This document shows positions 1 through 64,000 of a stretch of 64,000 nt of DNA, piece by piece; position 1 is the first letter of the stretch, and the number at the start of each line of letters is the position of its first letter. The notes under the pieces are model-generated. The model ran no database searches, was not told the origin of the DNA, and saw only the letters and a program-made list of their open reading frames with translations. Position numbers and translations under genes: made by a program. This stretch comes from Mobula hypostoma (lineage: Eukaryota): contig NC_086097.1 in the NCBI RefSeq assembly GCF_963921235.1, positions 169,200,001 to 169,264,000 of the forward strand, read 5' to 3'.

Positions 1-702
1 CCTGGAGTCGTGTGGCCCTGGCCTCATCCAATTCTTGTTCTCTCCCTCTCCTTGCTGCTTCCCGACGTTTGGCGTCATCTCTTGACCATAATGTCCCCCT
101 ACCCTTTCCATGTGGCATAATTAGGCTGACCATTTTTTTTTTACCCTAATGCTGGATAGAAGATACGAAGCAGTAACACCAAAGGATGCTGATTATTCTT
201 GATGATGTGGTTGGCTCTCTCCTAAATGGACGTGATATAGTCACCGCTGTCCTTTGACTGCAGCAAAGGGTTTGATGGGTGTCTCGAAGTACGTCATTAC
301 AATAAGATTTAATTATCTCTTATTGATGGGTGACAGTTGGATCTGTCCCAATCCTGCACATGCTGATGGTGATTAGCAGAATGTGACCCCTGGAAATAGA
401 GCTGCCCTGCCCTTTTGCTCCGGTAGGTGTCGCTGCTGAGGCTGGCCATGCGCATGCATCGGCTGTCGCGTCCCGATTTCCATGACGGCGGATGGGCTCT
501 CAGGTGAAAACGAGCCTGTTGATTTTGGCGAATGAGCAATTTTATATGAATACATAACCCTGAACTTTGCCTGCATTCTGTAAGTTAGCACATTTTAATT
601 CGATTTGGCCAAAAAAGGTGCCGCTGTAATGCACCATTTGCAGTAGTTGGAGGTCACAAACAGACAAATAGACAGAGCATGAGAGTTTTAGTAGTATATA
701 GA
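1..702 (-). mobile_element. Helitron 5' portion (runs off the window edge)
   Basis: Minus strand reads A|TCTATATACTACTAAAA (5' TC after A, typical Helitron start), followed by TGTC/TGTT-type repeats. An ORF starts at 118 (MPHGKGRGTLWSRDDAKRREAARRGREQELDEARATRLQ) resembling the R/E-rich N-terminus of Rep/Hel proteins. Catalytic domains are not in the window. Confidence 0.6.
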
Positions 703-940
703 TGTGAGAACTATTTGCAGGTTGCCCTTTTAGCATTTCATAACTTTGATTGTACGATTAAACCTGTAAATTAGCTTGTTCTATTTTGTCTTGTATTTTA
801 AAGATGATGATTCAGAGTGTAGTTCCAATTCCTTTGTCAGCCCTACTTATCCAAATACATGTCTAGACAGTGAATGCTGCCAAAACTTTACCGTGGCAGC
901 ATTTTAACTGAGATCAATACTGCTTGTAAGTTTTCCCAAG

Positions 941-1242
941 ACCATGATTGCTCTTGGCAAATTTTTCTTCAGAAGTGGTTTGCCATTGTCTTCTTCTGGA
1001 CAGTGTCCTCATAAGACAGGTGACCCCAGCCAGTATCAATACACTTCAGAGATTGTCTGCCTAGCATCAGTGATCACATTATCAGTACTCGTGATATGCA
1101 CGAGTTGCTCCTATAGCTTCAGGTGACCCTGATCAGGACGATAAGCAGGTACTACACCTTGCCCAAGAGTGACCTACAGGCTAGTGGAGGGAAAGAGCAC
1201 CTTACACCTCCTTTGGTAAAGGGATATCTCCACCCTCCCACC
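941..1242 (-). mobile_element. Short non-autonomous retroelement, RTE/BovB-related SINE-like
   Basis: Minus strand contains a GAAGACAATGGCAAACCAC motif resembling the Bov-A/Sauria-SINE/RTE motif; non-coding; boundaries approximate. Confidence 0.4.
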
Positions 1243-1249
1243 CTCTTTT

Positions 1250-1960
1250 TCTTTGTAAAAGTACGAAATGCCTCAGATTTCTTCTTGATCCTGCTCACCA
1301 GGGACATTTCATGACCCCTTTTGGCCTTTGTATTCAACTGCTGCAGCATTTTCCTATCATCTTTATCACAAGGGTCCAGTCTGATTCTGGCTTCCTAAAC
1401 ATTACGTATCCTTCCTTTTACTTCCTGACTAAATTTACAACTTCCCAGATCATCCAAGGTTTCCTTAACATCCTTGTCCTTACTTACAGGAACATGCTGA
1501 TCCTGAACTCTGATCAGCTGGTCTTCAAACATCTTCTACATGTCAGATATAGACTTGCCCGACATCAGCTGTTCACAATGAATGCCCCTCGGCTCTTGTC
1601 TTTTAATGGTGTAACTTGCCCTCCCCCAAGATCCAATTTTATTCTTACCTTAAACCATAATGAGTTGCTGGTCACTATTCCCAAAATCTGTTCCGTCACC
1701 TGGCCTTATTAGCAGGCATACATTTAAGGGGGGGGGAGCTTAAAGGAGGTGTGCAGGGCAAGTTTACACACACACAGTGGGTGCTTGGAATGGCTGCCAA
1801 GGGGAGTGGTAGAAGCAGACATAATAGTGGCATTTAGGAATCTATTGGATAGATGCATGAAATTTGGAGGAATACAAATCATGTGCAGACAGAAGAGATT
1901 TAATTTAATTTAGCATCTTGTTCCACACAAATATTAAGGGCCGGAGCCCATTTCTGTGGA
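1250..1960. mobile_element. Degraded CR1 LINE fragments in both orientations
   Basis: Decayed similarity to the younger CR1 copies elsewhere in the window (EN-RT linker on minus, 3' end on plus). Confidence 0.5.
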
Positions 1961-3297
1961 CTCAATGGGTTGGGCAACATCTGCGGACAAACTAAATTAA
2001 ATATTCACATTGAGACCTTTCATCTGTGCCAGAAACATTTTCTGTTCATTTTCCTCCACAAACATTGCCTGACCTGTTGATTTCCCCAGCAATTTGCTCC
2101 AGATTCCAGCATCTCGTTTCCTGATTACCGACATTACTGTAATCCAGGAAGCTGCCCTAAACTAACACCCTCCCTTCAATGGATTACCTCTCAGTGTGGA
2201 AAGGTTGCCTGTGAGGACTGATGTCAGACAGGATCATACAAGTATGATTTACTGTGGTAAAAATATCACTGCAGATAATCTTTAATGCGTTATTTCTACT
2301 TGGTTACTAAACCATTAAATTCTCACAGCAATTTTCTTCCATTTCTCCCCATTTACTATCATGCTAACAACGTGGTCTCCTCTTAAAAAGTGGAGAAAAC
2401 CAAGGCTGTTTGGGCAACTGCCTTACAGAACAACACATTTCACCCACAAGGGTTGTCCCAAGACCCTGATCTGCCAGTAGTCTTTGTTTCTCCCAACCAC
2501 TTCGATTCCAAACTATGCCTCAGTATCTCAATGAAGGTCACTAAACGCAAAGAACACCTTCTCTAACTTACATATTAATAGCTTAAGATTCATAAAATTC
2601 ATCAGTTCCTGATAAGTAACCAATTCAGTTTTGTATTTAACATTTTCAACATTCAGGTTATTTTTATCACCATCTTTTTCTGGAAATTTTGGATTTTATT
2701 CATTACCCACTTACACATTTCTCAGATGTATCTTACAGCCATTAATACCGACATTTCCCACTCACTCTCTGTTTGCTCTACTTGTTCACAAACCTGAGGA
2801 AGGGCCTTAACCTGACAACTTATTTCCCTCCATAAACGCTCCCTGACCTGCTGAGTTCCTCCAGTATTTTGTGTGTTGCTGTTTGCAAATCTATCCTTTT
2901 CCCATCTCATCTCTTCCCAGACCTTTTATTAATAACTTTAAGCTTGATTAAATGAAACTTTCCTCAATTCAGATGAAAGACGAGATCCAGAACATTAGCT
3001 GTCCCTACAAAAGCAGCCCAACTTCAAAAGTTCTGTTTTATTTCATATTTCCAGCATTTACCACATTTTTCTTTTTGACCAAGATTTATGGCATGGATTC
3101 TATATAGCATTAGGACTTTGCCATCAGTTGTTTGACCCAATAGCCTATTGTCCACCCAGGAAGTACAGTACAGGGAAAATGTCTCTGCTATATCCAACAC
3201 CTTTTGATTAGATCAATTGCACCACAAAATTACACCAACCACTAAATTATTCACTGCTGAACATAAAATCTTAAAAACAGAAATATACAAAATTAAC

Positions 3298-3303
3298 TTT
3301 ATT
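3298..3303 (-). terminator. Candidate polyadenylation signal of the CEP192-like gene
   Basis: AATAAA on the minus strand about 255 nt downstream of the stop codon in an AT-rich 3' UTR. Confidence 0.5.
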
Positions 3304-3558
3304 TCAAATATACATAAAATGCTCACAAAGTTAAATAATGTTGCAGGGAAGGGTAGAAATATGCAATTCTTTTCCACAGTAAGCTAGTTTTCTTATTGAA
3401 TATGTATCATAATACTTATTCTTCCTTTCAGATTAAGTGTCAAATCAAACCAGCAGTGTTTATGTGGCTTGAGTTACAAAATGCATGTATTTAAAATTGT
3501 TACACAAAGCTGGTAATTTTCAATTTTCCACCAGGGTTCGATTCATCTGCAAAACAGT

Positions 3559-3706
3559 TCAAGTTTTCTTGCCTTTTTTAATAGCTTCACCAGTAAGTTT
3601 AATAGTGAGCCTCCCACATATGTCAGTCTGTATGATGAGGAGTTCCTCAAATATTCCCTCTGACTCTGGTTTGAACTGGACGGGTAAATTGATGTAGTGT
3701 TGAGAC
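3559..3706 (-). CDS. CEP192: CEP192-like, last coding exon
   Basis: Acceptor tttgttctag|G; translates (R)SQHYINLPVQFKPESEGIFEELLIIQTDICGRLTIKLTGEAIKKGKKT*, matching the vertebrate CEP192 C-terminus as I recall it (RAQHYINMPVQFKP...IRLIGEA). Confidence 0.93.
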
Positions 3707-4180
3707 CTAGAACAAAGACATCAATTAAGATACTTGAACCAGATTGATTCAACTTTTCACCAGTGATAAAATCAGAATACATGTCACTCAATATCTTACA
3801 GGGAGTGGGGAGACTTTTCTTATGGAATCCAGAATAAAATGCACCTTAATATTGGAGCTAGACCATAGGAAACTGAAATCACAGAAAAATATTGGAAATC
3901 GGAAACAGTTATCCATGACCAGCTCAACACCCTCATGTAAAAAAAGGCAATTGAAGCTGGAGGAAATCAACTGAAATTGTTAAAATAGATGGAAAATCAT
4001 TTTAAGGCATTTAAGATTATCCGTCTTATTCATATCAGATGGAACAAAGATACAGCTCCCAAACAAACTGAATGCCCTCTACGTTCCTCTCCTCTCATAC
4101 ACTTGAAGTTTGAAATATGTATTCCTCAATGATTCCATTCAAGAATTTGCCTCCTTATTACCTTCATAGTTATCACTCAC

Positions 4181-4239
4181 CGTAGTGTGTAATAGGAATA
4201 CTTGACATAAAATGGCTCTTTTGGGGTTATAAACTTCAG
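4181..4239 (-). CDS. CEP192: CEP192-like, penultimate exon (59 nt)
   Basis: ttgcag|CTG...CG|gtgagt; LKFITPKEPFYVKYSYYTL(R), similar to LKFLSPREPFYVKHSKYSLR; phase 0 to 2 joins both neighbours. Confidence 0.93.
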
Positions 4240-4878
4240 CTGCAAATCAACAACAAAAGTATTAGTACAGTTGCTTGCAAGTGGGAAAAAATACTGCTTT
4301 TAAAGCTACTCGGTTGAAAAGTACCTTTAATCACCACCAACTGACTCAAACATTGTAGAAGTTTAACTAGTCTGGCTTATAGCATGAAACAAACTTTAAA
4401 GTTACCAGGAGCATTTCAAGTTAATAGCATGAAGTAATATCATTTCATAATTACTTTTCTGAAATCACTGAGGGAAAACAAAGACTCATCAAGAGTAGAA
4501 GTGATGAGACTCTGTGAACTTCATTCTGAGTTTTACAGAATGTTGTTAATCCTAGTGGATTTCTCTGTACATCACAAAATAACAAGGTTTTAAAAAAATC
4601 ACTGTAAAAAAATCATTGTTTACTTAATGCAGTATTTTTAAAGGCTAATAAGCAGCAAATAAATGTAGTGTTTCCAGCAGAGGTGAAATTCTCTCTCTCA
4701 AGCTGAAGTACAACTCCATTTAAATCTTACAAGCAGTCAAGGGTTTAAAAGGAGTGGGTAAAGGACTGAAGGAGCAAAGGCCTCAGAAAGTCCAGCTATT
4801 TATGCTCTCAGTTCAGTGTCACTCTGTTCTGCTCTAACAACAGCTCCCCAGCACCTTCTCTGGTATGTGCAAGAGGGC

Positions 4879-5334
4879 TGTAGGAGCCATGTTCTATTTT
4901 TTGTCTGTATTATATTTTATGGTGCATTTATTATGGTAATCTGTCACATGGGCTGGAGTGTGGTAGAAACAAATTTACAGTTACTTATTCACGCTTAGTT
5001 TCAGTTGGTTGTTTAGTTTAGTCTAGTGGAGAGGGGATGAACAATGGGGAATAATGTACTACTTTTCTTGACCACTAATTTAGTTCAACCACTAACTAGA
5101 TCACTAATTGGAACATTATTAGATCGTTTATTACACCATTATACCACTTGGTATCACTAATATCATTATTAGACCATTATATTGCTAATTCATTTCATTA
5201 GGCTTTCCATTGCAACAAGATAATTCGTCTTTGCAGTTTCATAAGAATGGTTCGATTTAGAAGAGCGTCATACAGTGTCAAGTACCCAGGGTTAATCTCT
5301 CAGCAGTTTTGGTTTGGTTTAAGTAACTGCTATA
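4879..5334 (+). repeat. 5' LTR of the BEL/Pao element
   Basis: Starts TGTAGGAGCCATG, ends AAGTAACTGCTATA; alignable with 11289-11808, including internal ACCACTAAT-type short repeats. Confidence 0.85.
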
Positions 5335-6662
5335 TTTTGTCATAAAAAAAGTTATTCCAAACAAACAGTCTATGGCAAAGGATTGCCTCGGATTTCTTGG
5401 CAAAACTGGAGCAGTTTGCAGCAAGTAAACAACCCTTTGTTGATTCATGCAGGGTATTTGTGGTTTGAAGAGTTTTGAATGGTCAGTGCTGCCTGTCCAT
5501 TGAGAACCTTTGCTCAATCGTGTGCTGTTTGTCTAAGGATTTATCACTTAGTTTTATTGAAGTACTGAAATATTTCAATTGCCAATGTCTGAATTGAAGG
5601 CTGTTTGTTTGGTCTGGTTTAAGCACCATGGACATGTGGACAGTTTGTTTGTTGCCTGCATGAATCGAATATCACTGGTGCTGCCGTGAAGAAAGAGTTA
5701 ATTGCGAGTCATGCAATTACAGAAAGTAACATGAGTGTATCATAGCATGGAACTAGCACCAATGTCCCTGGAGTCAGGGCTTGCCAAAGAGCAATTGAAG
5801 CTAAAGCTAATCTAACTTAAATCGTCAGGATTGAACTTCTGTTGCAGGAAGAAGATCTGGACCTACTACCCTTTCTGCATGCATTAAAACACAGGCTGAT
5901 TTAGCTCCATTAAGGGCACATTGACAATTATTTAAGGACAAACATGCGCTGGAGGAGCAAGAGGAATGCCATGGAGCTCCGGAGAAGGAAAGAACAGCTT
6001 GAGTTGCAGGAAGAAAGGAAGTAGCAGTCACTCAGGTGACTAATGATAATGTGCAAAAGGCAGCAAATGCAGCGAGTGCTGAAGTGCTCCAGCAGGACAG
6101 TCCTATGGTGAGAGCTCCTGTATTGAAAGGGCATAGAAGAAAACAAAAACACTCAATGTCACTTGTTGATTCATTTGTTCAAGTGTTTGGGATGCATGAA
6201 CAAGACCCCCAAGAGGTAGTTCAGGGTGTTTACTCTTCACCGACACTAATGAGGCACTGTGAAGCTGTCATTTCCCACAGCTCAAAGTGCCCATGGGAAC
6301 ATTCACTTACAGCATGGAAACACTCTTGTTTTAGATGATAGAGGTCAAAATAGTATTATTGATATTATAAGGAAGCAAAATGAGATAACAACCTTATGGG
6401 TAATAAAACAACACATTTAATCTTTGCATAAAAGATTGATTCAAAACTTCAATGGGGATCCATTGCAGTATCATGCATTCATAGTCGTAATCATACTTTA
6501 TTGATCCCGGGGGAAATTGGTTAAAATTGGCCATGAGGACTTTTGAAGAGTATTGAAGGCAAGACTGACAGCTATAGTGACTGCCTGTATTTTCTTGAAC
6601 AGTACACCAGGGGGTCACCCTAGAGACCTTGTCAGAAGTTGCTGGTATTTTGATCACAAGAT

Positions 6663-7752
6663 ATATAAGAGACCACAAGATATAGGAGCAGAATGAGGCC
6701 ATTTGGTCCATCAAGTCTGCTCTGCCCATTTCATCATGGCTGATCCAATTTTCCTCTCAGCCTCAATCTCCCGCCTTCTCCCCACATCCCTTTATGCCCT
6801 GATCAATCAAGAATCTATCAGCCACTATCTTGAATATACATAAAGACTTGCCTCCACAGCTGCCTGTGGCAAAGAGTTCCACATATCCATCACTTTCTCG
6901 CTAAAGAAGTTCCTCCTCATCTCCATTCTAAAAGGATGCCCCTCTATTCTGAGGCTGTGCCCTCTGGTCTTAAACCATAGGAAACATCCTCTCCACATCC
7001 AGTCTATCAAGGCCTTTCACCAATTGATAGGTTTCATTGAAGATACCCCTCATTCTTCTGTATTCGAGCTAATACAGGCCCAGAGCCATCAAACACTCTT
7101 CATATGACAAGCTATTCAATCCTGGAATAATTTTCGTGAACCTCATTTGAACTCTCTCCAATTTCAGCGCATCCCTTCTAAGACAAGGGACTCAAAACTG
7201 CTCACAATACTCCAAGCAAGGCCCCGCCAGTGCTTTATAAAGTCTCAACATTACATCCTTGCTTTTATTTTCCAGTCCTCTTGAAATGAATGATAACATC
7301 ACATTTGCCTTCTTCATCACAGACTCAACCTGCAAATGAACTTTTAGGGAAACCTGCACAAGGTATCCCAAGTCCCTTTGCACCTCAATTTTTTTGTATT
7401 TTCTCTCCATTTAGAGAATAGTCAACCATTTTATTTCTTCTAACAAAGTGCATGACCATATACTTCTCAATACTGTATTCCATCTGCCATTTTTTGCCCA
7501 TTCTCTTAATCCAAGTCCTTCTGTAGCCTCTCTGCTTTCTCAAAACTACCTGCCCCTCCATCTTCATATTGTCTGCAAACTTTGCAACAAAACCACCAGT
7601 TCCAACATCCAAATCACTGACATACAACGTAAAAGCGATCAGTCCCAACACAGACCCCTGTGGAAAACCACTAGTTATCAGCAGCCAGCCAGAAAAGGCT
7701 CCCTTTATTCCCACTCTTTGCCTTCAGCCAATCAGCCAGTGCTTTATCCATT
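6663..7752 (-). mobile_element. CR1 LINE 3' fragment nested in the BEL element
   Basis: PQGSVLG and KFADN RT motifs, TRGHSLRI C-terminus, CR1 3' UTR. Confidence 0.88.
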
Positions 7753-7890
7753 CACAAACAAGAGAAAACCTGCAGATGCTGGAAATCCAAGCAACACACA
7801 CGTAATGCTGGAGGGACTCACCAGGTTAGGCAGCATCTATGGAAACCGAGTACAGTCAACATTTTGGGCCAGGACCCTTCATCAGGTGAA
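7753..7890 (-). mobile_element. Penelope pseudo-LTR-derived short element with degenerate hammerhead
   Basis: Minus strand CCTGATGAAGGGTCCTGGCCCAAAATGTTGACT...TTTCCAGCATCTGCAG, homologous to the 3' end of the Penelope copies. Confidence 0.7.
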
Positions 7891-10832
7891 GGGTGGTATA
7901 TTTCTTTGAAGCAACTTCATCACCGAGTTGTGCCAATTTCACTCTTAGGAAATATACAGAAGATAATGAAAAACAGTTCAGCTGTGAGACAGTGGATAAG
8001 GTTTTGCATTGCTTCTATGTTGATGACTGCCTTGTGAGGAAGAAGTGGTGTCTCTCCATCATGACCTTGTATCTATTTGTGCTGAAGGCAGTTTTCGACT
8101 CACAAAGTGGATGAGCAACAGACAACATGCAAGCTATGATATCAAAAGAGCAAACAGTGAACGACATGAAGGCATGGGATAAGAATCAAGATATTCCTTT
8201 GGTGGAGAAAATACGGGGTGTGCGATGGTGCATTCAGTCTGATACTTCCAAGTTTAAGATCACAATAGACCACTCACCAGAAGGGGGATCCACTCCACAG
8301 TTAGTTCCATTTATGATCATTTTGGAATCTTGAGCCTAGTGGTGCCATCTGCTAAGATGATTCTACAAGATCTAGCTGAGAATTGGCTTGGTTGGGATGA
8401 CACTATTACCAACATCAGTCGCTCATGAGTGGACAAGCTGGCTGAAGAATTCTTCCAGATGGAAACTTCAAGGTTATTAGATGTTTGAAATCCTTGGATC
8501 TTGAAGAAGTTATTGCTGCACAGTTCCACCACTTTACAGACACAAGCAAAGTTGGCTGTGGAGCAAAAAAGTACCTACCGTTGCACAGCAGGTGCTCTCT
8601 GGTGCACAGTGCTTTTATATCATGGGAAAAACTAAGGTAGCTCCACTGAAGTCAGTTTTCATCTCTTGTATGAAGCTCATCGCTGCTACAATGGTAAGCC
8701 CTATGGACACATAGTGGAGGAAGGAGTTACACATGCAACTTCATAACTTAATTTTTTTGGACTGATAGCACTTCTGTGCTGAAGTATATCAAGAATGAAA
8801 CTTCCAGGTTCCAAACCTTTGCTGCAAACAGTTTCAGAAATTCTTAAGGTCTCACAAGCATCTCACTGGAGGTATTGAAACACTTCAAAAAACCCAGCAC
8901 AAGTGGCCTCTAGAGGGTTGAAAGTGAAAGCATTCCTGAAGAATGAGACATGGCTGTCAGGGCCTCAGTATCTTCTTCAGCCTGAAAGGGAATGGTAGTA
9001 AATCCCGAGTGTTCCAGACAACGTCTGCTCGACGATCCAGAAGTTTTTAAAGAGGTGTGTTAGAATGCAGATTGAAAAGGAGATGGACATGGTAACACAT
9101 ATAATCTATCACTTCTTGCCTTGGACCCTTTTGAGGAAGACAGTGGCCTTAGATTTAAGAACCCACTCTTGTTTCTTACTCAGAAGAGGAAGCAATTGAA
9201 CATCACTCTTGTTCAGTCTGACTTGGATAAAGAACAACAAGGGCATTCTTTGGACAGAGAGATCAGAAGGTCAAAGATCAGATTGGCCAAGATTGTCTCA
9301 GTGGAGGAGCTCAGAAAGGCTGAAATGGAGACAATTGGATTTTGCCAAAGAAAGATTTCCAGATGAATTCTCAAGTTTGCAAAGGGGAAAAAATGTAAAA
9401 AGGAACAGCCACATTTTCAAGCTCAATCCAGTACTTGAAGATGGTTGATGGACACCTTAGTAGGGCAGCCATGACTGAATTGTTTAAACATCCTGTTATA
9501 CTGGCAAAGGATCTTCATATCTCAGACCTCATTCTGAGGCACGTACATCAAGAAGTGGGGTATGGTGGCCATCAGCATACGTTTTCCAGGTTGGGCCAAA
9601 AATATTGCATTCCCAATGCGAGTACAGCTTATAGCTGACTAAATGTGTTGTTTGTTGACGGTTACACGCAGCTCCAGAACGCAAGCACATGGCAGATCTA
9701 CTTCTGGCCAGTGTATCTCCAGATGAACCTCTGTTTATACATATAAGAGTGGACTACTTTGGACCTTTTGAGGTGAGGAACAGAAAAAATACAGTGAAAA
9801 GATATGGGGTCATATTTACCTTTCTAATACGAGCTGTTAACATTGAAGTTGCATCTTCTTTAGACACAGATTCCTTTGTTAATGCACTTTGACACTTCAT
9901 AGCAAGAGGAAGAAAGGTTCGTGAACTGCACTCTGATAATATGACAAATATTGTTGGAGCTGAATGCGAGTTGTGAGACGCTATTGAGAAGTGGAATCAT
10001 TCATGAATCAGTGATGTCCTTCTTCAAAGGGAATTAATTCGATTTAACCCCTCCCCCCCCGGCTAATTTACATCAAGGAGGAACATGGGAGAGATTGATC
10101 AGGTCTGTGCAAAAGGTCCTCAATTCCAACATGAAGGTACAGAATCTTGACGAAGAGGGTTTCCACATAGTCCTTTGTGAAGTAAAGGCCATTATCAGTG
10201 GCCATCCAATCCCAATGATATGGGAGCACTAAAACCTCAACATGTGCTGCTTCTGAAGATCTCACCATCCTTACCACCAGGAGAGTTCCAAAGGAAGACA
10301 TGTATGCTCATCGTAGATAAAAGCAGGTCCAATACATGTCAAACTTGTTTTGGAAACAGTGGGTTAAGGAGTATTTACCACAGCTACAGGAACAACAGAA
10401 ATAGGCATAAAATGCAATTTCCACCTGGGAGACATTGTGCTTATAGTTGATGACACAGTGTCCTGAAACTCATGGATCATGGGAAAAGCCACTCAAGTCT
10501 TTCCAGACAGAAGAGGACTTGTGCGGCAGGTATGCATCAAGACCAAGACTAGCTGTCTGGACAGGCTTACAACCAAGATCTGTCTTCTGCAGGAGGCAGA
10601 GGTTTGAGGAGCTACAGCTTTAGAAGCTTCATGATTTTGACTTAACATACTGACATTGTACTGAGAATGGTGGTCAAGATCACTCTGTACTTGGCTAAGT
10701 GCTGGTAAGCTCTGGCCTAGATAACTGCTACAGAGTTGACGGTAGAAGAAAGAAGAAAAGAGGACATTTGTATAAATGTTTAGATTTCATATCCCCTATT
10801 TTAGTCATATGTAATTGTATTATCATGTAGTA

Positions 10833-11263
10833 TCAAGGGTAGTGGGTAGCGGCTCCATATGTCACTACTACAGGGCATGACAACCCTGCCTTACACGAGT
10901 CCCGGGCTCAGCTGCCTCCAGCTGACAGTATCTGGTATGGGCCCCTATCCAGGGTTATGGATCCCACTGCCTTGTAGGTATCCTCGGGAGAAGAGAAGGC
11001 TAAAGAGTAAACCCTACACAAATCCGAAGTGAAGCCCCTAAGGTGGTTGGATGACATATCACATCACCTCCCGGCAGCTCCTGCAGCCAAGCTGATGCCA
11101 AATGTACTGCTTCGCATTCCTTTGGACCACATCCGCAAGGCCGAGAGGGGAATCTTGATGTCTGGGCAGCCCAGGATCTCCATATTCATCGCCCAGGTCT
11201 GCGCCCCGGAACCAGGCGCATCCATTGTCTACTTAGACAGAGGGAGCCATTATTATTATTATC
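10833..11263 (+). mobile_element. SINE-like insertion with (TAT)n tail, probably RTE-mobilised
   Basis: Flanked by ATCATGTA direct repeats (10822-10829 and 11264-11271); ends in CATTATTATTATTATC; interrupts the BEL 3' region just upstream of the polypurine tract. Confidence 0.6.
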
Positions 11264-11288
11264 ATCATGTAATAATTAGGGGCCAGGA

Positions 11289-11808
11289 TGTAGGAGCCAT
11301 GCATCGATTTTCTGTAAGTAAAAGCCATGTACTGTATCTATTTTCTGTCTGTATTGTATTATGTGGTGGGGCAATCTGTCATGTGGGTTGGGGTGTGATA
11401 GAGCAAATGAGTACAATTGTGTGTTCATGCTTTGTTTTAGTTATTTGTTTAGTTTAGTCTAGTGGAGGGGGTGAGCCACAGGGAACTAGACTTTTTTGTT
11501 GACCACTAATTTAGTTCGACTGCTAACTAGATCATTAATTGGAACATTATTAGACTGCTTATTACACTAATTACATCATTATACCACTTAGTATCACTAA
11601 TAGACTGCTAATTAGACCATTATATCACTAATTCAGTTTGGTTCATTTTCATTGTTACAAGACCATTTGTCTTGGCTGGTTTCATAATAAAGGATCAATT
11701 GTATTTTTTATGATATGGAAATGTGTTATTTGGAAGCACATCGTATGGTGTCAATTACTCTGGCTTCGTTTCTCAGCGGTTTTGGTCTGTTCTCAAGTAA
11801 CCGCTACA
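11289..11808 (+). repeat. 3' LTR of the BEL/Pao element
   Basis: TGTAG...CTACA inverted termini; homologous to 4879-5334. Confidence 0.85.
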
Positions 11809-12136
11809 AGGGGTTCTCCTTCTACCTTAGGCCACAAACTTATCAATCACCCCTGATGAGTTATTAACTTCAAACTTTGTGCATAATCACTCAAAGAGTT
11901 GAACTGCATGTGCATGTAAAGAGAGCTGTATAACTCATCTCCTTCTACCTTAGGCCACAAACTTATCAATCACCCATTTGTGGGCACTTTCCGGAGGTCC
12001 AAGATCTGTATGCTCCACAACCACTGGACTAGGTGTGTAAATATAGGAGGGGACTATGTTGAAAAATAAATGTGCTAGGTTTTCTAAAATTGACTCCTTC
12101 TACCTTAGGCCATGAACTTATCAATCGCCCCTCGTA
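11805..12136 (+). mobile_element. Mariner-derived MITE
   Basis: Ends TACAAGGGG...CCCCTCGTA with TA flanks; keeps the transposase C-terminus HWTRCVNIGGDYVEK*; three copies of CTCCTTCTACCTTAGGCCAYRAACTTATCAATC. Confidence 0.8.
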
Positions 12137-15100
12137 TCATCCAGGTTGTTGATATAAATGACAAACAACAAAGGGCACAGTACTGATCCGTGTGGCACAC
12201 AACTACTTACAGGCCTCCTGTCAAAGAGGCCACTATCTACAACCACTCTCAGGCTTCTTCAAAGCAATGTCAAATCCAGTTTACTATCTCACCTTGAACG
12301 CCAAGCTATTGAACCTTCTCGAACAACCAGCCATGTGGGCCTTGTCAAAAGTCTTGCAAAAGTCCATGTAGCAACATCATTGCCTTCCTCAACTTTCATG
12401 GTAACTTCCTCAAAAAACTTCATATGATTGGTTAGACATGACTTATTACACACAGAGCCATGCTGACCATCCCTAATCAGTCTCTGTCTATCCAAATACT
12501 TATATATTCAGTCCCTTAGAATACCTTCTAATAACCTTCCCACTACTGATGTCCGGTTTACTAGCCTATAATTTCTTGGCTTATTTTTAGAGCCTTTCTT
12601 AAACAATGGAACAACATTTGCTATCCTCCAATCCTCTGGCACCTCACCCATGGTTAAGGATGTTTTAAATATCTTTGCTCGAGTCCCTGCAATTTCTGCA
12701 CTTGCCTTCCACAGGATCTGAAGGAGTAGCTTTTTGGGCCCTGGGGATTTATCCACCATAACTTGCCTCAAGACAGCAAACACCTCCTCTTCTGTAATCC
12801 ATGACCATGCTTCTACATTGCTTCACATCTACAGACTGTGTCCAACTTCCGAGTAAACACAGATGCAAAAAATCCACTTAAGTTCGCCCATCTCCTTCAG
12901 CTCCATATGTAGATTACCACTCTGATCTTCCAGAGGACTAACTTTGTCCCTTGCCATCCTTTTAAACTTAACATAACTTTAGAAGCCCATGGGATTCTCC
13001 TTCATCTTGTCTTCGAGAGCAACCTCATGTTTTCTTTTAACCTACCTGATTTCCTTCTCAAGTGTTCTCTTGCATTTCTTATGCTCAGTACCTCATTTGT
13101 TCCTGCTTGTCTTTACTTGCAATGTATTTTTTTTTCTTAGTCAGGGCCTCAATATCTCTTGAAAACCTAGGTTCTCTAAACTTGTTATCCTTGCCTTTTA
13201 TTCTGATAGGAACATAGAAACTCTGTACTCTCAAAATTTCACTTTTGAAGACCTCCCACTTAACAAGTCCACATTTGCTTGGAAACAACCTTTTCTAATC
13301 CACACTTGTCAGATCCATTTCTGATACCATTAAAATTAGCCTTTCTCCAATTTAGAACCTCTACCTGAGAAACAAACCTACCCTTTTCCATAATTATCTT
13401 GAAACTAGTGGCATTATGATCACAAGATGCAAAATGTTCCCTTACACAAACTTCTGTCATCTGCTGTGTCTCATTCCTAATAGGAGATCTGGTATTGCAG
13501 TATCTCCAATTGGGACTTTTATGTACTGATTAAGGAAATTTTCTTGAACACTTTTGATAACATCTTTCCCATCCAGCCAATTTACAGTATGGGAGTCCCA
13601 GTCAATATGTGGAAAGTTAAAATCACCTACTATCACAACCTTATGTGTCTTGCAACAGTCTACAATCTCTGTACAAATTTGCTCTTCTAAATTTCATGGA
13701 CTGTTGGGTGGTCTATAACATAATCCTATAATGTGGTCACATCTTTCTTATTCCTCAGTTCAGCCTCATAAGACAAGCTCTCCAGTCTGTCCTGACTGGG
13801 CACTACCATGACATTTTCCCTAATGCCATATCCTTTATTCCCTCTTCCTCTATCACATCTAAAACAACAGAACTCCAGAATATTGAGCTGCCAGTCCTGC
13901 CCCTCCTGCAACTAAATCGAATGGTTACAATGTCATAATTCCACATGCTGATCTATGCCCTTTGCCCTTTCCTACAATACTCCTTGTATTGAAGTATATG
14001 CAGCTCAAAACATTAGTCCCACCATGCTCGATCTTTTGATGCTTGACTATGTACATGGGCTTAACAACATCTTTCCCCACAACCACTCTCCACTGTTTTG
14101 ACACTGTTTCCCGTCCCCCTGCAACTCTAGTTTAAACGCTCCCATGTAGCATGAGCAAATCTTTCCACTAGGATATTAGTGCCTTTCCAGTTTAGGTGCA
14201 AGCCATCCTTTCTGTACGGGTCCTATATTCCCTGGAAGAGAGTCCAATGATCCAGCACTCCATCTTGCCCCACTCCTTAGCCATATGTTAAACAGTATGA
14301 TCTTGTTATTTCTGACCTCATTAGCACATTGCATGAGTAGCAATTCTGAGATCGCACTCCTGGCAGTCCTGTCCTTTAACTACTCCTTGAACTGATTTTG
14401 CAGGCCCTGGTTACCCATCCTACCCATATCACTCGTGCCGACATGGACCACAATGTCCGGCTGCTCACCCTCCCACTTAAGAATACTGTGGACTTGATCC
14501 GAGATGTCCCTGATGCTGGCATCCAGGAGGCAACGAACCATCCGGAAATCTCATTCTCCTCTACAGAACCTCCTTTCTGTTTCTCTAACCAATGAATTCC
14601 CTTTCACTACAGTTCGCCTCTTCTCCCCCACTTCTCTTCTAAGCCACAAAGCCAGACTCATTGCCAGAGACCTGACCACTGTGGCTTTCCTGTGCTAGGT
14701 CATGCTCCTGCAGTATATCTGTTGTTGAGGGCTAAGGCAACAGGGGTACTCTGCACAGCTGCCTATCCTCTTTCCCCCTCTTGACAGTCACCCAGTTAAA
14801 TGTGTCCTGCATCTCAGTTCAACTACTTCCCTGTATGCCCTGTCTATCAACCGCTCAGCTTCCTGAATAATCCAGAGTTCATCCAGTTCCAACTCCAACT
14901 CCTTAACATGGTCTGTTAGAAGTTGCAGCTGGATGCACTTCTTGCAGGTGTAGCTGTCAATGACACACAGGAGGTCTCCCTGCCCTCCCTCATGCCGCAA
15001 GACGAGCATTGCAATATCCTGTCTATCATCCCCACTGGTCTAAAAGTGCAATAAGAAAGAAATAAAGAATAAATAATTTTTAAAAACTCTACCCAAGCCC

Positions 15101-15180
15101 TACTCCTTTCCTCGCTGAAGCCTCAATGAGCCAAATTCTCAACTCTCCACTCCAATACAGGTCCATTCACAAATGACCAC
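12137..15180 (-). mobile_element. Decayed CR1 LINE (ORF1, endonuclease, part of RT)
   Basis: ORF1 zinc-finger/leucine-zipper remnant [57 protein letters not shown]. Confidence 0.88.
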
Positions 15181-15544
15181 TCAGCAAAAACCAATAAAAA
15201 GTTAGTTCTAAGTGAAGTTCCTAATTATACCCAATCCAATGTCTCCTCAGGGCTGTTGTGTACAAACTGTGCTGACTGCCCCCAACTCGCATTTGAATTC
15301 TCTTCCCCACTATACAATCTGGTGTCTCCTTGGGACTGTGGCATGCACCATATCCTGAGGTACAGTGGAAAAACTTGTCTTGCTCACTGTCCTTACAGAT
15401 CAATTCATTACAGCAAAGCATTGTGGTAGTACATGGTAAAAGAATAGCAGAATACAGAATAAAGTATTACAATACAGAGAAAGGTAGTGCAGGTAGACAG
15501 CAAGGTGCAAAACCATAACAAGTTGGATTGTAAGGTCAAGAGTC

Positions 15545-16080
15545 AGGAGAGAAATCAGGTCAAGCCTGCCCCCTTCCCCATTTAATACGATTACGGCTGA
15601 TTATGTTGGCCTCAACTTTTCTGCTGTGACATATCTCCATATTCCTCATTCTATCAAATATTTACCCACCTCCACTTAAAATACTAATGACCTAGCTTCC
15701 ACCACTAACTGATGCAAGGAATTCCAGAGATTCACCACCCTCTGATGCATTTATACTCCCCGTTCCAGACTCTACCACTAATGCAAACATCCAACATTTA
15801 CTCTGTTAAACCCTCTTTGGATCTTACATGTTTGAAAAGGGATCTTCTAAACTGTAGGACAACCCTCTCATCCCAGAAGTTAGACTGCAGAATCTCCTTT
15901 GTATTGTCTCTAATGTTACTCTACATCTTTCTTTTAAGGGTGTGGCCTCATCCTGTACAATATCAACGAAACTTTTGTTTAAAGGCTTCAACCTCCAATT
16001 TGCAATCAGAGTGAAAATGCCATTTAACTACTTATTGGACATGCCTTCAAGCTTTTTGCAATTCATGCACTAGAAGGCTT
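15545..16080 (-). mobile_element. Highly degraded CR1 3' fragment
   Basis: Residual similarity to CR1 3' ends (GGAATTCCAGAGATTCACCACCCTCTG). Confidence 0.55.
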
Positions 16081-17596
16081 CACACACAGACTGAACAAAT
16101 TAATCACATCCAGCTTTAACCACACAATCCTATGCACATTAACAATTGCTTACATTTATAGAAAATAGCACCTATACACAAGCAAGACTCAAGTTTTGTG
16201 GCAGAGTTGAGGACTTGATATTTACAACACCCTTTCCTTAAAAGTTTGAATAAAGACTACTAGTGCACTGAAGGTAATGGTGACTTTCAACCTCACTGTC
16301 TGCCTTTGCTGAGAGGTATGAAAAGTGGTTCCTGCTTATCAGGGTCTTGTCACAAGCCTTTACTGTCAGAAGGCACTGAGCAGTATATCAGGAACCAGTT
16401 CGAAGAGGACAATAATCTTGCAGTTGCTGGGTATAAGACCCATCCTCTCATGCTACTGAATACTTCAACGATTGAGCCAAGCTCCTGAATGTGCAAGCAT
16501 TTAAGATTCTAGCACTTAATGGCTAATTGAATCCGCAAATTTTTAAAAAGTGGGAGGAAACAGTTGCAGACAGAACATGCGAACTCCACAGACAGCACCT
16601 AAGATCGGGATTGAAGATGGGTCACCAGAGCTGAAGCAGCAGCTCTGGTAACTGTATTACTGTGATACCCCATGCTCTGAGCTTATCCCATTTATCACCA
16701 TTGTACAATACACAGCACAATGGAGGGTGTTCTCACTATGAAAACAAGAAGACCCTGCTGTGGCCACTCTACCAATGTCATTTGTCTCAGTTACACTGGC
16801 AAGGCAGGAGTCAGGTAGGTTGATCCTTCAGAGTGACTTGCACACTAAATGCTGCCGATCAAGCCTCGAAGCTTTATCTTTTAGAATTCATTCACCTTGG
16901 CCAGCCATAGTTAAGACTATGCCAATCTTGGCCACAGACAATGAAGTCTGCATCGAAGGTATATTCTGAACCTATGTTGCTTTCAGTGCTTTTTCTAATT
17001 GTCAATTCACAAGGAGTAGCATGGATTCATTAGCAGGGGGAGGATAGCAGGTGATAATCAAACAGAAATATCCGGCCTGGTGCTAGGAGACACCTGGAAT
17101 CAAAACAGAGGATTTTAAGAACTATTCCCTCCCACCTGTGTACTACCAGGCTACTTCCTTTCATGTGTGTGTCCTGCCAGTAGTCCAGGATATGCCCAGG
17201 AATTGTGAGAGAAGACTCTGGCATATTGATCACAAGGTGCAATTCTCTGAGTATGACTAGATAGACACACAAGAATGAATACTGCAACAAGAAATAAATC
17301 TGCAGGAAGAATTCAGCAATCGAGCAGCATCTGTGGTGGGAAAGGAATTGTCAACATTTCAGGTTGAAACTTTAGTACTGATGCAAGGTTTGAAAATTCC
17401 TTTACTCCCACAGATGCTCTTTTTCTGAATATATTCTTCAGGCAAACTAATTGTCGCTCTTGTCTTGACTCGACAGTGGACAGCTTTTTAGTTCAAATAC
17501 CGGTCCCCAGATGATTGCAAGTTTGATTGCACGGAGAGCAAAGCTCCAATGCTCAAATATGGGACTTAGAACTTTAGTGCCTTTATTTTTAATAGA

Positions 17597-20240
17597 ACAT
17601 AGAAGAGTACACACAGGAACAGATCCACCGGTCCACAATGTTGTGGTGAACTAATTAAATTAGTAATCAAATGCCCAAATAAACAAATCCCTTCTGACTA
17701 CATGATGTCCAGATCCTCCTATTTCCTGCACATTCATGTGTCTATTTAAGGGCCGCTCAAACACCCTTACAGTATCACCACCATCCCGGGCAACAAGTTT
17801 CAGCCACCCACCAATGAGTTAAAAAAAACTTGCTCCACCCACCTCCTTTGAACTTAGTACCTCCTCTCACCTTAAATGCATGACCTCGGTGTAAGACATT
17901 TCCACTCTAGGAAAAAATATCAACGGTCTAGTCTATCTCTGCTTTCATAATCTTATAAACTTCTATCAAATAAATTGAATTTTATAAAGTTACAACATAA
18001 CTTCCTGTCTCTTGAATGCAATTGCTCAACAAATAAAAGAAAGCATGTCATATTATATGGGATCTCACCTGTGGCTTGACAGGACACAAAGATATTCGTT
18101 GAAACCTCAACAATCTGATCTCTTGCCTCTCAATAACCTGGGGTATATTGCACCAGGCCCTATGGACTTAACTACCTTAATTTTCTTTGAGACCCATCAC
18201 TACCTCCTTCATCTCACAATGCCCTAGAAAATTAGCTTGCTCTGCACTCAAAACTCTATCCCCCATATCTTTCTCCTTGGTAAATACTGATGCAAAGTAC
18301 TCGTTTAAGCTTCACCCATACCCTCTGTCTCCAAGCACATTTACTCATGTATCCTTGAGTGATCTGACCTACTCCGTTTATCCTCTTTGGTCTTAGTGTA
18401 TGTGCGGAATGCCTTGTGATTCCCTTTAGTCCTACTTCCCAAGGAGTTTTCATAATCCCTCTTGGCTTTCCTAAACTACTTTTTAATTTATTTTCAGACT
18501 TCTTTATAATCCTCAAGGGCAGTTCAATCTTAGCTCCCGAATCTTTAAACACACTTAATTTCCTTGACTAATTTTGCCACCTCTCTCAACATGAAGGGGT
18601 CCCTGATCTCGCCACATTTGTCCTTTCTTACTGGCACAGAGCTGCCCTGTACTCTGAGCAATCAGTCCTTAAACACCCTCCACATGCAGGATGTGGACCG
18701 CAAAAAACAGCTGTTTCCAATTAACTCTCCTCAATTCCTGCCTCACACGCTTGTAATTGGCACTGTTCCAATTTAACACTCTTCCCTCAAGGTCCATATG
18801 TATCAATTGCTATTTAAAACGGTTCCCTGTTTCCTAACTATCTTTCTACTGAAAGGAAAGTCACCTGGTCTGGCTCATTACCCAACACCAGGTCCAGTAT
18901 GACCCCTCCTCTTGGTGGGGTATCTACATAATAATTTTAAAAATCCTCCTGGATGCACCTAACGAATTCAGCTCCATCTGAAGCTCTTGCCCCAGTCGAT
19001 GTTGGGGAAATTGAAGACACCCATTGTGACATTTTACACATTTCCCTCACCTGTTTGCATATCTGTTTCTCAATATCCTAGTGGCTATTGGGAGGCCTAT
19101 AGTATAATTCCATTAGAGTGATCATACTCAGCTTCTCCCCAGTGGATGAGCCCTCCATTATGTTCCCTCTGCTTGCAGCTGTGAAACGTCTCTGATTAAT
19201 TGTGCAAATCCATCCCCCCCATAACTCTTTTACTACTACCTCTATTGTTTCTAAAACACCGAAGTCCTAGAACATTAAACACCCCGTCCTGTCCCTCTCT
19301 CAACCAAGTCTCTGTTATGGCCACAACATCATATTCCAACTACTGATTCACAATGAGTTCATCATCCTTACCCATAATGGCAGCACAGTAGCATAGCAGT
19401 TAGCCAACACTTTACAGCACAGCGACCTAGGTTAATTTCCCATTGTTGCTTGTAAACAATTTGTACAGGGTTTCTTCTGAGTTCTCTGGTCTCCTCCCAC
19501 ATCACAAAGATGTACAGTTTAGCGGATTAATTGATCACTGAGGTATAATTGTGTGGCACCGGATTGTTCGGCTGGAAGGACTTGTTACTGTGCCAGATCT
19601 CTAAATTAATACAATACTTCTAGGCATTAAAATACACGCATTTCAACCCCTCCTTCGCACTGGGTCAATTAGTTTGCACCTGTCTGTACTTATTGGTCAT
19701 GACATCTACCTTCCTCTTAATCCCTCCACTTCTGGCCTAGTATTCTGGTTCCCATCCCCTTACCAAACTAGTTTAAACCCTCCCATGTAGCACTGGCAAA
19801 CCTCCTGGCCAGGATACGAGTTACCCTTCAGTCAAGATGGAACCCAACCTTCTGTACAAGTCACCTCTGCTCCAGAAGAGGTTCCAGTGATTCAAGAACC
19901 TGAAAGCCCGGCCCCTGTACCTCAGCCACACTTTCATCTGCTCCTGCCCTGACTACCACGTTGCACTGGCAGTAATCCAAAGACTACTGCCTTCAATGTC
20001 CTGCTCTTCCGCCTCTTTCCTAACTCCCTATACTCACCGCACAGGACCTCGTTCCCTACTTACCCATGTCACTGGTGCCAATATGCACCTCCCGCACCTC
20101 ACCATCCACCTTCAGGATATTTTGTGGCTGCTCTGACCATTCTCAACCCTAGCACCCGGAATACAAAACACCTTCCTGCTGTCTCTTTTACAGCCATTGA
20201 AACTCCTGTTTGTCCCCAATTATAGAGTCTAATAGTATTT
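17597..20240 (-). mobile_element. Old, internally deleted CR1 LINE
   Basis: CR1 3' tail at 17597, CCAGGCCCT (DKSPGP region), endonuclease and ORF1 remnants colinear with the younger copy at 43386-46469. Confidence 0.7.
19379..19605 (+). mobile_element. tRNA-derived SINE nested in CR1
   Basis: A-box-like TAGCATAGCAG, B-box-like GGTTAATTTCC, core GGGTTTC...CTCCTCCCACAT. Confidence 0.65.
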
Positions 20241-20951
20241 TGCTTCCTTCCCATCCACAGCCCCCCACACAAATACTTCCTATATCCCAGACATTCAAAA
20301 AGGTTGAGAAATATTGACAGTGTCACGACTGGCAAAATTACCAGCATTATTAGCCACATCCCAGCAGCATGAAGTGCAGAAGTCATGAGATTTGGTCATA
20401 ATCCACTTCTTCAAACACCGTTAATGCATCACATATTACCAAGTGCAATGATTATGTTGAACAGAAATCACTTCTGTATGCACCAAGCCCATACTTCGCT
20501 GCTGATCAAAAATCAACACCACAAGAAAGCACTGAAGACAACAGTAATCTGACATTAAAAGTAATGGATCACTGCTCACTAAACCTGAAAAGATATAATA
20601 GATAATGCTTTGCTTTTAATGACGAGATAATTCAATTCAAATAGTAAATCTCTTTCAAGTACACATTCTGCTCATGTTCAAATGTGAAATGAAAGGGAAA
20701 GCTGAGGACTGAGATTCATAGATTTCTAATTTGAGGAAAGAAAAAGAATTTATTCAATGTTCTGTCATCAAGGTCTCAAATCACTTTGTAAATTTGAAGA
20801 TGTTACATGCATGTGCAAAGGTTTTTTAATGCAAGACACTGTAATTCTAATTTTTAAAACAATGCAATTAATTTTTGATAACTTTTGAAGGCTTGAGAAT
20901 ATAGAAATCTGTATAATACATTGAAACAATATATTGGAAATAAACTCTCAC

Positions 20952-21078
20952 CTTATGCACAACAGAGGAACTATTACGCAAGTTCACCTTTAACATGCTG
21001 GTTTCTCCCACTGGGGTGGCAGGGAATAAGTAAAAATCTTCAGCAGCAAACACACAATTGTAGGATGCCTTTTCTTGA
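20952..21078 (-). CDS. CEP192: CEP192-like exon (127 nt), start of last ASH domain
   Basis: ttttcag|T...AAG|gtgaga; QEKASYNCVFAAEDFYLFPATPVGETSMLKVNLRNSSSVVHK, similar to VYAPEDVYRFRPTSVGESRTLKVNLRN. Confidence 0.92.
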
Positions 21079-21469
21079 CTGAAAACATTTAAATTATTCA
21101 AACAAATTATTCCTCCAATTTGGTTAAAGTTTAAATATTTTATGAATCGCAGAAGTTAGGAAGTTTTGTCTATACAATATAGAATTCTTTATTCTGAATT
21201 TGTCAGATGTTATCTGAAACAGCAATTAGAATTCTGACCTAATTAAAGGAGTGTAGTGAATTTATTATGAAATACTTCTAATCTGCAGTGTAAAATGTCC
21301 TTATTAGTTAAAAATAATCAATATTTCCTCCTCCATGTTACACATCATAAACTGACAAAGGATAACCAGGCAGGTGATGACATTCCAGATTTTTCTAGGT
21401 TTTACTTTTCCTCTGTCCTCCAGGAGTATTTCATGTTTACACCATCCTCAAAACAGACCACTCCTCTTA

Positions 21470-21488
21470 ACACACACACACACACACA
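21470..21488. repeat. (CA)n microsatellite
   Basis: Directly visible AC dinucleotide run. Confidence 0.9.
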
Positions 21489-24409
21489 GATTATTCTCTC
21501 TGAAACTGCCATTATTCCTTCATGAAACTGATGAAACCTTGAATTAAATAAACTATTTTTATGCCATGAAGATCATACCACCTTTTATCTACCCTGCACA
21601 TAAAAATCTAGTACTAAAACCCAACATTTGAAATTAATTGAATGTGGTCAATTTGGAATAGATACTCTGCTTCCGAACTATGAAACTGTCATTCTGCATC
21701 ATTGCTTTTTTAATAACACTTGCAATCACAGCAGTCAGAAAGTTTTTTTCATTCATGGAATAGTGGCTGAGAATTTAAGCTCAAGTGCCAAAATCCATTA
21801 ATGTTAATGATATTTCTCTCCTCCGATGGCTGGTGGGGGAGAGGGGCAGCCATTGCCTTGTTGCTGCTTGTGCGTGGGAGCTGGGAGCTGGGGGCTTTGG
21901 GATTCTAATGTTTAACTGTCATTCATTCTTTGGGGCACACCTCTGTTTTCATGGATGTTTGCAAAGAAAAAAAATTTCACAATGTATATTGTATACATTT
22001 TTCTGACATTAAATGTACCCATTGAAACCTATTGATGCTGCCCAACCTGCTGAACACTTCCTACATTGGCTGTTTCAATATGGAACTACGGAACACAGAA
22101 AACAGAGTGTTGCCATCAATCTAATTAATTAAAACAGTGCAGAATTCTGCATACTAATTTTAAATAAAACTATTCAAAAACTCTGATCAAGAAGGGACTT
22201 AAAACATATTATCCATGATAAGATATTGGAGGCAGCAACACTCTCCTTAGTCTAACAACTTAAATGTCTTGGGAAAACAGCATCTTGGTTTCTGGGTTAA
22301 GAACAGTTGCCCTTAAATTTTAGTCACATTCTCATGAACAAAGACTCACCCATTCTGCAGGCTTTACAATGATTGCTAATGTTATTAAGAAAAAATGGTG
22401 ACACTTTGGGTAGAGAGTCAAGGGAATTTAAAATGTGGGTCTCTATACTAAATCTATGCAGTCTGTAGAGTTAAAGCAATTCTGTATACCTCAAAACTAT
22501 CAATTACCTGTACCCAAACCTTCGCTGACCTTAGCCAATAATAGATTTGGTTTGGGTCAATGTAGTGGCTGCTATATTGTTATGACTCAACAGTACTTCA
22601 AATAAATTTTCTTGTATTTTTTCCACCTGACTTTCCAAGTCAAAGCTTATTCAATGACCAGCAGTAAAAGAATCAGGAAACCTCCACTTCTGAGTTAATG
22701 CTCAGGAACCATCAGAGCTTCATGGTCTGAAGAAAGGCCATAGCCAAGGGGAAGTGAATGTAACTCATTGATTATGGAATAAAATAAGATCAGAATTGGA
22801 CATAAGATCCATTTGAAAGAAGACTATTTGCATACACAATCACACACTTATGCAGTAACTTAGACAATGCCCAAGGAATCTAAATTCACTTTGAAATCCA
22901 ACATGCAAGCCACTGCAAAATAAAAATTGGGTGCTGAAAATTAATAATAAAAGCATTGTGAAAAAATTTAGGATACCCTGTAACATCTGTGGAATAAAAG
23001 GGGTTTCAGAATAACTCAGTTCAAATATTTGATCAATAATGTAAAACATTAAACTTTAATTGCTTTGCATATTTAAGTTCATGAGATGTAAGCATCTGAA
23101 CAATTTATTACTCAACCATAACTGCCCTTGAACTTATCGGCATGCTGATTCATTTCAGAGAGCAGTTGACAGCCAATTACAGAACTGAAGGCCTGGATTC
23201 ACACATGGATCAGACCAAGAAAAGGAAAAGAAGGATTCTTTTCTCAAAGGACATTAGGGATTGTTCCTCGTCTACATAGCATTTACAGGAACTTCTGGCT
23301 TGATATGAGCAGAAGATAAAATAAATTGACTGCAAAGCAAAAACATAGAAGGTTCAGTGCGACTATTTTCATTTCCGCGATTTAATAGCTTACTCTAAAT
23401 GTTTCCTACTAACCAAGTTACCAGTCCCATGGATGAATCCATTCGCTTAGAGCACATTTTGGGTATTGTTCCCTGAAGAAAAATGGCATTGTTATACACT
23501 TATTTTCAATGAAACAAAAAGCATCTTGAATTATAATCCAACTTTTTCCACTCTATATTTAAATAATTTCCTCTTTGCTTTTGGTTTAAGCCAACAGAAT
23601 AGGAATTCTGGCACCTCTGAGTATCCCAGGGCAATGCTGGTGTGACAAATAATCTGCTGATTGTTTGAAGATATTCAATAATCACATGTATTTTCTCCCC
23701 CCTTAGACAAATGTAATTGATTGAGAAAGGGGAGATTGCCCAGAGGAAAATCTGAAGTCCACCTTTTATTAGCAGATAAGCACACACACATTTCCATTAA
23801 GATATAAATATCACAATTCAGTTACTCCTTTCAGGCTGATCATTGACACAACTAATGAAAGTCTCAGTCGTGCAATAATAAAATGATTGGGTCTAAGTGT
23901 TTATTACATGAATAATACTCATAAATCAGTAGCCAAAAAATACTGATTACCATATATTGCCTTAAACCAGCATTTCACCAATATGCTTCTTAACAGTAAC
24001 AGCTAACAGTAAACGAAACAATCCAGAATACGCAAATTGATTGAGATCTCACGTTTGAGAATGCTTTCCTCACCTGCCAAGCATTTTCAACAAATTATAT
24101 GATAGGCTGAAACACTGAAGTTTTGCCATAGCACTTAACTCTAGCCAAAGCATTATAGATTTATAAAGTTCTATGCTTAATGCTGATTGCCCATAAAACC
24201 TCAAATTGATTTGTTTTCTGAGATTTAAGATATACATGCATTGCTAAAATTCTCTCCAGTGCAATTTCTAATATAAAATTAATACTTCCCTTTTACTTTT
24301 CTTTTCTCAAGACAATAACTGGGTGTCGATAGCACAGAGAATCTATCCTGGGCTCAGCACATAAATGCTACTGTGTTGAAGCTATTGCAATGTCTCTAGA
24401 TTCTTAGAA

Positions 24410-25250
24410 ACTGAAGCAGATTCTACAGAAGGACTCAAGACAGATTAGAAGAAAGGGCAAGAAATTGGTAAATGAAATACAAAGTTGGAAAATGCATGGC
24501 CATGCACTTTGATAGAAGTAATAAATGTGCAGACCATTTTCTAAACAGGGAGAAAATTCAAAAATCTGAGATGCAAAGGGACTTGGGAGTCCTTGTGCAG
24601 AACACTTTAATTTGTAGGTTGAGTCGGTGATGAGGAAGGCAAATGCAATATTAGCATTTATTTCAAGAGGTCTAGAAATCAAGAGCAGGGATGGGATGTG
24701 GGGCTTTATAAGGCACTAGTGGGGCCTCACCTTAAGTGCTGTGAACAGTTTTGGACTCCTCATCCAAGAAAAAAAAAATGTGCTGGCATTGGAAAAGGCT
24801 CAGAAGAGGTTCACAAGGATGATTCTAGGAATGAAAGAGTTATCATGCAAAGAACATTTGATGGCTCTGGATCTGCATTCACTGGAATTTAGAAGGATGA
24901 GGGGTGATCTCATTGAAGCCTTTCAAATGTTGAAAGGCCTAGACAGAGAAGATGTGGAAAGGATGTTTCCCATGGCGCCTATTTAAAACAGAGATGCAGA
25001 GAACTTTCTTTAGCCGGAGGGTGGTGAATTTGTGGAATTTGTTACCAGCAGCAGCTGTGGGTGGCCAGGTCTCTGGGTGTATTTAATGCAGTACTTAATA
25101 GGTTCTTGATTGGACACGGTTTCAAAGGTTAAGGGGAGAAGGCTGGGGAGTGGAGCCGAGGAGGGGAAAAAAGAATCAGCCTTGATTGAATGGCAGAGCA
25201 GACTTGATGGGCCAAATGACCTAATTCTGCTCCCATGACTTATGGTCCAA
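24410..25250 (+). mobile_element. CR1 LINE 3' fragment
   Basis: LYKALVGPHL and RRMRGDLIE motifs plus CR1 3' UTR. Confidence 0.85.
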
Positions 25251-25254
25251 TTGA

Positions 25255-25570
25255 TGACTGACAAACTTCTACAGATGTTCCATGGAAAGCATCATGTTGC
25301 ACCATGATCTAGTATAGAAATCCAATGCACAGGAATACAGAAGATTGTAGACTCAGCTAGTTCCATCACACATACAGTTCTCTCCACCAAAGGAGATCTA
25401 CAAGAGCCAATATACTTTAAGGCTGCAGCATCCATCATTAATGATCTACACAATCCAGGCCACGCCTTCTTCTCAATGCTGCCATCAAGCAGTCGGTACA
25501 GGAGCCTAAAGATCCACATCTCAAGGTTCAACAGGAGCTTCTTCCCCTCTGCCATCAGGTTTTTGAATAA
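25255..25570 (+). mobile_element. Rex1/Babar-like LINE 3' remnant
   Basis: AAACTTCTACAGATG...AGCTTCTTCCCCTCTGCCATCAG, homologous to the C-terminal region of the Rex1 copy at 61366-62749. Confidence 0.65.
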
Positions 25571-25643
25571 ACTTGATAAACCTTAGAATATTTTTTCTCT
25601 CTCAACTTGCACTGTTATTACTTTTATTTTGTCCTGCAAATTA

Positions 25644-27836
25644 CATAGTGCAGCTAATTTTTTTGAAGGTGTTTCTTCCGCAGAATTCATTTTTGTTTAT
25701 GATAGACTGCTTGAAGCTGAAAACAAATATAATTTCAGACTACCTGCATCACGGTAGGAATTTGGAGAAAGAAGAAATTAACTTTTATTAAATATAATGT
25801 GTTACAGTGCTGATGCTTTGCAATAGCTCAACTAAGCTAAAAATGGTTTTTTGATTAATTTTATTTGTACTCTGTGGCTGAAGATTCTCGCTTAAGTATC
25901 CAACAATATTCAGCCAGCATTGATGGATTCCAGTTACCCAGATAGTGTTCCTCCATGACAGCAATGTCCTGGTGAAACTTTTCACCATGGTCGTCACTGA
26001 CAGTGCTAAGAGTTGCAGGGAAGTCGTCTAAATGGGAATGCAGAAAATGAATCTTTAGTGACATGTTTTACTTCATGGTTTTGTATGCTTGAAGTATGTT
26101 GCCAACCAGCTGCATGTAGATTGGTGCTCTGTAGTTGCCAAGAAAATTGTCAACAACATCCTTTTAATGCCTTCCATGCAATTTTCTCTGGACCCACTAG
26201 AAGTTCTTTGAATTGCCTGTCATTGATGACCTGTTTGATTTGTGGACCAACAAAGATGTCTTCTTAATCTTGGCATCAGTTATTCTGGGAAACATCTGTC
26301 TCAAACATCAAAATCCTTCACGGAAATTTTTGGACCTGGTGGCTACAGATTCCATCCTTGCAGTCTTTGTTGTGACTGTGAACAAAGTCATTGGAGAGAC
26401 ACTGAAGCTAGTGGAAATAGAAGCCTTTATTCAGCAAAAATGAGCAACAGACACCACGTTTGAGAGACACTTTGAAGAAGAGACCTGTCTGACCCAGGAT
26501 TACACATTTTTATATGCTTAAGATCAAAGATAACATCAGGACAATTCTATAGTTACATTGTATTTACAATGCTTCCTTTGAATTACTTATAATTGTCAAA
26601 CACCTCTTTCTTCTTACCCACACTCCAGACACCCAAAATGAATATTGATCAGTACTGCCTCTCTTTCTGGATTCATGCATGTGCATACATTAGGTGAATG
26701 GGTGTTTCCTGGTTTGCAATCAACCCCAGTCTGTGGTTCTAGGAAAACTAATGTTCAGAGCTGTATGTTAAATTCAGTCTATTATCCACATTCACATCTG
26801 AAGACTGGTTGCTGTTGATATTAATATTTGCTTTGTACCCTAACTCCAGAATATGCACTAACAGTCTTGAAGCTAGAGATTCTGGTGCTGCCTTTGACAA
26901 ACCTGAGTCTCTGACCAAGTCATTTAACTCAGATTGAGTTATCAGAGAGGGTCACTCAACATAAAGGGTTCAAAATCTGTATCAGTGTCTGTGTCATTTT
27001 CAATTCTTGGCTTGTGCATCATGGCATCTTCATCTGCCTCCTCTAGACTCAATGTCTCTGGTGGCTTCAGTACTGGAAGACGATCATCATGGGGCACAGG
27101 TCTCATGGCTGAAGGCAGACTGGGAGAATCAATGGATTTCTTGTTTTTAGCAGAGAAACCAGACACACTGGTCAGACAGAAGTAGCAGTCTCTCGTTATC
27201 CTCCTGTCTCACCATATCATCAGGACTGTGAATGGCATTGACTTCCGAGTACCTCTGAGCCAGGCTCTAAGATCAACAGTGCATGTTGAGCAACAAATGT
27301 GAGGAGCCCAGGCTTCATCTGGTCACCAATGTTACACCCAAAGTACAGTTCATAGGTTTTTCTTAATAACAGGAGTCATGCTCTGTCTGAGATTTAAACG
27401 TATACTCACCACAAATATAACAGAAAATATCGCAACTATTACAATATTGCTCAGAAATTTTGCTACCACAAATACTCCTGAAAATACAATTACTTTATTA
27501 TAATGAATAAGCACAATATGCATCACAAACCTATATACACGTAAATGCGATGCATAGAACAGTGTGTGCTTGATGCTTTTATAGCCTTTCTAAAACCTGT
27601 CCTGCCATGCAACATTTGACCTGCCTAAGCCTGCCTGGACAAGATAGAAAACATTTCAGCTTACGTTGTAGGCAACATTTTAATTGCCTTCAATTATAAA
27701 TTGAAATAACGTATATAGGCAATATCAGAAAAATAGTGCATGATAGGGAAATTTCATGGTGATTTTCATGATCAGCAGCTCAAAATCCATCAAGGTGTAT
27801 CCAAAAGTATTCAGGAAGCAAAATCTTTGTTGCTAC
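25644..27836 (-). mobile_element. Chapaev3-type (CMC) DNA transposon, decayed
   Basis: MSLKIHFLHSHLDDFP...SDDHGEKFHQDI...YLGNWNPSMLAEYCW C-terminal motif; N-terminal WAPHICC and DCYFCL remnants; PSAMRPVPH motif. Termini degenerate, so boundaries are approximate. Confidence 0.75.
26368..26863 (-). mobile_element. Solo LTR (496 bp) inserted in the Chapaev3 element
   Basis: TGTTGTG...CACTAACA termini; perfect 5-bp TSD GTCTT (26363-26367 and 26864-26868); TATAAAA followed by AATAAA on the minus strand. Confidence 0.8.
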
Positions 27837-28131
27837 TGTTATGTAAAATTTAAGTTAATTTTTGTTTGTAATGTACTAAGCTGCTACAGCAAATAGCTAA
27901 AGTTTATGGCATTTATACCCTATGTATATAAGCATATGATAATACATTTGAATCGCTTTCTACTTACTTGCATGCTGTTTAAATTTATTCACTCATCTAC
28001 TTTCATCATCTTGTACTGCAATTGTTGAAATGTACATCTTCCTACAGTTAGTTTCTCCCTCCACTCCCCAACAATAATTTCTAGATGAATCAAGACTGCA
28101 TGAATCTGCAACTTATATAATTTGCTCTTAC

Positions 28132-28251
28132 CACACCATGAAGTTGAAATTGAATTGTGTATTTAATGTGTGGCTGTGCTGACAAACGATATTCCAGATC
28201 CCAGAGCTGAACATATTTGCCCCTACCTCGAGGCATAAATGTTAGCGGCAA
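28132..28251 (-). CDS. CEP192: CEP192-like exon (120 nt)
   Basis: ctcctgcag|TTG...GTG|gtaaga; LPLTFMPRGRGKYVQLWDLEYRLSAQPHIKYTIQFQLHGV, similar to ITFLPRGRGDYAQFWDVEC. Confidence 0.92.
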
Positions 28252-28799
28252 CTGCAGGAGATAATACAAAAGTTGTTTCAATAGAAGAAAATTTAATCAA
28301 GTAATATGGGATCTCAATGTCACCCCCTTACCATGAAACATTCACAGATAAATTACATTGGTAAAATGGTACATTTCATTTACCCTTTTCTCCCCAATAC
28401 TGTAATGGCTATCCTTGCCCTTCACCATTACATGCTTGTGTTGGCGATGACCCTGCGAAACTGGAGACTTGAACCCGGGCAGGGTGTGCTGTACGTTGCA
28501 CATTCAAACAAGTTGATTCTGTTGGGGCTATTCCCACTTGATATTTAAATTCTTTTTTCACAAACTAACCACTCTGTCTTCTTGCATCTGTCACTTTGTT
28601 CCAGTGAGCTCAGTTTTCACTCTACTACTCCTTCCCTAATGTATGCTGGGCCTTAAGTAATTACTTCCTAGAGCATTATGCAGAATTGATTCCTCCCTTC
28701 CACCCCAAGACAATACGTATGATAATAACCATTTGTATTACTCAAGAAAGTGAACTCCATATTTTGAGACATTGTACCTTCTGAAATTGTGACAATTTC

Positions 28800-28985
28800 A
28801 GGAGGCACAATGGTACTGCTGACTGAGACACGGCCTCACAGCTCCAGTGGCCCAGGTTTGATCCCACAGTGTCGTCTGTTGATTTTGTACATTCTCCCTG
28901 TCACCACATGGGTTTCCCACCCCACCCCCACTCCAAGCTGATCTGCTTTCCTCCTGCATCCCAAAGACCTGTGGATTGGCTACCT
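28800..28985 (+). mobile_element. tRNA-derived SINE
   Basis: B-box-like GGTTTGATCCC and core TTTGTACATTCTCCCTGTCACCACATGGGTTTCC. Confidence 0.65.
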
Positions 28986-29320
28986 CTATATAGATGAGTG
29001 ACATAATACAACCATGGGAAGTGGAAGCTATTGTAAAAGCAAAAGACAGGGCATACAACAAAGCAAAAATTTGTGGGAAGATAGAGGATTGGGAAGTTTT
29101 TAAAAACCTACAGACAGCAGCTAATAATATCATTAGAAGGGAAAAGATGAAATATGAAAGCAAGCTAGCAAATAATATCAAAGTAGATAGTAGAAGTATG
29201 TTAAAAATAAAAGAGAAATGAGAGTGGATATAGGGCCGCAAGAAAATGAGGCAGGAGAAATAATAACGGGGAACAAAGAGAATCCCCCATCAGGAAGGTC
29301 TCAAAGCTCTACGCTTCTTT

Positions 29321-30616
29321 TTGGATTCCAGACCTAATCAGTTCCCCTCTACCACCACTCTGCTCCGTCTAGCGGAATTAGTCCTTACTCTTAATAATTT
29401 CTCCTTTTGCTCCTCCCATTTCCTCCAAACTAAAGGTGCAGCTATGGGCACCCGTATGGGTCCTAGCTATGCCTGCCTTTTTGTTGCGTTTGTGGAACAA
29501 TCTATGTTCTGTGCCTATTCTGGTATCTGTCCCCCACTTTTCCTTCGCTACATCGACGACTGCATTGGCGCTGCTTCCTGCACGCATGCAGAACTCGTTG
29601 ACTTTATTAACTTTGCCTCCAACTTTCACCCTGCCCTCAAGTTTACCTGGTCCATTTCCGACACCTCCCTCCCCTTTCTAGATCTTTCTGTCTCTGTCTC
29701 TGGAGACAGCTTATCCACTGATGTCTACTATAAGCCTACTGACTTTCACAGCTATCTGGACTATTCCTCTTCTCACCCTGTCTCTTGCAAAAACGCCATC
29801 CCCTTCTCACAATTCCTCCGTCTCCGCCGCATCTGCTCTCAGGATGAGGCTTTTCATTCTAGGACGAGGGAGATGTCTTCATTTTTTAAAGAAAGGGGCT
29901 TCCCTTCCTCCACTATCAACTCTGCTCTTAAACGCATCTCCCCCATTTCACGTACATCTGCTCTCACTCCATCCTCCCACCACCCCACTAGGAATAGGGT
30001 TCCCCTGGTCCTCACCTACCACCCCACCAGCCTCCGGGTCCAACATATTATTCTCCGTAACTTCCGCCACCTCCAACGGGATCCCACCACTAAGCACATC
30101 TTTCCCTCCCCACCTCTCTCTGCATTCCGCAGGGATCGCTCCCTACACAACTCCCTTGTCCATTCGTCCCCCCCATCCCTCCCCACTGATCTCCCTCCTG
30201 GCACTTATCCGTGTAAGCGGAACAAGAGCTACACATGCCCTTACACTTCCTCCCTTACCACCATTCAGGGCCCCAAACAGTCCTTCCAGGTGAGGCATCA
30301 CTTCACCTGTGAGTCGACTGGGGTGATATACTGCGTCCGGTGCTCCCGATGTGGCCTTTTATATATTGGTGAGACCCGACGCAGACTGGGAGACCGCTTT
30401 GCTGAACATCTACGCTCTGTCCGCCAGAGAAAGCAGGATCTCCCAGTGGCCACACATTTTAATTCCACATCCCATTCCCATTCTGACATGTCTATCCACG
30501 GCCTCCTCTACTGTAAAGATGAAGCCACACTCAGGTTGGAGGAACAACACCTTATATTCCGTCTGGGTAGCCTCCAACCTGATGGCATGAACATTGACTT
30601 CTCTAACTTCCGCTAG
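29321..30616 (+). CDS. Penelope RT (C-terminal half), thumb and GIY-YIG endonuclease; partial
   Basis: 431-aa uninterrupted ORF in the supplied track; N-terminus missing because of 5' truncation. Confidence 0.9.
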   Translation: MDSRPNQFPSTTTLLRLAELVLTLNNFSFCSSHFLQTKGAAMGTRMGPSYACLFVAFVEQSMFCAYSGICPPLFLRYIDDCIGAASCTHAELVDFINFASNFHPALKFTWSISDTSLPFLDLSVSVSGDSLSTDVYYKPTDFHSYLDYSSSHPVSCKNAIPFSQFLRLRRICSQDEAFHSRTREMSSFFKERGFPSSTINSALKRISPISRTSALTPSSHHPTRNRVPLVLTYHPTSLRVQHIILRNFRHLQRDPTTKHIFPSPPLSAFRRDRSLHNSLVHSSPPSLPTDLPPGTYPCKRNKSYTCPYTSSLTTIQGPKQSFQVRHHFTCESTGVIYCVRCSRCGLLYIGETRRRLGDRFAEHLRSVRQRKQDLPVATHFNSTSHSHSDMSIHGLLYCKDEATLRLEEQHLIFRLGSLQPDGMNIDFSNFR

Positions 30617-30910
30617 GCCCCACCTCCCCCTCGTACCCCATCTGTTACTCATTTTTATGCACACATTCTTTCTCTCACTCTCCTTTTTCTCCCTCTGTCC
30701 CTCTGAATATACCTCTTGCCCATCCTCTGGGTCACCCACCCCCCGTCTTTCTTCCCGGACCTCCTGTCCCATGATCCTCTCGTATCCCCCTTTTGCCTAT
30801 CACCTGTCCAGCTCTCGGCTCCATCCCTCCCCCTCCTGTCTTCTCCTATCATTTTGCATCTCCTCCTCCCCCTCCAGCTTTCAAATCCCTTACTCACTCT
30901 TCCTTCAGTT

Positions 30911-30946
30911 AGGCCTGACGAAGGGTCTCGGCCTGAAACGTCGACT
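30911..30946 (+). ncRNA. Minimal type I hammerhead ribozyme motif (stem I mismatch)
   Basis: AGGC-CTGACGA-AGG gtctcgg CCT-GAAA-CG-TC-GACT; CUGANGA and GAAA cores intact. Confidence 0.75.
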
Positions 30947-33900
30947 GCGCCTCTTCCTATAGATGCTGCTTGGCCTGCTGCGTTCACCAGCAACTTTGAT
31001 GTGTGTTGCTTGAATTTCCAGCATCTGCAGAATTCCTGTTGTTTGATGAACTAGATGATTATTTTGCATCAGTCTTCACTGTGGAAGATACTAGCAGTAT
31101 GCCTGATGTTGTAGTGTGTGAAGGAAGAGAAGTGGATGCAGTTACTGTAACAAGAGAGAAGGTGCTCAAAAAGCTGAAAGACCTAAAGCTATATATGTCA
31201 CCTGGACCAGATGAACTGCACCTAGGGTTTTGAAAGATGTAGTGTTAGAGATTGTGGAGGCATTAGAAATGATCTTTCAAAAATCATTGGACTCTGGCAG
31301 GGTGCCAAAGGACTGGAACATTTGCAACATTACTACACTCCTTAAGAAAGGAGGAAGGTAGCAGAAAGTAAATTATAGACCAGTTAGCCTGACCTCAGTG
31401 GTTGGGAAGATATTAAGAGTCAATTATTAAGGATGAGGTGATGGTGTACTTGGTGACACAGTCAGCATAGCTTCCTTCAGCGAAAATTCTGCCTGACAAA
31501 CCTGTTGGAATTCTTTGAGGAGAATTCCAAGATAAAGGCGATGCAGCAGATGTTGTATATTTGAACTTTCAGAAGGCCTTTGACAAGGTGCTACACATGA
31601 GGCTGCTTACCAAGTTAAGAGCCCATGGTATTACAGGAAAGTTACTAGCATGATTAGAATATTGGCTGACTGGTAGGAGGCAGCGAGTGGGAATAAAAGG
31701 ATCCTTCTCTGGTTGGCTCCACAGGGGTCTGTGTGGGGACCACTTCTATTTATGTTGTATATAAATCATTTAGATGATGGAATAGATGGCTTTGTTACCA
31801 AGTTTGCAGATGATACAAAGATTGGTGGAGGGGCAGGTAGTGTTGAGGAAACAGGTAGGATGAAGAAGGACTTAGACAGATTAGGAGACTGGGCAAGAAA
31901 GTGGCAAATGAAACATAATGTTGGAAAATGCATGGTCATGCACTTTGGTAGTAGAAATAAATGTGCAGACTATTTTCTAAACAGGGAGAAAGTCCAGGAA
32001 TCTGAGATGCAGAGAGACTTGAGAGTCCTTGTGGAGAACACCCTGAAGGTTAACTTGCGGGTTGAGTCAGTGGTGAGGAAGACAAATGCCATGTTAGCAT
32101 TCATTTCAAGAGGTCTAGAATACAAGAGCAAGGATGTGATGCTGAGGCTTTATAAGGCACTGGGTGAGGCCTCACATTGAGTACTGTGAAAATTTTGGGC
32201 CTCTCATCTTAGAAAAGATGTGCTGGCATTGGAGAGGATCCAGAGGAGGTCCACAAGAATGATTCCAGGAATGAAAGGGTTATTATACGAGGAACGTTTG
32301 ATGGCCCTGGGTCTGTACTCGCTGGAATTCAGAAGGATTGGGGGGTGGGAGGGGGATCTCATTGAAACGTTTTGAATGTTAAAAGTCCTAGACAGAGTAG
32401 ATGTGGAAAGGATGTTTCTTATGGTGGGAGAGTCTAGGACAAGAGGGCACAGCCTCAGGATAGAGGGGCTCCCTTTCAAAACAGAGATGCGGAGAAACTT
32501 CTTTAGCCAAAGTGTGGTGAATTTGCAGAATTTGTTGCCAAATGCAGCTGTGGAGGCCAGATCATTGGGTGTATTTAAGGCAGAGATTGATAAGTTCTTG
32601 ATTGGACATGGCATCAAAGCTTATGGGGAGAAGGCCAGGAACTGGGGTTGAGGAGGAGATAGGAAAAATGGACCAGCCATGATTGAATGGCAGAGCAGAC
32701 TTGGTGGACCAGGTGGCCTAATTCTGCTCCAATGTCTTATAGTCTTATAATCTGAGGGAAGTTGATGGGAATGTGGAGTGAATGGATGCCTGATGGGCCA
32801 AAGAGCCTGTTTATTTTCTGCATCTCTTTATGGCTCTATGAGGGTGTACATGATGACATAATTCTACATAACACTCCCTTATCAGAAATCTTGAGCTTTT
32901 TTCCCCCGAGGATACCCAAGTAAATCAGAACTCCAAAGTCAGATGAAATGGGACAAGGAGCATCAGAGTCTTATGTTTGGTTGGATTTAGATGAAAACAC
33001 AGGGTTTTTCCCAATCAGGGTGTAATGGGTGCCAGTGGTTTGAGGGATTGGCAGCCTTGTTAGTGCTTAGGACCTAAAAGGCAATTTTAGTCATCCTCAA
33101 CTAAGAATGTGGAAAACACTACAGGCCAAGCTGCAGATCTACTGAACATAGCCTTGGGAAGGTACACTGGATAGCACACTTTGAATCAATGAAAGTCAGT
33201 GCACAGTTTGTTAATTTCTCACTGCTGTATTCTTTGAAAGCACCCATTAATGTTAATTAGAATGTTTCAAGTTGCTTTCACAAAAGCAAGCACAAGGTAA
33301 ATGCTTATTTCCTCTGCCTTCAAGTTTCTGAATAGTCATGATCCCATGAACACCATCTCACTACAGTATGCCTCGTTTGCACTATTTATTTATATTTGTA
33401 TCCTAGAATAATTTTCATGTCCTGTACTGTACTACTGCCACAAAATGAAAAGAAACACAATGTCAGTGATAATAAATCTGATCTTAAGAGTCAGAGCAGG
33501 CCCTTCAGCCCATCTAAACACTTACTCTTATTCTTCACGGTCCCATCGACCCACACCTGGACCATAGCCCGCCATAACCCTTGCATCCAAACTTCTCGAG
33601 TGTTGCAGTCAAACCAACAAACACCACTTCCATTGGCAGCTCGTTCCACACTTGCATCAGCCTAAATGAAGAAGCTCCTCTCAGGTTCCTCTTAAATATT
33701 TCACCTTTCACACTTAACCTATGACCTCTAGTTCCAGTCTCACCCAACCTCAGTGGAAAAGGCCTGCTTCTGTTTACCCTGTCTACACTCAATTTTGGAG
33801 ACCTCTATCAAATCTCTGCACACTCTCCTACACTCCAGGGAACAAAGTCCTAACCCATTCAACCTTTCCCTATAATTCAGGACTTCAAGTACAGGCAACA

Positions 33901-34107
33901 TCCTTGTAAATGTTACTTGTACTCTTATCAATCTTATTGATACCTTTCCTGTAGGTAGGAGACCAGCACTGCACCCAATGCTCCAAATTTGCTTTCACCA
34001 ATGTCTTACACAACTTCAACATAACATTCCAACTCCTATACTCAATAACACACATCAAAGTTGCTGGTGAACGCAGCAGGCCAGGCAGCATCTCTAGGAA
34101 GAGGTAC

Positions 34108-34143
34108 AGTCGACGTTTCAGGCCGAGACCCTTCGTCAGGACT
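34108..34143 (-). ncRNA. Minimal type I hammerhead ribozyme motif
   Basis: AGTC-CTGACGA-AGG gtctcgg CCT-GAAA-CG-TC-GACT; full consensus. Confidence 0.82.
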
Positions 34144-34663
34144 AACTGAAGGAAGAGTGAGTAAGGGATTTGAAAGCTGGAGGGGGAGGGGGAGATGCAA
34201 AATGATAGGAGAAGACAGGAGGGGGAGGGATAGAGCCGAGAGCTGGACAGGTGATAGGCAAAAGGGGATACGAGAGGATCATAGGACAGGAGGTCCGGGA
34301 AGAAAGACGGGGGGGGGGGTGACCCAGAGGATGGGCAAGAGGTATATTCAGAGGGACAGAGGGAGAAAAAGGAGAGTGAGAGAAAGAATGTGTGCATAAA
34401 AATGAGTAACAGATGGGGTACGAGGGGGAGGTGGGGCCTAGCGGAAGTTAGAGAAGTCAATGTTCATGCCATCAGGTTGGAGGCTACCCAGACGGAATAT
34501 AAGGTGTTGTTCCTCCAACCTGAGTGTGGCTTCATCTTTACAGTAGAGGAGGACGTGGATAGACATGTCAGAATGGGAATGGGATGTGGAATTAAAATGT
34601 GTGGCCACTGGGAGATCCTGCTTTCTCCAGCTTTCAAATCCCTTACTCACTCTTCCTTCAGTT

Positions 34664-34699
34664 AGTCCTGACGAAGGGTCTCGGCCTGAAATGTCGACT
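34664..34699 (+). ncRNA. Hammerhead motif with C>T in stem III
   Basis: AGTCCTGACGAAGGGTCTCGGCCTGAAATGTCGACT. Confidence 0.7.
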
Positions 34700-35054
34700 G
34701 CACCTCTTCCTAGAGATGCTGCCTGGCCTGCTGCGTTCACCAGCAACTTTGATGTGTTTTGCTTGAATTTCCAGCATCTGCAGAATTCCTGTTGTTTCCT
34801 ATACTCAATACTTTGATTTATGATGACTAATGTGCCAAATCCCATCTACCTGTGACACCCCTATCAAGGAATTATGGATCTGAATTATTCAGTGTTCTAC
34901 CATTCATTGTGTAAATGCTACCCTGGTTTGTCCTCCCAAAGTGCAACACTTCACAATTGTCTGTATTATATTTTATCTGCCATTTCAAACCATTTTTCCA
35001 GCTAATACAGATTCTGAAAAAAAAACACACATTAGTATTGAAATGAGACCTTAC

Positions 35055-35150
35055 CTCCTCTTTACTATGTCCTTGCAGTATTCCAAACAAGCTAGAGCAT
35101 TTGAAGACTTGATAAAATGCTCTGTAGGTATCTCCTTTCCAATCCAACCA
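35055..35150 (-). CDS. CEP192: CEP192-like exon (96 nt)
   Basis: cctgacag|TGG...GAG|gtaagg; WLDWKGDTYRAFYQVFKCSSLFGILQGHSKEE, similar to GVDESGDVFRATYAAFRCSPISGLLESHG; phase 0 to 0. Confidence 0.88.
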
Positions 35151-35284
35151 CTGTCAGGTAGATGAAATAAGTGAACATTGTTAAAGAAAACTGACGCACA
35201 AAAAAGACTTTATCTCAAATCATTAATTCGATAGCAGTCCTCCAAATTAAGTGTATTTTATTTACAAAGGAAGTACAACAGCAC

Positions 35285-35922
35285 CATTACCACCTCAGGA
35301 GTTGGCAAAGATTGGGCATGACATCTAAAGCTCTGACAAACTTCTACAGATGTGTGGTGGAGAGTATATTGACCTGCTGCATCACAGCCAGGTATGGAAA
35401 CGCCAATGCCTTTGAACAGAAAATCCTACAAAAATAGGAGATATGGCCCAGTCCATCACAGATAATGCCCTCCCACCACTGAGCGCTGTTGCAGGAAAGC
35501 AGCATCCATCTTCAGAGACCCCGACCTCCCAGTAATGCTCTCTTCTTACTACTGCCACTTGAAAGGCACTGGAACCTCAGAACTCACACAACCAGGCTCA
35601 GGAACAGTTATTACCCCTCAAACATCAGGCTCCTGAACCAGAGGAAATAACTTCACTCAACTTCACTTGCCCCATCATTGAAATGTTCTCACACCCTATG
35701 GACTCATTTTCAAGGACTTTTCATCTCATGTTCTCAATATTTATTGCTCATTTATTATCACTACTACTAGTAGTTCTTTTTTCTTTTTGTATTTACAAAG
35801 TTTGGTTTTTGCACACTGGCTATCTGTACTGTTGGTGCAGTTTTCCATTGATTTTATTATGGTTATTGGATTTATTGAATATGCCTGCAAAAATGAAACT
35901 CAGGGTTGTATATGGTGACATA
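35285..35922 (+). mobile_element. Rex1/Babar-like LINE 3' end whose tail hosts the CR1 nest (resumes at 40268-40279 and 46470-46495)
   Basis: LTNFYRCVVESIL-type C-terminus; 3' UTR ...GTATATGGTGACATA continues as CATGTA and then CTTTGATAATAAA after the insertions. Confidence 0.75.
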
Positions 35923-38900
35923 GACAATAGGTGCAGGAGTAGGCCATTCAGCCCTTCGAGCCAACACCACCATTCACTGTGATCACAGCTGATCAACCAC
36001 AATCGGTTCCCTTTTCCTGCCTTCTCCCCATATCCCTTCACTCTGCTATCTTTAAGAGCTCTATCTAACTCTTTTTTGAAAGAATCCCGAGAATTGGCCT
36101 CCACTACCTTCTGAGGCAGAGCATTCCACAGAACAACCCTCTGTGTGAAAAAGTTTTTCCTCAACTCCGTTCTAAATTGTCTACCCCTTATTCTTAAACT
36201 GTGGCCTCTGGTTCTGGACTCCCCCAACATCGGGAACATATTTCCTTCCTCTAGTGTGTACAATCCCTCAATAATCTTATATGTTTCAATCAGATCCCCT
36301 CTCATCATTCTAAATTCTAGTGTATACAACCCCAGTCGCTCCAATCTTTCAACGTATGACAGTCCCGCCATCCCGGGAATTAACTTCGTGAACCTACGCT
36401 GCACTCCCTCAATAGCTAGAATGTCCTTCCTCAAATTTGGAGACCAAAACTGCACACAATATTTCAGTTATGGTCTCACCAGGGCCCTGTACAACTGCAG
36501 AAGAACCTCTTTGCTCCTATACTCAATTCCCCTTGCTATGAAGGCCAGCATGCCATTAGCTTTCTTCACTGCCTGCTGTACCTACATGCTTACTTTCAGT
36601 GACTGATGTACAAGGACACCGAGATCTCGTTGTACTTCCCCTTTTCCTAACCTGACACCATTCAGATAGTAATCTGCCTTCCTGTTCTTGCCACCAAAGT
36701 GAATAACCTCACAGTTATCCACATTAAACTGCATCTGCCATGCATCTGCCCACTGACCCAACCTGTCCAAGTCACCCTGCATTCTCATAACATCCTCCTC
36801 ACATTTCACACTGCCACCCAACTTTGTGTCATCTGCAAATTTTGCTGATGTTACTTTTAATCCCCTCATCTAAATCATTCATGTATATTGTAAATAGCTG
36901 CGGTCCCAGCACCGAGCCTTGCGGTACCCCACTAGTCACTGCCTGCCATTCTGAAAAGGACCCATTATCCCTACTCTTTGTTTCCTGTCTGCCAACCAAT
37001 TTTCTACCCATGTCAGTACCCTACCCCCAATACCATTTGCTCTAATTTTGCACACGAACCTCCTATGTGGGACCTTATCAAAGGCTTTTTGAAAGTCCAG
37101 GTACACTACATCCACTGGCTTTCCCATGTCCATTTTCATAGTCACATCCTCAAAAAATTCCAGAAGTTTAGTCAAGCATGACTTCCTCTTAGTAAATCCA
37201 TGCTGACTTGGACCTATCCTGCCACTGCTATCCAAATATGCCGCTATTATAACTTTTATAATTGATTCCAGCATCTTCCCCACCACTGATGTCAGACTAA
37301 CTGGTCTATAATTGCCTGCTTTCTCTCTCCCTCCTTTCTTTAAAAAGTGGGATAACATTAGCTACCCTCCAATCCGCAGGAACTGATCCTGAATCTGTAG
37401 AGCATTGGAAAATGATTACCAATGCGTCCACGATTTCTAGAGCCACCTCCTTAAGTAGCCTGGGATGCAGATCATCAGGCCCTGGGGATTTATCAACCTT
37501 CAGTCCCATCAGCTTACCCAACACCATTTTGTGCCTGATGCAAATTTCCTTCTGTTACCCTAGGTCCTCTGGCCACTATTACACCTGGGAGATTGTTTGT
37601 GTCTTCCCTAGTGAAGACACATCCAAAGTACCTGTTCAGCTCGTCTGCCATTTCCTTGTTCCACAGAAAACCATAGAAACCATAGAAACTACAGCACAGA
37701 AACAGGCCCTTTGGCCCTTCTTGGCTGTGCAGAACCATTTTCTGCCTAGTCCCACTGACCTGCACACGGACCATATCCCTCCATACACCTCCCATCCATG
37801 TATCTGTCCAATTTATTCTTAAATGTTAAAAAAGAACCCGCATTTACCACCTCGTCTGGCAGCTCATTCCATACTCCCACCACTCTCTGTGTGAAGAAGC
37901 CCCTCCTAATGTTCCCTTTAAACTTTTCCCCCCTCACCCTTAACCCATGTCCTCTGGTTTTTTTCTCCCCTTGCCTCAGTGGAAAAAGCCTGCTTGCATT
38001 CACTCTATCTATACCCATCATAATTTTATATACCTCTATCAAATCTCCCCTCATTCTTCTACGCTCCAGGGAATAAAGTCCTAACCTATTCAACCTTTCT
38101 CTGTAACTGAGTTTCTCAAGTCCCGGCAACATCCTTGTAAACCTTCTCTGCACTCTTTCAACCTTACTTATATCCTTCCTGTAATTTGGTGATCAAAACT
38201 GAACACAATACTCCAGATTCGGCCTCACCAATGCCTTATACAACCTCATCATAACATTCCAGCTCTTATACTCAATACTTTGATTAATAAAGGCCAATGT
38301 ACCAAAAGCTCTCTTTACGACCCTATCTACCTGTGACGACACTTTTAGGGAATTTTGTATCTGTATTTCCAGGTCCCTCTGTTCCACTGCACTCCTCAGT
38401 GCCTTACCATTAACCCTGTATGTTCTACGTTGGTTTGTCCTTCCAACGTGCATACCTCACACTTGTCAGTATTAAACTCCATCTGCCATTTTTCAGCCCA
38501 TTTTTCCAGCTGGTCCAAGTCCCTCTGCAGGCTCTGAGAACCTTCCTCACTGTCTACTACACCTCCAATCTTTGTATCATCAGCAAACTTGCTGATCCAA
38601 TTTACCACATTATCATCCAGATCATTGATATAGATGACAAATAACAATGGACCCAGCACTGATCCCTGTGGCACACCACTAGTCACAGGCCTCCACTCAG
38701 AGAAGCAATTCTCTACCACCACTCTCTGGCTTCTTCCATCGAGCCAATGTCTAATCCAATTTACCACCTCTCCATGTCTACCTAGCGACTGAATTTTCCT
38801 AACTAACCTCCCATGCGGGACCTTGTCAAAGGCCTTACTGAAGTCTATGTAGACAATATCCACTGCCTTCCCTTCATCCACTTTCCTGGTAACCTCCTCG

Positions 38901-40267
38901 AAAAACTCCAACAGATTGGTCAAACATGACCTACCACGCACAAAGCCATGTTGACTCTCCCTAATAAGCCCCTGTCTATCCAAATGCTTGTAAATTCTGT
39001 CTCTTAGTACTCCCTCCAATAACTTACCTACTACTGACGTTAAACTCACCGGCCTATAATTTCCCAGATTACTTTTCGATCCTTTTTTAAACAACGGAAC
39101 AACATGAGCCACTCTCCAATCCTCCGGCACTTCACCCGTAGACAGCGGCATTTTAAATATTTCTGCCAGGGCCCCCGCAATTTCAACACTAGTCTCCTTC
39201 AAGGTCCGAGGGAACACTCTGTCAGGTCTCGGGGATTTATCCACTTTAATTTTCCTCAAGACAGCAAGCACCTCCTCCTTTTCAATCTGTACAGTTTCCA
39301 TGGTCTCACTACTTGATTCCCTCAATTCCATAGATTTCATGCCAGCTTCCTTAGTAAATACAGATGCAAAAAACCTATTTAATAATAATTCCCCATAATA
39401 ATTTCAGCCGTTTCTGTCTTCAAGGGCCCAACTTTCGTCTTAACTAATTTTTTCCTCTTCACATACCTAAAGAAGCTTTTACTATCCTCCTTTATATTTT
39501 TGGCTAGCTTACCTTCGTACCTCATCTTTTCCCCCCGTATTGCCTTTTTAGTTCTCTTCTGTTGCTCCTTAAAAGTCTCCCAATTCTCTGGCTTCCCACT
39601 CATCCTTGCTATGTTATACTTCCTCTCTTATTTTTATACTGTCCTTAACTTCCCTTGTCATCCATGGTGGCCCCTTACTCCCCTTAGAACCTTTCTTCCT
39701 CTTTGGAATGAACTGATCCTGCATCTTCTGTATTATTCCCAGAAATACCTGCCATTGTTGTTCCACGGTCATCCCTGCTAGGGTATCTTTCCAGTCAATT
39801 TTTGCCAGCTCCTCCCTCATGTGTCCTTAGTCCCCTTTGTTCAACTGTAATACTGACACTTCCAATCTTCCCTTCTCCCTCTCAAATTGTAGATTAAAAC
39901 TTATCATATTATGGTCACTCCCTCCTAATGGCTCCTTTACCTCGAGTTCCTTTATCAAATCTGGCTCATTACACAACACTAAATCCAGAATTGCCTTCTC
40001 TCTGGTAGGCTCTAATACAAGCTGCTCTAAGAATCCATCTCTGAGGCATTCCACAAACTCCCTTTCTTGGGGTCCAGTACCAACCTGATTTTCCCAGTCT
40101 ACCTGCATGTTAAAATCCCCCAGAGCAACCATAGAATTATTTTTGCGACATGCCAATTTTAACTCTTGATTTAACTTGCACCCTATATCGAGGCTACTGT
40201 TTGGGGGCCTGTAGATAACTCCCATCAGGGTCTTTTTGCCCTTATAGTTTCTCAGTTCTATCCAAAG
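35923..40267 (-). mobile_element. CR1-A (endonuclease to 3' end), interrupted at 37666-39388
   Basis: [38 protein letters not shown] (35917-35922 and 40268-40273). Confidence 0.92.
37666..39388 (-). mobile_element. CR1-B nested in CR1-A
   Basis: 314-aa RT ORF 38396-39340; (TTTCTATGG)n tail; near-TSD TTCCACA/TTCCCCA. Confidence 0.92.
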
Positions 40268-40279
40268 GACATACATGTA

Positions 40280-43200
40280 GACCATAAGACCATAAGATAA
40301 AGGAGCAGAAGTAGGCCATTCGGCCCATCGAGTCTGCTCCGCCATTTTATCATGAGCTGATCCATTTTATCCTCTTTGGTCCCACTGCCCCTCCTTCTCA
40401 CCAGAACCTTTGATGCCCTGGCTACTCAAATACCCATCAATCTCTGCCTTAAAGACACACAATGACTTGGCCTCCACTGCTGCCCATGGCAACAAATTCC
40501 ATAGATTCACCATCCTCTGACTAAAAAAATTTTTTCGCATTTCTGTTCTGAAAGGGCGCCCTTCAATCCTGAAGTCATGCCCTCTCGTACTAGACTCCCC
40601 CATCATGGGAAACAACTTTGCCACATCCACTCTGTCCATGCCTTTTAACATTCGATATGTTTCTATGAGGTCTCCCCTCATTCTTCTAAACTCCAAGGAA
40701 TACAGTCCAAGAGCGGACAAACGTTCCTCATATGTTAACCCTCTCATTCCCGGAATCATTCTAGTGAATCTTCTCTGTACCCTCTCCAACGTCAGCACAT
40801 CCTTTCTTAAATAAGGAGACCAAAACTGCCCACAGTACTCCAAGTGAGGTCTCACCAGCGCCTTATAGAGCCTCAACATCACATCCCTGCTCCTATACTC
40901 TATTCTACATGTAGATTGGGTGAACCAAATTGGTAAAGGTGCTGAGGAAGAGGATTTCTTGGAATGTATGCAGGATGGTTTTTTGAACCAACATGTCGAG
41001 GAACCAACTAGAGAGCAGGCTATTCTAGACTGGGTTTTGAGCAATGAGGAAGGGTTAATTAGCAACCTTGTCGTGAGAGGCCCCTTGGGTAAGAGTGACC
41101 ATAATATGGTGGAATTCTTCATTAAGATGGAGAGTGACATAGTTAATTCAGAAACAAAGGTTCTGAACTTAAAGAGGGGTAACGTTGAAGGTATGAGGAC
41201 GTGAATTAGCTAAGATAGACTGGCAAATTACACTTAAAGGATTGACGGTGGATATGCAATGGCAAGCATTTAAGGATTGCATGGATGAACTACAACAATT
41301 GTTCATCCCAGTTTGGCAAAAGAATAAATCAAGGAAGGTAGTGCACCCGTGGCTGACAAGAGAAATTAGGGATAGTATCAATTCCAAAGAAGAAGCATAC
41401 AAATTAGCCAGAAAAAGTGGCTCACCTGAGGACTGGGAGAAATTCAGAGTTCAGCAGAGGAGGACAAAGGGCTTAATTAGGAAGGGGAAAAAAGATTATG
41501 AGAGAAAACTGGCAGGGAACATAAAAACTGACTGTAAAAGCTTTTATAGATATGTGAAAAGAAAAAGATTGGTTAAGACAAATATAGGTCCCCTGCAGAC
41601 AGAAACAGGTGAATTGATTTGGGGAGCAAGGACATGGCAGACCAATTGAATAATTACTTTGGTTCTGTCTTCACTAAGGAGGACATAAATAATCTTCCAG
41701 AAATAGTAGGGGACAGAGGGTCCAGTGAGATGGAGGAACTGAGTGAAATACATGTTAGTAGGGAAGTGGTGTTGGGTAAATTGAAGGGATTAAAGGCAGA
41801 TAAATCCCCAGGGCCAGATGGTCTGCATCCCAGAGTGCTTAAGGAAGTAGCCCAAGAAATAGTGGATGCATTAGTGATAATTTTTCAAAACTCGTTAGAT
41901 TCTGGACTAGTTCCTGAGGATTGGAGGGTGGCTAATGTAACCCCACTTTTTAAAAAAGGAGGGAGAGAGAAACCGGGGAATTATAGACCGGTTAGCCTAA
42001 CGTCGGTGGTGGGGAAACTGCTGGAGTCAGTTATCAAAGATGTGATAACAGCACATTTGGAAAGCGGTGAAATCATCGGACAAAGTCAGCATGGATTTGT
42101 GAAAGGAAAATCATGTCTGACGAATCTCATAGAATTTTTTGAGGATGTAACTAGTAGAGTGGATAGGGGAGAACCAGTGGATGTGGTATATTTGGATTTT
42201 CAAAAGGCTTTTGACAAGGTCCGACACAGGAGATTAGTGTGCAAACTTAAAGCACACGGTATTGGGGGTAAGGTATTGATGTGGATAGAGAATTGGTTAG
42301 CAGACAGGAAGCAAAGAGTGGGAATAAACGGGACCTTTTCAGAATGGCAGGCAGTGACTAGTGGGGTACCGCAAGGCTCAGTGCTGGGACCCCAGTTGTT
42401 TACAATATATATTAATGACTTGGATGAGGGAATTAAATGCAGCATCTCCAAGTTTGCGGATGACACGAAGCTGGGCGGCAGTGTTAGCTGTGAGGAGGAT
42501 GCTAAGAGGATGCAGAGTGACTTGGATAGGTTGGGTGAGTGGGCAAATTCATGGCAGATGCAATTTAATGTGGATAAATGTGAAGTTATCCACTTTGGTG
42601 GCTAAAATAGGAAAACAGATTATTATCTGAATGGTGGCCGATTAGGAAAAGGGGAGGTGCAACGAGACCTGGGTGTCATTATACACCAGTCATTGAAAGT
42701 GGGCATGCAGGTACAGCAGGCGGTGAAAAAGGCGAATGGTATGTTGGCATTTATAGCGAGAGGATTCGAGTACAGGAGCAGGGAGGTACTACTGCAGTTG
42801 TACAAGGCCTTGGTGAGACCACACCTGGAGTATTGTGTGCAGTTTTGGTCCCCTAATCTGAGGAAAGACATCCTTGCCATAGAGGGAGTACAAAGAAGGT
42901 TCACCAGATTGATTCCTGGGATGGCAGGACTTTCATATGAAGAAAGACTGGATGAACTGGGCTTGTACTCGTTGGAATTTAGAAAATTGAGGGGGGATTT
43001 GATTGAAGCGTATAAAATCCTAAAGGGATTGGACAAGCTAGATGCAGGAAGATTGTTCCCGATGTTGGGGAAGTCCAGAACGAGGGGTCACAGTTTGAGG
43101 ATAAAGGGGAAGCCTTTTAGGACCGAGATTAGGAAAAACTTCTTCACACAGAGAGTGGTGAATCTGTGGAATTCTCTGCCACAGGAAACAGTTGAGGCCA

Positions 43201-46200
43201 GTTCATTGGCTATATTTAAGAGGGAGTTAGATATGGCCCTTGTGGCTATGGGGATCAGCGGGTATGGAGGGAAGGCTGGTGCAGGGTTCTGAGCTGGATG
43301 ATCAGCCATGATCATAATAAATGGCGGTGCAGGCTCGAAGGGCCGAATGGCCTACTCCTGCACCTATTTTCTATGTTTCTATGTTTCTATTCCTCTAGAA
43401 ATGAATGCCAACATTGCATTCGCCTTCTTCACTACCGACTCAACCTGGAGGTTAACTTTAAGGGAATCCTGTACGAGGACTCCCAAGTCCCGTTGCATCT
43501 CAGAACTTTGAATTCTTTCCCCATTTAAATAATAGTCTGCCCGTTTATTTTTTCTGCCAAAGTGCATAACCATACACTTTCCAACATTATACTTCATTTG
43601 CCACTTCTCTACCCATTCTTCCAATCTATCCAAGTCTCTCTGCAGACTCTCCGTTTCCTCAGCACTACCGGCCCCTCCACCTGTCTTCATATCGTCAGCA
43701 AACTTAGCCACAAAGCCCTCTATTCCATAATCCAAATCGTTGATGTACAATGTAAAAAGAAGCGGCCCCAACACTGATCCCTGTGGAACACCACTGGTAA
43801 CCGGCAGCCAACCAGAATAGGATCCCTTTATTCCCACTCTCTGTTTCCTGCCAATCAGCCAAGGCTCTATCCACGTATGTAACTTTCCTGTAATTCCATG
43901 GGCTCTTATCTTGTTAAACAGCCTCATGTGTGGCACCTTGTCAAAGGCCTTCTGAAAATCCAAATATACAACATCCACTGCATCTCCCTTGTCTAGCCTG
44001 CTGGTAATTTCCTCAAAAAATTGTAATAGGTTTGTCAGGCAGGATTTTCCTTGAAGGAATCCATGCTGAGTTCTGCCTATCTTGTCATATGCCTCCAGGA
44101 CTCTGTAATCTCATCCTTGACAATCGACTCCAACAACTTCCCAACCACCGACGTCAAGCTAACAGGTCTATAATTTCCTTTTTGCTTCCTTGCCCCCTTC
44201 TTAAATAGCGGAGTGACATTTGCAATCTTCCAGTCCTCCGGAACCATGCCAGAATCTATCGACTTTTGAAAGATCATCGCTAATGCCTCCGCAATCTCCA
44301 CAGCTACTTCCTTCAGAACACGAGGGTGCATTCCATCTGGTCCAGGAGATTTATCAACCTTTAGCCTATTCAGCTTCCTGAGTACTTTCTCTGTCGTAAT
44401 TGTGACTGCGCACACTTCTCTTCCCTGCCACCCTTGAGTGTCCGGTATCCTGCTGTCTTCCTCAGTGAAGACTGATGCAAAATACTTGTTCAGTTCCTCT
44501 GCCATCTCCTCATCTCCCATTACAATTTCTCCAGTATCATTTTCTATCAGTCCTATATCTACTCTCACCTGTCTTTTACTCTTTATATACTTGAAAATGC
44601 TTTTAGTATCCTCTTCGATATTATTTGCTAGTTTCCTTTCATAGTTAATCTTTTCTCTCTTAATGACCTTCTTGGTTTCCTTTTGTAAGGTTTTAAAGAC
44701 TTCCCAATCCTCTGTCTTCCCACTAATTTTTGCTTCCTTGTATGCCCTCTCCTTAGCTTTAACTTTGGCTTTGACTTCTCTTGTCAACCACGGTTGCATC
44801 CTTTTTCCAATCGAAAATTTCTTCTTTTTTGGAATATACCTGTCTTGCACATTCCTCATTTCTCGCATAAACTCCAGCCACTGCTGCTCTGCCGTCTTTC
44901 CCGCCAGTGTCTCTTTCCAGTCAACTTTGGCCAGTTCCTCTCTCATGCCACTGTAGTTTCCTTTACTCCACTGAAACACCAACACATCAGATTTAGGTTT
45001 CTCTTTTTCTAATTTCACAGTGAACTCAATCATGTTATGATCACTGCCTCCTAAGGATTCCTTCACCTCAATCTCTCCAATCACCTCCGGTTCATTACAC
45101 AATACCCAGTCCAGTACAGCCGATCCCCTAGTGGGCTCAACAACAAGCTGTTCTAAAAAGCCATCTCGCAGACATTCTACAAATTCTCTCTCTTGAGATC
45201 CAGTGCCGACCTGATTTTTCCAATCTACTCGCATGTTAAAATCCCCCACAATTATCATAACACTGCCCTTCTGACAAGCTTTTTCTATTTCCAGTTGTAA
45301 TTTGTAGTCCACATCCCTGCAGCTGTTTGGAGGCCTATAAATAACTGCCATCAGGGTCCTTTTACCCCTGCTATTCCTTAGCTCAACCCATAAAGATTCT
45401 GCACCTTCCAATCCTATATCACCTCTTTCTAATGATTTAATATCATTTCTTACCAATAAAGCCACGCCTCCCCCTCTGCCTACCTTCCTATCCTTCCGAT
45501 ACACCGTGTATCCTTGGACGTTCAGCTCCCAGAGACATGCATCCTTTAGCCAGGTCTCAGTGATGGTCACAATATCATACCTGCCAATCTGTAGCTGTAC
45601 AACAAGATCATCCACCTTATTTCTTATGCTGCGTGCATTTAAGTACAACACCTTAAGACCAGTATTTGATACTTTTTGCTTTGATTTCACTGCAACTTTA
45701 TTGCACTGCAACTCATCCCAATGGCTACACATTTGCCCCATCACCTGCCTGTCTTTCCTGACATCTTTACTGCTCACTATCTTTGATTTATTTCTGTTTT
45801 CCCCTTCCTCCGCTCTATCATTCCGGTTCCCATCCCCCTGCCAAATTAGTTTAAACCCTCCCTAACAGCTCCATTAAACTTTCCCGCCAGGATATTGGTC
45901 CCCTTCGGGTTCAGGTGTAACCTGTCCTTTTTGAACAGGTCATACTTCCCCCAGAAGAGATCCCAATTATCCAAGAATCTGAAGCCCTGCTCCCTACACC
46001 AGTCTCTCAGCCACGCATTCATCTACCTGATCCGACTACTCTTGCCCTCGCTAGCACTTGGCACAGGTAGGAATCCCGAGATTACTAGCCTGGAGGTCCT
46101 GCTTCTCAGCTTCCTTCCTAACTCCTGGAAATCTCTCTTCAGGACCTCCTCCTTTGTCCTATCTATGTCATTGGTACCAACACGTACCAAGACAACTGGT

Positions 46201-46469
46201 TGCTCACCCTCCCCCTTTAGAATATTCAGGACCCGATCCGAGACATCCCGTACCCTGGCACCTGGGAGGCAACACACCATGCGGGTATCTCTGTCAAGCT
46301 CACAGAATCTCCTGTCTGTTTCCCTGACTATGGAATCCCCCACGACTACCGCATTTCTCTTCACCCTCCTTCTCTCCTGCACAACAGCGCCAGGCTCAGT
46401 GCCAGAGACCCGGTCACAGTGGGCGTCCCCCGTCAAGTCATCCCCCTCAACAGCATCCAGAACAAGATA
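40280..46469 (-). mobile_element. CR1-C, nearly full length (ORF1 esterase, endonuclease, RT), interrupted at 40906-43385
   Basis: ORF1 SGNH motifs VVGDSIVR and VGTND (46023-46436); ORF2 YLNARS, ITETW, GDFN, SDHN (44077-45777); RT 43379-43978; TSD ATGTA (40275-40279 and 46470-46474). Confidence 0.93.
40906..43385 (+). mobile_element. CR1-D nested antisense inside CR1-C
   Basis: 328-aa RT ORF 41619-42605; (TTTCTATG)n tail; 7-bp TSD TCTATTC (40899-40905 and 43386-43392). Confidence 0.93.
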
Positions 46470-47483
46470 ATGTACTTTGATAATAAATTTTGTTCAACTA
46501 TGTTCACTGAAGGAGACATAAATATAAAAGATAGAGGAACCATGTCTAAACAAAAAAAGAGATGTGGCAGTCCAGCAGGTAATAGACTTGAAGAATACTA
46601 TCCTGATGTTGAATAGGAAAAAAAAATGGCATGCATGGAAAACAAACTTGGGAATTAAGAATTAGACAAACTAAATGACTTTGACTTTGCCATGTAGTGG
46701 AAGAAAGAGAGGTCACTATTTCATGGGACTGCTCTGCAATCTCCATTTTTTGAACTGTCCTTTGAACTGGTTTTGCTCAGGGACAACTGGATTAAAGCTA
46801 TTAAAAGTAGACACAATGAGGCCCCTAGTGATAATCTGCTGATCTATAGATCATTTCTGAATAAAAAAGGTTGGAATCTGAGGGAGCTTTGGATGCAAAG
46901 CAGCAAGAACCCCAGAGACTAACAACCATAAGGAAGAACCCATCTGCCCATGCTAGAGACAGGGAGAAGGATCAATCCTTTGGCCAGCAGGAGATCCTCT
47001 ATTTCAGTGTTATAAATTGAAGTGATGATCTGAGCGAGTGTTGGTACAAAGGGAACAACAGACTTAAACTATTGGCCCGCTGTCAATATAGTTTATATTG
47101 ATACATAATGAGAGATAATAAAGTGCAAGTTTTTTTATTAATTAAGATTTATATAATGAATTGCCAAACTTGGGTCAGTTTGCTATAGGACAACAACTTA
47201 ATACCAACTCTTCAGGTAGATGTACTCCAAGCAGAGGGTGCAGATGTGCAAGAACCATCTTGCCAACATGCTACTACCCTTCCCAGTAAGTTATTTGCTT
47301 TAGTTCCACTAACAGAGAGAAAGACAATTTTTAGTAAAATTGCTCAGAGAAGAATAAACTTGTTTCAACCATTAACTGCATTACCATTTTCAAATTTCTA
47401 AACATTTCAAATTATGAAGCCTTGCATTTCAACAAAGTTCACAAACATTAGTTGTCTGAAAAACAATTACCAATATAGCTCAC

Positions 47484-47560
47484 CTTTACATATGGAGATT
47501 CAAATGATAAAAACCATTGTACAGTTTCTTCGCTATCATTTTCAATTTCCAGTAATGACT
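47484..47560 (-). CDS. CEP192: CEP192-like exon (77 nt)
   Basis: ctaacacag|AG...AAG|gtgagc; (E)SLLEIENDSEETVQWFLSFESPYVK, similar to ELENHGTTDVKWHLSSLAPPYVK; phase 1 to 0. Confidence 0.9.
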
Positions 47561-47959
47561 CTGTGTTAGGATCAACAAAAATATCATCAGTAAATTGGTC
47601 CTGGCTCAAGCATTTAAATTTAGGCCAATATTTTAGTCTCATACTTAGGGTCTGCATTTTTTTGGGGTTTCTCTTCTAGATCCCTCTCATGCTTCATTGA
47701 TGCTCACTTTACCCATGAGATGTCTCTGTTCTCACAACCCTTCTTTCAGAAAGCTGTTAACCAGACAAATTCACTTTCCAAACCCAAGATTAAACAAATT
47801 TCCTTCTTGAAGTGTACTCTGTAAATGCTTATCTCAAAAAGTTAACACTTTATTAATCCGCAAACAACAGGAATTCTGCAGACGCTGGAAATTCAAGCAA
47901 CATACATCAAAGTTGCTGGTGAACGCAGCAGGCCAAGCAGCATCTATAGGAAGAGGCGC

Positions 47960-47995
47960 AGTCGACGTTTCAGGCCGAGACCCTTCGTCAGGACT
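47960..47995 (-). ncRNA. Minimal type I hammerhead ribozyme motif
   Basis: Full consensus AGTCCTGACGAAGGGTCTCGGCCTGAAACGTCGACT. Confidence 0.82.
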
Positions 47996-50509
47996 AACTG
48001 AAGGAAGAGTGAGTAAGGGATTTGAAAGCTGGAGGGGGAGGGGGAGATGCAAAATGATAGGAGAAGACAGGAGGGGGAGAGATAGAGCCGAGAGCTGGAC
48101 AGGTGATAGGCAAAAGGGGATACGAGAGGATCATGGGACAGGAGGTCCGGGAAGAAAGACGGGGGGGGGGGTTGACCCAGAGGATGGGCAAGAGGTATAT
48201 TAGGAGGGACAGAGGGAGAAAAAGGAGAGTGAGAGAAAGAATGTGTGCATAAAAATGAGTAACAGATGGGGTACGAGGGGGAGGTGGGGCCTTAGCGGAA
48301 GTTAGAGAAGTCGATGTTCACGCCATCAGGTTGGAGGCTACCCAGACAGAATATAAGGTGTTGTTCCTCCAAACTGAGTGTGGCTTCATCTTTACAGTAG
48401 AGGGGGCCATGGATAGACATGTCAGAATGGGAATGGGATGTGGAATTAAAATGTGTGGCCACTGGGAGATCCTGCTTTCTCTGGCGGACAGAGCGTAGAT
48501 GTTCAGCAAAGCGGTCTCCCAGTCTGCGTCGGGTCTCACCAATATATAAAAGGCCACATCGGGAGCACCGGACGCAGTATATCACCCCAGTCGACTCACA
48601 GGTGAAGTGATGCCTCACCTGGAAGGACTGTTTGGGGCCCTGAATGGTGGTAAGGGAGGAAGTGTAAGGGCATGTGTAGCACTTGTTCCGCTTACACGGA
48701 TAAGTGCCAGGAGGGAGATCAGTGGGGAGGGATGGGGGGGACGAATGGACAAGGGAGTTGTGTAGGGAGCGATCCCTGCAGAATGCAGGGGGGGGGGAGG
48801 GAAAGATGTGCTTAGTGGTGGGATCCCGTTGGAGGTGGCGGAAGTTACGGAGAATAATATGTTGGACCCGGAGGCTGGTGGGGTGGTAGGTGAGGACCAG
48901 GGGAACCCTATTCCTAGTGGGGTGGTGGGAGGATGAAGTGAGAGCAGATGTACGTGAAATGGGGGAGATGCGTTTAAGAGCAGAGTTGATAGTGGAGGAA
49001 GGGAAGCCACTTTCTTTAAAAAATGAAGACATCTCCCTCGTCCTAGAATGAAAAGCCTCATCCTGAGAGCAGATGCGGCGGAGACGGAGGAATTGCGAGA
49101 AGGGGATGGCGTTTTTGCAAGAAACAGGGTAAGAAGAGGAATAGTCCAGATAGCTGTGAGAGTCAGTAGGCTTATAATAGACATCAGTGGATAAGCTGTC
49201 TCCAGAGACAGAGACAGAAAGATCTAGAAAGGGGAGGGAGGTGTCGGAAATGGACCAGGTAAACTTGAGGGCAGGGTGAAAGTTGGAGGCAAAGTTAATA
49301 AAGTTATTAAATTTATTAATAAAGTTAATAAATAATGACTCTCACAGCTATCGGGACTATTCGTCTTCTCACCCTGTCTCTTACAAAAACGCCATCCCCT
49401 TCTCGCAATTCCTCCGTCTCCGCCGCATCTGCTCTCAGGATGAGGCTTTTCATTCTAGGACGAGGGAGATGTCTTCATTTTTTAAAGAAAGGGGCTTCCC
49501 TTCCTCCACTATCAACTCTGCTCTTAAACGCATCTCCCCCATTTCACGTACATCTGCTCTCACTCCATCCTCCCACCACCCCACTAGGAATAGGGTTCCC
49601 CTGGTCCTCACCTACCACCCCACCAGCCTCCGGGTCCAACATATTATTCTCCGTAACTTCCGCCACCTCCAACGGGATCCCACCACTAAGCACATCTTTC
49701 CCTCCCCACCTCTCTCTGCATTCCGCAGGGATCGCTCCCTACACAACTCCCTTGTCCATTCGTCCCCCCCATCCCTCCCCACTGATCTCCCTCCTGGCAC
49801 TTATCCGTGTAAGCGGAACAAGAGCTACACATGCCCTTACACTTCCTCCCTTACCACCATTCAGGGCCCCAAACAGTCCTTCCAGGTGAGGCATCACTTC
49901 ACCTGTGAGTCGACTGGGGTGATATACTGCGTCCGGTGCTCCCAATGTGGCCTTTTATATATTGGTGAGACCCGACGCAGACTGGGAGACCGCTTTGCTG
50001 AACATCTACGCTCTGTCCGCCAGAGAAAGCAGGATCTCCCAGTGGCCACACATTTTAATTCCACATCCCATTCCCATTCTGACATGTCTATCCACGGCCT
50101 CCTCTACTGTAAAGATGAAGCCACACTCAGGTTGGAGGAACAACACCTTATATTCCGTCTGGGTAGCCTCCAACCTGATGGCATGAACATCGACTTCTCT
50201 AACTTCCGCTAAGGCCCCACCTCCCCCTCGTACCCCATCTGTTACTCATTTTTATGCACACATTCTTTCTCTCACTCTCCTTTTTCTCCCTCTGTCCCTC
50301 TGAATATACCTCTTGCCCATCCTCTGGGTCAACCCACCCCCCTTGTCTTTCTTCCCGGACCTCCTGTCCCATGATCCTCTCGTATCCCCTTTTGCCTATC
50401 ACCTGTCCAGCTCTTGGCTCCATCCCTCCCCCTCCTGTCTTCTCCTATCATTTTGCATCTCCCCCTCCCCCTCCAGCTTTCAAATCCCTTACTCACTCTT
50501 CCTTCAGTT

Positions 50510-50545
50510 AGTCCTGACGAAGGGTCTCGGCCTGAAACGTCGACT
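50510..50545 (+). ncRNA. Minimal type I hammerhead ribozyme motif
   Basis: Full consensus AGTCCTGACGAAGGGTCTCGGCCTGAAACGTCGACT. Confidence 0.82.
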
Positions 50546-50943
50546 GCGCCTCTTCCTATAGATGCTGCTTGGCCTGCTGCGTTCACCAGCAACTTTGATG
50601 TATGTTACTTTATTAATCCACCTACAGAAATTGACATCCTATCTCTACTATCTTCTATCTCCAAAGTCTCAACAATTTGCAGATCACAAACTGACCCAAA
50701 CCTCCGTGAAACATAGTTATAATCTTGTCAGACCATATGGCAATGGAAATCTCAGACCTTTATGAATTTATCTGTGTGGATATCCTGATTTAACAAAAAC
50801 AACTTTCTAAAATTCAGATTTAAATTCAAGTGATGGGATGGTGCATAAAGAGATAATTTGCAGTCTAGTTATCTACAGACATAATGGAAATCCAAAAAAT
50901 ATATACCCTCCCTACCCCCTAATCATTATTCTCCCTACTTTAC

Positions 50944-51139
50944 CTGAACTAGACCCTGGTGATATTGAGGGAAAATTTATAGTTTGGTTCTTTATCTTCA
51001 ATTTTGTAGGTGTAGACTTTAATTGGATCTTTGCTGTATGACGGTAAGGTGTCCAAGGTTCCATGCACACTGCTGCTTCTGGGCTTTGTACAGTTGCACA
51101 ATTGTCAATCATGGCACCTTGAATTTCGACCTTTATTAA
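50944..51139 (-). CDS. CEP192: CEP192-like exon (196 nt)
   Basis: attttcag|TTA...TCA G|gtaaag; LIKVEIQG...KLKIKNQTINFPSISPGSSS; phase 0 to 1 joins both neighbours. Confidence 0.88.
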
Positions 51140-51256
51140 CTGAAAATAAAATAAAAATGAAATTAAGAATTAGGTAGCATTTAATACTGCAATACAAGAT
51201 GTTTATGTCTTCAAAATCCTTCTGCAATCTGAAAAGCCATATTTAATTTACAGAAA

Positions 51257-52882
51257 CACACATCACAGTTGCTGGTGAACACAGCAGGCCAGGCAGCATC
51301 TCTAGGAAGAGGTACAGTCGACGTTTCAGGCCGGGACCCTTCATCAGGACGAACTGAAGAAAGAGCTAGTCAGAGATTTAAAGGTGGGAGGGGGAGGGGG
51401 AAATCCAAAATGATAGGAGAAGACTGGAGGGGGAGGGATGGAGCCAAGAGCTGGACAGGTGATTGGCAAAAAAGATATGAGAGGATCACGGGACAGGAGG
51501 CCCAGGGAGAAGGAAAAGGGGGAGGGAGGGGAAAAAACCCAGAGGATGGGCAAGGGGTATAGTCAAAGGGACAGAGGGAGAAAAAGGAGAATGAGAGAAA
51601 GAATGTGTGTATATAAATAACGGATGGGGTACGAGGGGGAGGTGGGGCATTAGCGGAAGTTAGAGAAGTCAATGTTCATGCCATCAGGTTGGAGGCCACC
51701 CAGATGGAATATAAGGTGTTGTTCCTCCAAACTGAGTGTGGCTTCATCTTTACAGTAGAGGGGGCCATGGATAGACATGTCAGAATGGGAATGGGATGTG
51801 GAATTAAAATGTGTGGCCACTGGGAGATCCTGCTTTCTCTGGCGGACAGAGCGTAGGTGTTCAGCAAAATGATCTCCCAGTCTGCGTCGGATCTCGCCAA
51901 CATATAGAAGGCCACATCGGGAGCACCGGACACAGTATATCACCCCAGCCGACTCACAGGTGAAGTGTCGCCTCACCTGGAAGGACTGTCTGGGGCCCTG
52001 AAAGGTGGTGAGGAAGGAAGTGTAAGGGCATGTGTAGCACCTGTTCCTCTTACAAGGATAAGTGCCAGGAGGGAGATCAGTGGGGAGGGATGGGGGGAAT
52101 GGATGGACAAGGGAGTCATGTAGGGAGCGATCCCTGTGGAAAGCAGAAAGGTGGGGGGGGGGGAGGGAAAGATGTGCTTGGTGGTGGGATTCCGTTGGAG
52201 GTGGCGGAAGTTACGGAGAATAATATGTTGGACCCGGAGGCTGGTGGGGTGGTAGGTGAGGACCAGGGGAACCCTATTCCTAATGGGGTGGCAGGAGGAT
52301 GGAGTGAGAGCAGATGTTCATGAAATGGGGGAGATGCGTTTGAGAGCAGAGTTGATGGTGGAGGAAGGGAAGCCCCTTTCTTTAAAAAAGGAGGACATCT
52401 CCCTCGTCCTGGAATGAAAAGCCTCATCCTGAGAGCAGATGCGGCGGAGACGGAGGAATTGCGAGAAGGGGATGGCATTTTTGCAAGAGACTGGGTGAGA
52501 AGAGGAATAGTCCAGATAGCTGTGATAGTCAGTAGGCTTATAGTAGACATCAGCAGATAAGCTGTCTCCAGAGATAGAGACAGAAAGATCTAGAAAGGGG
52601 AGGGAGGTGTCGGAAATGGACCAGGTAAACTTGAGGACAGGGTGAAAGTTGGAGGCAAAGTTAATAAAGTCAACAAGCTCAGCATGCATGCAGGAAGCAG
52701 CGCCAATGCAGTCGTCGATGTAGTGAAGGAAAAGTGCAGGACAGATATCAGAATAGGTGCAGAACATAGATTGTTCTACCTCTTCCTAAAGATGCTGCCT
52801 GGCCTGCTGCGTTCACCAGCAACCTTGATGCGTGTTGCTTGAATTTCCAGCATCTGCAGAATTCCTCATGTTTGCGTTTTTG
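51257..52882 (-). mobile_element. Penelope-like element copy 4 (different subfamily, inverted short pseudo-LTR at right end)
   Basis: HYIDD, LPFLDL, GVIY...LYVGE; plus-strand terminal piece from about 52777; 11-bp TSD ATTTACAGAAA (51246-51256 and 52883-52893). Confidence 0.93.
51316..51351 (-). ncRNA. Hammerhead motif, CUGAUGA variant
   Basis: CGTC-CTGATGA-AGG gtcccgg CCT-GAAA-CG-TC-GACT. Confidence 0.78.
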
Positions 52883-53754
52883 ATTTACAGAAATGTCATT
52901 CTTGATACAAATTGGCAATATTGCAAACAGCAATAACCAACCCAGACTCAGAACAGCACAAAAGCATATAATGTGTTCTGCAGAGTCTTTACTTCTAAAT
53001 TAAATATAAAATCTGTGTTACTCTATTTTTATCCCACATTTCACAATTCTATACATTACACTCCATTTTCCTACCATTTCACTAAGAATAATACTTACAG
53101 AAATCTCTCTCAAATCTACTGCTTCGTTATCTTTTCTGCATGAAAAAAAAGGATATATCGCAATCTGCAGTATTTAGCATTCTTGTTTCCTGGGTGATTT
53201 CATTTGCCACTGAATTGAGAAGCTTTTCTTTACGATGTCGAATTTCAAAATTCATTAAAACATTTTCTAACCTCTTGACCTCTACTCCACAAAAAAATTA
53301 CTAACAGTATTCACAACCATCCCATCAACTCTCTCACCTTACATAGCTTCACTGCTCCCAATTTTATCTGACATTACCACATATCCAATTATATTCTCCT
53401 TCCAACTTCCCTTTTCATGGATAAAGTTCAAGATCACCTACAACTGCAATTTCAAACCTTTTACTAATCACCTTTTGATCCCATTTTCAATACCTTTCTA
53501 AATATTTGTTCAATCACATCCTTGATTCTAATTTTGATGGCATTGTTCAGTTAAACAAAATTGGTTGAAAGCTAATTGCATTTGTAGGCAAAAATACCCC
53601 AACGTATTTCATCCATGTTTAATTAGCTAAAACCAAGTTAAACAAAAGAAGGTGGTTTTAGGATAAGTGACCAAAATTTGCTTGATTGTTTTAAAGAGAT
53701 TCTTAAGGGATAGAAAGACACAGGAAAGGCAATACTTCACCTGCAAGTATCCTA

Positions 53755-54135
53755 AGAATATAGAACAGTGCAGTACAAGAACAGATACTTCTCCACCAGA
53801 GTCAAAAAATAAAATCTAGCCAACCCCATCTGCCTAGATACGGGATATACCCTTCTATTCCCTGCCTGTCGATGAGCCTGTCTGCCTCTTCTACTTCCCC
53901 AATAGTGTGCTCCAGGCAATGATCAATGCCTCTCATAATTTTATAAACTTCTATCAGATCACCCATCAGTTTCTGATATTGCAGAGAATACAATCCAAAT
54001 TTGCTCAACCTCCCAGAGCTAATAATCTCCAATCCAGGCAACATCTTGATTAACCATGCATTTCTAATACAATTGAAATAAAGTAATATGTAGCCCTTTG
54101 TAAATATGAGGACCAAATGCATACAAACATATTAC
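53755..54135 (-). mobile_element. Degraded CR1 3' fragment
   Basis: GLYSL...GDLIEVYKIMRGID motif. Confidence 0.75.
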
Positions 54136-54303
54136 CCAAAAGGAATCGCTGCATCATTAAGGTTCTCATCAAATCTGCTTTAATTGGCTGATCAAATTGC
54201 TAACTTTAACCGGAACAGACACCTGTCTAGAGTAAAAAAGTTTTTTACAAAACCCAATCCCCATTAAAAACATTGTTAACAGCCAAATTAAATTATTTCC
54301 TAC

Positions 54304-54403
54304 CTCTTCCGTGTTGTCACAGTGCACATAAAGATGTCCTGTTCGTGAGACAGATGTTTTAGCAATGAGAGGTTTTAGACACACAAGAATTAACATGTGG
54401 CTC
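54304..54403 (-). CDS. CEP192: CEP192-like exon (100 nt)
   Basis: ttctatcag|G...GAG|gtagga; SHMLILVCLKPLIAKTSVSRTGHLYVHCDNTEE, similar to SKLQILV...SGLIYIHCDD; phase 2 to 0. Confidence 0.88.
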
Positions 54404-55552
54404 CTGATAGAAAAATAAAGTTTATTTTCCACTGTGACAAATCAAAGGATTTTCTAGATTTATATATTTTTGACAATCTTAAGTAATGGAACATCAAATA
54501 ACTGCTTTCAATGTACATATAATGTAGCAACAGGAAACAATGAATAACATCCTTAAACATCATTTTACCTTTTGTATAAATGACCCAAAAAAAATCTGCT
54601 CACAGTACATGCTTAATTCTCAAAATAAAAGCTCCCGCAATGGAAGCAGCCCACTGCATTATAGCTTCCATAGTAACTACAAAATAAAATTCTGAGGAAA
54701 ATTGACTCTGGTTCACTTATCGACAACTTAAAGTTTCAGGTAAAATTTACAGACGATGGGGACTGTGCAATTGGTTTATTATCACGTGCAAGATGAAGTG
54801 AAAACCTTTTGCTTACATGCCATCCAGACAGATCAAACACAAGTACTTTGAGGCAGTACATAAGGAACAACAACAACATCATAATACATAATATAGTGTT
54901 ACAGCTACAGACAAAGTGAAGTACAGATAGACAAATGAGACGCAGGAGCCATAACAAGGTAGACTGGTGCGTTAATAGGTGCTGAAACTAACTCTACTGT
55001 AATTCAGGGACAAACTTTTTAAAAAACAAACATCCAGATGAACTCAAAGGGTTGGGTAGCACTGGTGGGAGGAAAAGTAGTTGACATTTCAGGTTGAAAA
55101 CCTGCAAAAAATCTGATGCAGCTGGTACAGGGTTTTGGGCTGAAACTTCAACAATTTCTTTTCTCTCTCAAATGCTGTTCATCGACCTGCTAAATTTCTC
55201 AAGATTCCAGTACCTGCAGTCTTTTGGGTCTCCAAATGTTTTAATCCAGTGGTTAAAGACAAAATCTATTTCTCACTTGAATTGTTAGGTTTTTTGACAG
55301 GAATAACTCAAGTGTTGGACAAAGACTGAATGGTAGCCTTCAGAAAGTAGAGAAGTTTTCAAAGCAGAGGGAAAAATAAATTTCAAGATTTTAAAGTTTC
55401 AGGTTATGTATTTGGCAATTTAAAAAATAATTTTGTAATTGCCTTCTGCATACAATTTAAACAAGTTGATGCTAAAGAATGCAAAAATATAATTACAATA
55501 CTCAGTCAAGGCTACAGGTTGCTGTGAACAAAGTCAAGTGAGTAAATCAATT

Positions 55553-56728
55553 AACACACATAAAAGTTGCTGGTGAATGCAGCAGGCCAGGCAGCATCTC
55601 TAGGAGGAGGTACAGTCAACGTTTCGGGCCGAGACCCTTCGTCAGGACTAACTGAAGGACGAGTGAGTAAGGGATTTGAAAGTTGGAGGGGGAGGGGGAG
55701 ATCCAAAATGATAGGAGAAGACAGGAGGGGGAGGGATAGAGCCAAGAGCTGGACAGGTGATAGGCAAAAGGGGATACAAGAGGATCATGGGACAGGAGGT
55801 CCGGGAAGAAAGACAAGGTGGGGGGGGACCCAGAGGATGGGCAAGGGGTATATTCAGAGGGACAGAGGGAGAAAAAGGAGAGTGAGAGAAAGAATGTGTG
55901 TATAAAAATAAGTAACAGATGGGGTACGAGGGGGAGGTGGGGCATTAGCGGAAGTTAGAGAAGTCGATGTTCATGCCATCAGGTTGGAGGCTACCCAGAC
56001 GGAATATAAGGTGTTGTTCCTCCAACCTGAGTGTGGCTTCATCTTTACAGTAGTGTAGGCCGTGGATAGTCATGTCAGAATGGGAATGGGATGTAGAATT
56101 AAAATGTGTGGCCACTGGGAGATCCTGCTTCCTCTGGCGGACAGAGCGTAGGTGTTCAGCAAAGCGGTCTCCCAGTCTGTGTCGGGTCTCGCCAATATAT
56201 AAAAGGCCACATCGGGAGCACCGGACGCAGTATATCACCCCAGCCGACTCACAGGTGAAGTGTTGCCTCACCTGGAAGGACTGTTTGGGGCCTGAATGGT
56301 GGTAAGGGAGGAAGTGTAAGGGCATGTGTAGCACTTGTTCCGCTTACACGGATAAGTGCCAGGAGGGAGATCAGTGGGGAGGGATGGGGGGGACAAATGG
56401 ACAAGGGAGTCGCGTGGGGAGCGATCCCTGTGGAATGCAGAGAGGAGAGAGTGGGGAGGGAAAGATGCGCTTAGTGGTGGGATCCCGTTGGAGATGGCGG
56501 AAGTTACGGAGAATAATATGTTGGACCCGGAGGCTGGTGGGGTGGTAGGTGAGGACCAGGGGAACCCTATTCCTACTCCATCCGCCCGCCACTCCACTCC
56601 ACTCCAAGGGTCTCGGCCTGAAACGTCGACTGCACCTCTTCCTAGAGATGCTGCCTGGCCTGCTGCGTTCACCAGCAACTTTTATGTGTGTTGCTTGAAT
56701 TTCCAGCATCTGCAGAATTCCTGTTGTT
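55553..56728 (-). mobile_element. Penelope-like element copy 5 (inverted short pseudo-LTR at right end)
   Basis: GIY-YIG ORF 55945-56334; filler (ACTCC)n at the junction; imperfect 14-bp TSD TGAGTAAAYCAAYT (55539-55552 and 56729-56742). Confidence 0.92.
55614..55649 (-). ncRNA. Hammerhead motif variant (GUU triplet)
   Basis: AGTC-CTGACGA-AGGGTCTCGGCCC-GAAA-CG-TT-GACT. Confidence 0.75.
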
Positions 56729-57209
56729 TGAGTAAACCAACTGATGGAAGAACAGGAACCAAACACTGGCCCAAATTGTGAGATAGAAAAAGGAGTGAGG
56801 TAATGAACATTTACTCATACTAGGGGCAACTCATAACACCTTCCAGTGGCTGTGATCACATAAATGGCACAGAGAGAAAAGGGCAAACTTCCATCCCTTG
56901 AGGATATTGGTGAAATGAAAATTCAGCAGTTTCAGGAGTTGCATATTCTTTTTGTTTCCCGGTGTCATAGCTAGATTGGAATTAATTTCTCAACATCTTT
57001 AATTCTCATTTTAGGAATATATTATACATATGCCTTTTCATTAACAACAATCTACTGAACTACTGCTGGAAATATGGGAAGCAGTTAGCAAAAGAACATG
57101 TAGATACTATGGGGTGGGGTGAAGGGAAGGAGAATCATCAATACATTAAATTAGAGAGATAAGCCTTTGAAGATGCATTTAATTGTTGCATAAATGAGCT
57201 TTTACCTAC

Positions 57210-57327
57210 TCTGGATCAAGAACTCCATGCTGGGGTGTCACTGTTAATGAGTGTGCTGGCCAGGAAAGTTCAAAAGACAAAGATCGAGTGGAATGGTTTA
57301 TGATCTGCATTCTCTCTGCAAAACCAT
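57210..57327 (-). CDS. CEP192: CEP192-like exon (118 nt)
   Basis: ttattatag|AT...GA|gtaggt; GFAERMQIINHSTRSLSFELSWPAHSLTVTPQHGVLDP(E), similar to FELCWPAHCLTVTPQHG. Confidence 0.93.
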
Positions 57328-58574
57328 CTATAATAAAATAGTAACCAAACAAAGCTATTAAAATGTTTTTAATCTAGTTCTCAAATTTACATTGCTAGAA
57401 TGTATTAGTACTCCGATTACCTAGAGTGTGTATACACGCACTTAATACATTGCAAACATTGAGAATTATATTACTTTCCAAATTAAGCTGTTGCTCACAT
57501 TTCAACATTCTATTAAATCCATCACTCTATTGCAGTTAAGGTTGTCATAATTCTTAAACACAGTCTATGTACTTGGTATATTCATTCCTCTGGAGAACAA
57601 GTGGAGACATTCTGCAATCTCCAAAGAGTCACTTATCATGATCAATGTGGCTATCAAATTAACAAGAATGGATGGTATTTTCATCAACACGCACACCTAA
57701 TCAGATCTTCTAGTCTGGGCTGCAATAACTCATTTCTTCTTGCTTATTGAAGCATGAAAGATCATAAACTTTGCTCAACAGTTACATATTTTGGGCCATC
57801 ATTGGAGGACAACTAATGCTTTGAAGTTTCATGAGAGCTGAAAAAACATGTGGAGTTAAATACAGATCACTTTTAATAATACATTAATTCAGTTACCATG
57901 TGTGATATTCCCCTTGCCATTACTTGTCTTTTTAGTTCTTTGTCCCAATCATTCTTCAGCCTCATCCTACTGAAACTCAGAAACTCGATGTCACATCTTT
58001 CCACCTGACAAACAATGGACTCGCCCATTTCAATTCTACCCTCCCGCTCCACACCCCTCATACAGCTAATGCTGCGAATCACTCTGCTGTTGCCAGTTAT
58101 TGCTTGACCTGGCCCAACTAGCTGAACCACCCCCCGCAACCTCCCATCATAAATCTCTGTTTTATGATCATTCCCCTTTAATTATTCAATCCCTTATTGC
58201 TTTTCATCAGCTTTCATTTGTTTTAATCTATTCCACAATTTCCGTGTTTATGAATGCTCTTTAAAAACTTTCCAATGAATCAGAATCAGGATCAGAATGA
58301 AAGGCTTTTGTGCCAAAATGTTAACTGTCTGGACACATATCTCCTCTGATAGTTTCAAATTCACAGCATCTGCAGTACTTTATCTTTACCTTTACTGGGA
58401 AAAGGAAATAGTACTTTAATGGACATTATTTTGAGGAATGTATGTAATAAGGTGGCCCATCGTTTCTAGCTGATGGAATAAACGAATTGTTAAGTGATGA
58501 GTGTTAACATGAAGCCTTCAATTAATGCATCTTTCCTTGTTTAACCAAGACATTCCAATATGGCACATACTCAC

Positions 58575-58753
58575 CCACTGATGGTATCGTAAGAATTAAA
58601 TGCTTAGGCCGCACTGTCCATGACTTTGGTTTCAGTAACTGGTTTTGTACTTTATTTGAAGTATGCAAAAATAATGGAAAGCTTTGTAGTTCACTCATTG
58701 CACGAAAATCCAACGTGGAATTGGCCGGATCCCTTTCTGAGGTTCCCAGCACA
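58575..58753 (-). CDS. CEP192: CEP192-like exon (179 nt)
   Basis: attgtag|T...GTG G|gtgagt; ends SWTVRPKHLILTIPSV, similar to PWTVLPEHLILVAPS. Confidence 0.88.
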
Positions 58754-58905
58754 CTACAATAAAATTACAATCAGATCACTTACCAAATAGTTTCAGTTAC
58801 ATCAAAATATTCTTCAGATGAACATTGAATTTAAATTAACAAATGCATGATTAACCATTATTCTAATTTTAAATTTTGAATTGTTTCTTCAAATTCTGCA
58901 GATAC

Positions 58906-59059
58906 CTTTCTGAACAAAGACTCATCCCAAGGGAAGATGAAAATGAATCCAAGTCTTCTGTATCATTTGGATCAGTCAGTGGAGATATCTTAGTTCGATA
59001 GTGAGCTCGGTGGTGATTTGGTGTCTTTAATTGTTTGTAGATAGCACGGAAGCAAAAAT
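58906..59059 (-). CDS. CEP192: Probable CEP192-like exon (154 nt), poorly conserved linker
   Basis: ctattacag|AT...AG|gtatct; open frame FCFRAIYKQLKTPNHHRAHYRTKISPLTDPNDTEDLDSFSSSLGMSLCSE; phase-2 end matches the next exon; no clear homology recognised. Confidence 0.6.
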
Positions 59060-60134
59060 CTGTAATAGATCATGTATTTCTTTAATTTCATACAACAATA
59101 GTTTCAGTGTTTTGAAATAAACTGCATTTATATGTGGTATAATCAAGTACAATTACATTGCTCAACAAATCCTTGAACAAAAGTGATCAGCGTGGAGAAG
59201 GAAGTCTCCAGCCAAAGGAAAGGACACCGTATATTATAATCCTACCACAACATTGACATCAGCTGAAAAAGGTTAATTGCAGTGGTGCGCTCACAGACAA
59301 TTCATCTGCTCAGGAAGTACATTTCCTCTGAGGATTTAGCTGAAGGGAGGCATCTTCATCCCTGAAGTCAAAGAAGATAGCATTTAGCTATCTCCACATA
59401 ACAAAAACCATGTACAGAAATATCGATGATCAAACTGGGCACCAGACTCCTGGTAGAAATTTGGCCAAACTATGCAACATCTTCAGTAACTGTGCAGATG
59501 GTTACATGGCTGTTCACCTGATCTGACTTGGAGCTATCCATTACAAGATAAACTTCCCGTTCTGTATTCTAAACGTCTGTAGACAGATCTTCTCAGACCA
59601 CCATCTGGTTTTAGATTTTTGTTGCTGAATAATTGAAATCTTGATTCCTGCTTGGAAGTGATCCAGGAAAAGATGCTACAAGATCCACATTCTGCTCCGT
59701 GAAGTAGGGCGAGGCCCAAAAATTCTAGCAGTCCCACAAAGGGATTTCTGCTTTAAAACAAAATCCTTCTCATGTCAGTACTGAATGGTTCTTATTCTGA
59801 GAGAGTGACTCAGCTCTTGACACCTCAGATGGGGGAAAACATCAGAGACCAATGCACAGGAACAGGCCTCTTGGTCCACAATGTCTGCACCAAACTCAAT
59901 TACACATTATTCTATCAAGCCCCATAAAAATTCTGCATCTTAATAAGATCATCTCACATTCTTACAAATAATGAAGGAAAATAGACTTGGTTTGCTTAAT
60001 CTCTTCTCATACATCCTACCCATCATCCCAGAAATTTTTTTGGTTAACCTTCACAGCATTCGCTCAATTGTAAGTAAGGACTTGTACAGAGCATTTCAGA
60101 TGCCATTGCCCTAGGCTCACTACAAATGCAGTAA

Positions 60135-60627
60135 AGCCTGATTTATACCTCTGTGTCAACGTGACGCCGTAACCTACACAAGTGGCCTATGTGCATTGTG
60201 AGCATTTATACTTGCGCGTTGGTGTGTCTGCGTTGCTCTGCAATTCGCACACGTCACGCATGCGCACACACCTGCCCGCACAAGTCTTCATGGTCATGGC
60301 AGTCTTTCTTGGGGTAAACAGGAAGCGAGTGTCTTTTTTCGTAAAAGCGAAATGTGTCCTCCATAATTTCGGAGGTCTGTAAAGCTTTATGGAAAGCATT
60401 GCAGCCAGAGTTCCTTCCCTGCCCTTCAGTCGCCCAATAGGAAGCTATTGCAGCATAGGATGAAATGCGATGATACCAAGCGGACCAATCACAGCTGTTG
60501 CATTCTGCGTTGCCGCGACGCACGGTTACATTTTGGGAGAGGTGCGCGTTGCAGCAACGCAGGCTTTCGCGTAGGGTTCCGCGTCAGCTTTGCAGCGATG
60601 CGTTGACGCAGAAGTATAAATCAGGCT
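60135..60627. mobile_element. PIF/Harbinger-type MITE (493 bp)
   Basis: TIRs AGCCTGATTTATACYTCTGYGTCAACG at both ends; TAA/TTA flanks; non-coding, CpG-rich. Confidence 0.82.
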
Positions 60628-60721
60628 TTAGACAACTATTTGTATTCAAATTCTCTTGCAATAAAAGACCAACATACTATTGATCTTCCCAATTGCTCGT
60701 TGAATCTGCTTATCAATTTAA

Positions 60722-60950
60722 ATACAAGAGATTTTGCAGTTGCTGGAAATCCAGAGCAACACATATAAAATGCTGTGAGGAACTCAGAAGGTCAGGCAGC
60801 ATCTATGGAAAGGAAAAAAAAAAATCAACATTTTGGGCTGAGACCCTTGAAGGGTTCTGATAAGTCTCAGCCTGAAATATCAACTGTTTTTTCCCTTTCC
60901 TTAGATGCTGTCAGACCTGCTGAGTTCCTCCAGCAGATTGAATGTGTTCT
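60722..60950. mobile_element. Fold-back non-autonomous element derived from Penelope pseudo-LTR ends
   Basis: GAGGAACTCAG..GGTC.GGCAGCATCTA on the left and its reverse complement on the right, with degenerate hammerhead halves in the centre. Confidence 0.7.
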
Positions 60951-60984
60951 CTGCATATTAACTTTCAGTGACTTTTGTACAAAA

Positions 60985-61122
60985 CGTAAGAGCAGAAGTC
61001 AGTCACCTGGCCTGTCGAGTCTGCTCCGCCATTCAATAAGATCATGTCTGATCTAGCCATGGACTCATCTCCACCTACCTCCCTTTTTCTCATAACCCTT
61101 AACACCCCTATTATGCAAAAAT
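60985..61122 (-). mobile_element. CR1 3' UTR fragment
   Basis: GAGCAGAAGT...TCGAGTCTGCTCCGCCATTC, as in other CR1 3' ends in the window. Confidence 0.75.
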
Positions 61123-61365
61123 ACCCGGTCCCTTCAGAACAAAAATTCCCTTTCAATTTCTCATCATTTAAGATATACTCCATTATTCTAGGTAAGATGG
61201 GCCCTTTGATTAAGGAGCTTCAACCAAGAAAAGCTTATGGATTAACACACTCAAATAAATTGAACACATTCTTCAAAGTAAGGCTGCTCTCTTTATCTGT
61301 CTAACTTTTTGTTATTTTTGAGCTTTTCTCCAAAGCCACCAGGAAGGATGAGGGCATAAAAGAAG

Positions 61366-62749
61366 GTGGCATGTCTGAATGACTATCGACTTGTGCCTCT
61401 GACATCAATTGCTATGAAGTGCTTCGAGCGATTGGTTATGGCACACATCAACCACAGCCTACTGGTCAGCCTGGAAGCTTTACAATTCGCCTACCAGAGC
61501 AACACGTCAACGGCAGATGCCATCTCTCTGGACCTACATTCCTCCTTAGAACACCTGGAGAATAAAGACGCATATGTAAGGCTCCTTTTCATTGACTACA
61601 GCTCTGCTTTTAATACCATCAGTCCAAATAAACTGATTCCTAAGCTCCGGAACCTGGGCCTTAGCACTCAGATCTGCAGCTGGATCTTCAACTTCCTCAC
61701 AGACAGGACCCAGGCTGTAAAAATAGGGGACAAGCTCTCCTCTACAATCACTCTGAGCACCGGTGCCCCACAAAGCTGTGTACTCAGCCCTCTGCTGTAC
61801 TCACTGTACACCCATGGTTGTGTAGTCAAGTTTCCATCGAACTCAATATATAAGTTTGCTGACAACACCACAACTTGTAGGCCGTATCTCGGGTAATGAT
61901 GAGTTTGAGTACAGAGAGGAAATTAAGAACCTGGTGGCATGGTGCGAAGACAATAACCTATCCCTCAACGTCAGCAAGACGAAGGAACTGGTTGTTGACT
62001 TCAGAAGGAGTAGCAGACCACATGACCCAATTGACATCGGTGGTGCGCAAGTGGAACAGGTCAAAAGCTTTAAGTTCCTCAGGGTCAATATCACAAATGA
62101 CCTGACTTGGTCCAACCAAGCAGAGTTCGCTGCCAAGAAGGCCCACCAGCGCCTTTACTTCCTGAGAAAGCTAAAGAAATTTGGCCTGTCCTAAAACACT
62201 CACTAATTTTTATAGATGCACCGAAGAAAGCATTCTTCTAGGGTGCATCACAACCTGGTATGGAAGTTGTCCTGTCCAAGACCGGAAAAAGCTGCAGAAG
62301 ATCGTGAACACAGCCCAGCACATCACACAAACCAATCTTCCATCCTTGGACTCACTTTACTCTGCACGCTGTCGGAGCAGTGCTGCCAGGATAATCAAGG
62401 ACACGACCCACCCAGCCAACACACTTTTCGTCCCTCTTCCCTCCAGGAGAAGGCTCAGGAGCTTGAAGACTCGTACGGCCAGATTTGGGAACAGCTTCTT
62501 TCCAACTGTGGTAAGACTGCAGAACGGATCCTGACCCGGATCTGGGCCGTACCCTCCAAATATCCAGACCTGCCTCTCAGTTTTTTTTTGCACTACCTTA
62601 CTTTCCCTTTTCTATTTTCTATTTATGATTTATAATTTAAATTTTTAATATTCACTATTGATTTCTACTCCAGGGAGCGCGCAGCGCAGAATCAAATATC
62701 ACTGTGATGATTGTATGCTCTAGTATCAATTGTTTAGCCAGAATAAAGT
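61366..62749 (+). mobile_element. Rex1/Babar LINE, 5'-truncated and frameshifted
   Basis: [57 protein letters not shown]; 7-bp TSD AAAGAAG (61359-61365 and 62750-62756). Confidence 0.9.
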
Positions 62750-63159
62750 AAAGAAGCAACGATCCCAGCAGCAGATTAAAGCCTCCCTGTAAATGAATAA
62801 TATGGTCATTTTCTGCTTGGATCTACTATTGGTCTGAAAACTGACAGGATCTCAGGGGCAGGAAAAGCAACCAGTGTGACCCCTATTCTGGTGACTATTG
62901 TGTACCCAAACACCAAGCTGAACAACAGGTTGAGGTTCTCCATATTCCCACTGTGGGAAAGGATAGATTTAATCATTTGGCTAGAAGGTTGCCCTAATGC
63001 CCCTGGAAGGAAAGGTTGCATAGGCACATACTTTTATCTACAATTAGGCAAGATATGTACCGAATATCCTCTTGCCCTTATTGGAAAAGGCAATGCTAGG
63101 TTCTGTTAGATCTTCCTTGAGCAGATTATCAAAGCTATTTGACAGAATGCCTGAGAACT

Positions 63160-63516
63160 GTCATAGTCATACTTTATTGATCCCGGGGGAAATTGGTTTT
63201 TGTTACAGTTGCACCATAAATAAATAGTAATACAACCAGAAATAATTAAATAGTAATATGTAAATTACACCAGATGGAAATAAGTCCAGGACCAGCCTAT
63301 TGGCTCAGGGTTTCTGACCCTCCAAGGGAGGAGTTGTAAAGTTTGATGTCCACAGGCAGGAATGACTTCCTATGACGCTCTGTGCTGCATCTCGGTGGAA
63401 TGAGTCTCTGGCTGAATGTACTCCTGTGCCCAACCAGTACATTATGTAGTGGATGGGAGACATTGTCCCAGATGGCATGCAACTTGGACGGCATCCTCTT
63501 TTCAGACACCACCGTC
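63160..63516 (-). mobile_element. Rex1/Babar-like LINE 3' end, second family
   Basis: DNVSHPLH...RLIPPRCSTERHRKSFLP C-terminus; 3' terminus shared with a 40-bp fragment at 6480-6522. Confidence 0.75.
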
Positions 63517-64000
63517 AAACAAGCATCAAGACTTAGCTAAAACACACAGATTGCTACAGGAACTCAGCAAGTCAAGCAGCACGTATGGAGTCAACACTTC
63601 AAGCCGAGACCGTTCATCAGCTTAGCTGGTGACGAGAAAGGCCCCCCTTTCTCAGATTGTTCAGCTTGGCGAGAATTCAACAGCACTATTATTGTCACCA
63701 AGGCAACTCCAGTGCGACCGAATCCATCAGCCTTATTGAATGTGCATTTGCCAAGGAAAGGCTGGAAATAGATGTGTGCCCTTTGACGAGAATCTTCCCC
63801 AACAGTTACACACTGTATAGGCCGTTCACACACCAAGACAAATATCAAACTCTGCTGGAGGATCATTGCTATGAAAGGTATTCTTTGCTCTGCCCATTAC
63901 TTGCTGCTGTTCCATTAGGATTGCCCAAAACTGTTTGCTCTAGAGTGGCACATTAGAATCATATTTATCATCACTGACATATATCTCATAAAATTTGTTT

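What the first reader, a model, noticed from the sequence alone, without database searches (positions are those of the whole stretch)
30911..55649. Seven minimal hammerhead ribozyme motifs carried by young Penelope-like elements inside CEP192 introns
Seen: a 36-nt motif AGTC-CTGANGA-AGG..CCT-GAAA-CG-TH-GACT at 30911(+), 34108(-), 34664(+), 47960(-), 50510(+), 51316(-) and 55614(-), plus a 5'-clipped one near 56606(+). The CUGANGA and GAAA boxes are invariant while the N position, loop II and H position vary. Established: Penelope-like pseudo-LTRs carry minimal type I hammerheads with a palindromic ACGU stem III that is thought to cleave as a dimer. The motif class is known; this family may be uncharacterised.
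Basis: partly seen in the sequence, partly recalled or inferred. Interest (0 to 1): 0.7.

Follow-up and report, generated by a model that had tools for sequence, protein, structure and literature searches.

The report
Penelope jumping-gene ribozymes in ray introns
These seven tiny RNA motifs ride on five recent insertions of a very abundant Penelope-type jumping gene inside a duplicated CEP192-like gene; such predicted self-cutting motifs are already known from these elements, and the intronic copies are likely inert passengers.

Summary
Confirmed, but ordinary. All seven 36-nt motifs and the clipped eighth are present, though only 3 of 7 match the stated pattern fully. They are minimal type I hammerhead motifs in the pseudo-LTR of one young Penelope-like family (3.5-kb unit, 1016-aa RT plus GIY-YIG ORF), with 45,476 exact matches genome-wide. 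They come from five insertions: four head-to-head pairs with target-site duplications and one single. The host is a diverged partial tandem duplicate of CEP192, not CEP192 itself. Core invariance among young copies is not selection (2/459 vs 24/2640 flank changes, p=0.41); older subfamilies do show ribozyme-like constraint. The intronic copies are predicted inert: the monomer folds as an inactive rod and 3 of 4 sense copies follow their own antisense arm. Copies were made from RNA not cut, or re-joined, at the ribozyme: 94% run through the cut site, and 5' ends pile up at the ribozyme's front edge instead. 55 of 58 pairs have one tailed and one untailed arm from one source. The class and architecture are published; this scan noted the same family and 5'-end pile-up on other DNA of this genome.

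The parts
29282..31045 (+). Insertion 1: single 5'-truncated Penelope-like copy (RT thumb, GIY-YIG, pseudo-LTR, tail) inside an old CR1-like LINE; no target-site duplication, about 6-nt target loss inferred
30911..30946 (+). Minimal hammerhead motif with a helix I mismatch; antisense to the host gene
34047..34797 (.). Insertion 2: head-to-head pair, untailed arm 34047-34627(-) and tailed arm 34625-34797(+), 14-bp target-site duplication
34108..34143 (-). Intact minimal hammerhead motif, sense to the host gene; predicted paired with its antisense arm (35 of 36 nt)
34664..34699 (+). Motif with C15.2>U, palindrome lost; antisense to the host gene
47861..50610 (.). Insertion 3: head-to-head pair, tailed arm 47861-49304(-) and untailed arm 49333-50610(+), 13-bp target-site duplication
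47960..47995 (-). Intact motif, sense to the host gene; covered by a 1.26-kb antisense arm with 25 differences
50510..50545 (+). Intact motif, antisense to the host gene; predicted cut between 50541 and 50542
51252..52874 (.). Insertion 4: head-to-head pair, untailed arm 51252-52779(-) and tailed stub 52779-52874(+) that lacks the motif, 11-bp target-site duplication; oldest of the five (91% to a full-length copy)
51316..51351 (-). Motif with terminal helix I mismatch, U at N7 and a loop II change; sense to the host gene; not covered by its partner arm
55544..56731 (.). Insertion 5: head-to-head pair, untailed arm 55544-56575(-) and tailed stub 56606-56731(+), 8-bp target-site duplication
55614..55649 (-). 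Motif with G10.1-C11.1 and U at H17; sense to the host gene; 24 of 36 nt predicted paired long-range
56606..56631 (+). 5'-clipped motif lacking the CUGANG box
3562..59060 (-). Host gene: CEP192-like partial duplicate (481 aa, 12 exons). Exons flanking the insertions: 57209-57327, 54304-54403, 50944-51139, 47484-47560, 35055-35150, 28132-28251

Best explanation
The seven motifs are minimal hammerhead motifs carried in the pseudo-LTR of five 5'-truncated insertions of a young, very high-copy Penelope-like retrotransposon, and inside these introns they are likely inert passengers. Shown: the family has a 3.5-kb unit with one RT plus GIY-YIG ORF; the motif lies in the 5' UTR, with its cut site 138 nt before the ATG; copies end at two 3' points about 35 nt apart, about 66 and 101 nt past the cut site; four of the five insertions are head-to-head arm pairs flanked by one target-site duplication. 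Inferred, following the in vitro work on the anole element: the element's protein cuts both DNA strands about 13-15 nt apart and starts reverse transcription at the two internal sites, one on each side of the break, using RNA from one source, and the two truncated cDNAs are joined head to head. Because copying starts 3' of the ribozyme, any copy that holds the motif came from RNA that was uncut or re-joined there. The template RNA likely often begins at the ribozyme's front edge. If the ribozyme cuts, it likely does so only in transcripts of full-length partial tandems, where two same-strand motifs can pair through ACGU, probably with protein help.
For: Full-length copies with two motifs 3513-3517 nt apart: 5 of 13 loci fetched. 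Pfam RVT_1 and GIY-YIG on the 1016-aa ORF, both below cut-off; 437 relatives. 45,476 exact motif matches, reversed control 0. 55 of 58 head-to-head pairs have one tailed and one untailed arm (p=1e-13); 52 of 58 have a duplication of 8 bp or more, 39 of them 13-15 bp; the 3 exceptions have none. Arms agree at diagnostic sites (53 of 55 and 49 of 51, about 27 expected) and share 14 rare variants, about 36 times the permuted mean. 35,872 of 38,221 youngest copies continue through the cut site. 5' ends: 23 in the 9 nt at the front edge (3.5% per nt) against 0.34% per nt inside the motif (p=7e-9) and 1.4% per nt upstream (p=0.001). No post-insertion constraint on the core. Monomer folds as a rod that ties up the core (-10.0 kcal/mol); the double-hammerhead fold scores -9.5 against -20 for two rods and -28.3 for the best dimer. 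One contig of run X2 joins four host exons, including across the intron that holds insertion 5. Literature: PMC4209133, PMC11167929, PMC8557442, PMC3846280.
Against: No cleavage, transcript start or priming was measured; all mechanism is read from DNA. A small excess of 5' ends at the cut site is not excluded: 6 ends in 5 nt, 1.3% per nt against 0.34% (p=0.024); 4 of the 6 are fold-back junctions at a palindromic site next to the search anchor, and the unselected tracts show 1 of 68. Folding energies ignore tertiary contacts and protein help. Shared variants between arms could also come from fold-back self-priming or gene conversion. The spliced contig comes from one run whose RNA status is a guess and whose individual may lack the insertion. 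The 58 pairs include loci chosen by ORF or anchor match. The motif at 51316 is not covered by its partner arm.
Confidence: 0.8

Rival explanations
1. The ribozyme cuts tandem transcripts and the unit RNA is re-joined into a circle; copies read through the re-joined site, so the intact site in most copies does not mean the RNA was never cut.
For: In 4 of 5 partial tandems the two pseudo-LTR copies differ at only 1-2 of about 390 sites, against 2.2% mean between loci. One copy spans about two units (L031). Core fixed while N7, loop II and 11.1 vary in older subfamilies. Model proposed in PMC4209133.
Against: A circle predicts no pile-up of 5' ends at the front edge. L036's two repeats differ at 9 sites, including subfamily-diagnostic ones. 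A linear read-through from a tandem source with matching repeats gives the same pattern. In the anole element, cleavage was not needed for insertion and no reads ended at the cut site (PMC11167929).
Confidence: 0.3
2. Intronic copies are live ribozymes: same-strand motifs in the host pre-mRNA pair in cis and cut it, lowering or shaping expression of the CEP192-like gene and of many other genes.
For: Four motifs are sense to the host gene; three lie 4.3 and 3.4 kb apart, close to the natural 3.5-kb spacing. Two are intact. Tens of thousands of intact copies exist.
Against: 3 of 4 sense copies are transcribed after their own antisense arm. Two of the three closely spaced copies carry changes. 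Dimers of such motifs cut poorly in vitro (PMC4209133). Spliced host RNA exists. No constraint after insertion.
Confidence: 0.07
3. In this family the motif is kept mainly as a promoter, RNA 5'-end or protein-binding element, and cleavage is vestigial.
For: 5' ends peak at an initiator-like sequence at the motif's front edge (the initiator consensus is recalled). An older subfamily with A6C in the core amplified: 12 of 59 older copies and 2,792 exact matches. A second block 3' of the motif is about as conserved. Naiad elements thrive without the motif (PMC8557442).
Against: Positions that vary between subfamilies are those a hammerhead tolerates: N7 U versus C with G8 kept (25 vs 4, p=1e-4), loop II, and 11.1 C/U opposite G. 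A6C is a natural active variant (PMC7151607, abstract). The anole motif cuts with protein, and core mutants abolish it.
Confidence: 0.2

Closest known systems
Minimal hammerheads (min-HHR) in pseudo-LTRs of metazoan Penelope-like elements, including fish Xena, Poseidon and Neptune (Cervera & De la Pena 2014, PMC4209133; read: parts 1-2 of 4 and a term search of 2 supplement files)
   Same: Type I, no true helix III, palindromic 15.2-16.2, unpaired base before helix II, short helix I, mostly single dispersed copies, some close pairs on opposite strands.
   Different: At least 45,476 exact copies here against about 4,000 (coelacanth) and 9,000 (Xenopus) reported there; high sequence uniformity (young burst); helix II only 4 bp, closed mostly by G-U. 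No shark or skate term was found in the 2 supplement files searched; one file was not searched.
PAc, Poseidon element of Anolis carolinensis (Frangieh et al. 2024, PMC11167929; read: parts 1-2 of 4 and passages)
   Same: Motif upstream of two internal reverse-transcription start sites that define a 30-40-nt tail; both DNA strands cut; uncut RNA is the dominant substrate.
   Different: Here the motif and both inferred start sites lie wholly in the 5' UTR, whereas in PAc they overlap the ORF. This ORF has the Cys-rich linker that the Penelope/Poseidon clade lacks. No activity was tested here.
Head-to-head insertion units of endonuclease-positive PLEs with a one-sided tail (Craig et al. 2021, PMC8557442; Arkhipova et al. 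2013, PMC3846280; passages read)
   Same: 5' truncation, partial tandems, inverted 5'-truncated partner, tail at one end, target-site duplication around the whole unit.
   Different: Those passages describe the tail as 'often' or 'optionally' one-sided and suggest self-priming; here it is counted (55 of 58), with 13-15-bp duplications and arms from one source.
Non-LTR retrozymes (PMC7229834, listing only; bioRxiv 10.64898/2026.07.22.740005, part 1 of 5 and passages)
   Same: Type I hammerhead of PLE kinship, found in vertebrates including one cartilaginous fish sampled.
   Different: The window copies are truncated pieces of a coding element, not short non-coding tandem arrays.

Membership tests
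min-HHR of PLEs | Core boxes CUGANGA, GAAA and UH | tested here: met
   All 7 keep both boxes; H is C in 6 and U in 1
min-HHR of PLEs | Type I with short helix I | tested here: met
   4-bp helix I intact in 5 of 7; mismatched in 30911 and 51316
min-HHR of PLEs | Unpaired base after position 9 and G10.1-C11.1 pair | tested here: met
   Bulged A. Position 11.1 is U in 38 and C in 13 of 51 young copies, C in 34 and U in 17 of 59 older copies, opposite G
min-HHR of PLEs | Palindromic 15.1-16.1, no helix III in the monomer | tested here: met
   ACGU in 6 of 7
min-HHR of PLEs | Located in the pseudo-LTR of a PLE | tested here: met
   Two motifs flank the ORF in L031, L032, L034, L035, L036
min-HHR of PLEs | Compensatory changes in the helices | tested here: inconclusive
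   Helix columns are nearly invariant across subfamilies; only a one-sided G-C/G-U change was seen. No distant loci were obtained
min-HHR of PLEs | Self-cleavage as a dimer or with protein help | not testable with these tools
   Only folding energies, which do not favour the active dimer
Endonuclease-positive Penelope-like element | Single ORF with RT and C-terminal GIY-YIG | tested here: met
   1016 aa; RVT_1 E=3.6e-5 and GIY-YIG E=1e-3, both under Pfam cut-off; relatives carry the same Pfam families
Endonuclease-positive Penelope-like element | Partial tandems, inverted 5'-truncated partner, 30-40-nt tail | tested here: met
Endonuclease-positive Penelope-like element | RT groups with telomerase-related PLE RTs in a tree | not tested
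   No named reference proteins were obtained; no solved relative by sequence
Neptune/Nematis clades | CX2-5CxxC zinc-finger-like linker between RT and endonuclease | tested here: met
   C-x4-C-x2-C before the GIY motif in the L034 ORF; definition from PMC8557442
Neptune/Nematis clades | Phylogenetic placement in Neptune rather than Nematis | not tested
   No tree was built; 'Neptune-like' rests on the linker and on vertebrate host range
Non-LTR retrozyme | Short non-coding tandem units, each with a hammerhead | tested here: not met
   Window copies are ORF-bearing or inverted fragments

The most novel reading that the evidence does not exclude
This genome's roughly 10^5 young copies record the unsolved Penelope integration step: a protein dimer primes both ends of a 13-15-nt staggered break, one at each of the two internal start sites, on RNA from one source that begins at the ribozyme's front edge and is not cut there, so the ribozyme would not be the maker of transposition templates and each inverted arm would silence the motif it delivers into host introns.
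Probability: 0.3. Interest if true: 0.55.

Novelty: new member of a known kind. Interest (0 to 1): 0.27.

Why it matters
The motif class, its place in pseudo-LTRs and the insertion architecture are published, so the finding itself is an expected by-product of a large recent Penelope burst in a cartilaginous fish. Its value is as material. The role of these ribozymes in Penelope elements is still open (PMC8557442), and a family with tens of thousands of near-identical copies allows counts that bear on it: where copies start and stop, how the two arms relate, and whether sense-strand intronic motifs are selected against. The older A6C subfamily offers a natural comparison.

Tried and rejected
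Rfam scan of the window: no hammerhead match, one chance lncRNA hit. A splice-site model missed most exons; they were mapped with the database protein instead. Metagenome scan for related loci: 126 pattern hits, none confirmed, so no cross-species covariation test. PDB sequence search: no relative. Sequencing runs: no holder on record as RNA and all are contigs, so RNA ends, strand and cleavage could not be read; 2 of 4 runs and 3 of 4 did not cover the exons, which is no evidence. Search for editing scars between arms: differences were mostly C>T and G>A, with no A>G excess. Considered a splice-acceptor origin for the 5'-end peak: the upstream tract looks like an acceptor, but junctions show genomic or fold-back sequence and no shared upstream exon; not favoured, not excluded. 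The paper on dimer cleavage of PLE hammerheads (Lunse et al., PMC5785218) is not held; it is known here only from its citation in PMC6765202. Paper searches for this family in rays or sharks listed nothing relevant, but were loose and do not cover Repbase/Dfam or subscription journals. A genome-wide count at the front edge was not obtained; that result rests on 96 copies from the first 6.3 Mb of contig C1 plus the tracts.
Full report
Observation. All seven motifs and the clipped eighth are at the stated coordinates. Three are identical (34108-, 47960-, 50510+); the other four carry one to three changes. A structural descriptor finds 4 hits in the window and none in 20 shuffles, and 32 in 1.064 Mb of genome against none in the reversed control. 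Rfam does not recognise the motif.

What carries them. Each motif sits at the 3' end of a repeat that also encodes a GIY-YIG domain. A genome search with that ORF scored 95 of 247,019 candidates, all 98-100% identical. Of 13 long loci fetched, 5 hold a full ORF flanked by two motifs 3513-3517 nt apart. The ORF is 1016 aa with weak RVT_1 and GIY-YIG hits, 437 relatives and a C-x4-C-x2-C linker, which PMC8557442 gives as the mark of Neptune and Nematis. No tree was built. The predicted cut site lies 138 nt before the ATG. An exact 34-nt pattern has 45,476 matches in the 3.48-Gb genome, about 0.8 expected per 64 kb against 3 in this window. Family-related sequence covers about 7% of the sampled tracts.

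Five insertions. The window copies are 91-99% identical to a full-length copy. Four are head-to-head pairs with duplications of 14, 13, 11 and 8 bp; one is single, with no duplication. Across the window, tracts and fetched loci (six overlapping loci dropped), 55 of 58 pairs have one arm ending at the long 3' point and one at the short point about 35 nt earlier; 52 of 58 have a duplication of 8 bp or more, mostly 13-15; the three exceptions have none. Arm lengths correlate (rho 0.63). Arms agree at diagnostic sites (46 of 54, 53 of 55, 49 of 51; 25-28 expected) and share 14 rare variants in 15,041 aligned bases, about 36 times the permuted mean. The inverted unit with a one-sided tail is published (PMC8557442, PMC3846280; passages), and PMC11167929 ties the tail to two internal start sites of reverse transcription and reports cutting of both strands. 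Priming of both break ends from one source is my inference; fold-back self-priming and gene conversion remain possible.

Host gene. Pfam finds Cep192 domains 7 and 8 on the minus strand. The one database hit, 481 aa and identical over the exon, is named by its source 'centrosomal protein of 192 kDa-like [Mobula hypostoma]'. Its 12 exons span 3562-59060. Homologous exons at 47-82% amino-acid identity lie 26-78 kb beyond the window on the same strand, so the window gene is a diverged partial duplicate. One 1647-nt contig of run X2 holds four exons in order and joins 57209 to 54403, across insertion 5; run X1 supports one other junction. RNA status is a guess and the individual may differ.

Structure. 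The monomer's best fold pairs the core with the ACGUC segment into a rod, with helix II as GGGU/GCCU after a bulged A; it is no more stable than shuffles (z -0.37). The double-hammerhead fold scores -9.5 kcal/mol, against -20 for two rods and -28.3 for the best two-strand fold. These energies omit tertiary contacts, but fit the low activity reported for such dimers (PMC4209133) and the need for protein in the anole element.

Selection. After dropping 11 locally duplicated copies (121 to 110), young copies show 2 changes in 459 core bases against 24 in 2640 flank bases (p=0.41); no constraint after insertion is visible. Older copies show 36 of 528 against 396 of 2915 (p=6e-6), and 216 of 716 in the adjacent linker. 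N7 is U far more often than G8 is A (25 vs 4, p=1e-4), unlike the symmetric decay at the H17 CpG (19 vs 17). So variation at H is neutral CpG decay, while N7 and 11.1 vary between source lineages as a hammerhead allows. Caveats: copies were found by similarity, and a block 3' of the motif is about as conserved. No two-sided compensatory change was seen.

Is the template cut? Copying starts about 66 and 101 nt 3' of the cut site, so cut RNA could give only stubs without the motif. Genome-wide, 35,872 of 38,221 youngest copies (93.9%) continue across the 9 nt spanning the site, which caps any footprint at about 6%. In 95 anchored copies (96 found, one false end dropped), 23 ends fall in the 9 nt at the front edge, 6 in the 20 nt inside the motif and 6 within 2 nt of the cut site. 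The last is a weak excess (p=0.024) but confounded, and only 1 of 68 young ends in unselected tracts falls there. The front-edge peak was a lead from earlier notes and is reproduced here. It suggests an RNA that starts there; internal pseudo-LTR promoters are known for Drosophila Penelope (PMC2377424, passages). Near-identical direct repeats in 4 of 5 partial tandems keep the circle model alive.

Effect on the host. Four motifs are sense to the gene. Three follow an antisense arm that covers all or most of the motif: 35 and 24 of 36 nt are predicted paired long-range in insertions 2 and 5, and insertion 3 has a 1.26-kb arm but was not folded. The fourth carries three changes. Host pre-mRNA cleavage is unlikely but untested.

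Verdict. A new member of a known kind. My paper searches listed no description of this family in rays, but they do not cover repeat databases or most subscription journals, and the bioRxiv supplement listing the sampled cartilaginous fish could not be seen. Interest 0.27.

Noticed in passing
window 3562-59060 (-) and G000:C1, 26-78 kb beyond the window end: A diverged partial tandem duplicate of the CEP192 3' half (481 aa, conserved exon structure, 47-82% identical exons) lies downstream of a second exon set; it is spliced in at least one run. It could be a lineage-specific centrosomal paralog.
   Followed up: partly
older copies, e.g. tract L074-L083 near 12779 (-); genome-wide pattern: An older subfamily of the same element has A6C in the hammerhead core (12 of 59 older copies; 2,792 exact matches). 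A6C is a described natural variant that favours Mn2+ (PMC7151607, abstract).
   Followed up: partly
   Followed up: yes
window 35918-46422: Dense nest of CR1-like LINE copies, including a 594-aa endonuclease frame at 44077-45861 (-) and RT fragments, in one intron of the host gene.
   Followed up: no
window about 8000-10230 (+): Decayed reading frames that resemble a BEL/Pao-type LTR retrotransposon pol/integrase region (label from recall; not scanned).
   Followed up: no
window 49305-49332 and 56576-56605: Short non-element fillers at the head-to-head junctions (an AT-rich repeat and a repeated pentamer), suggesting untemplated or slipped synthesis when arms are joined.
   Followed up: no
L034 about 7243-7325; window 30961-31045: The region holding the two 3' end points folds as a stem-loop and is conserved across old subfamilies about as well as the ribozyme; a candidate protein-binding and priming element.
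   Followed up: partly
tract L119-L123, about 14000-25000: A short element stub has been amplified at least 12 times inside a local tandem repeat; its motif has a one-base core deletion.
   Followed up: no
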